A stretch of 59,242 nt of DNA, counting the filler, from Streblomastix strix (Eukaryota): assembly GCA_008636045.1 (NCBI GenBank). It is 3 parts of 3 records of this genome, joined end to end, with 100 filler letters (N's around TTAATTAATTAA, not from the genome) between each part and the next. Parts side by side here need not be neighbours in the genome. Positions count along the whole stretch, not along the records: positions 39,564 to 59,242 come from SNRW01000496.1; 2 more parts are not named here. The stretch is one strand, 5' to 3'. The notes beneath the pieces are model-generated. The model made no database searches. It worked only from the letters and a program-made list of their open reading frames with translations, and was not told the DNA's origin. Made by a program: the position numbers and the translations under genes. Shown one piece after another: positions 1 to 59,242 of this stretch. Position 1 is the stretch's first letter, and each line of letters begins with the position of its first letter.

Positions 1-181
1 ATTAGAGGGGGTGTTTTTTGAATAATGATTCACGAAATGATAGGAAATTTATTAGGGAAAATAAAAACGCCTTTTACTCGGCTGATTCTTAATTAAACTC
101 AATATTTTTTTTATATTCATGTTTTTTTTAAATATTTTTTAGCAATAAATTAGAGGGGGTGTTTTTTTGGTGTAAATTTCA

Positions 182-239
182 ACTCGGATTTTACACCAAA
201 TGTCATGGTTACTCGGATTTTACACCAAATGTCATGGTT
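182..239. repeat. Perfect 29-bp tandem duplication near contig end
   Basis: ACTCGGATTTTACACCAAATGTCATGGTT occurs at 182-210 and 211-239. ATTAGAGGGGGTGTTTTTT is also repeated at 1 and 149. Confidence 0.9.
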
Positions 240-654
240 AGATCTAGCTAAAGTTTTAATCAAATAATTATTTATTTTATTTAAATTTATTTTGTAAATA
301 GGTTATATGCTCAATATTAATGATCAACGTTGTAAATAAGGCCGAACTGTTGCTAGATACGCAAATTTGTAAAAAAGTTGTTTTTTGCCTTAATTAACTT
401 ATATTTTTGTAGTTTAATACGTAAATATAGTATTTATTTAGATTACTTAATACTTTATAGACATTTTATATATAATACAGCTACACTATTATTAATAAGA
501 GGAATTTCTTATTAATTATTCTATTTTCTTATTTTCTAATAAACCAATCATTATTACTATTTATTTAACTTTATTATTATCATAATTATCATCATTGTAA
601 CAAACTAATTTTCTTTATTTTATTGAATATTTACTCTTTCAAGAAGATTGAATC

Positions 655-2769
655 ATGTATTCATCAATTTAATAATTGCTAAATGGATTACCATAAAATG
701 TGCTCGTTTCTGTTTGTTTGCATTTAGTTGATAAATATCATGTAAACAAAAATGATATAGAAGAAGCATTGAAGCCTTCTGAACTTGAGAGACATTAACT
801 AGATATATCAGAAAGAAATGGAACTGCTCCGACATGCATGATTGTTTAATCATCATAAGATGTATATGCATTTTTTTAATAATAATATTTTATAACATTG
901 TATCTATCATACAGCATGTTGAAAATGCATAATTATAATAAGAAGCATTATAATATAACTTGCCTGTTAAGCGCACTTAGACTATTAATGATGGGGAAAC
1001 AAAGTTATAATAAAGCAAAAAGAAAAAGAAACCCGCTCTAAATGTAAAAGAATGCAATAGAAGACACATTGCTATAAAACTTCTCTATGATGGTGAGCAT
1101 TATAGTGGATTAGCGATACAACTTCACACTAAAGAAACAATTGAAGAAAAGATATTTGATGTTCTCCAAAGAACAAAACTAATATTTGGTGGATCTAAGG
1201 AATGTTTTTGGGCCAAATGTGGGAGGACCGATGCTGGTGTCAGCAGTTTTGGTTAAGTTGTATCACTTTTCATACGATCTACTCTTCCTCTTGGCTCTTC
1301 TAATGTTTATCCACCTTATAATGAGAATGAGACTTATGCTAATTATGTAAGACCAAATATATAAGATAAAATCAAATCACTTGAATCATCTTAGATTCCT
1401 TAACCACCTCCAGTTAATACACAATTAACATAAATAGATCCACATTATGATGAACTTGACTACATTCAGATACTTAATGGTACTCTTCCTCCATCAATTC
1501 GTGCTCTTGCTTGGACTGACATGCCAAATAATTTCAATGTCAGATTTAGTTGTGATTTTCGTGTTTACAGATATTTCTTCTGTAAAGGGAACTTAGATAT
1601 TGATGCAATGATTCATGCTGCACATTTATTTGTAGGTGACCATAACTTCAGATTTTTATGGTATTATTTTTTTTTCTATTTTTTTTTATATCCTCAAATT
1701 ATCTGATAGTAAAATAGATAAATTCAACAAGAAAAAAGAAGATGAAGGAAACTAAGTGAGTTACAGAAGAATCATTTATTCTGCTGATATACTTCCTGTT
1801 ACTTAATTCTTATTCAATGAAAATTAATAATTATAAAAGAAAGACATGATGTAATCATCCTAATCATCTTTTTCACAAACTCAAATACCAAATTTAAATG
1901 AAACTGACATTCAAAAGAAAACATCTATCTAAGAATTGCTGAATATTTATGAACTTCGTGTTGTTGGTCAAGCTTTTCTATATCATTAAATCAGATGTAT
2001 GATGAGTGTATTATTCAGAATAGGCCTTGGTATAAACAATGAAACTTTGATCTATAAATTATATGAAGCTGCAGAAAAATATGAAGTAACTCATAGTGAA
2101 AATAATACTGAATTGAAAGATATTGATGAATCTTAGGATGAAATAAACAATAAAATTTAAGTGAATTAGAATTTATTGATAAAAAATGAAGATGATTAGC
2201 ATTCATAATTATAAAATAAAGCAAAAATTGAATAATCAAATGGAAAAATTATGTAAAAAGATGAAAAAATTGTCCAAACACACATGAAATAATCCGACAA
2301 ATCATCAAAATAAAACAAAATCAATTAAAAAGCTGTTAATTCTAATATTGGCGTTTCAAAGCAAAAATAACAGAAAGATAATGATTTGACTCCATAATAT
2401 GAATTGGCTCGTGAATAACCACTTTGTTTGTGGGATTGCTAATTTCAACCATTGCAATTTGTTCGCTCAAAGCACCATATCAAACGAATCCTTTAAGAAC
2501 TTTCTGTTTAAGCAAGCTACTTGGCTGTCAAACTTGTGATGATTTATGAATAAATGAGGAATATGTGGGAAGGTGATTGTTCGGATATTTTGGATGATGA
2601 ATCAGAGATTGATGAAGAAATTAATACAGAACAAATGAAAAATAATGAAAAACACGATAGAAAATAGCGTAGAAAAGGAAAGGTGCTATTTTAACCCTTC
2701 TATTAATATAACGATGTGGAATTACCAAGTTTTGCTGATAATAACCAGCTTCATCCAATCAATTTGTGA
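655..2769 (+). CDS. PUS3: tRNA pseudouridine 38/39 synthase (TruA family, Pus3/Deg1-like)
   Basis: With TAR=Gln the motifs are HIAIKLLYDGEHYSG, CGRTDAGVSSFGQV (catalytic Asp), RVYRYFF, HNFRFLCKID, GQAFLYHQIRCMMSVLF and PQYELAREQPLCLWDC. GT-AG introns lie at 862-914 and 1661-1709. ATG is at 655 and TGA at 2767-2769. Confidence 0.93.
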
Positions 2770-2941
2770 AGAAATGTTTTTTATTTATTTGAAAAAAAAA
2801 TCAAAAATAAATAAATACACAAGAGTGAAGTTAATAAATCTGATGATCCTCATTAATTATGTCATATAACAATAATAAAATATTATTCAAATAAAAATGC
2901 GATAAAATTACAATTTTTGTTGATATATTGCTCTGTTTGAG

Positions 2942-5900
2942 TCAAGACCATTCCTTGTTATTTTAAAAAGTTTCATTTGCTATTTCATTTTTGCTTTGGT
3001 TGCCTTACTCAGAATTTATTGTGTTATTTGTCGTAGTATTTTGTGTTTGATCCTAATCTTAACTATTTTCTTGTTCATCATTCTTTTTTACAGGTTTAGT
3101 AGAGAAAACTGAATTGAGAAATACTGAAAATTATTCACGTGTCTTAGAAATAGCTTCAGTTACAGAAGGCCAACCTGCATTTGATGGTTGTGTTGTTGAT
3201 GAAATTGATTCAGTTTCAGTTGTTTCTGCTTCATTTGTATCACTCGAACTATGGCTACTATTTGATTATCTTGAACGAACTGATGAATCTGATGAAATGG
3301 AAGATGTTGATGAGAATGAATCCTTGGTTGGTGTCTTCTTAAATGGTGTGAAAAATGAATGTGCAGCAGAAAATAGGCTTCTAAATTGTGGATTTTATTG
3401 CTATTTAGGAGTGTTTGATTGCATTGGAGATATAAACACATTTTGAGAGATACTTCCAACAACTGATGGTGAAGTGATCCTGGGAAGTGGAGATTGAAGT
3501 GATTAAGAAGAAGTATTCTATATCTGAATTGACTGCATGAAAGGAGCAACTTATTAATCTAAATGATAAACACTCAAAGATGAGCTTGAATCTGATCCAG
3601 TATATGAATCATCCAATAACAAACTATCAGATGATCCAGAAGATAATTGTGTCGAATATGATGATGGAGTTGATGATATAAATGATGTTGATGTGCATGA
3701 ATCTGTAGAAGGAGATCGATGCTTATCTTTTTATCTTTATTTTTTATCATGAAGCAAATCTTAGTGAATGTGATTATGATGATCGAAATCATGATGTTAA
3801 TCTTATGTTGTTGAATTATACTTCTATATTTTTTCATTTTCATTTTATAATTCTTAGTCATATAACAAAGGTTTAAGATTTTCATTCAAATTAATTTTAT
3901 CTTTTTTCTTCAAATTCAATTATTCTTTTTATTTAAATTGTTTTTCTTAAGGTGAATATCCTTTTCTATTCCAATCCTACCAATTCTCTTTTATTTCTTT
4001 TTCTATTCCACCAGAAACATTTTATTTTTCTGCATTTGTTATATTTTACTTATTTTATTTTCGTTATTATTATAATATTTAATTCTTCTGCTATATTATT
4101 TCTTCCTCATTTATATTCTATTCAATTTAATCCATATTATTTTTATTTAATTTTTATTTCCTTCCTTATTTTGAATCTTTTCTCTTCTTTTTCTATTTTT
4201 TCTTCTTTTCAACTATTTTCTCTTTCTTTCTTATTTTCCTTTCTTCCTCTTCTTTAATCTTCACTGCATATAATTCCTCTAATGCTGTTGATGCTATTTT
4301 GATCAGATTCAAAAACTCTGGATCCAGATTTGGGATTGATGATGAACTATTCTTAGTGAGTTCTTCTGATATAGTTGATGCATTCTTATTTAATGAAACT
4401 ATTTATTATTAATTTAAATTGGTTGTATTTGAATTGTTTGTGTTTTCTTTTTGAGATGATGATTATTAAGATGAGGATGATTGTTATTGAGATGATGATG
4501 AAGGTTACATAGATGAAGAATGAGTTAATTTATGATTTGTTCCTTAATTATTCTGAGAATAAATAATAATAATAAGAAATATAAAAATAAATATCAGTAT
4601 AATATATAATAAATATTTGTAATTAAACCTTAAATCCAAATTCATCATTTAAAGGAGGACATGAATGAGATGAAAGAGAAGGAGATGATTAAGATGATGG
4701 ATTTGAATCAGGTGAATCACTTCTACCAAAATGATTAGTCTTCATATTATATCCTGATGCATCACCTCTTTATCTAAATGAACCTCCACTACTATTCTTC
4801 TTCTTATCTTTCTATTTAACCAATTCAATCTTCTTCTTCTTCTCTTCCTTATCTTCATCTTCATCTTTCTCTTTCCTCTAATACCATTCTTACCATCTTT
4901 TCTTCAATCCTTTCTTCATTGATCCCATTTTGAGTGAGTGATGATGGTTATGGTGATGTCTTTTAGTTATATAGCTACTACTGAATCCAGGTTATGATCT
5001 GCATTCTTATGGATTCTACTCTTTAATTAATGGAGAGAGAATCTTCTTATTTTACTCTATTTGAGATTTTGGTGTCATTGTTTTATCTGATCCTTTCAGA
5101 AGTTTCTTCTATGATGGAGAAGAGAGAATATATGTTTCACGTTATCCTTCTCTCCAAAGATCATTTAATTCATCAATCCAACCATTAATCTAACATATTC
5201 TCTCAACAGCTTCATCTGAATCACCCAAATACATAAATGACAGATAAGTAGGTTCATTTACTTCTTCATTCTCATTTCCATACTATTCCCATATATTTCT
5301 CTCATTCCTTATACCAAGATTAGATCATGGACCCTGGACTGGATATCTCGATCTATGATAAACTCTTTCTTATTATTATCTGTGATTCTACAATGGACGA
5401 ATTGGGAAGAAGAGACCAGGTGCTTATTTGAGTGTAGAAAGGACCCTCCATATAAATGCCATCCATGATTTGATTTCAGCCCATCTGGATCTTTATTGAT
5501 TCTATTCATCATATGATATGGATTATAGAGATGAAGAAAGAGTATTACGTCTTGAGTCTTATAGTTCTTTTCTTTTTATGGCCTTCCTTTCAGATATTGT
5601 ATTATGAGCATGAGATGATGAAGTTAACATTGATGGTGGGTCACTCATTGCACTCTTATCTGATATATTAATATTCCTCTAAGGACGTGAAGGCACTGTA
5701 TGTGTCTTATTAATCACAAGCCTTGGGACTGTTTATTCAGCACGGAAGTACAATGATGCAAAAGGTTGAACTACAAGAGATGTTCCAATTACAATAACAA
5801 GATCACAATTTTAGAAATCAACAACTTGAGATGAAAAGAAGGAAGCTGGAAATAATGCTTCACCAAATAGAACTACATCTGGCTTTATAATACCACCACA

Positions 5901-6440
5901 TTTAGTGCATGTTGGTATATGTTCAGGATCAATGTTTAATTCATTTATTAGAAAACTGAATTCATAAGATTCTTTGCAATCTATACAATGTGATGTTTTC
6001 AGTGATCCATGTGCTTCTATAACATGTGAAGATGGAACTCCTGCTTTCTCTTCAAGACCATCAACATTCTGAGTATAATTCCTTACAAGTAAACCTTTAT
6101 CATATAATAATCGTATAAAGTAATGTGTAAGAGTTGGATGAGCTCTTCCAAAAGATTTCTTAATGAAAAAACGCAAAAATGCAAAAAATGGTCTCGGATT
6201 GCTTCTGAAATATTATAGAGAGAAAATATTCTCACCGAAAGGGATCCTGCTGTATAGTCCGGTACCAGGTGAGCGGAAGTCGGGTATTCCTGCATTGACT
6301 GATATACCTGCTCCACTTAAAATAACAACTCGTTGGAAGCGTCTACCCAAACCCAATGCAATATCATCGAATGTTAAATTGGCAGGGACAGCACCAGCAC
6401 TTCTACCGAGAATGTTCAGAAGACTCAATCGTTAACCCAT
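2942..6440 (-). CDS. Class I sirtuin (SIRT2/Hst2-like NAD-dependent deacylase) with long low-complexity C-terminal tail; one in-frame TGA
   Basis: Motifs are [35 protein letters not shown], two CxxC pairs, [27 protein letters not shown] and terminal [25 protein letters not shown] is at 6440, an intron at 4553-4628, an in-frame TGA at 5325-5327 and the stop at 2942-2944. Confidence 0.88.
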
Positions 6441-6755
6441 CGCCAATACTTTAATAAATTATATAATAATAAAAAATAATAATAAATTGTTGTTTTCAGT
6501 GTGAAAAAGCATGTGCAATTTTATAAGTTGTTTACAGGATATTTTTATTCATTTGCAAAATAAATATAATATAAATATATTTAGCTATTAAATAATAAAT
6601 GAATATGGTAATATTGTTATATATTTGACTTGAAAATCGGCTATCAATAATTTTCCCAAGTTTATCATCAAAGAACAAATCATTATATTTATTAATATTT
6701 TGAAGAATAACAAATAAAGATACGACAAGTAAAATAACTTAAATTGTTATTTTCC

Positions 6756-8443
6756 TCAGTTTTCAAAAAGATTTGTTCAATTCTTTTACCAACATACTGG
6801 CTTTGAGTCTCACACGATGGGGATGTGCATTTTAACTATGAAATTATAGAGCATCGCAATCGACTACTGTTCCTTATTCCTCCATCCTCTCTTAAATATC
6901 TTCAAGAATGTATTTTATAATTTGATTTTCCTTTCCTTACTTTCTAATTGACTGATGCAATTGGCGAAATGATTCTAAAGTCTCACTCGTTTATTTCATT
7001 CTTGAATTTGGATCTAATTTTTCCTCTTCGTTATTATCTTCATTTCTTTTATTTTAATCTCCAGTATAAATAGTACAACAAATGGATTCACAAATAGCTT
7101 CTGTCACACCAGATGTTGATGCAAGAATTTCTTTTACAATAATTGATCCTTAAGATTATATTGAATTTAAAACATCCAAGCTTATTTACCTGATTTTCAA
7201 CTACATTAAAGAAGGATCAATATTATATGCAGCTTAAAATATATTATTTTTGTTTGATTATATATGAATTCGAGCAAGAGCAGCAATACTTTATAGTAGA
7301 TATGGAGTTATAGAAATTGTTTAAACGAATGGAATATTATGATAAAGAAGAGATAAAAGCAAAATTAACGCAGATTCTATATAATGAGTTGGAAATAGTA
7401 AATTTAGATGTGAAGTTTCTGTTGTTGCAAGAGAAATAACTGTGTATTAATTATCATCAATTTAGTTTTATTTTACTTCTCTTAGTACTAACAATTATTC
7501 TTTTTGATAATGTTTAACAGATTGTGTTATAATGTTGATTATTTTTTCAAGAATTTATGACTTTTCTTACAGAATATTTTATTTTATATTAACATTGTCC
7601 AGAGCAATGCTTGAAAGTAAGCGCATAGCAGATGATGCTATTTCTATGGATGGATAAAGTACATAAGGTTAAATTGCTTAATGAAGCTATCTCTCTCCAA
7701 ATTCATATCTGTTATCTTATGAAAAAATACAAATAAATTATTATTAAAATGAATAAGAAAAAAAGTATACCCCAATCTTCTGCTAGACAACTTATGGACA
7801 TAAGTGCTAATTATATGTTCTATTCATTTAAATTTATACTTCTGATATTTTCATTCACTAAATTATCCTTATCTTTTTTACTCAATATTTTCATAAAAAT
7901 TTCAAGTAATCTATCTATTGTTTAAACGTGTATAGAGATGCTCTTTTTAGTGAGAGAATAAATTACAGCACTGTGAAATATGATATTTTCATCCTAATTT
8001 GTAGGTCCTTATACCATTATTAAGTTTTTAATCTTCCTCATCATATAAGTTTTTTCAAAAATATTACCAAATTTATTTTCCATAGAAATATGAACAATAA
8101 ATGAGCCTCTTAATAGCAAATATTCGCTTATATCAATACTTATTTCATTGAATTTTTAATCTATCCATTTAATTAGAACAGATTTTTCACCTAAAGCATC
8201 TTACAACCATTTCTCTAACTTTCCTTTGTTAATTTTATTTCCTTCTACAATTAATTATATATCTTAGTCGTTCATATGACATAGATTATTCTTAATATTT
8301 TCAATTTAATTGTTAATCTCATTTTCATCTTATTCAAATCCAATTAAAAGTTCTTATACAAGTAATTCAGCCTAATCAACTAAAGATGTATCTTCGTTCT
8401 CTGAAAATCTCGGTCGTTTTATTAGATTTTTTGTTTATTCCAT
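6756..8443 (-). CDS. Hypothetical alpha-helical (ARM/HEAT-like) protein
   Basis: The frame is open from MEQTKNLIKRPRF with TAR=Gln. Introns lie at about 7709-7770 and 6900-6940. The C-terminus is IQERMEEQGTVVDCDALQF...KELNKSFEN*. The fold assignment is inferred from the helical, Leu/Ile-rich pattern. Confidence 0.6.
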
Positions 8444-8943
8444 TATTTTCTAATATTTATCTAAATTAAAAAATAAGAAATAAGAAAAAAATTTGTTGAA
8501 ATTAAAGCAGAAAATTAAAAATATGTTTATGCATCTGTTTTATAACTTGAGATCAGTAATTTGTTTGTATTTAACATTGATTGGATAAATAAATATGAGC
8601 AATAAATGATTTTCTAATAAATAATCTGTTTAATACCTGTAATAAACAGGATGTGAACGATAAATTTTGATATTGGAAATAAATTTTTGGAATTCATTAA
8701 TAATTATATATTAATAGATTTTTCTAATAATATCATATAGTTCTAATTAATCTAACTATAATTATAACTACGTTTTTTAGCTAATGCATCTAAAATAACT
8801 GCGTCAAACGAAACATAAATAAAATGCTGAATATTTGACCACCCTTATCGTATTTCTTAATTTTATGATTTTTAGTTTAGCAAAATACACATAATAATTG
8901 TATTTGATAATTTTTAAGTATATTATTTCATATTTTAAAGTAA

Positions 8944-10001
8944 ATGTCAGCTTAACATGAAAGACTTCTGATATAGGGACCAGGTTTGTTTCATTTACTT
9001 TTTCTTTTTTTAGTATAATTTTTCATTAGAGCATCTTGGACCTAAAAATTATTAAGATATGATAGATGGAAAGGCATATTATGGGTAGAATAAGCTTTTT
9101 TTTACCATATGATATAATTTTACATATATTGTTGTAGTCTTGACCCATATCTTGTTTCTAAGCGAGAAATTTGTTAATATGAGTTTCTTCCTGTGGTATT
9201 TTGATTTTATTTCCAAACTATCTTTTTACTAAGTTCTTCTGATTCAGCTTAATGGAGTGATGACTGATTAGACAAAAACAGCAAAAGAGAAAGTTGAAAT
9301 TATAAATAATCTCCTTCACAAATATTTGGGTCACATTGGATAGAACACAACTCTAATTCCTCCCCTTCAAGCAGACTATGGATTCCACACGTCCATTGGA
9401 GACGGGTGTTTCATCAACATGAACGCCGTTTTCCTCGATACAAACAGAATCAGTTTGGGAGACAGAGTGATGCTTGGTCCAAACGTGTCTCTTATCACTG
9501 CAGGGCACCCAACGGTTATATTTATTCATAATACAAATTGTAACGTTATTTTGTATTTTAGAGAGAAAGAGACAGATCAACAATACCTGACTAACTAGAA
9601 AATTTGGAATTTGCTCTCCCAATTACAATTGGAGATGGAGCCTGGGTTTGTTTTTCAAATTAATTACCAAATATTTCATTGTCCTAAATTTTTAATTAAT
9701 TAAGTTGGGAGCAAATGTGATAGTTCTTCCTGGAGTTACCATAGGTGAGAGAGCTGTTATAGGAGCTGGGAGCGTTGTTACTCATGATGTACCTCCAGAT
9801 ACGATTGTTGCTGGAAATCCTGCACGTTTCTTAAAGAAAATCGATTAAAGTGAAATATTGAGTGATGAAACTTTGAAAGAACTGGAAGCAACAATTAACA
9901 ACCCCAAAAGTACGCCGAGTAGCAAAATTGTTGCTCAGATGACACTTGAAAACTAACATAAAGCAAGATTAGCAAGATAGAAACAAGACGAATAGAAATG
10001 A
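8944..10001 (+). CDS. Maltose/galactoside O-acetyltransferase (left-handed beta-helix hexapeptide family)
   Basis: Spliced translation (about 5 short GT-AG introns) gives [101 protein letters not shown]. Confidence 0.9.
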
Positions 10002-10303
10002 TGTTATAAGTAAGTTTTTCATATTTATGTTAATAAAAATCATTCTCTAACTTTTTAACTATTTATGATCAATCAATTTAAATACTTTTAAAATCATATA
10101 TCATATGTTCTTATATTTTCTTATATCATAAAACATTTAAAAGCATTATTTATTACTGGAATAATAAGTGTGAACTTTACAAAATTTTCAGTTTTATATA
10201 CAATCAACAGTATAATATATTAATAATTAATTTCAAATTAAATCATATTTTACATCTATTTGACATATATAAACCTATATTTGTTTCATTTTCATGCTGT
10301 TGG

Positions 10304-13300
10304 ATGCTAAATATTTCAAATTGGCTTTTCAGTGCTCCTCATTTATTTAACATATTTATTTTTATTATTATCATCTTTGAAGACATTTAAGATTAATTAT
10401 AGTATATGCAAGTAATATAATAATTGAAGGAAGCTGGAGATAGTTCTGCAGATAAACAATTAATTCTAAAACAGTACGAAAGCAATGTATTTGAGTACAG
10501 AGTTCCATAAATATGGAAAGTTTGATATTATTTTCATTTATTCATAATTTTTAATGTAATTCTCTTTTTTAATACTATAGGACTATGCTGAACTATAAGA
10601 AAGAACTTTTGATTGGAAAAGTTTATCACTAACAGATCTTGGATAAGCTGTTCAACAAGTCCGAAATATTTATGAACGCGGCATTTCTCAGTGTGGTCTG
10701 TTTTATGACAGTGCTCATGTTCTATGGCGTGCATATCGTGAGTTTGAACAAAGAATATTAATACAATTGAAGAATTTAGATTTGGAGAATAGTAAAGTTG
10801 AGAATTAGATTGAAGTAATAAGACAAATTTATTACCGCTAATTGCAACTGCCAATGAAATTTCTATTTAATGCATTTATTGATTATCATTAATGGGAACA
10901 GTCATTAAATCAAACACAAATTAATTCAGATAAATAAATAACATTAGGAGAAGATTAAGATGTAATGCATGAATAATATAAAGAAGCAAAGACTGCACAA
11001 TATCCAATTATACCATTATTTAACAGAGCTAGATATGGATATAAGTATATTGAATAATATGAAAAGTAATTAATTGATGCAAATGAAGATAATCCCATGA
11101 AGAATATTTGGATTGAATATATTGATGCTGAAAAGAATAGAACAATTGAATAAAATAGTAAAGGAGGTTAATCTGTTATTTCAAAGACATAAAGAATAAT
11201 TGCTCTTTTTGAAAGGTTTTACTTTTTATACATATATATTAATTTAATATATTTATTTATTATTCTTTTTATATATTCATATAAATAATAATTAATTAGA
11301 TCATTATGGGTATTATATAGAGATGAAGATATATGGATTAGATTTATAGACTTTATATCATTTGATTATTAGGATATGGAGATTGCATTCTGTCGTGCAT
11401 AAGATAAATAAAAGAAAGAATATGAAAGTATTAATTAAGGAAAGAATTAGAAATCAGGAGGAAAAGGAAATGTTTCTAATTAATAGAGAGCAAATATTAA
11501 ATTATTTATAACAAATACAACCAATGAATTATTTCATAGATCATTTAGTAGTTGCAAGAGAAGCAGTGCTTTAATTGTTAGATTTATATAATATATTGAG
11601 TCATAAGGATCAATGTACCCATCATAAGCATATCCAGATAAATAAATTATAACTTCAATTATTGAAGAAATTAAATCTTCATAATAATAATAATAATAAT
11701 CATCTTAATCATCCCCCACTTCCAATATTTCTTAATTAGGATAACTTGAGACTATAATTGTATAATCATTGTAGAACATTCCAGGATCAAATGGATTAAA
11801 ATCAAAGAAAAGATATTCTGATTGTTCCAGAAAACCAGTTCCTATTCCAAATGAAGATTCCAGATCAGATATTCTCATTGCATATTTGGGATACAAAATA
11901 AGATTTGATATTCATAATTGGATTGAATCGACTAATGATGATGTTGATGATGACAATTAGAAGAGATATATAAATGAAGAAGAAGATGATGAATTAGATG
12001 AAGATGAAGAATTGGATGAAAAAGGATTTCCTTTGAAACCAAACCCCAGAAAAAGAAAAAGACTTAGTGAAAAAGATGAAAAAGATGCTTTGAAAGACAA
12101 AAATGATGGTTCCAAAGCTAAAGATAAATAATCAGTTAAGCAAAGTAAACAAAATAAAAAGAAATAAAAGAAATTCAAATTAGATTAAAGTGACCCATCT
12201 TCATTTATATTCCACAATTTCACTACTCCTCCTCCATATCAAATTATTCAATCTATTCTTTCTGCATTTTAGTTTTGTGATACAATTGCATCACTATCTA
12301 ACAATGCTGATCCATTATTAAGAATAGAGAGACTTAAATGTTTCATTTTGGGTGCTCTGATCAAAGACATTAAAGCTATGCGTGAGTCTTATAAATAACT
12401 TTAGTCAAGTGTTGGTCGTATTTGTGCAGATGTTTATATTGAAGCTTCTCAATTGGAAGAGTAATTTGGAGATGAGAATATTTGTGGTCGTATTCTTTAG
12501 AGTGGAGTTTAATTTGGAGTTGAAGGAGTTGATAGAATTGGATCTGCTTGGATTACATTTGAATAATAACATGCAAGATCGCCTGATGATGTGGCTAAGT
12601 TTGATTATTAATTAATTAAATATTTCATTCAAATATTGTTTTATATTCCTAATATATTATTTATTTAATTTCAGAGCTCAGCATCGTGTTCGTGAGAGAT
12701 TAGATGATATTACTCGTATTAGAACAGAGAAGGAGAAAGAAAATCAAAGAAGAATTGAAGAAGAAGAAGAAGAAGAAGAAGAAGAAGAAGAAGAAGAAGA
12801 AGAAGAAGAAGAAGAAGAAGAAGATTAAATTGATAATATTGATGATGTTGAGAAGAATAATAATAAAAAGAAAGGAAAATAAGATAGAAATGAGAAAGAT
12901 AGAAAGAATGAGAAATCCCAGTTTGGATCAAAATAATCTGGTAAACTAATGGATAAAGATCCAATATCATAAAAATCAGAATCAAAATAGAAATAGAAAG
13001 GAAAGAAATAACCAAAGAAGATTATATTCAAAGATGAAGAAGAAAGAAAACCATTTGATGTTGAAATACCGAAAGAATTGTTAAAATAAACTAAGATGAT
13101 TAAAGATAAAGAAAATAAAACTAAAAATGAATTAAATGAAGAAGAAGATGAATTAAACAATAATGAAGAAGATGCTGATGATTCTGAAGATGAAGAAAGT
13201 GAAATAAACAAATTAGACAATTAGAATAAATAAGTGAAGAGTTAAGAAGGAAGTGTAGCTGACTTTATTTCAATTAATATAGATATTAATTTCACAGATA

Positions 13301-13821
13301 AGAATACTCTATTTGTAAGACGTATTCCTAACAGTGCATCAGAAGACAAATTAAAAGCACTATTTGGCAATGTCCCGATCAAAGAGATTCGTTTGCTTAG
13401 AAAGCCAGATGGTAATCTCAAAGGTATTGGATACATTGAGTTTAATACTGAAGATGAATGTGCCAGAGGATTAAATGCAGTAAAAGGAAAAGTTATTGAT
13501 GGAGTAGTTCCTGTATTTGCTTATAGTAGACCTCGTGAACCAGATTAATAGAAGACAACAATATCAGCCAGAGCTCGGCACTTCAGAGAGGATGTTGTTG
13601 GTGTGCAGTAACATGGACACGGGAAAAGAGGGAAGAAAGGATAATTCTAGTATATTGGGAAATAAGAAATTAAATAGGATTAAGATGTGGAGAAATAGGA
13701 TGAAAAACAAGGGTAAGATGAGATAGAAAATAAACCAGCAGTAGTAAAGCCTCCCTTCAAGCCAAAAATGATCCCAAGAGGTGTAATGTCATTAACAATG
13801 AAAAAGCGCATTAATATTTGA
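10304..13821 (+). CDS. SART3: SART3/Prp24-like U4/U6 recycling factor (HAT repeats plus C-terminal RRM)
   Basis: HAT-like segments are VRNIYERGI, HVLWRAYREFE, IRQIYYRQLQLP and IWIEYIDAE. The RRM reads NTLFVRRIP...KGIGYIEF, followed by MIPRGV near the C-terminus. Introns lie at about 10520-10580, 11216-11299 and 12599-12674. TGA is at 13819-13821. The start codon is uncertain. Confidence 0.75.
12757..12822 (+). repeat. (GAA)n microsatellite encoding poly-Glu in the SART3-like CDS
   Basis: About 22 GAA units, in frame. Confidence 0.9.
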
Positions 13822-14110
13822 TAAATAATACAAAAATTTGATTTATTCGTGTTTCATATCAGCCACTCCTAAGCCCGAGATTTGTCACCATAGAGGGATT
13901 CTTGAACTTTGGTATTTTGCAAAATTGCAGCTTTACTGCCGTTGTTTAGAATTAATTAAAATACTAGCCTTATATATTCATTTTAAAATACACCTTTATT
14001 TGCAATCTAGCGTAATAACCGAGTTTTCAATTCGAACGAATTTTAACCTATCTCGCTACTTGTATATATATTTATATTATTATGTTTTTTAAAATATAGG
14101 CTATTTAGCA

Positions 14111-14962
14111 ATGAAGGAAACACACTAGCTAGAGACCATCATTATCCCGAATGGAGGTTAGGCCTGAACATTTTTTTTAGAGATTTTTAGCTGTTTCCTT
14201 ATTTTTTCTTTAATTTTCTATACTCTTCTTCATTGATATTCAACTCTATTTAATTTTATTCACATTTTCATCATCAAACTGCAACTTTTTATTTACCCAT
14301 CTGACAAAAATACGCATTTTCATTTTCAGTAAAAGTTGAGTGCAAAAACAGGTAAGTTAGGGTGACTGGACCGAAAGGAACTATTTAAAAATCTTTCTCA
14401 CACCTTCCAATTGAAATAAACAAGAAAGCTGGCAAAGTTGAAGTTTCTTACTGGCGTGGAAACAGAAGAGAGTGTGCACTTGTCAGAACTGTCTACTCAA
14501 AAATCAATAATATGATCAAGGGTGTTGTAAAAGTATGAAAATTGCATTTAGACTATCAATTCAATTTAATTTTTTCTACTCGTCTTTAATTTAGGGATAT
14601 CGCTACAAGATGAGATTTGCATATGCCCATTTCCCAATCCTTGTTACTGTCTCAGAAGATGCAAAGACAATTGAAGTGCGAAACTTCTTGGGTGAGAAAC
14701 GCCCGCGTGTTGTTCATCTTGTTGAAGGTGTGAAAGCTACTCGATCCACAAATGTGAAGGATGAGATTGTATTGGATGGAATTGACAATGAGATGGTTGG
14801 ATTAAGTGGTATGCAAGTTTTATTAATTATTATTGATCTGTTAATATACATCTCAATCTATCAGCTGCACAAGTACATCAGACATGCATGGTTAAGAATA
14901 AGGATATCAGAAAATTCTTGGATGGCATTTATGTGAGCGATAAAGGAACATAATCTGAGTGA
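14111..14962 (+). CDS. RPL9: 60S ribosomal protein L9 (uL6)
   Basis: Motifs are [39 protein letters not shown] and [15 protein letters not shown]. Introns lie at 14157-14329, 14533-14594 and 14809-14864. Confidence 0.97.
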
Positions 14963-15186
14963 AAACCCGTCCAAATATTCATTTCCCAAATGTTCAGTTG
15001 CAATATAAGAGCGAATACACGATCGTCAGAAAAAATTTGTTGTTTGATTTTGTATTTATTTTATTATTAATCATATGGTATTCAATATGAAGAGTAAATT
15101 AAAAATATATAAGAAACAATATTCTACTATATAAATGTATCAACATCAGCAGATAAACAAAAATGAAGTAAGTGAAGTGGAAACAA

Positions 15187-18100
15187 TCATGCTTTGATCG
15201 GAGTACTGTTTCTACTATTTGCATTGGACAGTTGAAGCGCCAATCTATTTATCTCTTCAGCCCACGAAGCTGCATCCTGATCAATAACGTCATCCATAAC
15301 AATGTCACTCTTCTTAGTGTGAACAATTAAGCGCACTTTCCCTTGCACATCAGCTCTAACAGATCGACCCCAAAGAACTTCCCCAGTCAGAGCATTGGAG
15401 TCTGGATCCAACATCAGGAATCTGGGTCTGTCAGTTAATACAAGGACACGACGCTTCTATCCTGCACGGAGGAATATATCCATGATTCCTGTTTTTATAA
15501 CATTCTCACCATAAACTAAATGAGTTTGCCAGTCATTCAATGAACTATGAGGAGAAGGCAATGATCCATTTCTTCTTTAAACAGATTACGACATCCCTTA
15601 TTAATATTATTGTTATTGTTATTGTTATTGTTATTGTTAATTTTGTGTTTTGAATTGATCAGATGATTAAAACGCACTTGTAGGAGATTGTTGCATTTGA
15701 ATTGGTAGAAGAATATTTTGTTAATTATTTTGTTTATTTCTTAAAGTACTTTATGATAGTCCATTTCTATCTTATAATAGCAATTATTATTCAGAAGAAC
15801 TTTCTTACTGAGTATTAATTCCGTGAGGTGAAGATACTTTAAATAACTCCACCAATTCTTACTTACTTTAACTCAATTATTATGCTTTTCGTGTAAGTTA
15901 TGAATAGCCTTCAGGAATAAGTGGAGGAAGAAAATTATCATCTTAATCATAATCACTTCTATCCATACTTTCTGTTTATTAAATTAAACTTGGAATAGTA
16001 ACACTACTTGGGTATAATTAGTTAAGTTTAATAAGTTATATATTTGATACATTTTCTGATTATTATAAGCTACTAACTCTACTTACAGATGATTCACTAT
16101 GAATAGACTCTTTATCCATTTATAAACTTTATTATGACTAACTCTGAGATTAAATCTGAGATTAAATCTGAGATTAAATCTGAGACTAAATCTGAGACTA
16201 AAATTGAGCTTAAGATAGAAACTAATGTTATGATTCATTCAGTATTGAGACAGATGCACTTCTCTTTGGCATTGGTCTTGAATTTGGTCTGTTATTAATA
16301 GAAAGTGGTGGTGTTATTGATTCGTGACTCTTGGAAAAGTCTGAATTATTACGACTTCTGGATGCATATTGAAAATTCAATGTTTATTGGATATTTTAAT
16401 TCAACGGAACACTTGATTATTTCAATGGAAAATTTTATTATTGAAATGGATCTGAAAACATTTCAAATTTTTATTCACTTGAATCAATAGAGTGTTTATA
16501 AGGACGAGGAAGTAATTACATTGAAACTGCTGAAGTATCAAATAGATCACCAAATGATTCTGATTATAAAATTTATGATTGTGGTTAAATATTAGCTGAT
16601 AAATTTCTTAGTATGTTTTATGCATTCATTGGAAGTGGGCATCTTAATGTTTGAGCTTCTTGAATGAGGTTACTCTACATAAGTTTCCACTATTAAATGG
16701 ACTTATCAACTTCTACAAGAGTTTCCTCTGATATTGCAGGAGTTATACTTGATAATGTATTCATATTATCATGAGGAATAACTTGCATATCTCCTTATGT
16801 TTAAGATCTCATAATAGTTAATGTTGATTATAGATTACTCAATTCCCTAATTAAATCTATAGGCTCATTCTTATGAATATCAAATGATGAAGCTGTTAAT
16901 CTATGTTATGATAATGTAGCTTGTGTATTCTAGTGTTAATTCTGTAATTATTGTGATTGTTGAATTTATTATATCGATTATATGTTATCTTTTTTTATTT
17001 AATTGAATAAAGCCCAGTGTATTTGATATGTAATTTACGCATTCAATTCATTAAATACTTTTTATTATCTTTAAATATACTTTTCAAGTTAACTCTATTA
17101 TGTTTATATGCTTTACACTCGCTATTTTAGTTACTATAATTATGATTAATATGATTTAATTAAGATTTATTGTTATTTGAGAATTGGAGGAGGATTTATT
17201 ATATCTTTTAAAGTTTGAAGAAGTTTCCCTGAATTTGAATGAATTAAATGTTTAATTTTCATTTTGGTAATAGCTTTACCATATTTCCATTTCCTCTTGT
17301 CTCCAAACTTTCTTTATACTCTTTCATTAATATCAAATCCCAATTATTTCCCCTTTGAAATATCAGATCCAAGAGATATGGATGAATCATAAGCAGTATT
17401 ATTTCTCTGTTGGTGCTGAGTTGGGGAATTAATTTATTTGGATTCTTCTAAGTGAGGAATTTTTATTTTCAACTCTTTCATTAGTTTCTCTCCTTTATTC
17501 CGTCTTTCTTGAATCTGCTGACCAACAATGACTCTCGGATATCCATCATTCCAATAGTTCAGCTGTTAGTCATACATTTCATCAAATTAACCGTCATCAT
17601 CTATTTCTATATAATCATTGTCTGAATCTGATTCATTCTCCAGATCAGATATAAATGAAGATGCATCTGTGTCTGTTGTTGTACTTAATGTTTGATCATC
17701 AGTCATTTGTGTCTTTAATTCATCTTCTCCTTCTTTCTTCTTATCTCCTTCAACTTTCTTTTCTCCAATTTAATCTGTTTTGTCCTTTGAAGACACTTTT
17801 GTATCGGTTTCATCATCTCCTTTGTCCTTCTTCTTCTTCTATTATTCAATTTCTGCTTCTCTCTGCTTCTTAAGATTCAATTCTTGTTCTCTTTATTTCT
17901 CTTTCTCTTTTTATATTTACTTCATTTTGTTTATATGTGACAGTTTTTCTTTTGTTTCTGATTCATCCAATGATGCAGTACTTGTTGAACTTTCATCATC
18001 TTTATCTTCATCATCCTTATTCTTATTTTTATTATTTTCTTTTTCTTTTGCTAATAATTAGGCTTTTAATCTCTTTTCTTTTTCTTTTTCTTACATTTCC

Positions 18101-19683
18101 TTCAATTCTCTTTCTTATTTTTCTATTTGTCTCTTATATTCTTGATCTTCCTTTTATTATCTTTCAATTTCTTTTTATCTTTCAATTTATTATTCTTTTT
18201 ACCATTAATTCTCATTTTCTTATTTTTCGTCTTCTTTCTTCTCAATATCTTTGATATCATCAAATTTAATTTCTTCTTTTGGTTAAATATTTTCGTTTTA
18301 TAGTTACTGTTATTGTTATTATTTTTTCCCTGGTGATTGCAATTATAATTACTATATTTCATTTTAATTATTTGAAGGAGTTTGTATCTATAGATTTATT
18401 TATGGAATAAAAGGCGTTTGTTATGAAATTATAGGTATATTTTAAGTTGAAGAATCTTTATGAGATTTTATTTATTCTTATTCAGAAATAGAATCAAGCT
18501 TAAGAACGATTTTATGCAATGTTGATTTACCAACTTCTTCTAATGTATCTACTGATGAAAATGAATCACATGATTCTCCTATTCCTCTTTGCTCTTATGA
18601 TTCTGCAACTTCATTATTTAATAATTATGACTATTGTTATTTATCTTATTACAAATCAAATGTTTAATTTCGTATTATATGAGGTGATTCATCAAAATAT
18701 GGTTATATTTTTAGTGTTTCATTTAAATATCCTGAAGATTAATTATGATTCATTCGTACAGTCGGTAAATTTGATTGTTATCCACTATTAATTCTAGTTA
18801 ATCCTCTTGGCGGCATGTTAAGTTAATTAGAATCTTCTAATTGATCAGCTAACGTTAATAATGGAAGATTTGATTGAGATTCGCTTTCTGGTTGATTTAC
18901 TCTCACTGTTGGTAGGTTTGATTGATATCCACTAGCAATTCTAGTTAATCCTCTATCAGGAAGATTTAACTAAATATTATTATCTTATTAATCAACTCTC
19001 ACAGTGGGGAAATTTGATTATAATGCACTATCTGATTGTGGCATTCTCATTGTTGGTAGATTTGATTACAATGCACTTCCAGGTTATTGCATTCTCACAG
19101 TGGGAAAATTTGATTGTAAAGCACTTTCTGGTTATTTCATTCTTATTGTGGGTAGATTAGACTATTATGCACTATCTGGTTGATTTACTCTCATAGTGGG
19201 TAAATTGGATGGTAAAGCACTTCCAGGCATATTGGATAAATTCTTTGGAAGAAAATCTAAATTTGAAGCAGATGTCTGAGAATCATGGTAAGAGCTTAGA
19301 TCAGGAGTTACTTATTACAAATCAATACTAAATGGAGATTAGTTATATTATATCATACCTCTTTCATCATCTTCTTACTAACCATTACCTTAATATTATT
19401 AATATTAATAGTTCTCCATCTCTTTCAATTAAGATCCTTTTTATTTTTCATTATCATCAGGGAACATCACATGAGTAGCATGATCTTGAGCCAGATTAAT
19501 CAAAAGCTTATTTGATGGATCACGTCTGAGGCCAACTCCACCTCCAGGATTCAGAATATCATGACTCATTGACAGGATATTCTAAGATAATGGAATATTC
19601 ATCCTCTCAAACTCATTTCCTGATTGTTGTTTATTTAGTCCTGTTTGTAAATCAGAGGATGATTAGGATAATAAATTCTTGGC
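15187..19683 (-). CDS. Large Q/S-rich protein with C-terminal PDK1-type PH domain (5' part, possibly the kinase, lies beyond the contig end)
   Basis: The C-terminus WQTHLVYGENVIKTG...KRRVLVLTDRPRFLMLDPDSNALTGEVLW...IVHT...AASWAEEI resembles the PDK1 PH domain. No TGA was found in the stretches read codon by codon (15187-17640 and 18720-19240). No kinase motifs are present in the window. Confidence 0.72.
16143..16200 (-). repeat. 12-bp coding tandem repeat (QSQI)n
   Basis: TCTGAGAYTAAA occurs about 5 times. The only variation is TAA/TAG on the coding strand. Confidence 0.85.
18750..19227 (-). repeat. 16-aa (48-bp) coding repeats, core QSN(L/F)PT(V/M/I)R
   Basis: Five contiguous units of the type PGSALQSNLPTMRMxQ, plus about three spaced copies. 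Confidence 0.85.
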
Positions 19684-19783
19684 NNNNNNNNNNNNNNNNN
19701 NNNNNNNNNNNNNNNNNNNNNNNNNNNTTAATTAATTAANNNNNNNNNNNNNNNNNNNNNNNNNNNNNNNNNNNNNNNNNNNN
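19684..19783. other. Artificial contig-joining linker
   Basis: N44-TTAATTAATTAA-N44, which has TAA in all six frames and is identical to the second linker. Confidence 0.98.
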
Positions 19784-19929
19784 AATGCTCACCGTATATC
19801 GTTTTTTTAGAAATTTGCTTTTTGTTCACCATGTAAGTTAAATTATTAACATTTATAATTAATATTTATTATTATACATATTATAACATACACTCAATAA
19901 ATTATTTACTATTTTTATTGATCGGATTA

Positions 19930-20460
19930 GTTAATTCAACTGAAAATGCGCGCCTCCCGCGTTTGATATTAAAAACTAGCGTTAGATTAAGATATATATG
20001 ATCATTGACTTCGAAAGGATCACATTACGCTAAAAATATATTAAAAAAAAGCAATTTCAACACGCAATATGTCACTACATGGGCTGGAAAAAACTTCCAT
20101 TCATCAAAACTCATTGAAAAGCTAATAAATAACAATAAACTGCTAGAATTATCTTAATCATAGATGGTTATGATCCACATTGCGCAGATGAGATAATAAA
20201 ATATGTTCTTGATGAATAATATAGATATTCTTCCTTAGCCTTTTCAAACGCGCCATGGGTTTCAGCCGCTCGATCTCAGCATTTCCAGTGCAACGAAGTC
20301 ACCAGTCATGTAAATATAGGCAGACTTCGAAAAAATGACTCAAGAACATCAAATCCAACTTGCAGTTATAACCTTAAATGTTTGAACCTATTTCTTTTCA
20401 AATGGTACGACCTTAAGAAAAAGAAAAATTACACAAGGTTGCGCATAAACTCCAGCAATT
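19930..20460 (+). pseudogene. Degenerate pogo/Tc5-type (DDE_1) transposase fragment
   Basis: ARIILIIDGYDPH...NNIDILPQPFQTRHGFQPLDLSI resembles the LLILDGHxSH...LPPHTTHxLQPLD consensus. It is frameshifted, and boundaries are approximate. Confidence 0.7.
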
Positions 20461-20759
20461 GTGACTATTGATTAATATCTATTCTAATAATAAGTGGAGA
20501 AAGTTCTAGGTTGACGTACCAGTTCATGAGTAAACAAAATTATAAGTGTCATTCGACGCTGAATAACATTTATTTTTAACGATTTTTTATCTTTTATTTC
20601 GTTTTTACACATAATGTCAATATTAATATTTATAATAAATATATCTATTTAGCGTAACTAATTACTATCTCAAATATTTTAATAACAAATATTGTTTATT
20701 CATTCTCAATAATTTATATTTTTTATATTAATTTTTATTTAAAATTTAACTATTCGATT

Positions 20760-23700
20760 CAGTGATGCTATATTAGCGATTTATGTAAATCACTAGATGA
20801 TATGAAAGTGGCCTAGGATATCTGATACACATTTGAAGGAATTATGATGGAAGTAGCAGAGAAAGCAAAAAATTGTTAAATTTCTATCATTATCCAATTC
20901 AGAGATTAAAATTTTTCGAGGAAATTACTTAAAGCGGTGGAAATATTATATGTCCAAACCCGATAGTGGAGCCTGCGTTATAAGAAGAGAAAAGTGGTCT
21001 TGCAATGAATATACTTGAATCTGCAGTAGCAAAAAATTAAGGTGTGGCTAGTACGATTAATAATATTGCCAAAAAATGAGGGTAAATTGATTTGGAACAT
21101 ATTCTAAGTCTGGGATGCTTCTTTGTTTTCAGAGAAAGATGCTTAAATTGAAAGTGAGTCTAGATTGATAGCGGTCAATTGGAAGATAAAATTTGAAAAT
21201 ATCCTGGCAAATGCTAACTTAGAAGACAAATTTTGCTTCTGATTAATCAATCTAAAAATCTAATCAACTTATATATCCAAACTTCTCAAATTCTCCAGCC
21301 ATTACTAAAATACTCCTATCGCATCAATAATCTTGCTTTAATTTAATTTTGAATCCATCACACATGCAAATTCCAGATTATTCAAATTATTAATCAATTC
21401 ATCTTAAATTGGAGTAGTAATAAACATTATAGCCCTCATATTCAGCAACTTAATATTTATTCGCACTAAAATTGAAATTAATCTAATAATATTACTAAAA
21501 TCAATTAATCAGTCATATTCAAACAGTCAATAATACTCTTCTTAATATCTAAATGTTAGTCAAAATAAAATGTTTATAGATCAGCATGTTCTAGCTTTGA
21601 GCAAGATGACTCAGCGCCAGGAGGAACCGATCGTAGATCGTCCAATTAAGCAATATAGAAGATAATAGTCGAGCAGATCATGGCTTCGGGCCTGTAGATG
21701 CTGCAACTGAATTATGGGACCAGAAGTCATAATAAATTAAATAGAATCAATGTTTTTTTGCAGAAGTTTAAATATTCAAAAAAAAATAATGAAGGAGAGT
21801 AAATTAGATTCACTAGAAAAAATGATCAAAAAATCAATTGTCGATAAAATGAATAAATTATTTATCAAAATCAGACGAAATACACACTAACTCAGCAATG
21901 AGGGTCTTTTAACAGAGAACATATTGGAATTTTGTGGTATTTTTCTTTCATAAATCAAGTTTTTTTGAGAAACAAGTGTCATCAGATCAAGATTTAGAAA
22001 TGAGTCAAATAATGAAAGACAGCAACTATCGAGTATCAAACATGAATTACCCAATTGAAAACCTATTAAGTAATTTTATACTTACATCGTAATGAATTGG
22101 AGCAGATAATCTAATCAGGAGAGGTTTCAAACCTTACTGGAATCATTAAGAGTGTCCATCAATTCTACAAAAGAATGGGTACAAACCAATTGAGAATAGA
22201 TCAAAAACTCGAATGATTGCGCTAGATCAACTGATTAAAAAGGAATTGGAAGAGAAGATAATCAATGAAATATAGTGTAAAGATTTGAACTGGATAAACC
22301 CATGCTTTGCAATTCAAAAACTAGGTGTGAACAAGTGGAGAAAAATAACCGACTATTAAATACTCATCAAATTTCTCCTGTCATCTCACTTCATTATGGA
22401 ATATTTCAATACTCTTAGGGAACTTCTGTAAAATTGAGACTGAAAGTTCAAAATCGATCTGGAGCCTACTTTCCACTATATTCTTGTGGATCCTCAATTC
22501 CAATTTTTTCTAGGTTTTACACAAAAGGGAAAGATCTTCAAAAATCGTAACAATGAGCTTTGAAGTTAAATCTTGCGCCTTGAAACTCCACAAAGTTCTC
22601 CTTCCAGTGATCAGAATCATTAGGGAATAATTAAAAATCTGGATAATAATGTATTGCAATGAAATAATTATCATGCATAAGAAAAATGAAGAATTGATGA
22701 ATAATCAACTTCTAATCTTACGAATACTAGAAGAATTCATTTAGAATATGTCGGAAAGTAAATGAAACCTTCAAATTGCATAAGAAGTGATGTTCTTTGT
22801 TTGGCACGATAATTATAATCAATATTAGTTTAAAATATCATTGTAAAGAAAGATATAAATGTTAAAAAAGTGAATAAGATATAGAAACATAGTCCAACGG
22901 AATGAATAGATCCAGATAATGCTACTTGCAAGTTTTATATGATCCTTGAACTTTCTATGACTACAAATAAAGAGGGGAGGATTGTACCTATGAAACTTAA
23001 TTAAGATTATGCATCGAATAGCGAATAGTAGAAGTTTGAATGCATACCTGTTCCTAAATTAGAGCACAATGGAGGAGATTTGCTGGTGGAAAGCAAGAAT
23101 AAAAGATAGCAAGTCAATAACGGCCTAGATTTAAACCCAATAATCCATTTTTACAACGAATGCGTCATAGGATAGTTCGGAACTATCCCTAAATTGCAGA
23201 ATCCAGATTAAGAGATTTGGTTCCAGGGGAACTGATGCAAGAAGTGGAGACTATCCAGTTGCAATCAACAAGAGATTGCGGCGATTCTATTCGGTCTTAT
23301 TCATTCAAAGCCTTTCTTAAAAAGAATGCAGGTCACAGCACTGAAAATAGAGACTGATAGAAGTGCAACTTCTTATAATCTTAACAGAAGGGCAGCTGCA
23401 GCATCTCTCCGTAAGTTAATAGATCGAATATTGAAGTTAGAGGAGGATATCAGTATCCAAATTCATTCCTTTCACATAAAAGGGACAACGAATATAATTC
23501 CAGATTCGCATTCCAAACTTGCAACTTCTAGAGATTATTCACTAAAAAGAAGAAATTCTGTAAGTGATATTGACGATACTAAGAATAAAACCACCTTTAA
23601 AAATGACAATGAATAGAAGAAATAAGAAATTCAAATAATTTGAGATTTCAATCCATGACAACCAAGCAGTAATTATATTTGTCTCTTAATTTCATGATAT

Positions 23701-23950
23701 TAGGATCTTCCTTATTCCCACCTACCAATTTCACAAATATAACCAACATTCAACAAAGTGACTAGAGAAATGAATACAACAGTATTGGTAATACAATATT
23801 GGCCAGATCAACCATGATTGCTAATCATGTTTTAAATAGTAAAGTGGTTCGTTACAATAGGAGAATGCACAGACGTGTTAAAGAAAGTAGGAAGGATGAA
23901 AAAGCAGATGAAACTTCTTCCACTTAGTCAGGTAATGTTTATCTCACATT
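20760..23950 (+). mobile_element. Decayed DIRS-type retrotransposon (gag-like region, RT, RNase H, MT-like domain)
   Basis: RT motifs are NWINPCFAIQK...KWRKITD...HFIME and KIDLEPTFHYI. RNase H motifs are TTNAS, CNQQEIAAI, IETDRSATSYNLNR and HIKGTTNIIPDSHSK. The MT-like segment is HLPISQI...QYWPDQP. There are many TGAs and frameshifts, and no tyrosine recombinase was seen. Confidence 0.8.
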
Positions 23951-24544
23951 AAGATAAAATTTAACTTCATTTTGCTAAATTTTATCAATCCAAAAAAAAA
24001 AATATGTTTTAATAATAATTTTTTGAATATTCTAAATATTATTACACGAAAAGTGTTTAAAAATCTAATTCTTGCTGACAAAAATTCGGAGAATCCGCTG
24101 ATTGTTTTTTAGAAACTGTTTTATTATAGAATTTAGTGTAAAATATACTAATATCATTTTTAATTAAATTCAATCATTTCCATTACGTTTTTTACTTTTT
24201 CTCATTTTTTATTTTTTTTATCACATCAACCAACAAATTTCATATTTTATTTGACTTTTATCATCATTAAATAAATTATTGTTAATATTATCATGATACT
24301 TATGTTAAATTAAATGTTTATCAAGAATATTATAGACTAAAAATATTCATTCACTTTGTTCTTAGTTGTTTAAAACAAACTTTAATTTTTTTTGATATTT
24401 AATGCTTTTCAATATTATTTTATTAAACAAACCATATTATTTCTAATTAATAAATATTTGTTATTCTGCAATATATTTAGATTTGTTTCATTTTTTATTA
24501 AATAAGGATCAAAATCACTGAATGAGTATAATTTAAAAGAAAAT

Positions 24545-24840
24545 GATATATTCAAACGGATAAGGCCTTATTCTATCATTTTCCTTCCAATCTCTAGAAT
24601 TCTCTATGATAATCCAAGGAAAAGTAAATTAATAGATAAATTCTTTATCTAGGTAAACCATGGTTTTACCAGCCAAATAGGTGCTATCATTATTCCCTGA
24701 GCATTTTTTGATTTCAATTTCTGTAATACCCAATTTAATACTGGTATTGGGGCATGGATATATAATTTGATTTGTTCTATTTGTATTTGAACGCGTTATG
24801 GAAATGTATCTCCACATCGTTGAGATCCACTGTAACGTAA
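24545..24840 (-). mobile_element. Second DIRS fragment (MT-like domain), opposite orientation
   Basis: LYIHAPIPVLNWVLQKLKSKNAQGIMIAPIWLVKPWFTQI fits the DIRS 'HPPxxLxxxVLxK...IAPxWxxxxW' pattern. Confidence 0.7.
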
Positions 24841-25996
24841 TAAAAAAATAAGTCTATATTAATGTAAATTTAGAACTCGTTCTTCACTTCTTCCATTTTT
24901 TTGAAATTGGTGTTATTGACTTTTAATTCATAGTACCCTTCAGTTTTTGGCTTTTTTTATACATTTCTACATTTTTCCCCACTCAAACGCTTTTGATCCT
25001 TCAACGCTTTAGGCAATTGATTAAATAAGTTTCTCAAACTTATTCACGATGAAGTAAGAAGATGAATTGATTATTAAAGCTTGGATGAATGAAATAGTGA
25101 AATATTAAATGAAAATAGATCAAAAATATTAAATGATTTATTAGTTAAATAAGATAACTAATTTATATTCGCAAACGAACCCAAAATCTAATATCTTCAG
25201 GAATGACAATAACAAAGTTTGGCTATTCAATATCATTAACGAAAAATATAACTTTTCTTGGAATAATTATCATATTGACTTCAACAGCAACTCTTTATCC
25301 TTCTAAATATTCCTTATTTCCTATTATATACCTATTTGTACGATAAAGCACTCCGATGATAATGTAATATAGATAAAAGAGTTTGAATAAATATAACAAA
25401 AATTAAGCGATTATGATTAGTTAATAATTTATGATAATAAATAATATTAATTTTAAAACTTTTTACCATTTTGATAATAAATAAATTTATGATTCATACT
25501 CCAAGAATCTGACACTCATTTCATAATTTTTAAAAAATGCATAAAATGAAACGCTGATTTTGATATAATAAATTAATAATAAAGAAAGAACTCAATAATA
25601 AATAATAAAAATTATGTACAAATATGTTAAATGATATTAAATATAGAATAAAAATAAAAAATAATTAAAATTTTGTATTAAATAGATACTTCTATATTCA
25701 AAAAGCCATTGACAAGCTGTAAAAGAACAAGATGCATCAGCAATACCAATGAATGCAATAAAAATTAGATAAATATTAGATTGAAATAAATAATAAAAAT
25801 ATTATAATTATCATTAATTCTTCAAATTCAAATTCATTAATTTAAAATACTTTTTTTTAAATCTTTCCTTTAGACAAGTAATTATAATTAGTATAAATAT
25901 AGGGGGATTTATGTCCCAATAATTTAGAGGAATAATTTGAAAATAAAACTATTTCTTATTAGTTTATGATTTAACTTGATAATTTTTAAAAGTATC

Positions 25997-27783
25997 ATGC
26001 TGAATGAATTCAATCAAAAGTAAAATCTTTACCAAAAATCAGAGGTTTAACAGGATCCATAAATAATTAAAAATCCATTTAGGAGTAAAGTTAAAGATAA
26101 AACCGATATAATATAAGACATTAAATTGAAACCATTAAAGATGTGTTAACGTCCATATTTCTTATCTGAATTAGAGAGCTGGAAAATTGATATTATAATT
26201 ATAATGCATACATTAATTAATAAAGTAATTCAATAATATCTATTCTGCATTAATATTAACACTAAATATTTAGTAGTGTTTCCCATTAAAGATAAATCTA
26301 CGCATGAACTATTAAAGTGTATAAAATAATTAAAATCTAACTAACATATTAATATCATTAGATCAGATGGTGAATCAGCGTTGGGAAGTAAATAGATTAA
26401 GGATTATTTAAAAGATAATGACATAAAATACTTCGATAATTCATCTCCTTTCATTAATAAAAATAGAGTAGATGATTCAGCAGTTAGAACGATAAGAAAT
26501 GTGTTTGAAAATGATCCTTAATTAATAGCTAATAATAAATAATTATAATAAGTTGTTGATGATTATAATTACACAAAACATAATACTTTCTAATAAATAT
26601 TCCCTCGAAAATAAGTAAATTAGAATGAAAATCTAGACGAAATATACATTTGATAAAAAATGAAGTAATTTGCTTATGTAAAAGAATTATAAAATAAAAA
26701 AGCTAATTTGATTTAAAGAAAGGTAATATTTTAATTATACATCTTAATTTGAAAAAGATTGGTCATGCATTTGAGAAACTACATATACAATTTAATGAAA
26801 CAGCAACATTTATAAAATATGAGCATGGAAATGTTGTTAGTTAACTATTGAAATTATATAATGATATAGATGGTTCCACTCAGGAGCGACATCCATAATC
26901 TTATTTAATAAAAAATATTGTATGAATTTTATAAACAATTTTCAAAAATGCAAAATCTTAATTTTATATATATGTGAAAAACAGTAAAAAATATAATTTT
27001 TCCCCTACGCTATGAGTTTAGAGCATTATGTCTTGAATTTTTATAAATTATACTTTTAAAAATATTTAAATTTATTTAATATCATAATATTTCAGAAACA
27101 GCCGTACGCGCCGATAAAAATTAAAAAAATTATAAATTCACAATTTTAGCGAGTAATTTTATTTTATTATGTCATTTTCCAATAAATTTGAAAAATGTAT
27201 TTTATTTAATAAATAAATTGAATGATAACTTTTTATTTTAGTTGAGATACGCGTGTAAAATATGAACATAAGAAATTTTAACCCGATTTTCATAGAAATA
27301 TTGATTATAAATATGAAATTTTTATTAGTGATTTACATTTAAATATTTAAAATAAAACAAAATAAATTAAATTAATAATAGCATTAAACATACTTCTTGC
27401 AAAAATCAAGAATTTCTTTTTTTGTCAATTTTCATCGGCGCGTACGGCTGTTTCTGAAATATTATGATGTAAAATAAATTTAAATATTTATAAAAATATA
27501 ATTTTTAAAAATTCAAGACATAATGCACTCAATTCATCGCGTAGAGAAAAAATTAAATTTTTTTCTGTTTTTCACATACATGCAAAATTAAGATTTTTGC
27601 AATTATGTAAATTGTTTATAAAATTCATACAATATTTTTTTTTAAATATAATTATGGATATCGCACCTGGGCGGAACCATCCATATTAAGATTGTCGAAG
27701 TTCCTATATATTACACAAATATGGTTGCAAATAGTATTGGAACATTAAAAGATAAATATAAGAGAACTTTTAAATTTATTTGA
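25997..27783 (+). pseudogene. Retroviral-like (rve) integrase, disrupted by a TGA, a frameshift and a foldback insertion
   Basis: Motifs are SWKIDI, YLFCININTKYLVVFPIKDKS, IIRSDGESA, NKNRVDDSAVRTIR and VDDYNYTKH. There is a TGA at 26651. The C-terminus continues after the 26868-27682 insertion to TGA at 27781-27783. Confidence 0.75.
26868..27682. mobile_element. Non-autonomous foldback element/MITE, 815 bp, TIRs of about 260 bp, ATAT target-site duplication
   Basis: The left arm AGATGGTTCC...CAGAAACAGCCGTACGCGCCGAT (26868 to about 27130) is the imperfect reverse complement of the right arm ATCGGCGCGTACGGCTGTTTCTG...GGAACCATCC (about 27420 to 27682). ATAT occurs at 26864-26867 and 27683-27686. 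Confidence 0.92.
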
Positions 27784-27791
27784 TTTTTTTC

Positions 27792-28060
27792 ATGATAAAT
27801 TAATGGATACGTAAAACTTAAGACTTACTTAAAAAAGTCGGAAGACCTAAAAAATATTCGATACAATAGGAAGCACAAGAAATGGCTAAGAAATAACGTG
27901 GTGAAGATAAGAAGAGATATCTTTTGAAGTAAAATAATTTAAAGAATAAATCTCTATTGAATTATCAAGAATAATTGAAATATTAATTAAAACAATAATA
28001 TACGAAGAAATTTTAGATTAAATTTTTCAATAAATTGAAGATCTTGATTAGTAAATGTTA
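27792..28060 (+). CDS. Small basic protein with AT-hook-like motif (3' end uncertain, possibly decayed)
   Basis: MINQWIRKTQDLLKKVGRPKKYSIQQEAQEMAKKQR starts 9 nt after the integrase stop. Confidence 0.45.
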
Positions 28061-28099
28061 TATTTTATAATTCTTATAAAGTCATTTTTAAGAATATTA

Positions 28100-28640
28100 A
28101 GTTTTATTTCACCTGCTCTAATATAATTTATTTTGGTTTGGGCATATTTTATTGTTCTTCTTTATCAAAATATTTTTTTCTTTATCTTACAGATAACCTT
28201 TAATCAATTACTCTACTATCAAAATCATTAATCTGTCCAAATGGTCTTTTATTATAGAAAGGTTTAACTGGTTCTTATCCCTAATTTAATCCTCCAATAT
28301 ATTATAATTCTCTATTGGTTTCTGCATTATCTTCTTCAAGTTCTTATTCTTCTATTGCCTCTTCCTTTTCATCTTCGATGTCTTCCTATGTTGCATCAAC
28401 TTATTGAGCAAAATCAGTTTATTAATCTGTATTTTGAGAGTAAGGATTTAGTTACTATTTTGGTTTAACTTAATATCGATTGTATCCTCCAAATAATTCC
28501 ATTCTTTCATCATCACTAACATATATACTTCGATCAGGTGCTGATGGTTCTATCTTCGAACTAAAATCATGTGACGGTTAATCTAATCGATTATTAAAAT
28601 TAGAGAATACCAGTGAGATAGGCACAAGTGCTATAAGTTT
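28100..28640 (-). CDS. Hypothetical acidic ORF fragment
   Basis: Coding-like sequence with an E/D/Q-rich segment (DATQEDIEDEKEEAIEEQELEEDNAE). Its ends are not defined. Confidence 0.35.
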
Positions 28641-28901
28641 GGGATGAAAAAAAAATATTTTTTCTCTATTTAATCACTTTTAATTTATTTACTAAGTTGT
28701 TAGCAATCATTTAATAGATATTTTTAAGCTGTATAAAATATTCATATATTTGTTTAACCATTTTAATAATGAAATAAAAAACTATTTATTTTTTCTAATT
28801 ACTATCTAAATCCAATATAATAAGAGAATGTATTCAAAACACTTATGATTAAGATGCACAAATACAATTTTCTTAATGAAAAGCATATTTGACAACAAGA
28901 G

Positions 28902-29815
28902 ATGATGATAAATAGAATAGTTTATAATAAAAATATTTGTCATTCATTATACTTTGAATTAGTTAATCATAGATATAATTTTGATACAATGAATGAAAGA
29001 TTATCAACGTATAAAAGATTTAGCGATTTAAAATCAGATAATTATAAGATATTCAATGAAAATTATTACGTTTTAATTAAAACATATAATAACTGTAAAG
29101 AAGAAATAAACAGTAATTCTAAAAATCTAGCTAAAGTATTTCTTTTTAGTGGTTGCAACTGACGAAGATAAAAAGATAAATAATTTGTTTGTATCAAAAA
29201 AGAACCACAGATTGTTTTATGATTACTGCTAATTAAATCCAATCATAAGTGAACCGATATAGTTGGACAGTTAATGTGCATGAATACCTTTTTACATTTA
29301 TTTGAATGTACTAATTTATCACTATCATAATACTTACTTTTAATTTTTTTGTATCTTACGGAGAAAATGTCCGTCCAAGTAAGGTAACTTCACCATTATT
29401 AATCATCCAATAATTATCTCTATATACTTTATATAAGAACATTATTATGCAGAAAACGGGAGACTATTATAAATGTTCAATGTAAATGAAATAAAAAAAT
29501 TAAAGGGTTGAGTGGAACGAAAGATGAGACATATTAATAGTTTATAACTAGAATGAAAGAAACCAAAGGTTTGAGCTTCGCAAAATAATTTAAGATCTAT
29601 TGAATTGCAACAATTAACGAATCTAATATCTATTTAAGACGCCGTGAATATTATGTCATGTGACTATTCTTGGTGTTAATCTAGGTGAGAATGATTTGAA
29701 ATTGATTTATGATGAGATTAATTTAAACACACTATCAATGAAAATGCGAATATTATTATATAATACATTAAATAAGCATGAATTTATTGTAATTAATTGG
29801 TGGTTATAATGATTT
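28902..29815 (+). pseudogene. Possible heavily decayed packaging (A32/FtsK-like) ATPase
   Basis: KVFLFSGCN*RR could be an eroded Walker A motif. The C-terminal LGENDLKLIYDEIN...LYNTLNKHEFIVIN resembles the tail of Polinton ATPases. The motifs are not intact. Confidence 0.3.
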
Positions 29816-30675
29816 GAAATAAAAAATTAATGATTAAATTTTATATATATATGATGTTGGAAATTATTAATAGCATATCATTAACGATTATCGCACGTAA
29901 TCATCAAATAAGTTGAATATTAACAATGTATCGAATAAAAATCGATAATGCGGAGATTAGTGATGAGGTAAGAAATTCAATTTATTCCTTAAGTATTATT
30001 TTTTTAAATCAATTTATCGACTATTTCTGATTAACGTATGGGTTTAGCTAAAATTATTCTGAAAAAAAACAGACTTTTGTACACTTATAATATTTCATCC
30101 ATAAAAATACATTTAATGAATTAAATTATTCAAATTTTACTTAGAAAGTACATTGTTTTTCTAGCTCATAACAAAGATAAATTTATATATAATATTTTTC
30201 AATCTTAAAATTGTTCTCAGTATTCACCTTTAATATTTTATTTCTGTTAATATTTTCATAGTAATAAATTTACATTCATATATATTATATTCGAATTAAA
30301 TATTTTAACTTAAGTTTGATCAAAACATTTAGTTTTTAATTTTTTATATAATCACTCATAAAATATGAAAATATTTTCATAATTTTATAAACAATAAATT
30401 ATGATAATCTAAACTTTACTAAATACTGATATAAATTAACATTAATAGCTTGCTAACTTCTCGTTGAGTTTTCAAAATTAAATTTTCAATTTATTTTTAA
30501 GTATAACCATTCATACTTCAATTATTTGCTTTTTTCATTTGTAAGTATTTATTATAAACCAAATAAATTTATTTTTAAGCACGATTTTTTCAATAATTGA
30601 TTTTTTAAGAAAAAATTTTTAAATTATCTTTTTATCTTTATTTTTCAATTATTATTTCAATTCAAAAAGATATCA

Positions 30676-31866
30676 TGTATGTAGAAGTATACCTAATATA
30701 AAAGTTCTTCCTTAAGAAGCTATATCAGCCAAATATACTGCATTTTGTGACAAATTCACAACAGGTATTAATGATTTGATGCAGGTAGTGTAATTTGTTA
30801 TTTATTTATTTACAATTTTATATCTTAATATTTTATTTTAATTCAGAATTTGTGAACGATTCTAATAGTTGATATATATGCAGTAATATATGCTTTCATA
30901 AGGACATTAGTATTCCATTGTTGTGGCAAGATCTGTATATGGATATGTATAATAGCTGCCTTCATTCTTATATTCATTACTAGATTAAGCAGTAATTTCT
31001 GGAGTTGGAGCATCATTCGATTTCAGTTGAACAGCTGGTGATCGTGCTGGTTTCCTAGTAACTTTAACACTCAAAACTATTCTTATTCATCATTTAGGAT
31101 CATTAACTATCTATTCATGCATTATATTTGTGATTGCATTAATCGGAGCAATTTAAATGCTGCTTATCATGTTTCCAATGCTGTTTGGGATGCCTTCAGA
31201 GGATGCCTGAGTTACTGACATCAAATGTGTATGAATAATAATTTATAATAAATGTTATTTATAATAAATTGATATATACCATTATAGAGTTGCATTGTAA
31301 TGATGATCCATGGAAAGAATTTCTTCCATTCAGCTATTGATTCATTGAAATTACTTCTTCTTAACCCATTACGAACATTTATTGTCATTAAAATAGCTGG
31401 ATTCATGATAGTAATTGGAATATATACATCATCACTTCTCTCAATCTTATTTTCATTCATCACCATACATCTTGATTTCATTAGAGATAATGAATATTCA
31501 TCTCCAGTTCATGAATTCTATTGGTGGTTGATTATATTCGTCTATTTCATTGTTGCATTTGCTGTGTCATGGTCTTGAATATATTCAACTACTTAGTTGA
31601 CGTCATATTCATGAGTTTCTTATATGGTTTAATAATAGTAATAAATATAGATATATCATATATTAATTTATTAATTAATTCATTCAAATTGATATCATAT
31701 ATAAGTATAAAAGATAAAGAAATGTCATCTTCAGATAAAGATGAATACAGAGCATTTGATTCAAATGATTTAATAACTTATATGAGTAGAGTAGCTGGCG
31801 ATGATGAGATGAGAAAGAATGACAGCTAATCAATGAGAGTCAAACCAGTTATTGTTGGTGAATGAA
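30676..31866 (+). pseudogene. Choline transporter-like (CTL/SLC44) C-terminal portion, apparently degraded
   Basis: HHLGSLTI, MMIHGKNFFHSAIDSLKLLLLNPLR and NYLVDVIFMSFL match CTL motifs. Several TGAs and frameshifts are present, and boundaries are approximate. Confidence 0.65.
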
Positions 31867-33689
31867 TAGAATGATGAATGTATGAAGATATGAAATGATT
31901 GGATGAATGACTAAATGAAAAATATAATACATAATAAGAAAATTGTTAAGCTCCAATTTAATTTATAGGAAATATTTTATTTACAAGAGTTTAATGGATA
32001 TTTAAATTTTGCAATTTACTATTTTTATTTGCTCTTTCCATTGATAATTTCAAATTCAAACCTTTCTTGGGTTTTATTTTTAATCTTTCATAATCATAAT
32101 TGTTTAGCTTATGCAACTTGTAAATCAAATATATTTATCCAGTCTTGGAATTGAGAATTGCAGAAGTATTTGATTTGTTTTAAATTTATTGAAAATATAT
32201 TCAATTACTTATAGATAATAACTCTAATTGGAATAATTTGAAAAGTAGAACAAAATTGAAGTAATTTAACAAAAGAATTTTGTATGTTAGTTTATTAAAC
32301 AGTGAGATATATTAATAAAGTATTGATATGTATGACGTTTTAGAGATTTGAAATGAGTATTGTTTACATGTTAAAATTAAATAAATTTAATTGAAAAATC
32401 TCTCGTATAAATAAATTTAAATTCTCATCATAATTAGTATAATTCTTTGATTCACTCTTCCAATTTCATCATTATATCTCTAACATTTGAGTATTGAATA
32501 ACCTTTGATCAATACTCAATCTACTTACGAATACTGTAAGTAATTAAATGCATTATTTGGATTTACTATTAAATTCTTTGGTGAATTTAACTTCTTTAAC
32601 TAATCATCATATAATAACATCATTCATTCAGTGAACACAATATTGTTCAGTCTATATGGAATCACAAATACAGTATTATCAGCAAATTGTTCATCGTATG
32701 TCTGTGGATCTTTGCATTTGTTTCATCATCCACTTATACAATAGCTTCATTCAAATCAGCACTTCAACAGTTATTCAAAATAGCTCTTCAAAAGCTTACT
32801 GGCCTTTCCAGTACTGAGATAAATGTAAAAATAAAAAAAAATAAAAATTTGTATTTAATGAAACTGGGAGATAGAATTTTTTATAAATGTTATTCAAATT
32901 TATCAGAAATAATAATAGTAATTTAATAATAGTTTAAATATGACGATTATATTGTTTAGATCAAAATTATATGAAAATTTTTTAAAAAAAAATATAATTC
33001 TTTTTATCTCCATACATATATAATAAAATATAAAAATTATAATATAAATAAATTATAATACCTTAAATTTCAAAAAAATATAATAAAAATATAAATTATA
33101 TAGATGGGTATGCTAATATTGAAATATTAGCTTTTGCAGTATCGTTTGAATTTAAAATGTTATAGAAAAATATATTATGATAGAATTCGATGAATTGGTT
33201 GTAATTATATTATCAAACTATCAAATTAGATAGTATATAATTATTGAAAAATTTTCAACTTTCAAAATGGAGCAAAAATTTTTCATCTCTATTAGGAGTG
33301 CATAAAACAACACAGTTTCAATATAAATTTTCAATGTTATAAATCATAGAGTTATTTTTTATAGATGAAATATTATATGTGTACAAGTGTCAGAACAATT
33401 TTAGCTGAACCCATATGAATCACCTATATAAATTGCAAAATCGTCCGATAAATGAATTTAAAACATTGAATTAGTTATAACGTTACTATTTGAATTAATG
33501 TGATATTCTATAGTAATAGTTCAATTCGATAATATCGGATAACCTTAACCTTTAACCCCAAAAATAACTGCATTTCTTATTTGATATGAGGTGTTTCAGT
33601 GAATTTTAGTTTTTTATCATTATTTTTAATAGATAATATAATATATACCGAATCCGTTAATTTATTTGGATCTTAAGGAATTAAAGACA

Positions 33690-35035
33690 AAGAAAAATAT
33701 ACTTTATCGTTTTATACCTTTAATGTTCCCAATACTAATTTCTCATACAATCCAGAAGCAATTGATTTGTAAGTTGCATCTTCAATAGGTTAATAGTTTA
33801 ATTTATCCTTATCAATAATATCACCATTAGCTAATAGCAATTAATTTTCATTATTAATAGTTTTTATAAATTGATTTGTTTCAATAGCTTATGTAAATGA
33901 TTTGTCTCATGTAATGGATTAATTAGTATCTAATATTACAATGCGAGATAAATCAACATCTTTAGTTTTCTTTTATTAGTTTAAATAAACAAATGGTTCA
34001 ATAATCTCAGTATCAATGAAAGAAGTTAATTACTACTATAATTTCTCTAATTACTTTACTTCCTCTTATTTATATTATATCTCTTGCAGATATTTTTGTA
34101 TATTGATTAATTTTTTTTCAATTATTTCTATTAATGATTTCATTAAAATAAAAATATACTAATCAAAACTCATTTGTATCTATCTCTATTAGTGAATTAT
34201 CAGATAGTCTAACGTAATTCTTGTTTATTCGATATAGATGTTCAACAGAATTCGAAAGAACATAAACTATCACGCTAATGCTTACATTTTTAATTAGTAC
34301 ATCCAATTTTCCAACAAGATCGTTCTTTTTCGATTTCTTTGACATACATGAATATACTTCCATTAATGATTTTCGAATATTATTTCTATATCATTTTCGT
34401 TTTCTTTTGGTAGTAATGACCAAAATTTAATGAAATTATTGCTATTCGATTTGAAATTATTAACTCGTTTTCTTGTAATTGATACCATTCAAATACAATC
34501 GCTGACAAATTTATGGACTTATAAGTTTGGATGTGCTATGTAGGTATTTTTAACTATACCTTCTGGATCAACTTAAGCAGTCTCTCTTTCTACTTCATGA
34601 TATTAATTATTATTAGTCGAAAATGAGGAAGATGAATTGATTATTAAAATGAATTGGTCGAAAAATAATTTTTGATACTATCGTTCTAGTTTTTTGCATT
34701 ATTTTTTTTATCAAAAATTCTATTTCAAGAATTCCAATTTTATAATTCAAATGAAAATTACATATTTAAAAAATAATTTATTAAAATCTGAAAAAATTTC
34801 AAATATCAATTCTTCACTCTCGAATTCTCTTATTGAATATGAAGACATAAGTCTAATTATGAATATATTTATATCATATTTACATCAATTCCCAATTTCT
34901 ATCCCTGATTCGCCTACTGCTTCAAAGTAAATAAAAGTGGAATACGATAATGAATTGAAATATCTAAGTCAATATCATAATTACTTAATTAATCTTCATT
35001 TTAATAATATGCTGATATCCAGTTCAGTTATCATT
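33690..35035 (-). pseudogene. Degraded hypothetical ORF, possibly of mobile origin
   Basis: Coding-like fragments in several frames (FIKTINNENQLLLANGD; MEVYSCMSKK...) are broken by TGAs. Confidence 0.3.
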
Positions 35036-37825
35036 TGTTTTACTATAATTTAAATATTTGTATAAATAAAAAAACTTTGCGATTAGTCCATAATGAATAT
35101 AATAAATTCTTATTATACAACAAAAATTTAAAGTTGCATCTCATTTTGAAGAAAAAATGGTATTGTTTGCAATGCGAATTGGAAGAACATGATTTTTATG
35201 ATTTATAAACATCAACAATCAGTTTCTTCTATTTGTTCAAACTTCGTACCTCGGATACCATTCATTTGTAAAAATTTTGTAGTTCATAAAAAGATTTAGT
35301 TTTGAGTTTAATTATAAAATTTTGACTTTAAACATAAATTATCAATAATTTATTTGTTATCTGTTTAGATAAATTCTCAACATATAAATTATAGATATTG
35401 GATGAAAAAGTGAAAGAAAAGTCGTTGCATTTCATAAGGACCTTGGTGCTATTATATTATTTAATCTGGGTAAAATTTAAATATTTCAAAAATGAAATTT
35501 TTTTCGATAAATCATAAGAAAAAATAATTATTATTGAAATATTATTATAATAATTGAAAATATTAAGAATTTAATATATATTTTGGAAATAAAACCAAAA
35601 AATTAAATAAGTTTTGAAGAAATAAATTATTTTTTAAAAAAATAAAATAAGTAATATTGAATTTCTAAGAAATATAAATTATTAAAATAGAAATACATGT
35701 CAATTTTGAATTTAAATATTAAATTATTATGAAATAAAAAAATAAATATAATTTTAAAACAGTTCAGACATTAAATATATTTGATTTTAAAAATAAATTA
35801 ATTATTTGATTCAAATTTAATAATTATTATTACAATGATTATGATATTATTAATAAAGTAAATATTTTCATATATTTATCATCTTCAAGATGATTTGATT
35901 TTTCAAAAGAATATAGACTTTTTGATAACAACATATGTAACATAAATATCACATAGCCTTTCAGATATTACAACCTACAAATTTCAATATTTTCAAATAA
36001 TATTAATGAACTGTACAAATATTTTCATCACCTATTCAATAATATATAAATTAATCTTTTCTATGCAATTCAAACATATTTTCTATATTTTTATAAATAA
36101 ATTTTATACCTTCAGTTTAACAAAAAAATCTATTATATTAATTATTAAATATAAAATTTGATTATTAAAATATTAATTTGTTTTCAAACAACAATAATTA
36201 TTTTTCTCATTCGTAAATAATTAAGCAATTATTTTTTTTTATTAAATTTTAATGATTTGCAAATATTCCCGAATGAAAATAGGATCTGACAAATGAAATG
36301 GACAAATTTTAACAGCTCTGTGTAAGCCAATTATTTTTAAGTATTAAAACATATCTTTTTTTTAATTTCAATTAAATTTATATCTTAGGCAAAAAGCTTT
36401 TTATTTTATTTTATTTTATTTTTCTTTTAAGGTCAATTTTTTTTGGCTGGGTTAGTATTGTGGTTTTTTGGGTGGTTGGGTTAGCATTTCCAACATTTAT
36501 TATATATATTTATTGTCTAAATGTCTGAATTTAAATTATATTACACTAATTATTTATCAATGATTTAGGTTTAATCCATTACAAAGTTCTTCACAATCAA
36601 ACAAAATTAAATTAAAAATAAGGATTAAATAGAGTTTATGGTAGTTTCTATTTTATTTAAGATGCATTTTAATTAATCATAAATTGAACTGATTTAATTT
36701 TCAAATAAATGATCATTCAAATAGTTTATACTGTCTCCTTGTACGATAAGTCACATTTATATCTTCTCAATCAATGGTATCGCTAAGACATACATGTATG
36801 CACATCATATACTAAACATCTCCATAGAGAAAATCAAAACATTATAGTAGTTTGAAATATTGTTCTTCTTTCTTTAATTTTTGGAATTTCAGCTCTCACG
36901 CCGTTTAATGGATAATATTTGTGTGCCCAATCAAAAAAATAATAGTGTAGGAATAATATGAACAGTAAGACTCAAATAAATACTATTTCCATAAAGAAAA
37001 TTAAAGCAATTAAATTTAAATGAGAAAAACATACAGTAGGATAGCAATAGACTAGTAACCGATTTTGAAATCGACTGCAATAAAGCATGGTGTTTATGAT
37101 CTATAGATTCTGAATTATAAACAAAAAAAGAACGATTTGAATTATGGAAAAAAAAGATTTATTAAAATAAATAATCATCTTTAGATTTGTACTTGACTAT
37201 TATTAAATAATTGTAGAAATAAACTTAATATTGATAGAATTATGATGTTTTTTCATAAAAAAATACATGTAATGGAAAATTCAAATATTTATTTTTGATC
37301 GGTCCCATATATTGCAAAATCATTGTTCAAAACTTTCTCATTCTTTAATTAATTCAATTCAAAATTTAAAATAATTAAATATCATAGATGATAATGGACA
37401 AAATTATTTAAATTATATATAAATTTAACATAATTAAAGACATAAAATAGTAAAATGACAAAAATAAATGGATTTAAGTATACATTATATATTTAATTTT
37501 CTTATTTTAATTGCTGTATTTATTTGATTTTTGTCTATTATTCTCTTAATCTGACTTATCAATCAACCAATATCATACTTTTCTAAAAATATAATCAGTT
37601 CTCTAAAAATATTTTGTCTACTCATTTAAAAATTATTATTTTTGGCTAATTTTCATTTTTCATAATTTTATTTACAAAACATAAATATAAATTTAATACG
37701 CATATCAAAATTTTGACTTTATTTTTTCTTTGTTTTTTGAATAATCTAAATTTACTAAATTTTTCTATATTAATCAAAAATTAATTAACTTTATTTATCT
37801 ATATTTTTTCACTTACATCAAGGTT

Positions 37826-39463
<1,638 letters not shown>

Positions 39464-39563
39464 NNNNNNNNNNNNNNNNNNNNNNNNNNNNNNNNNNNNN
39501 NNNNNNNTTAATTAATTAANNNNNNNNNNNNNNNNNNNNNNNNNNNNNNNNNNNNNNNNNNNN
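39464..39563. other. Artificial contig-joining linker
   Basis: N44-TTAATTAATTAA-N44. Confidence 0.98.
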
Positions 39564-40474
39564 GAGAAAATGTATCAGATGAGTAAATTCAATAAAAGCA
39601 CATTTAGTACTTAACTGGAATATTCTGTATGCTTAGCGTTTCTTAGTAGAGTAATAAGGACTATTAATCATTATAAAATTTATTAATGATAAGTATTAAG
39701 CGGATTAAGTAAGTAAATCAACTCGTAGCAATGAGCAGTGACAATAACAACAACCAATATAAGATTATTAATCTCAGTCATTTATGTTTAAATGTAATTT
39801 TTTTGAAAAGCAAAGAATTGCAACTAACATAATTTGAATTAAAACCATATATTGAGTACTATTCTGAGGTTTATCTTGATAGCATGTTATTGAAATGTTA
39901 AATGAATAATGCATAAATTCTCATAAATCGAACAATTCCATTCATTGTGAAATAATTAGGAATAAACAAAAATCAAACAAAACATATGAAAAATACTCCT
40001 TTATTCATGCATTCCTTAAGAAATTTCCTATCCAACTCACTTCGAATATAAACTACTTATGAACAATAACTAACTTGTAATTCATTAATTGAAATTATAA
40101 TGATAATTTTAAAAAGTTGTGATTAATATGATCTTCAACTTTACTTCATTCAACCGTAAATATTTACATCTATTATAAATATATTCTGTCGTGCAGGAGG
40201 GAATGAAATATATGATAATAATGTAATTAAGAAAGCGGTTAGTTGTTTAAAGGTATTCAAACAATAATTATTGAATGAATCATTTCATACTACAGAGTTA
40301 ATAATAACTAGAAAAATTGAGCAAGAAATTGAGGAATATGGCATATTTGAAGAGTTTGACTCTTTTAGTATAACAGACTTGACTAGAACTGAATATCCTT
40401 CTAAATTCCTGTCGATTTTATTATAGATGTCAACCAAATGTGAAAAAATATTAGAACAAAACTATTGTCAGTGA
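39564..40474 (+). CDS. 5'-truncated hypothetical helical (ARM-like) protein
   Basis: The frame is open with TAR=Gln and ends IEQEIEEYGIFEEFDSFQ...EQNYCQ*. This C-terminal motif parallels that of the 6756-8443 gene. Confidence 0.6.
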
Positions 40475-41639
40475 TTATTGAAGCGACGAATATTAACTTG
40501 TAGTTTGGTAAGATTTAATTGTAAATGTACAATTATAATAATGTATATATTTTAACAATACATCATCAACAAATGACTTACAAGCAAATTTATTTTATTT
40601 TTGTTATTTTGGAATAACAATTCGTGTATTAGATAGAAATTGCAAGTAAAGATGCTTTCAAGATATATTAATTTATATTTATATTATATTTGCAGGTGCA
40701 TTGATGTTTTTTTTCCAGTAAGAAGAATATTTTTATAAATAAGCATATGAAAGAAATTGAATTGAAATAACTTAAGTTAATGCTTGTTATATTCATAAAC
40801 TATAAAATTACTAATTTATGCAGGAAATTCTAACTAATATGCATAATTGACGTATAACCCTATAATTATATTTGTCAAATAATTGCGATTAAATTTAAAA
40901 AAATACTAAATTTTTGAAATGTAGCTATTGTTTTTGATATAGTATAAGTAATATAAATGCGAATAGTATTATATGTGTATAAATGGCGTTATTTTGCTTG
41001 TTTGAGTGAATACATGGGTCGATTTAATCGGAACGTTTCTAATATTTGTCATTATTGGAAATTTTTGTTAAATTTTTAAAGTTTGTTTTTTTTATAGAGC
41101 ACTGATATTTATTTACTCGGTCATCATTAATTTTCACTGCCATACATCGATAACGTTAACTTTCATAGAATAATAGCAATTTATCTAAAGTTTGCCCTTT
41201 TATCGTGTATTATTATTGGGCATTCAATTTTATAGTGTCGATATGGTTGATTTACAGTTTCAATATATAAAACTGCTTGTTTACTCCAAATTAGAAAGTA
41301 TGACTTAATAATACCGACATAATTTTCTTCTAGTCAAAGTTTTTAATATAAACATATTAATGATTATATCAAAGTTTTTTGAAAATTTGTTAACGAGATA
41401 TTTACAATTAAGTAGTATTTTTTTTTAAAGATAACATTTAATATTCCGATTGTAGGACACAATGAATACAGAAAAAAAATCGTAGATTAATAGATTATAA
41501 ATAAATAAACCAAGTAATTGATTAAATATAAAAATATAATAAGATTAAAATAATAATTATTACTATTAAATGTATTATGTGCTTTTAACAAAATAATGGG
41601 TGTATTATAAAAATGAACTTATTAAAAAGGATAAATACG

Positions 41640-42480
41640 AAATGATTTTCAATGTCATATATCGTTAGCATGGCTTCTTTTCTGACAAGCATGTTAGTAT
41701 GGTTTAATATTCTAAGAAGGATGTCAATAATACCATGCTAACTCAGAGATTCTTTTATAGCATCATCAATATATGCGGACAGTTGCTGAAACGAGTGCAT
41801 ATGACTATACGAGATAAGATTCATAGGAGTTAGCCTTTAAAAAAATTGAATTAACTATTATCTTATGTGCAACTGTTGAAAAAATTGATTATATTAGGAA
41901 GTTCCTTAAATACCAAAATGCAAGAATTTAAAACACATGTTGGCAGGGCAGTAGTAGTTTATTTTGTGATGTAGTCTTTCTAGTATAGCATACCAACTCA
42001 GTCATGATGCTATACAAGAGTTTGAATATGCCGTTCCTTAGATATTAGATTACAGTCTTTTATTTATCGTCTGGATTATTGTGTCCCCCTTATGCTGGAT
42101 AGGAATGTACCAATGTCTCTTTGCTATTATGCGCATAAATCGATTGGCAGAGGATTTGTAGTTTGAATCTATTTGATATACTCCTGCTCTAGCTCCGCGT
42201 ATGAGAAGAAACTAGGTGCCTGGATATCCTCGCGTCTGTTCTTCTATTCTATGATAATTTTACTAATATATAGATATTATTTTTGTTTAATTTCAAATAA
42301 CAAATAAAATTGTAAAATATACCTAGATTCCGCTGCGTTCTTAAACAATTTTCACAAATCTTCCTATTTTGTACTCACTGTGGACATTTCCGCACATCAC
42401 GCATTGTTTCCATAATGTATCAAACGGATTTGATGATATAAACGTGGGTAACTGTTCGGCTTCTTCGACTTCCAAACGTT
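41640..42480 (-). CDS. Hypothetical protein with ARM-repeat-like segment (possibly frameshifted or incompletely spliced model)
   Basis: It contains KESLSQHGIIDILLRILNHTNMLVRKEAMLTI and an intron at about 42265-42322. Its ends are uncertain. Confidence 0.4.
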
Positions 42481-42800
42481 ATATTATTCGACGAATATAT
42501 ATATATAGGATAATTGTACTTTCAAAAACTGTAATTCAAAAATACCAAGTTACAGATAGTTATATTGGGGTAGACAATATAATTTTATATTCTATTTAAT
42601 TATATGCACAATATCAAGTATATTATTACATGAGTTACAAGGTGCAATCCCAAAAACGATTCCCCTTATTTATTTTCATAAAAAAAAATAATCTTTTTTT
42701 TTTTAATTTTTTAAATGCTATAAATTTATATTTATTGATATTATGAAAATATTACATATATTTATGAGAATATAAATCGAAACCACATCGCCAGTTAGAA

Positions 42801-44149
42801 ATGGAAGCTAATTGTCCGGGATTTATTATTATTTTCATTTATTGTTATAATTTCTACGTTGTTATTAACACCCTCTAGATATAAAGATGCGGCCAATGAA
42901 GATACCTACAATACGTGCTACAAACTGTAAAACTGGAATTATTTTCATTTTACAGAGTCTAGTGCAGCATTTATTTTAATGAAATATATAATATTTAAAT
43001 CAAGAATATTTATATACACTATATTTACCTAATTAATATAACAAATTGGTTAATGGTATCCTATATATTCGTCAATTTTCTCTACGTGTATTTAATTGTT
43101 GATTTCTTTGTTACTTCATGGGAGTGTATTCATTTAAAATTTCATAATTTGACATCCTTTCCTTTTTTTTCCCCTCTATTCATCTAGAAAACCCAACAAT
43201 CAAAATCGAAGATGATAACGTAGTCAATTCACAGGCAAATCATGAGAAGATATAGGTTTTATATTTATTTTCACTGTATTTTTTTATTATTATTTTCTTT
43301 TCTCCAAATATTATAAATAATCTAATATATATTTTTATATATTGCAGGTTGTAAAGAAGCCCGCAGATGTCATAACACCACACAGTAGCTCACACAACCA
43401 TGCAGCTAACATCAATCCGCCGCCGTTCGATTCTCCTACTACTTCGAATATACAAAACCAACTGGGAGCATTGCAACAATCAAAAGTACGGTTATAAAAT
43501 GCAGGAATTGTATCAATCGGATACGGTATACTGCCATCTAGTAAACCAGCTGCCGTACACTAATAGGAGTAGCAGTCTGATGATTCAGATAAAGACGCTA
43601 CAGATGCTAGGGATGACATGAACGAAGACATCGAAGCGAATGCCGATCAACAGAGACAAACTGCGGTTGTCGTAACATAGAGAAAAAAGCGAGTATGATT
43701 AATATTAAAATACAACATTATTTTATTTATTTATTTATTTTTCAATATTTTAATTAAAAAAAATATATTAAAATTTATGTAGGATAAATGGACTCCTGAT
43801 TAAGATCAAATGCTTCTTAACGCATATACTACACACAAGGGCAAATGGGAAAAGATGCATAAGGATTAATAGGTATTAAATAAATAAAAATGAAATATAT
43901 CCGCTGTTTTATTTTATTATTTTTTTTATTACATAATATATATATATATAAATAAATATATAAATAAACATGTTTATTTATTTATGTGCTAATTTTCAAT
44001 AATATTTACAGTTCCGAGATCTAAACAAAACAGCTTCATAGATGAAGGATAGAGTAAGAAGTATTACATAAGGTAAGTTAGATAATGATCTCAAAGAATA
44101 ATTTATTGCATAAAAGTAATAAATCGATACTGACAGTGCATAGAAATGA
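42801..44149 (+). CDS. Multi-exon protein with a single C-terminal Myb/SANT domain (TRF/telobox-like)
   Basis: Spliced 3' exons give RKKR|DKWTPDQDQMLLNAYTTHKGKWEKMHKDQQ|FRDLNKTASQMKDRVRSI, with TGA at 44147-44149. The 5' exons are uncertain. Confidence 0.7.
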
Positions 44150-44469
44150 TCAACAGGACAACTTTTTTTTTTAATTTTTTTTTTAGATTAAATTAGTTAT
44201 TTTCAAACACTTTTATTATTAAAATTATTACAACTTAGATTAGATACACAATTAAACGTAGTATTAATAGGAGGGGGGAAAAAATAGTTCATATTTTTTT
44301 TTAATATATTAATTTAAACTTCTTATTCAATAAATTAGTCTTATAACAATTATATCATCTACACTCTTTATTTGTTACAAACGTTAAAGGAAATATCAAA
44401 AGAATAGAAATAATAATAAAAAAGATAAATATTTTTTTTTTGATAATTATTATAATAAGAGACGTTATA

Positions 44470-47400
44470 TCAGAATTGGTTTTTAACTTAACGGTTGCAA
44501 GAAACACCTAATAAATCCTACCCATCTGAAACAAATCCCGAATAAGTACAACCACATTCTTCGTTTACCTGCATCCAATTCAACCAGTTCGGCTATTCAT
44601 CTTCTAGCTGTTGCTTCTCATATTACTATGAAAATACTACAGTCTACTTAAGCAACTGCTCATCATCTTGCTCTACCGATTATCTGCCTTAACTCTGGCG
44701 TATTTTCTTCATCTCATTCGAATACACGTCTCTCATCATATCAGCATCTCTAATATTGTGATCTTGCTTCAAGACTTATACGAAATCGGCTACATCATAT
44801 CGTACGTTCAGTGCAATAATGCCTCCAAATAGACGCTGCCCGTTGTCTGGGATATGTAGCGATGGCTTCAATTCATCTTGTTATGGTTCAAACAAGCCAC
44901 TTGACTGATCCTAACTGTTTCCTTTGTTAATCTGATCTGAACGTCCAAAATTGTCATCTTCCTCCTAGCATCTCTCTTTTTAGTCTTCATCAATGCAATA
45001 TTTGATTCTCTTAACATGTTCTATGTCAACTTCAAATTTTGTCTTCTCGTGAATTCTCATCTCATTTGCTCTTCTTTCATCTGTGAACTCTTTCCTTTTA
45101 ATATAAAGTGTTTGTTATTATTATTATTATTATTATTACTGTTATTGCCATGATTAGTTTTAAACTGTAGAATCAACCATGAAATGATTACCTCCGATAT
45201 TATCAAAACATTATATCTCAGGAATACACACACTTCTCTTAAAATCAGAGACTAGATGGGCGTTTGCCAATGCAAGTGAAACATTTGTGAAAGAAGGCAT
45301 CCTTTGCCTGTTGGCTGTAGCAAACCTAGCAGTCATTGCTTGTCGAAGATCATCATATTACATCTAACGACAGCACGGCATATCAGCAAAATCAACCAAG
45401 TACATGTCGTAATCATCTTTTGGAAGCACAGGTTTCTGGTAGTACCTCCTCTTGGGTGTATACTCACAGACGTCCTCAGTACAAAACGAATGAATAACCT
45501 CGTCAAATTAATGTGACTCTACCATATCAACGTCATATTGTGTGATCGATCCGCATTTGAGCGATTCGCAATTATCCGGAATGTTGTGCGTTGACCTCAT
45601 TTGCTCATATTGCTAGGGATCGTATTCTTGTTTATCTGGGTTAAGTATAGTTTCCTATAACTCTACTAACTTGTCTGCGATTCTGTTTCGTAGCTTAGAC
45701 TGGTCGTACATTTACAGTGCATAACTCAATACAAGAACTGCACAAAATTGGCAATCCATCCACTACATCTAAAACGGCATTTAAATTTTGTGGCTCTGAA
45801 GGACTTTTTCGTCGTAAGTCAGGTAGCTGAAATTTCCAAACATCTCGTACTAGCAGTATGTAGACATTCTTAGCAGTTATCGCATTAGGTGGAATTGTTA
45901 TTACGAATTTTATATGCTTATATTAGATGATAGCTAATCACAAATGAGAAGGAGCGGAGCCTACGAGGGAACAGGATAGTTCATTATCTCGTAGGAATAA
46001 GACGGATATAAACTTGGCAGCTATATTTAATTTAAGCTATTCTCATCATATTCAATTTAATGAGCGAAGCGATCAAACAGTCTGTAATGTTTTTTTGCAT
46101 CCAGAAGTTGTAATTGCAGGTCATTAGATTATGTTTAGTTTGCCATGCCTGAAACTTGTTTTGAACTACCAATCTATTCGTTTGTTCTCTCGGAATTTGG
46201 AAACTTCAAACCTAGCCCTAGCCTTTCTTCTTCAATACGAACTTCTTCTTCAACAGGCGACAAAAATAAGTCCTATAAAAATATTTAGGCTACATTATCA
46301 ATATCTTTATTTGGGACTGTATGAGTTATTTGCGTATTAATTCCGTTATAAATACTATTGACTATTGCTTTTAAATCTTTGTCGTCTTCCAACTCTTTTT
46401 GTTGATACTAGCTAGAAATTAATTCTTCAAGAACACGAAGACGATGGGGAGGTTAATGTAGACGATTCAGTAATTATTGAAGTGGAAAATACTTCTATAT
46501 CTCTGACAGTGATACAGAAAGCTGTTAAACGGACAAAGCAGGTCCCCCATTTTCAAGCAAATTCGTACATTTCATTAATAATTAATCATAAGGTTCAGTA
46601 AATGGATCAAATGTGGCGCATAGCTCAGTATCTTGCAATTTGATGGACTTTGGAATACTACCGACGATCTTTGTTTACCTCGAATCTTAAGAAACATATT
46701 ATTCTTGTTACTATTATTGTGATGTGCCATGCTCATCCATTGAAGTATTATTTTCTACAATGATCTTAAATCTTTTTATTCCTTCATCAGTTACATTACT
46801 ATCAATTGTGCCCCTTTTACGTTTAATAGCTGTATTGACATTGAAAGGATTATAGCATCTAACAAAATCAAGCCAGAGCCGGAAGAATACATTCATTAAA
46901 GAGTTAGACATCTCTGGCACTTCTAGCCCTAGAATATCTAATATACCGACATTTTTCACGTTGCAACCTAGCAGAAGATTGGAATGCCCATGATTGTATA
47001 CACAAGTAGCAATCAATTCTTTATCTGCAAATCTATGCCCGAGCCCACCAGTATTCTAGGATTAATTATATGCAAAAATGAAATCGTCATCAAATTTCAA
47101 AGATGATGGAATGATGGGAAAACTCCTCATGCCATTAGGTGTGTTTTTTCCTAATAATGATGGCAGTGAAACTTAAATAGGTATAGTAGCTTGAATAGGA
47201 ACTGAATTACGGTTGCACTACAACGAATAATTTAAAAGATACGCTACAAATGATCCATGAGGCGAATTGTTAAATTCTTACAGGAATGATAAGTCTTTGG
47301 ATAGTAACTTTTTAAAGTACTCATTTTCGTTGTCGCCATTCTATTAGCTTAATTTTGAAGCGATCATGTTATATCGCTCAATTCTAGCATCCATCAATTT

Positions 47401-50400
47401 GTCTCGAATAGATTAAAATTATTAATGACTCCAATCTATATCTCCTTTTGTCGATATATCAAAAAAGCTAGGCTTGTATATCTGTCTGAGCTATGTACAA
47501 AACATTGAGACTGAAAATTGATACAAATCTATATGTTTATTGATATGTTGATTATTTACAAGATTTGAAATAATTGTATTTTCCAATTATCTTACTTTTA
47601 TATCTTCAATATTGTCGTTTGAATATCTATTTATCTTAAATGATAAATAAGGTACATACTTTAATGAGGAATATACATCTTAAAATCCCATCTCCTTTCC
47701 AATTATAGGGTTTTAAATTGATATTTATCTAGAAATGTTCTAATTATAATAAAAGTGGTATGTTTGTTAATAGACACTTTTAAGATTATCGATGGCTTTA
47801 GGTTGAGTAACTATTTTTCTTGTTTAATCTCTCCCATCTGATTCTGTATGTGTTAATAATGACTTAATAAATTAAAAATTAGGCAATTGTACAGTCTACT
47901 GTATATCGCTGGTTCTAAGTATGTAGTTACCAATAGCCGAGAACATAACATCAAGTAACTCTCCATCCATACCCTCGGATGAGATGGATTCAAGAAGGCA
48001 AGACTAGGTTATGTCGTGACAATTTGGCCCTGAAACAGGATAGGGAATAGCAAGTTTGGAATTGCCTATTTTAAACGTCCTTATGCGAAGTAATGTCTAC
48101 CGGGATATCTGAACAAACAACGGGGAGCATGGAAGTGCAAATGTTGGCAGTATCAACTCAGTCTGTTCTTTACCTTCTTCTTTACCAAGTTTCTCTAATT
48201 CCTACTTATATGACTTGCTGAGTATAGTATTCCTATTCAACATGTACTCGTCAATACTCACGTGCACTGCAACTGGCAGGCGCAATGAAGGCAATGATTT
48301 GATTATATTGAGCACTGATGGAACTATCTCGAACTACTGATACTGTCCATCAATCATTATCTGTCTTAATCGCTCTGCTGGGACAACACTCCTGTTTCCT
48401 TCACGTAGATTGTCAGCCCAAGGTGTAGGAAGGATGCGGAAGGGCTAGAAGATTGGAAACATGAAGCATCTAATCGTACTGAACCAGAAATGGAGGACCC
48501 TCATGAAGTGTATCATAATATAGTATGAGTCGGGATTTGGTGGAAGAATTACATCATCCCTTAGGAGGTGGTGTAATAGGGTGTTGTTATTTGCTCCTTA
48601 TCTCTCAAATCTCTCAAAAACAAAGACTGTCCAATTTGATCTGTCTACGAGATCCATCCTAACCTACCTTTCGTTCTTCCATTTGTATCCAGCAGGACTG
48701 GGGCGATGAGGAACGTAATTGGTACTTTCCGAGCTCTATCTCTAACTCTTTTATGGCGAATTAAGCAACGCTAGAACAACTTACTAAGCATCTTAATTAA
48801 AATTCACATATAGCGGCTACTGTTACATTATGTTACAAAAAGGTATACTTAGAGTCAGGACTATCACATTACCATGGTTTATTTATCTGACGCATTCTTA
48901 TGTTTTGATATTATAACTAGCTGCAAACTTCATCAGTTCGTCAATCAATCCAAGTTTATTATCATCCCTCCTCATTTCTATTCTTTTGTCTATGTACGTA
49001 ACTGTTATGTTTAATGTTGGGAGGATGTACTACTTCATTTGATGAATAATATATTGCTACGATAAATATGTACTGTAGCCTTATTTCATGCCTTAATTAT
49101 CGATTGAATTGCAAGAATCTATTTTGGACGGTCCTATTGTCGTCCATATGCCGATGATACGTATATCTGTTGAATTTTATATATTCACTTATATATCAGA
49201 TAGTTCTATCCAATGATCATCCCAAAATATTCTATGAAGAGGAACCTCGAATTCTTGCTACTAAGGAACTTGCGATTATTAATGAAATGAGTTATATACA
49301 GACGTAGCTAATTATAATGAAAACTTTCTCTAGCCATCCTTGCCAAATTCATATTGGAACTTACTTAGCAAGTTGTTTATTGTTTATTTTGAAGGTGCAC
49401 TTCCTGCTATTTTCTATTAGTCAGGATGATCTAACAAATAAATACTGACACTTTCTAGCTCCTACAGTTGATTTTCATGCTAAATATATTAGATATCCTC
49501 TTTGTTATCTTACTACTAATTACTTTCTTCCAAATTCTATTAAATCGACGTTCGGTTGCTAAAATTATTATCAAGATTCTAGGTACATTTGGTTAGTATT
49601 TGAGCAGCTGCTTCTCTATCTCTGCAGTCTCTCCACTCGCTAGTCGATAGGATTGCACTAATAATATATGTAAGAATCAGTTCATCCATCAGCAACAAAT
49701 TAACAATAAGATATCTGAAAGAATTATAACATTAAACTCGCCCAGATGATCCACATTGTTTTGTGCTGCTAAGTTGCTACTCTCTCACCAGTTTAATCGG
49801 TCGCAATTCGCTGTTTCTTAGCATGCATAATGTTGCAATACTTATTTCATCAAAATTAACTTTATTCGCTTCCGATCCTTTGACAGTACATTCTAAGCTG
49901 TCGTCATTCCTAATGTCTCTCATTATTAAGTGTGTAGGTTTCTCCTCTTTGATCCGACTCAATATATCACCAACAGCTCTTCATATGAGTGAAATGTATA
50001 GGATGAAATTGCACATAAACAATTCATGTCTGAATTGCCTTGCTATAATGTCTGAAGGGTAATACCTTATGTGCTGGAACACTGGCTGGTCCTCGAGAAG
50101 GAATTATCTGAGGATTTGTTACTCACTTCGAGGATTTGATGTTCTAGAATGATAGTATGAAGTTGTAAATCTTGTTCGTTTCCTTATATCATTGTCAAAT
50201 TACATTGATGGTATCCTAGAAAATTATTATTCTATTAATTGATCAATGTTAGTTAAATGATCATTAGAAATGTTAACTTATGGAATTATAGTTATTTTCT
50301 TTGGATCACTACTACTACCGTTTCTGAAATTATTTGCCCATCTCTTACTCATCTTTCTTTCTGTAGCACACACTTGTCTGTATAGATCTGTGTCGAAGTT

Positions 50401-53400
50401 GCATTCTATCTAAGTTCTCATTAATTATATATTAACTAATTCTAGGCGCTTTGCAAAATTATAAAGCAGAGGTCCGAACCCATCCATTATTACTTGCTCA
50501 TCGCTTGATAGATTAGAGGACTTCTCCTTGAAACTCTAGGTAGAGTCTATCTTTTGAATATTTTATTCTGTCTTCAATTATTCTAGTTTTCTCTTCATCC
50601 TCAAAACATCATCATCGTCAAGCTGCTTGAATATTTGAACTAGAAATGTATCGTTAAGCTCATCACGATTGTCTTTTTATCCTTCTGATGGTGTCTGCTT
50701 GTTATGTGTTTACTCACTATTATTCAACACTAGCGAAAGCGCAGTTATATATAGGGTAGCAGACAAATAATGCATTTAATCTATGGTATTGTCATATGGT
50801 TGAATTTTAATCGGTCTAGGATATAAAAGCATATGTTACATGTACATTGGAGATATTATCAAATCGACGTACAATTAATCTGGTGCTAGCCGCTCCCCCG
50901 GTAACAAGTGAACAAGAAACGGCTCTATATCATGTTGCAAAGTTTTCAATATCTAACTCGGATTGACTTATTCCGTGTATGAATGCCAAACTGGATTCCC
51001 TGAGCCATCATCCTTATCCATTTGGGAATGTTTTATATCAACTGCTATATGAGGATTTAAAGTAGATGAGAACTGAGCATATGTAACGTTTTGTAGAAAT
51101 TAGATGGTAAGATCACACTTTTCTGGCGTAACTTATTCAAGTTACTATAGAATAGTATGGAAGAGAGACAATTTATTAGTATTATTGTTAAGATTGTTAC
51201 TGCTGCTGTTGCCATTCAAACCCTTTTTTAACTAGGAATGTACTATCGCAAGGGATATCCAATTTGATTCTCCATCATTAATTTCTTATTATACTTACGA
51301 TTGACTAATAATGACATTTGTTTCGTTCTCTAAAGTCACATCTAGATCAGCTTTTGTATATTTTGTTCTAGATTTTTATTCATATAATACTACATAACAA
51401 TCAATAGCATGTATTAATGATTATACTCCTCTGCCCAAAGTAAAATTCCTCCCGTAGTATTCACCATTGGTAAAATTTGGTGGATCCCAAGTACAATCAT
51501 ACTACTAATTTGCATTGTATATCTAAGTTTATTCTTAATCGACTGAATTTACACAGTTGATATCGTTAGCAATAGAATCAATGCTCTATTTATTTATATA
51601 ATCTTTTTCCATTGGTTTACTTGCATCCAGACTAATTTCGTCAATCGTGATTTTTTTGAGCCATTGTAGTCCTTCAATCGTACTTTTTTCTGGCGTACAG
51701 AATTTATTGTCGATGTAAATATGGGTGTTATTTGATATATGTTGAATAATACGACAGAGAAGTAGGCGTATGTCTATGAAACATTAGAAGTTAAGATCTA
51801 AATCTTTCCACATCCCTTAGGCTACATTTTATCCATTCGCCTAACGTTTTATAGATTCAGTTAGATCTTATTACCTTAATTCACTGTTAGGTTATTTGTC
51901 TCCTTTGGATTATGTCTACTATAAATTGTTCAAATATTCTAATTTATTCAGAAAATAATCAGCAAAGTATATAAAATGAATCGCCCCGTACATATCACAA
52001 TAATCCTTACAGTGAGTGTTGAGTTAAAATGGTGGAGTGACCAACAGCTGCCTTCGTTACTCGCGTTTTTTTTTCAGCTCGTAATGTTGTCGTTGTAGAT
52101 GAAGTGGTTTCTGTTAAACAGATGGGAATACTTTAGGAAGAAGTAATTCTTCGAGTTCAAATTCATATTCAGAGCGTAATATATTCTTTCTTTAAAAGTA
52201 TAAACTCACAAATTCATACTAAGGAAGATCAAATAATCTAAGAACATTAATATTGATGCTCCGATTGAACAAGCCACATAGCATTTCACCCACATCTTGG
52301 AATTCAAACTAACTCCATCCGATGCTCTTTCCATACTTATATATTATTCTTCGGATTGTGTAGTTTATTGGAAAGTGCTAAAGCAATTGACGTCCACCAA
52401 ATGGGAACATAAACTATAGTAGCGACTTATTCAGTTCGTGCGATATGTATTAGTTAATGCTATATATGTTGAATGGAATATTCGTTCCTATTGAACTATT
52501 GATATTAGAATTAATTCGGGAATTTTAATCCTTTTATATATTTATTTACTAATCTATGATTGATTGGGTCTATTGGTGAATAATCATTACGTGCGGAGTT
52601 TAAATAGAATCTTATCCTGATTATAATGATGATGACTATGACAATGATGATGATGACGATGTTTGAAAATAGGGGAATATATCATGAATTACTTTCATTA
52701 ATGAATCATTATTGATAATGTTTCTTTTATCCACTTTTAATATATCAATTGTCTTACAATTCACTTAATTTTCATGTGAGCTTTTAGAATCTTGCTTTTA
52801 CACAGTTTATTATTAATTCAATTTGACAGATTCTTAGTCAACTGATTGAGTTATATCTAAATGAGGACTTTTCAATTCTATAAGACTTTCATATTGATGT
52901 AAGTTTATCTTTGATGATTCCAAATAGAAGAACCTTGACTAGCTGCCGTCATCATCCATGTCCTGTAAATAAGATTTTATGTCTTTAGATTAATCAGTTG
53001 TTATAATATCTTTTTATAGATCATCAGAAAGATTTGATTACTTAACCTATTCTTTATGTATAGATTTCAATCTACTCACATACTATTAATACTCTATTTC
53101 CAACCCTTCATTGACCGCTTCTTAAAGTTATTATTTGGCATTCAATTGTTAATTATAATCTTTCAGCTGAAATATCAAATTTCGTGGATTTTTTATTTTT
53201 TTCTATTTGTATAAGTTGTGTGATTAAAGACCATCGTAGAACACCCAATTATCATTGTGAATATTCATCATGTATGTATTATAATGCCCACCGCAGCCTT
53301 ATGTGGTATATGCAGATACAGCTATTAACTCATACCTACGAATTTCTTATACACCATTTATGATGAATTTAACATCCTGAGATAATGGTACTGTTACTTC

Positions 53401-54546
53401 GGACTTGTACTGTGGCATAAATCCTGAAATTGCATTTATATACAATATTTATGGCACTCTAGAGAAATATTCAAATTCGTAAAATGAACCTTTAGTGTTG
53501 CACTCATCACATTTGCATTATTCATTAGCATTATATTAAAACCAGACATTCATAAATGTGAGCAATTAGTCACAAATTGTTGTATTTGTAATTTGTCCAG
53601 TCATTTAAATCATTTATGTAACCTTTGGTCTAGAAATGCAATGACTGCATGTAGGAAAATACATCAGTCTTCTAAAATCAGTATTAAACAGGTTTCCCAC
53701 AAAAGTTGAGCCAACTTATTCAGTAAGGTCCGCTGATAACTCATACTGTATCCATTAAAGAATATTAGTTGTAAATTCATCTGCGTCTTGTTGTTAAACT
53801 AACAGATAATCCTCACTTTGACGAGTAGCAGAATGTTATAAGGCATATCTTAATTCTACACCACTAATTATTTTCCGTTCTGATGTAAAATAATTTCTGA
53901 TGAATTTAGCATATTGGAAAGAAACTCTAGAGTTAGCAATAGCATTAAGTCTCAAATGACCTAAAAATTTATACGATAAAAAGAACGTCGAAAGTGGAAT
54001 AATACGAGCAAGTGTATGCAATATACTCATATAACATGTAAGTTTGTTTGATGACATAACTGGACGTTAATTATTGATAACAAGATGTAAGTCTGATACC
54101 TTATTCTTTGACTTGCGATTGGATACATTTTGTTGTTAATTCTTGTTATAATTGTAAATTTATTTGTAGCTGGATGGATTATTTGGGCGTGTTCTGGACA
54201 AGTCTATGTATTCATTAAATGATTCAGCCTTATCACTTCCAAAGCCTGATGTAAGTACCTAAACACTATAATCAGTATTATAGAGACGTTACCCTGAAAG
54301 TTTTAATTCTTCAACTGTTGCTTCGGTAAATTTTCTATTTTTTTAATATTATTTTATTTCAAATTCGTCATAGAGCTATAACTTACATTAATTTACAATC
54401 TCTTATATGATCCTTTAGAAGGAGAAGGAAATAGGCACCGACACATGAATTGGTTGGGATCCTTTGTCTTTATAGCAGATAAAAGTCATGGTCTGAGATT
54501 TTGCTTATATGATATTATTATTAGGGCTTGTAAATGCTTTATTCAT
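44470..54546 (-). CDS. Giant protein of about 3,350 aa: N-terminal USP (C19) deubiquitinase domain plus CE-clan (Ulp1/C48)-like modules
   Basis: One frame runs from ATG 54546 to TGA 44470-44472 with a single internal TGA (49981-49983). The USP has TCYMS (Cys 54034), QQQDADEF, Zn-finger CxxC, GGHY (His 53284) and WVFYD (Asp 53233). The C48-like module has NHGHSNLLL...GILD and PFQMQWMDCQF. Confidence 0.85.
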
Positions 54547-55386
54547 AGCTCTAAAGAGATTTTCAAAAAAAAAAAAAATAAAATAAAATTCACACTATAA
54601 TTTCATACTAAACTAATAAAAAGACCGGAAGTTTAATATTATTATTGCATGTGAACATAAATTACGAAATTTGTTTCATTAATATGTTTTGATGTAACTA
54701 TATATTTTTGTGATTTCTTGATTTTTTTTTTTTTAAAAAAAAACAAAAAAAAAAAACGGTTGTTCACTGATCGTTATGATTATAATAAATATAATTTTAA
54801 TTTGGATTATGTGTAGTTAAAGGAATTTAATCAATTGTATGTTTATTTGAAACTTTTACTTTATTTATATATCAATCTTTTTGTGTAAAAGATTTGTATA
54901 GAAAAAAAAATAAATAAATAAATAATTTTATATGTTATATCTATATTAATCAATATTATCTAATTCTGTGTTAAAGATTATTTTCATAATTTTAGTTTAA
55001 TCATCAAGTTAAAATATTCGAGTAAAAATTATTTTTTTTTCCAACTTTGAATTATTTGAATTATTTCAGTTCTTAAAATGAAAATAAAGTTTCACACTTG
55101 TAAATTTTCTTATATTATATTGGATTAATAAATATAAACTAAGCTCATAGTGTGTATTATTTTAACATTGTATTTATATATATACATATATATTAATATT
55201 ATCAGTATCAAATCCTTAATAAATATATTTACAATAGGATTATACTATGTTTGATAATAAATTAAAATTTAATGCAGTTATAGTTTGATATAAATCTCTC
55301 ATATATTTATATGTATATATAATTTATTTGCAAAACTCATTTGTATTTATAAATATTATCAAAAGGCAAATGAAATGGAATATTAC

Positions 55387-58300
55387 TCAGACACGATATG
55401 GTTTAAAAAATACATATTTGTTATAAATAGAATTCGTTAACATTTATCCATCATCAATATTACCCAAACTGTAACTGATGCCTTCGAAATTCTACTGAAG
55501 TTAATATAGGGGCTGTATAAATTTCTTTGATTTATTTCTTTGTTATTTTTTGAAATATATTAAATCTTCTATATCTCTGCATATATGAAGAACCGAGGAA
55601 AGTGGGAATTCATTCATTAATGATTATTTATATTCTTCAGTCATATCTTCACCACTAAGGAATGTTTCATCAAAAGCAATCTACCACAACAACTAGATAT
55701 ATTCAAGGTACATCCTATTGGACTGTACCTTAAAGCCAGTCATTATTATTTCCCAAATTCTCTGAAATATTTCAGATCTACCCTTGTATACATAGCGTGT
55801 ATAATAGCGAAAGACAGTATCATGTTAAGGACATGCAGGATATTTATGAAACTGAGATTGAAGAAGTTCTTCGGAAGAAGACGAGTTCAAGATAGGTTAT
55901 TCAATATGATTATCGGTGAATTGTAAAAGAACTTCATAAAACGATATAAGAGGGTGTGTTTAGAAAAGTTGCAAGTGATTATTATTTGCTCGTTTCAATA
56001 TGTCCTTTGCAAATGTTCTAATGTCCGAATTGATTTGACTAATTCGTACTGCAATTTATTCTAATATTAACGTTGACATGGAAGTTAACTTCTTATTAGA
56101 TGACACTATTTATATTAAATGTTTTTTGTTTAATAATCCAATAAATTGATTAGTTCGAGTATCGACTTAGTTACCATAAAAGATTTTGATCAACTCAAAC
56201 TAATGATCGAGGAAATTGTCCCGAGGTTATTGTTATATAGCTAGATATAAGGGTAGATATAAGAAGCGTCTCATTTTTATGTTAGATTATGAATCATTGC
56301 TTAAGTTTTTGATTTAAAACACATGGATATTCTATTCATCTATATTTTGTATATCTTAATAAGTATTAATATTAGCTTACCAATCTTATACAGTCAGATA
56401 TTATAAAATTTGCAAAAATTTGTCATTTGATGCTTTATTGCTTTCATCGTATACATATTAGTTGGGTATTTCAGTTTGTCTATTAAATCTCATTTCATAT
56501 TCACTTTAACATTACTATACATATTGTACAACTAAGCTATGAATAAAAGCAGTATTATGGAGTGGATCACTATCATAAACGATATCGTTTGGATATTATC
56601 GGGATTAATATTGGATAATGCCTTTTTTAATTAATTATTTTAATTTTTTGTCAAGATATTCACATTCATCGTCATTATTATCACCCGATTTAATACCATT
56701 ATTAATATTTGATTAATTGTCATCGTTAATTAAATCAAATTTGTTTAATAAATCCTATAATTAGCTAAAATTTGTCAAACCTTCTGAATTCGAATAAATA
56801 CGAAAAGCTAAAAATTCTAAGTATTTAAGACGTGGTAAAGGTTAGGAAACCATCGATGCTAATTACTTATATGAACAATGATACTCTGCAGATTAATCTA
56901 AGTTCGAAGAATGACTAATTTTATCAGGATTATTGTATTATCCAGTCGATGCTTTATCTTTCTTCTATATATTTCTCCTGAAATTGGTAGTTAAACCTTC
57001 AAGCAACTCTGTATAGTTGGCATTAATAGTTATAGTCGGCATTTTGACATTTTTATCGTATTAGCACACACTACGATATCTAGATAAAAACCTTGAATTT
57101 TTGAGTTGGTCAAATATTTTTAATATGTATTCTATATTAGTATGAAAATAGGAACAATCATCAAATTTGATGCCTGTGAATATATATTGCAATATTGATA
57201 TTGGATTGCCGTCTGTTTCGCTATCTTAAAAAGACATACTTTGGATTTAACGTGAAACTTCATCTATGATGTTGTTGGTAATTATGCTTTTTTCTGTAAG
57301 AATATGCATATCATTTTCAAAATCTCGACTGCCATCTTGCTTAATATCGCAACGGTTAGGGCGGCAGTTCTCTTCCGATTTAACCTATATTTTTTTAAGT
57401 TATTTAATTTTGTCATCAGCAAAGGAATTTTCCTATAATGCCTAACAGGAATGTGGATGCTGTTCTTCTTCTATAATGCAATATCTGCGCATAAGACATG
57501 TAACTTACCGACTTAACAGTGATAAACGGTTTGAACCAGGTAAAAAATATCTTGTACTATTAATGGATTTTGAGCTGTTTGAATATCTCATGTGTTAATA
57601 AATGAAGAATCTATACGAAGGTTCAGACATGACAATATTACTAAGTTAATCGTTCTACGTATTAGAATTCTGATGCGATTCACTCGTAAGATAGTCAGCC
57701 CAATCATCTGGAAGAACTCAATATGGTAGAAAAGATGGAAATACAGGATTTGGCACAGTACTTAACCAAAAATGAAGAACTTCCATATATTCAACACCGT
57801 CTTATAAGCACGATTTAATATCTATGCTACAGAAAACAAAGACTATCCAATTGGACTATTGCTGATAGTCCAGACAGTTCTAACAGAGACTCTAATTTAA
57901 AAACTAATTACCTTTGGATGTTTTTATATCCAGTATTGCAAGTGTAACTTTGTTCTATTTTTCATTAAAGTTAACGAACATATTTCCATTCATACCGGAT
58001 ACGTATCTGTCTAATGATATTGTTATATAACTATTGAACTTGTTGCTAATTAGACGACCTTATAAATCATAATAAGTTATATTGTATTATTTCGAACTAT
58101 CCTTTTCAGATGATTTATATTAATGGTACGTTGCAATATCAAATAAAACCTAATAATGCGTCTTATTTTCTGTATTTATGTTAAACCATATTGTTATCTT
58201 AGGTATATGGTTCTTAGTTAAAACTCTCTAAAACTTATCAGAGTAAGTAATTGTTGAATCATCAAGACCAAACAAACCATTACCAAATGTTTGTAATCCT

Positions 58301-59241
58301 ATGGTTGTACAAACATCCATTTTACACTTAATTAGACTACATTCATATCCTTTATAAATTATTTTCTATAGAGGAATTTAAAATAGAACTCGTTAAAGTT
58401 AATGAGTAGCAGGGGGAATATCGCAATTATTGCAATGGTTATCAGCATTAGATTTAATACTTTATTAACCTTCACGAATAGTATCATAGAACATAGCAGG
58501 TTTAGTAAAATCACAACAGTCGATATGGAATAACAAGAACTCTAATTCAATAAGATGCAATATAAACTTGTTCCGATTGGAAGAGATTAACTGGTCTTCG
58601 ACATTTTCCACGTTTGACTAATGGATTGTGGCGATATCGATGTGTGATGATTCTGTCTGATTTATTTCTTTATTACTATTTTGCTTATTATGTTTATTCT
58701 ATGGCCATTACGGTTCTTTTTTAACCACTTATTTACTCTTAATTCTAAAATTAGAATATTATTCAATTGCAGAATTTGTTAATATAAATGCCCTATGTAC
58801 AATCATATCCCATACTTTCATAGAATTGTACATTCTAGCAATAAACTATACTGGTATATCAGAAACGTATAAATGTGTTGCTTCATCATTAATTTATCTT
58901 TCATTTTCTTTCAATTTTTCTATTTGAATTTATATTTCTTTTTAGTTTGACTCTAATCCATCATCTGATACTCTTTATTACTAGACATATTCTTACAATT
59001 CATTGTATAATTTACCCTAACCCTAACCTTCCATATACGATTACGTCTAATCTTCAAGCTATTCCATAAATGCCAACCATTCTGATTCTAGCAGGAGTTA
59101 TGTACGAGGGATAGGGCACGACCCAATCTTCTGCTTGAAAGTGTTATAGTCATACGAAAGAATCTCCGATAATTGAATATATGTATCCAAATCGAAACTA
59201 TTGTACTCATTATTAAAAGATTCATACGATAATAGTTCGAT
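55387..59241 (-). CDS. 5'-truncated giant ORF (more than 1,280 codons), paralogous to the central part of 44470-54546
   Basis: One frame with a single internal TGA (57718-57720). It shares the blocks TTIG, VNFN, SNWxVFVF and VLHFWxSTxxxxxFPxFxPxxxLPxxWADxL with the neighbouring ORF. The 3' end might splice further. Confidence 0.75.
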
Positions 59242-59242
59242 A

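What the first reader, a model, noticed from the sequence alone, without database searches (positions are those of the whole stretch)
5325..57720. Single in-frame TGA in four otherwise intact long ORFs: possible sense use of the only remaining stop codon
Seen in the sequence: TGA is the terminator of every complete gene here. Yet lone in-frame TGAs occur in the sirtuin (5325-5327), the Q-rich ORF (38030-38032), giant ORF 1 (49981-49983) and giant ORF 2 (57718-57720), each followed by hundreds of open codons. Trp would fit some contexts (GP*SN, LI*RA, PY*VL). Established knowledge: karyorelict ciliates and Condylostoma use TAR=Gln with context-dependent TGA=Trp/stop. Against this: conserved Trp sites here use TGG, PUS3 and RPL9 have no internal TGA, and the ORF 2 TGA aligns with Arg in its paralog. 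Nonsense alleles or amplification errors (TGG/CGA to TGA) are therefore a real alternative.
Basis: partly seen in the sequence, partly recalled or inferred. Interest (0 to 1): 0.7.

Follow-up and report, generated by a model that had tools for sequence, protein, structure and literature searches.

The report
Lone stop codons in termite protist
Four long genes of the termite-gut protist Streblomastix strix, which already reads TAA and TAG as glutamine, each carry one TGA stop codon in mid-frame; these are most likely ordinary gene-breaking mutations, but they occur as often as sense TGA does in ciliates that have no dedicated stop codon, so that rarer reading stays open.

Summary
The window is three contigs of the oxymonad Streblomastix strix, whose TAA/TAG=Gln code is published. 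All four internal TGAs are at the stated places, with coding-like sequence on both sides and no intron typical of this genome around them. The sirtuin TGA is in the DNA: two contig sets of one sample carry it (depth 117 and 3.6). It lies in a loop upstream of the conserved last strand and helix of the SIRT2 fold. The only TGA that can be aligned (ORF 2) faces Arg in 2 of 2 paralogs, not Trp; mutation alone gives about 30% Arg-derived TGAs. Polymorphism of 0.3-0.6% would yield 1.5-3 such TGAs if unselected. Best reading (0.55): recent nonsense alleles in relaxed or sheltered genes. Against it: 4 in 9,429 codons (0.042%) equals the sense-UGA rate of Condylostoma magnum, and the sirtuin is a conserved host gene. 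Context-dependent sense use (0.25) is therefore not excluded. No genome, RNA, tRNA or eRF1 could be examined. A genome-wide tally on the public assembly would settle it.

The parts
2942..6440 (-). SIRT2-like sirtuin gene, 1,140 codons when spliced (exon 1 4629-6440, intron 4553-4628, exon 2 2942-4552)
   Evidence: Pfam SIR2 E=5e-51; NCBI S. strix protein KAA6400819 is 100% identical and ends at the internal TGA; intron and open spliced frame
5325..5327 (-). Internal TGA, codon 372 of the sirtuin, in a lineage-specific disordered insert
   Evidence: carried by X1 contig 2 (depth 117) and X3 contig 24
5157..5252 (-). Conserved last strand and helix of the sirtuin catalytic domain, downstream of the TGA
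   Evidence: 72% identical to P0002 and 56% to Paratrimastix P0004; matches the C-terminal part of human SIRT2 structures; pLDDT 89-97 at residues 401-430
37826..39463 (+). Gln-rich low-complexity ORF, cut by the contig end; no family found
38030..38032 (+). Internal TGA, codon 69; first Met after it is 286 codons on
44470..54546 (-). Giant ORF 1 (3,358 codons) with an N-terminal ubiquitin-specific protease domain (about 53188-54042)
   Evidence: Pfam UCH E=6e-16, residues 169-453
49981..49983 (-). Internal TGA, codon 1522 of ORF 1; no homolog covers it
48436..48438 (-). Arg codon (CGC) of ORF 1 that aligns with the ORF 2 TGA
55387..59241 (-). Giant ORF 2 (5' end cut by the contig end), member of a mosaic multi-copy family with ORF 1 and KAA6389543
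57718..57720 (-). Internal TGA, codon 508 of ORF 2; Arg in both paralogs, inside a block 63% identical to KAA6389543
19684..19783 (.). Spacer between contigs 1 and 2 (not genomic)
   Evidence: contig length 19,683 given for P0001
39464..39563 (.). Spacer between contigs 2 and 3 (not genomic)
22150..23550 (+). Probable decayed reverse-transcriptase/RNase H remnant, used as a rough local control (8 TGAs, 2 frame changes along a path read by eye)
   Evidence: identity rests on recalled motifs and one weak match (E=0.18); Pfam and the codon model did not confirm it

Best explanation
The four lone TGAs are likely true premature stop codons, made by recent single-base mutations in genes that are probably under relaxed selection or sheltered by another allele, in an organism that reads TAA/TAG as Gln and likely still stops at TGA. 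Shown: the code-6 background, the positions, the absence of a typical intron, the sirtuin TGA in DNA, and Arg at the ORF 2 position in paralogs. Inferred: an Arg codon (CGA or AGA) as the source of the ORF 2 TGA, sheltering or relaxed selection, and loss of function. The sirtuin allele would lose the last strand and helix of its NAD-binding fold.
For: ORF 2 TGA is Arg in 2 of 2 paralogs, one with flanks almost identical; ORF 1 has CGC there, so a CGA-to-TGA step is simple. With the spectrum of 39 listed letter differences, 1.8% of point mutations in these genes make TGA: 41% from Gln, 30% from Arg, 11% from Trp. A lineage 0.3-0.6% from its neighbours would carry 1.5-3.1 such TGAs if unselected (P of 4 or more 0.07-0.37). 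Such variation exists: an X1 contig differs from the window at 10 of 1,696 letters. Two of the four ORFs belong to a mosaic multi-copy family with no detectable relatives outside S. strix. Three lie in unconserved or low-complexity sequence. None sits at a conserved Trp, Cys or Sec column. A decayed retroelement nearby shows 8 TGAs to 2 frame changes by my reading, so four TGAs without a frameshift would be no surprise (P about 0.3-0.4). In 111 S. strix entries of a hand-curated enzyme table (parts 1-2 of 7 of one supplement) I counted only 2 same-enzyme pairs with adjacent gene numbers; this is a weak sign against wholesale gene splitting.
Against: 4 in 9,429 codons (0.042%) and 4 TGA to 66 TGG match the sense-UGA rate reported for C. 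magnum (0.042%) and Blepharisma (0.059%). Two of about nine host genes are hit, which is a lot for nonsense alleles. The sirtuin segment after the TGA is conserved across Preaxostyla. In the independent run X2, 3 of the 4 listed differences after the TGA are synonymous (23% expected; P=0.04), though this bears on the question only if X2 also has the TGA, which the output did not show. The window and X1 differ at 5919 yet share the TGA, so it may be older than some polymorphism. The neutral expectation assumes no selection at all. No intact allele was seen at any site. If frameshifts arise as often as or more often than nonsense changes, 4:0 has P of 0.06 or less, and my retroelement control is unconfirmed.
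Confidence: 0.55

Rival explanations
1. S. strix reads TGA as an amino acid when it lies far from the poly(A) tail and as stop near it, as in Condylostoma and karyorelicts. The likely residue is Trp through a near-cognate tRNA, or Arg as reported for some spirotrich ciliates. A leaky version, in which basal readthrough is high enough to make such TGAs tolerable, is included.
For: Rate matches C. magnum. [quoted passage not shown] The sirtuin needs the segment after the TGA to complete its fold. All four TGAs lie 477 or more codons before the end of the frame. Convergent stop codons lie only 172 and 224 nt apart, so 3' UTRs are short. No frameshift in any of the four ORFs. TGA=Arg with TAR=Gln has been reported (PMC10089648).
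Against: No TGA at a conserved Trp column (weak: P=0.4-0.6 at a 5.7% share). The one alignable site is Arg, which mutation explains as well. No paper in my searches reports it. No tRNA, eRF1, RNA or peptide evidence.
Confidence: 0.25
2. Amplification or assembly errors in a single-cell genome made the TGAs.
For: The assembly is described as a fragmentary single-cell assembly (PMC10703272). Three of four sites were not checked against runs.
Against: The sirtuin TGA is in a 2,795-nt contig of depth 117 and in a second run of the same sample. Four errors that all make TGA would imply about 220 base errors in 28 kb (1.8% share), but X1 contig 2 differs from the window at only 1 of 2,795 letters.
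Confidence: 0.08
3. The TGAs are removed from the mRNA by splicing or RNA editing.
For: Some frame-keeping GT..AG pairs span three of the sites. No RNA could be laid.
Against: Eight introns read in the window are 47-84 nt, 7-17% G+C and start GT(A/T)(A/T). Candidates at the sirtuin, ORF 1 and ORF 2 are 31% G+C or more, and the Q-rich site has none under 147 nt. No contig skips the sirtuin TGA.
Confidence: 0.05
4. The TGA is a real stop and the downstream part is a separate gene or is made by re-initiation.
For: A Met lies 20-31 codons after the TGA in the sirtuin, ORF 1 and ORF 2. The NCBI sirtuin model ends at the TGA.
Against: No A+T-rich spacer lies between the halves, and the frame is kept. 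Homologs are single chains across the sirtuin and ORF 2 sites. The Q-rich gene has no Met for 286 codons.
Confidence: 0.05
5. The TGAs are selenocysteine codons.
For: S. strix has SelB and selenophosphate synthetase (supplement of PMC10703272).
Against: No SECIS match in the window at the gathering score or at E up to 5. No site aligns to Cys or a redox motif.
Confidence: 0.02

Closest known systems
Streblomastix strix nuclear code, NCBI table 6 (TAR=Gln, TGA=stop; Keeling and Leander 2003, seen only as cited in PMC13002328 and PMC11687900)
   Same: Same organism; TAA/TAG are the commonest Gln codons (752 of 1,049); TGA ends 9 of 9 genes checked.
   Different: The passages I read say nothing about internal TGA.
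Context-dependent codes of Condylostoma magnum and Parduczia sp. (Q/Q/W; Swart et al. 2016, PMC4967479)
   Same: TAR=Gln, TGA as terminator, internal TGA at 0.04% of codons and far from gene ends.
   Different: There UGA aligns to Trp, occurs in essential genes with dN/dS 0.013, and is crossed by ribosomes and peptides. Here the one alignable site is Arg and none of these tests could be run.
Q/Q/R code reported for spirotrich ciliates (Chen et al. 2023, PMC10089648)
   Same: TAR=Gln, with internal TGA facing Arg in homologs.
   Different: 987 TGAs were counted in U. setigera coding regions, five in one gene, all at Arg. Here there is one site, also explained by a CGA or AGA mutation.
Premature termination codons in multi-copy or sheltered genes (general knowledge)
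   Same: Single-base origin, one per ORF, in unconserved sequence or a repeated family, with sequence variation among cells.
   Different: Two of about nine host genes hit, one of them a conserved sirtuin, is a high load; no intact allele was seen.

Membership tests
NCBI table 6 code (TAR=Gln, TGA=stop) | TAA and TAG read as Gln in conserved genes | tested here: met
   Pfam domains and a 100% identical NCBI protein under table 6
NCBI table 6 code (TAR=Gln, TGA=stop) | TGA terminates genes | tested here: met
   9 of 9 gene ends checked are TGA; coding score falls after 7 of 7 tested
Context-dependent Q/Q/W code (Condylostoma, karyorelicts) | Internal UGA at about 0.04-0.12% of codons | tested here: met
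   4 of 9,429 codons = 0.042% against 0.042% and 0.120%
Context-dependent Q/Q/W code (Condylostoma, karyorelicts) | Internal UGA aligns mainly to conserved Trp | tested here: inconclusive
   1 of 4 sites alignable; it is Arg in 2 of 2 paralogs; 3 sites have no aligned residue
Context-dependent Q/Q/W code (Condylostoma, karyorelicts) | In-frame UGA in essential single-copy genes under purifying selection | tested here: inconclusive
   Sirtuin motif after the TGA is conserved; 3 of 4 listed X2 differences are synonymous, but X2's codon at the TGA was not shown; copy number and essentiality unknown
Context-dependent Q/Q/W code (Condylostoma, karyorelicts) | Sense UGA absent near transcript ends; stops close to poly(A) | tested here: inconclusive
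   All four are 477 or more codons from the frame end; convergent gaps of 172 and 224 nt; no transcript ends available
Context-dependent Q/Q/W code (Condylostoma, karyorelicts) | Translation through UGA shown by ribosome profiling or mass spectrometry | not testable with these tools
   No such data reachable
Context-dependent Q/Q/W code (Condylostoma, karyorelicts) | Decoding tRNA (tRNA-Trp with a 4-bp anticodon stem, or a UCA anticodon) and altered eRF1 | not testable with these tools
   No tRNA in the window; no genome held; 4-bp stem mechanism seen in an abstract only
Q/Q/R code of spirotrichs (Chen et al. 2023) | Many internal TGAs at Arg columns of conserved genes, at high allele frequency | tested here: inconclusive
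   One Arg-aligned site in a lineage-specific repeat family; 30% of mutational TGAs come from Arg codons anyway
Selenocysteine recoding | SECIS element downstream | tested here: not met
   No SECIS family match at the gathering score or at E up to 5; a divergent SECIS could be missed
Selenocysteine recoding | UGA at a Cys/Sec catalytic column | tested here: not met
   Sirtuin site is in an unaligned insert; ORF 2 site is Arg
Nonsense alleles | TGA present in genomic DNA | tested here: met
Nonsense alleles | One step from the ancestral sense codon | tested here: met
   ORF 2: Arg in paralogs, CGC in ORF 1; others unknown
Nonsense alleles | An intact allele or ortholog exists in the population, or selection is relaxed | tested here: inconclusive
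   Contigs drop variants; X2 state unresolved; ORF 1 and ORF 2 are a mosaic family

The most novel reading that the evidence does not exclude
Streblomastix strix has no dedicated stop codon: besides TAA/TAG=Gln it translates internal TGA (as Trp, or as Arg as the one alignable site hints) at a Condylostoma-like rate of 0.04% and stops only near the poly(A) tail. It would be the first metamonad with all 64 codons as sense, missed because the code was read off a few highly expressed genes, and its public proteome would be wrongly split at about one gene in five.
Probability: 0.25. Interest if true: 0.82.

Novelty: already known. Interest (0 to 1): 0.45.

Why it matters
If the TGAs are nonsense alleles, the finding is ordinary, though a load of two broken host genes in about nine would say something about mutation build-up in a host-bound, probably bottlenecked symbiont. 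If they are translated, S. strix would join the few eukaryotes with context-dependent termination and extend it to a new supergroup. That would test whether losing UAR as stops predisposes UGA to follow, and thousands of its public gene models would need joining. The test is cheap because the assembly and new single-cell transcriptomes are public.

Tried and rejected
No whole genome is held, so no genome-wide tally, tRNA or eRF1 look-up was possible. No RNA holder was listed for the sirtuin region; this is no evidence on expression. Only 1 of 4 TGA sites was laid against runs; X4 did not cover it. X2 contig 12 covers it but 3 of its 6 differences were not printed; since every printed row has a run 31 or more letters from a contig end, I infer they lie near the ends, where the TGA also lies (21-23 letters in), so its state is open. 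Homolog searches for the ORF 1 TGA region found nothing (188 candidates, none passed, lengths 458-1,458 only; 1 hit, a 40-residue piece far from the TGA). Exact look-ups of 7 predicted half-genes found none. Two metagenome scans (216 and 166 pattern matches) and one viral scan (444) confirmed no relative. The language-model atlas gave no result for ORF 2. Rfam found no SECIS. No shared readthrough context: the base after TGA is T, A, A, G inside genes and A, C, A, T, T, T, G, T at 8 ends. I first took the rarity of TGA beside TGG (P about 1e-23 against free use) as evidence against sense use and dropped it after reading the Condylostoma rate. I first took the lack of frameshifts as evidence for readthrough and weakened it after the retroelement count, itself unconfirmed. 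One row (place 4580, a repeat pile-up) was left out of the 40 listed differences before the mutation spectrum was computed; those 40 are the printed part of 121 and mix strains. The S. strix genome paper (Treitli 2019) was not held, and its text and supplements may bear on ploidy and annotation. Earlier scan notes held nothing on this genome.
Full report
What the window is. It is three contigs of 19,683, 19,680 and 19,679 bases joined by 100-base spacers. The sirtuin matches NCBI protein KAA6400819 of Streblomastix strix at 100% identity on a 19,683-base contig, and two further hits are S. strix proteins. S. strix is an oxymonad of termite guts whose TAA/TAG=Gln code is published (passages of PMC13002328; PMC11687900; PMC10120064). 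The background code is therefore known; only the internal TGAs are in question. No whole genome was held.

Each TGA is at the stated place and is the only internal stop of its ORF. The frames stay open for 768, 477 (contig end), 1,836 and 776 more codons, whereas 7 of 7 true ends tested meet another TGA within 28-107 codons and lose their coding score. A scan of all six frames shows no frameshift in these four ORFs. The Q-rich ORF is cut by a spacer, so its run to 40474 is not genomic.

Splicing is unlikely. Eight introns read in the window are 47-84 nt, 7-17% G+C, start GT(A/T)(A/T) and end in AG. Frame-keeping GT..AG pairs over the sirtuin, ORF 1 and ORF 2 TGAs are 31% G+C or more; the Q-rich site has none under 147 nt.

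The sirtuin TGA is in the DNA. Of 4 runs laid on 2700-7900, X1 holds a 2,795-nt contig of depth 117 that differs from the window at one synonymous place only, and X3 (same sample) holds a 398-nt contig with no difference; both span the TGA. X4 does not cover it. X2, from another study, covers it with a 221-nt contig, but 3 of its 6 differences were not printed, so its codon is unknown. Contigs drop variants, so a second allele cannot be excluded.

The sirtuin TGA cuts a conserved fold. It lies at codon 372 in an insert that is about 150 residues here, longer in the unnamed ortholog P0002 and short in Paratrimastix and animals. About 25 codons later comes the segment that matches the last strand and helix of SIRT2 structures, 72% identical to P0002 and folded at pLDDT 89-97 while the insert scores under 50. 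The NCBI model stops at the TGA. That this segment helps bind NAD is recalled knowledge. Of 4 X2 differences listed after the TGA, 3 are synonymous against 23% expected (P=0.04). This shows constraint in the lineage's past but not that the TGA-bearing allele is constrained.

What residue the TGAs replace. Only the ORF 2 site can be aligned. It faces Arg in ORF 1 (codon CGC) and in KAA6389543, inside a block 63% identical. The ORF 1 site has no homolog, the sirtuin site is in an unaligned insert, and the Q-rich gene has no family. All 66 Trp codons counted are TGG. So Trp has no direct support. Arg does not decide the matter either: with the spectrum of 39 listed differences, TGAs made by mutation would come 41% from Gln, 30% from Arg and 11% from Trp, and a Q/Q/R code has been reported in spirotrich ciliates (section read, PMC10089648).

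How many TGAs each reading predicts. Mutation: 1.8% of point changes make TGA, so a lineage 0.1, 0.3 or 0.6% from its neighbours would carry 0.5, 1.5 or 3.1 if unselected (P of 4 or more 0.002, 0.07, 0.37). One X1 contig differs from the window at 10 of 1,696 letters. This needs selection to be nearly absent, which is plausible for ORF 1 and ORF 2 (a mosaic, lineage-specific family, one with a ubiquitin-protease domain) and less so for the sirtuin. Sense use: 4 in 9,429 codons is 0.042%, the value Swart et al. give for C. magnum; Blepharisma has 0.059% and Parduczia 0.120% (passages of PMC4967479; P of exactly 4 is 0.20, 0.15 and 0.008). The 9,429 codons are 11 exon segments and leave out three short genes. 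The lack of frameshifts has P from 0.002 to 0.2 depending on the assumed ratio. A decayed retroelement in the middle contig gives 8 TGAs to 2 frame changes by my reading, which makes 4:0 unremarkable (P 0.3-0.4), but that reading rests on recalled motifs and one weak match.

Other recoding. S. strix has SelB and selenophosphate synthetase (supplement file 5 of PMC10703272), so UGA=Sec probably exists. No SECIS was found and no site is at a Cys column. No tRNA gene lies in the window.

Literature. Searches joining Streblomastix or oxymonad with TGA/UGA, readthrough, eRF1 and selenocysteine listed no paper on internal UGA in this organism. The 2026 oxymonad study holds no 'UGA' or 'TGA' and inferred codes from tubulins. 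I saw passages of PMC13002328, PMC10703272 (plus a supplement search and parts 1-2 of 7 of one file), PMC6759080, PMC10120064, PMC4967479 and PMC11687900, one section and passages of PMC10089648, and only the listing of PMC13092985. Keeling and Leander 2003 and Treitli 2019 were seen only as citations.

Verdict. Nonsense alleles in a code-6 organism are the most economical reading (0.55). No site shows the signature of recoding, the one alignable site is a textbook nonsense route, three sites lie in unconstrained sequence, and a code that splits about one gene in five has gone unreported in a genome curated by several groups. Context-dependent sense use keeps 0.25, because the rate matches Condylostoma exactly and one TGA cuts a conserved host domain while being real in DNA. 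Errors (0.08), splicing or editing (0.05), split genes (0.05) and Sec (0.02) make up the rest. These odds are my judgement. A genome-wide residue tally on the public assembly would decide.

Noticed in passing
window 19684-19783 and 39464-39563: Artificial spacers join three unrelated contigs; ORFs listed across them (15187-19788, 38033-40474) are chimeric.
   Followed up: yes
window 44470-59241 (-): Two tandem giant intron-poor ORFs of a S. strix-specific mosaic family: ORF 1 has an N-terminal ubiquitin-specific protease domain with Cys and His boxes present; ORF 2 shares near-identical blocks with KAA6389543 separated by unrelated sequence. No relative outside the species was found; possibly cargo of a large mobile element.
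   Followed up: partly
window 4629-6440 (-): The sirtuin and the unnamed ortholog P0002 both carry a long low-complexity insert (about 150 and 360 residues) at the loop before the last strand of the catalytic domain, and a long tail; Paratrimastix lacks the insert.
   Followed up: partly
window 22150-23550 (+): Probable decayed DIRS-like reverse transcriptase/RNase H (label recalled, weak match only) with many TGAs.
   Followed up: partly
window 26027-26650 (+) and 26864-27686: Integrase core remnant (Pfam rve, E=1e-4, below the curated cut-off) beside an imperfect inverted repeat of about 820 bases folded on itself (77% identity); may be a Polinton-like remnant.
   Followed up: no
window 9250-10001 (+): Gene with two introns that looks like a bacterial-type maltose/galactoside O-acetyltransferase (name recalled, not tested); possible lateral transfer.
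   Followed up: no
window 6121-7816: Run X1 holds a second haplotype (10 differences in 1,696 letters), and run X2 holds both a close (about 97%) and a distant (about 84%) relative of the sirtuin gene, so more than one Streblomastix-like lineage is in that sample.
   Followed up: no
window 1-19683: CpG is depleted in the gene-rich contig (observed/expected 0.45; 0.31 in the sirtuin) but hardly in the other two (0.82, 0.88), a possible sign of gene-body methylation or of codon use.
   Followed up: no
PMC10703272 supplement file 5: S. strix thioredoxin reductase and SAH hydrolase are each listed as two adjacent gene numbers; they may be genes split at an internal TGA (Sec in the first case) and are worth checking.
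   Followed up: no
window 11216-11299 (+): An 84-nt intron in the Suf/RRM gene keeps the frame and has no TGA; under this code such introns are invisible to ORF finders.
   Followed up: partly

Follow-up and report, generated by a model that had tools for sequence, protein, structure and literature searches.

Among described systems, those closest to the locus presented here are the giant multi-domain USP (C19) enzymes, the accessory domains carried by USP enzymes, the Ulp/SENP (C48) cysteine peptidases and the lineage-specific orphan domains of fast-evolving protist protein families. In the animal giants USP9X, USP24 and USP34 the catalytic domain is found in the middle of the protein, amid helical repeats, and the C48 enzymes have a His-Trp strand with a His-Asp spacing. 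We have analyzed a window of 59,242 nucleotides of the termite-gut oxymonad Streblomastix strix (assembly GCA_008636045.1; all positions count along this window) in which two giant open reading frames, ORF1 and ORF2, share a short stretch of conserved protein sequence that we call the module. The reading that we favour, and that we hold to be somewhat likelier right than wrong, is that these are two adjacent genes of a eukaryote using TAA and TAG as Gln, containing one anciently duplicated module of approximately 100–140 residues that is under purifying selection, has no detectable relatives and is predicted to be non-catalytic.

TAR codons are read as Gln in Streblomastix, according to the available portion of PMC13002328, and the long ORFs of this region appear only under such a reading. 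With table 11 not a single ORF of at least 150 aa was found between positions 40000 and 59242. With table 6 (TAA/TAG as Gln) one frame is open over 44470-49923 plus 49981-54606, and there is another long ORF at 55387-59241. ORF1 (44470..54606, minus strand) has 3379 codons counted from its first ATG at 54606, with 230 TAA or TAG codons read as Gln and one in-frame TGA. ORF2 (55387..59241, minus strand; 1284 codons plus the stop) lacks its 5' end, since the window stops within it. It also has one in-frame TGA, and both ORFs terminate at TGA. Variant contigs were available from termite gut metagenome runs X1 and X2 (the window stretch was present in two of the four runs listed, from two studies, and only in runs with this label). 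In the X2 variant of ORF1 there are TAG to CAG and TAG to TAA substitutions, in keeping with TAG coding for Gln. The GC content of the window, measured in 2-kb steps, was 20–36%, and that of the S. strix assembly is given as 26.6% in the part of PMC10703272 available.

The spacer between ORF1 and ORF2 (54607..55386, unstranded) amounts to 780 bp up to the first ATG of ORF1, or 841 bp up to the ATG at 54546 chosen in the first-pass annotation. A single frame running through ORF2, spacer and ORF1 was considered, as the frames agree, and rejected: the spacer contains two further in-frame TGAs, its GC content is 0.15–0.17 at 54700-55299 and its translation is junk. Because of this composition and translation we count two genes and not one. 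That they are adjacent, co-oriented nuclear genes of a eukaryote reading TAA/TAG as Gln we hold with the strength of the joint reading given above.

ORF1 has a USP domain in its N-terminal part, and the protein is a putative deubiquitinase. Residues 189-473 (53188..54042, minus strand) matched the USP/UCH (peptidase C19) family PF00443 with an E-value of 3.9e-16 and 59.9 bits (cut-off 23.9), over profile positions 8-246 of 254, which bears out the USP domain that the first-pass annotation had placed at the start of ORF1. The stretch 'ltcym' of ORF1 aligns with 'NTCFMN' of USP15 (6crn_A), the Cys box with the nucleophile Cys, and 'gghy' aligns with 'GGHY', the His box with the catalytic His. 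When the USP region was searched with a word index among proteins of 1857–5912 aa, none scored.

Whole-protein BLASTP of ORF1 against ORF2 gave one significant HSP (E 5e-11, 40 of 138 positions identical), joining residues 1932-2067 of ORF1 with 421-518 of ORF2. This is the core of the module. In ORF1 it is located at 48406..48813 (minus strand) and reads LYVNFN .. SNWTVFVF .. VLHFWFST .. FPIFQP .. LPTPWADNL, with two insertions specific to ORF1, and in ORF2 it is located at 57688..57981 (minus strand) and reads MFVNFN .. SNWIVFVF .. VLHFWLST .. FPSFLP .. LPDDWADYL. The Smith-Waterman score of the core was 131 against 36.8 ± 5.7 for shuffled sequences (z 16.5), a score reached by none of 500 shuffles. 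A degenerate 48-nt motif of the core was found in exactly two places of the window, the two copies, and nowhere in 100 shuffles. Upstream of the core, a possible N-terminal extension (ORF1 aa 1786-1931, 48814..49251; ORF2 aa 287-420, 57982..58383; both on the minus strand) can be aligned collinearly between the two ORFs and is not significant alone, since the upstream half with FEVPLHRIFW/FQIPLQKIIY and IWTTIG/VCTTIG scored 37 against 31.5 ± 5.3, a value reached by 76 of 500 shuffles. The block positions given before were right (from the start of FEVPLH to the end of WADNL, ORF1 runs from 49251 to 48406; from the start of FQIPLQ to the end of WADYL, ORF2 runs from 58383 to 57688). The collinear conserved blocks claimed with them stood the shuffle test in the core and failed it for the upstream blocks alone. 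The similarity is real, over a stretch of about 100–140 aa, and narrower than first claimed.

We found no third copy within the window, the known copies being two full ones plus variant fragments. The suggestion of a gene-family array made in the first-pass annotation thus holds in part: there is a further related contig in run X1, but the window lacks a third copy.

Over three core blocks the two copies are identical at 109 of 180 nucleotides (61%) and 33 of 60 amino acids, with the same codon used in 18 of the 33 identical residues. The residues kept are for the most part hydrophobic or aromatic ones and prolines (VNFN, SNW-VFVF, VLHFW-ST, FP-F-P, LP--WAD-L). When both copies were compared with the variant contigs, the core codons had 16 synonymous versus 5 non-synonymous changes: 8 and 1 for ORF2 against a 235x contig of X1, and 8 and 4 for ORF1 against X2. 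This variant evidence comes from single contigs of low depth (2.8–4.9 in X2), and the variants may be paralogs rather than orthologs. The non-synonymous share, 5 of 21, is far below the approximately 78% expected (p 2e-7). Purifying selection acts on the core. These values agree with the earlier view of highly diverged nucleotide sequences, an old duplication and selection at the level of the protein. One of the changes in X2, N2066Y in ORF1, converts WADNL into WADYL, as in ORF2. Three flanking stretches accumulated 4 synonymous versus 34 non-synonymous changes, and residues 1875-1924 of ORF1 compared with X2 had 1 and 11. Synonymous changes prevailed also in two stretches outside the core (ORF1 aa 1515-1541, 5 versus 1; ORF2 aa 1236-1253, 3 versus 0).

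The in-frame TGA of ORF1 (codon 1542; 49981..49983, minus strand) is AGA, coding for Arg, in an X2 contig that spans 49936-50099 at a depth of 4.9 and has an A to T change on the plus strand at 49983. Among the other changed codons near this site five of six are synonymous. ORF1 is therefore one continuous gene. A 42-nt GT..AG intron that would hide the TGA was ruled out by the same AGA and the synonymous changes around it. For annotation, the two halves of ORF1 are to be treated as a single gene and its in-frame TGA as not ancestral. The in-frame TGA of ORF2 (codon 508; 57718..57720, minus strand) falls inside the core, where it is the asterisk in the alignment of the first-pass annotation and aligns with Arg 2057 of ORF1 (CGC).

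Both TGAs correspond then to Arg in a homolog, and the X1 contigs, X1 being probably the source of the window itself, are the same as the window at both sites. This would be the pattern if UGA were not a strict stop in this organism and both codons underwent read-through or were decoded, perhaps as Arg. We find this very improbable, as there are only two cases, in each of which a single base separates TGA from an Arg codon, as would be expected of simple nonsense changes or of errors in amplification, and both ORFs terminate at TGA. Besides, the Hexamita table, with TGA as stop, was used for Streblomastix in oxymonad transcriptome work (in the portion of PMC13002328 available). The two TGAs, together with the several stretches of almost exclusively non-synonymous change, might also indicate that both ORFs are decaying pseudogenes and their similarity a relic. 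This is improbable too, in view of 3379 and 1285 codons with a single TGA each and without frameshifts, in DNA whose sole stop codon is TGA, the AGA found in X2, the purifying selection on the core and the further synonymous-biased stretches mentioned above. Genes under constraint in the module remain our preferred reading.

A more serious alternative concerns how the two genes came to share the module. The core could be a domain that is mobile, or that was recruited independently, and that occurs in giant proteins with no other relationship, in which case ORF2 would not be a paralog of the USP gene. In agreement with this, BLASTP was empty past the 138-residue HSP (next HSP with E 1.9), so that collinearity does not extend along most of the gene, none of the 1284 residues of ORF2 in the window matched a Pfam family (PF00443 included) or a PDB chain, and the module is located approximately 1300 aa from the C-terminus in ORF1 versus 770 aa in ORF2. 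Against it, the genes are adjacent, co-oriented and both giant, as a tandem duplication would give, and the flanks change so fast (the 4 versus 34 changes in three stretches) that an old paralogy would be erased outside the constrained core. We consider domain sharing unlikely, although it keeps an appreciable share of the probability. With significant similarity, the same orientation and adjacency, the pair has what is expected of tandem paralogs, and we infer tandem paralogy over the whole gene length and not the sharing of a single domain.

Relatives of the module were searched in several collections. Pfam gave sub-threshold chance rows for both copies even at E≤10, and the PDB sequences gave nothing at E≤10 with a profile of the two copies. 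An exhaustive HMMER search of 1,835,955,588 proteins, in which a hybrid profile of ORF1 residues 1640-2789 and the ORF2 module was the query, retrieved no match at E≤0.001. Word-index searches found no relatives either, for the module region among proteins of 1857–5912 aa or for the module among those of 598–2000 aa. The metagenome contigs gave 339 pattern matches and the viral contigs 209, none of them confirmed, and no match to the motif in either set. One motif match in prokaryote genome contigs (an Algoriphagus record) was discarded as chance, its frame being full of stops. In the literature matches listed, neither Streblomastix nor ubiquitin appeared in title or abstract. The absence of relatives is a weaker statement for TAR=Gln organisms, their likeliest holders, because gene calling with the standard code would fragment the proteins of such organisms in the libraries, which for annotation purposes are not to be trusted in this respect. 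All this is in line with the first-pass annotation, where the domain could not be assigned. Two AlphaFold2 models of the module (mean pLDDT 32.4 and 29.9) were unusable for fold.

The conservation of hydrophobic, aromatic and Pro residues makes the core of a fold, or a surface for binding, likelier than an active site, and we infer from the residues kept that the module probably has a binding role and not a catalytic one. It would be a beta-rich docking or structural domain, predicted to be non-catalytic, and in the complete gene it would link a partner or substrate to the USP-type deubiquitinase at the N-terminus. A broader proposal is that, with the SNW-VFVF / VLHFW-ST / LP--WAD-L core, we have the first piece of a domain family not described before, perhaps with a new fold, confined to TAR=Gln oxymonads and marking giant, fast-diversifying proteins of the ubiquitin system in which the module alone is constant. 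We regard it as possible, and lean against it.

The first-pass annotation had suggested that the SNW strand might be that of a C48 pseudo-protease, so that the core would be a highly diverged, catalytically dead Ulp/SENP cysteine peptidase. In the module an Asn-Trp does precede a hydrophobic strand (SNW-VFVF), and in ORF2 a conserved Asp appears 17 residues later (L-Q/R-D), both of which recall the C48 arrangement. The suggestion found no support in the searches: Peptidase_C48 (PF02902) was not matched by either copy at E≤10 and the PDB search with the two-copy profile was empty at the same threshold. Furthermore, there is Asn in the place of His, and the copies share no Cys or Gln column downstream of SNW. 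The strongest conservation is found in HFW-ST/FP-F-P/LP--WAD-L, a stretch for which we know of no counterpart in C48. Such an origin is thus highly doubtful, and we keep to an old paralogous module predicted to be non-catalytic.

The multi-gene element also proposed in the first-pass annotation fared no better. Endogenous viral elements with the same code have been reported in S. strix (in the part of PMC10120064 available), and a sub-threshold match to an integrase core (rve) was found at 25970-26650, so that the ORF pair could be part of such a viral element or of another mobile element with several genes. However, of the 73 ORFs in the stretch from 19.6 to 45 kb none had a Pfam family at E≤1e-4, no relatives were found among the viral contigs and the other genes of the window are ordinary cellular ones (Sir2, pseudouridine synthase, HAT/RRM, PH_3). 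As hallmark genes beside the ORFs we looked for capsid, polymerase and integrase and found none, the sole lead being the weak rve match 18 kb away. We give this origin hardly any credence, and two adjacent cellular genes is the reading retained.

The module is, in our judgement, an old paralogous, lineage-specific curiosity and not a new kind of system, and it has no bearing on any long-standing open question. Should it prove to be a domain truly specific to this lineage, it would open a way into a family of giant deubiquitinase-linked proteins in an uncultured, amitochondriate termite symbiont, and would illustrate cleanly how a small core is kept under constraint within very fast-changing genes. 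Compared with the giant multi-domain USP enzymes, ORF1 is similar in having a PF00443 domain, a very large size and a long non-catalytic region, but its USP domain comes early in the protein (residues 189-473 of 3379) and the approximately 2900 residues that follow match nothing. The likeness to DUSP and other USP accessory domains is that the module, from the alignment, would be an aromatic- and Pro-rich, putatively non-catalytic part of a USP enzyme. It differs in being located in ORF1 some 1450 residues from the catalytic domain, and neither copy matched DUSP (PF06337), UBL, MATH or other accessory families at E≤10. With the Ulp/SENP peptidases the resemblance is loose, the Asn-Trp and hydrophobic strand against their His-Trp strand, and the module differs in the family match and in the conserved Cys or Gln that it lacks. 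The lineage-specific orphan domains of fast-evolving protist families differ from the present case in that here there are two full copies only, with no third in the window, and resemble it in the short constrained core within a long fast-changing sequence and in the adjacent copies, with a further related copy in the same sample.

Comparison of the two giant ORFs at the end of the window, ORF1 (44470-54606) and ORF2 (55387-59241), both on the minus strand, revealed a single shared module. Whole-protein BLASTP gave one significant HSP (E 5e-11, 40/138 identical) between residues 1932-2067 of ORF1 and 421-518 of ORF2, the second-best having an E of 1.9, and the local score of 131 was reached by none of 500 shuffles (36.8 +/- 5.7). 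The first-pass annotation had proposed a longer series of blocks. Its upstream pairs (FEVPLHRIFW/FQIPLQKIIY and IWTTIG/VCTTIG) are collinear, but alone they scored 37 against 31.5 +/- 5.3, a value reached by 76 of the 500 shuffles, so that the proven unit spans 136 residues in ORF1, whose copy has two insertions, and ca. 100 in ORF2. DNA identity over the core blocks was 61% (109/180 nt) and the same codon was used at only 18 of 33 identical residues; at this level of sequence divergence the duplication is old. A two-copy HMM run against the six-frame translation of the window found no third copy (next best E 0.016, 9.7 bits).

Under the bacterial code there were no ORFs of at least 150 aa in 40000-59242, and table 4 gave a single ORF of at least 200 aa across the entire window. 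With table 6 (TAA/TAG as Gln) there were 44, and the excerpted text of PMC13002328 gives this reassignment for Streblomastix. ORF1 has 3379 codons, including 230 TAA or TAG codons for Gln and a single in-frame TGA (49981-49983). A USP/UCH domain was found at residues 189-473 (PF00443, E 3.9e-16, 59.9 bits vs. a cut-off of 23.9), in which TCYM and GGHY stretches line up with the USP15 Cys and His boxes. Judged from sequence, the enzyme is probably active, a working deubiquitinase. The rest of ORF1 had no match in Pfam or PDB sequences, nor did ORF2, whose 5' end lies beyond the window edge and which also has one in-frame TGA (57718-57720).

The TGAs were examined in contigs resembling the window from two public termite gut metagenome runs of different studies, both sites in X1 and that of ORF1 in X2. 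The X1 contigs are equal to the window at both sites, X1 being probably the window's own source and not independent. An X2 contig covering 49936-50099 (14/164 letters differ, depth 4.9) has AGA (Arg) in place of the ORF1 TGA, and of six further codon changes close by, five are synonymous, indicating that ORF1 is one continuous coding gene; on the same grounds a 42-nt intron over this TGA was rejected. The ORF1 TGA is either a nonsense change particular to the strain or an error of amplification or assembly. That of ORF2, inside the core, aligns with Arg 2057 (CGC) of ORF1. That both face Arg is curious, yet expected from single-base changes of AGA or CGA. The 780-bp spacer between the ORFs has a GC of 15-17%, a junk translation and two more TGAs in the shared frame. 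Most simply, ORF1 and ORF2 are two genes; the spacer may instead hold a long intron.

Each listed difference between the window and the X1 and X2 contigs was classified in frame; these variant contigs are single, mostly of low depth and possibly paralogous. The ORF1 core (residues 1932-2077, vs. X2) had 8 synonymous and 4 non-synonymous changes, and the ORF2 core (422-502, vs. an X1 contig of 235x depth) 8 and 1. Together, 5 of 21 were non-synonymous where ca. 78% was expected (p 2e-7), and one of the four in ORF1, N2066Y, produces the WADYL of ORF2. The high nucleotide divergence, old duplication and selection on the protein proposed at first pass are thus borne out. Outside the core, the synonymous and non-synonymous counts were 1 and 11 at ORF1 1875-1924 (48837-48983, vs. 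X2), 0 and 11 at ORF1 1122-1222 (50942-51243, vs. a 24x contig) and 3 and 12 at ORF2 604-706 (57125-57432, vs. the 235x contig). These 34 non-synonymous changes in 38 are not below the neutral expectation (excess p 0.057), suggesting relaxed constraint or diversifying evolution in the three stretches. For ORF1 against X2, the core differed from the adjacent stretch with a Fisher p of 0.009. Constraint appears again at ORF1 1515-1541 (5 synonymous, 1 non-synonymous) and 1606-1614 (4 and 3), both vs. X2, and at ORF2 1236-1253 (3 and 0, vs. a ~59x X1 contig). Random errors would not be expected to concentrate at third codon positions. The genes contain a small conserved core and are otherwise fast-changing.

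The ~235x contig, a further related copy or strain from the same sample, shows similarity to ORF2 confined to collinear patches (57072-57527, 57700-57790 and 57932-58006), which include both core blocks; ORF2 from 59059 onward was noted alongside 57072-58006 for this match. In X1, precisely the core blocks are retained, at a DNA identity of 85% or more, by a related, more abundant contig, a sequence hint that more family members may exist. To that extent the proposed gene-family array gains support, but the window itself holds no third copy.

Searches for relatives left the domain unassigned, as the first reading had it. Pfam at E<=10 gave just sub-threshold chance rows for the core, Peptidase_C48 and DUSP being absent, and its two-copy profile matched no PDB chain at E<=10. 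A profile of ORF1 1640-2789 plus the aligned ORF2 module matched none of 1,835,955,588 proteins at E<=0.001, in libraries that are blind where relatives are likeliest, since standard-code calling would fragment proteins with TAA/TAG as Gln. Word-index protein searches found no relatives, nor did those of metagenome, prokaryote-genome and viral contigs. The one motif hit came from an Algoriphagus record and was discarded as chance, its frame being full of stops. AlphaFold2 with two-row alignments gave two models of low mean pLDDT (32.4 and 29.9), both of which set strands on the VNFN, V-LA-L and NW-VFVF blocks; weakly, they suggest that the core is probably beta-rich.

The window has a GC of 20-36% in 2-kb steps, and the excerpted text of PMC10703272 gives 26.6% for the Streblomastix strix assembly. 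The stretch 47000-51000 was present in two of four listed public runs (two studies), both labelled termite gut metagenome. Taken with the genetic code, this makes a Streblomastix-like oxymonad the probable source. Elsewhere there are ordinary eukaryotic genes: Sir2 (E 1.8e-51), a pseudouridine synthase, a Suf/HAT plus RRM gene and a PH_3 protein. The Suf/HAT-repeat and RRM ORFs (10485-13818, plus strand) overlap in different frames and are likely one SART3-like gene split by an intron or frameshift. At 652-2766 (plus strand), the ORF for the pseudouridine synthase shares its frame with the one just upstream, from which a single TGA (1609-1611) separates it; the junction looks non-coding, making an intron more likely there than a third in-frame TGA. 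N runs at ~19.8 kb and 39.4-39.6 kb (176 bases in all, two places) were read as scaffold gaps, the second coming after a long stretch of poly-Gln in ORF 38888-40471. A multi-gene (mobile) element, also suggested at first, finds no backing in the 73 ORFs of 19.6-45 kb, which gave no Pfam family at E<=1e-4. The sole mobile-element lead is ORF 25970-26650 (plus strand), whose weak match to the integrase core (PF00665 rve, E 1.6e-4) stays below threshold, at 22.4 bits vs. a cut-off of 32.6. It is probably a decayed retroelement or transposon and lies 18 kb from the two ORFs, in a part of the window (24-42 kb) that is very rich in AT.

ORF1 and ORF2 are best interpreted as old tandem paralogs, or at the minimum as two genes with one old module in common, in a lineage-specific family of giant proteins. 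Since hydrophobic and aromatic residues and Pro make up most of its conserved positions, the core is predicted to be a constrained docking or structural unit and not an enzyme. The orphan module of the giant USP gene and its neighbour is real, old and selectively maintained, and narrower than first described; it is not surprising or field-changing, but merits a note to annotators of oxymonad genomes. As for known families, likeness to a C48 pseudo-protease came down to an Asn-Trp dipeptide and one Asp, with no match to Pfam Peptidase_C48 at E<=10.
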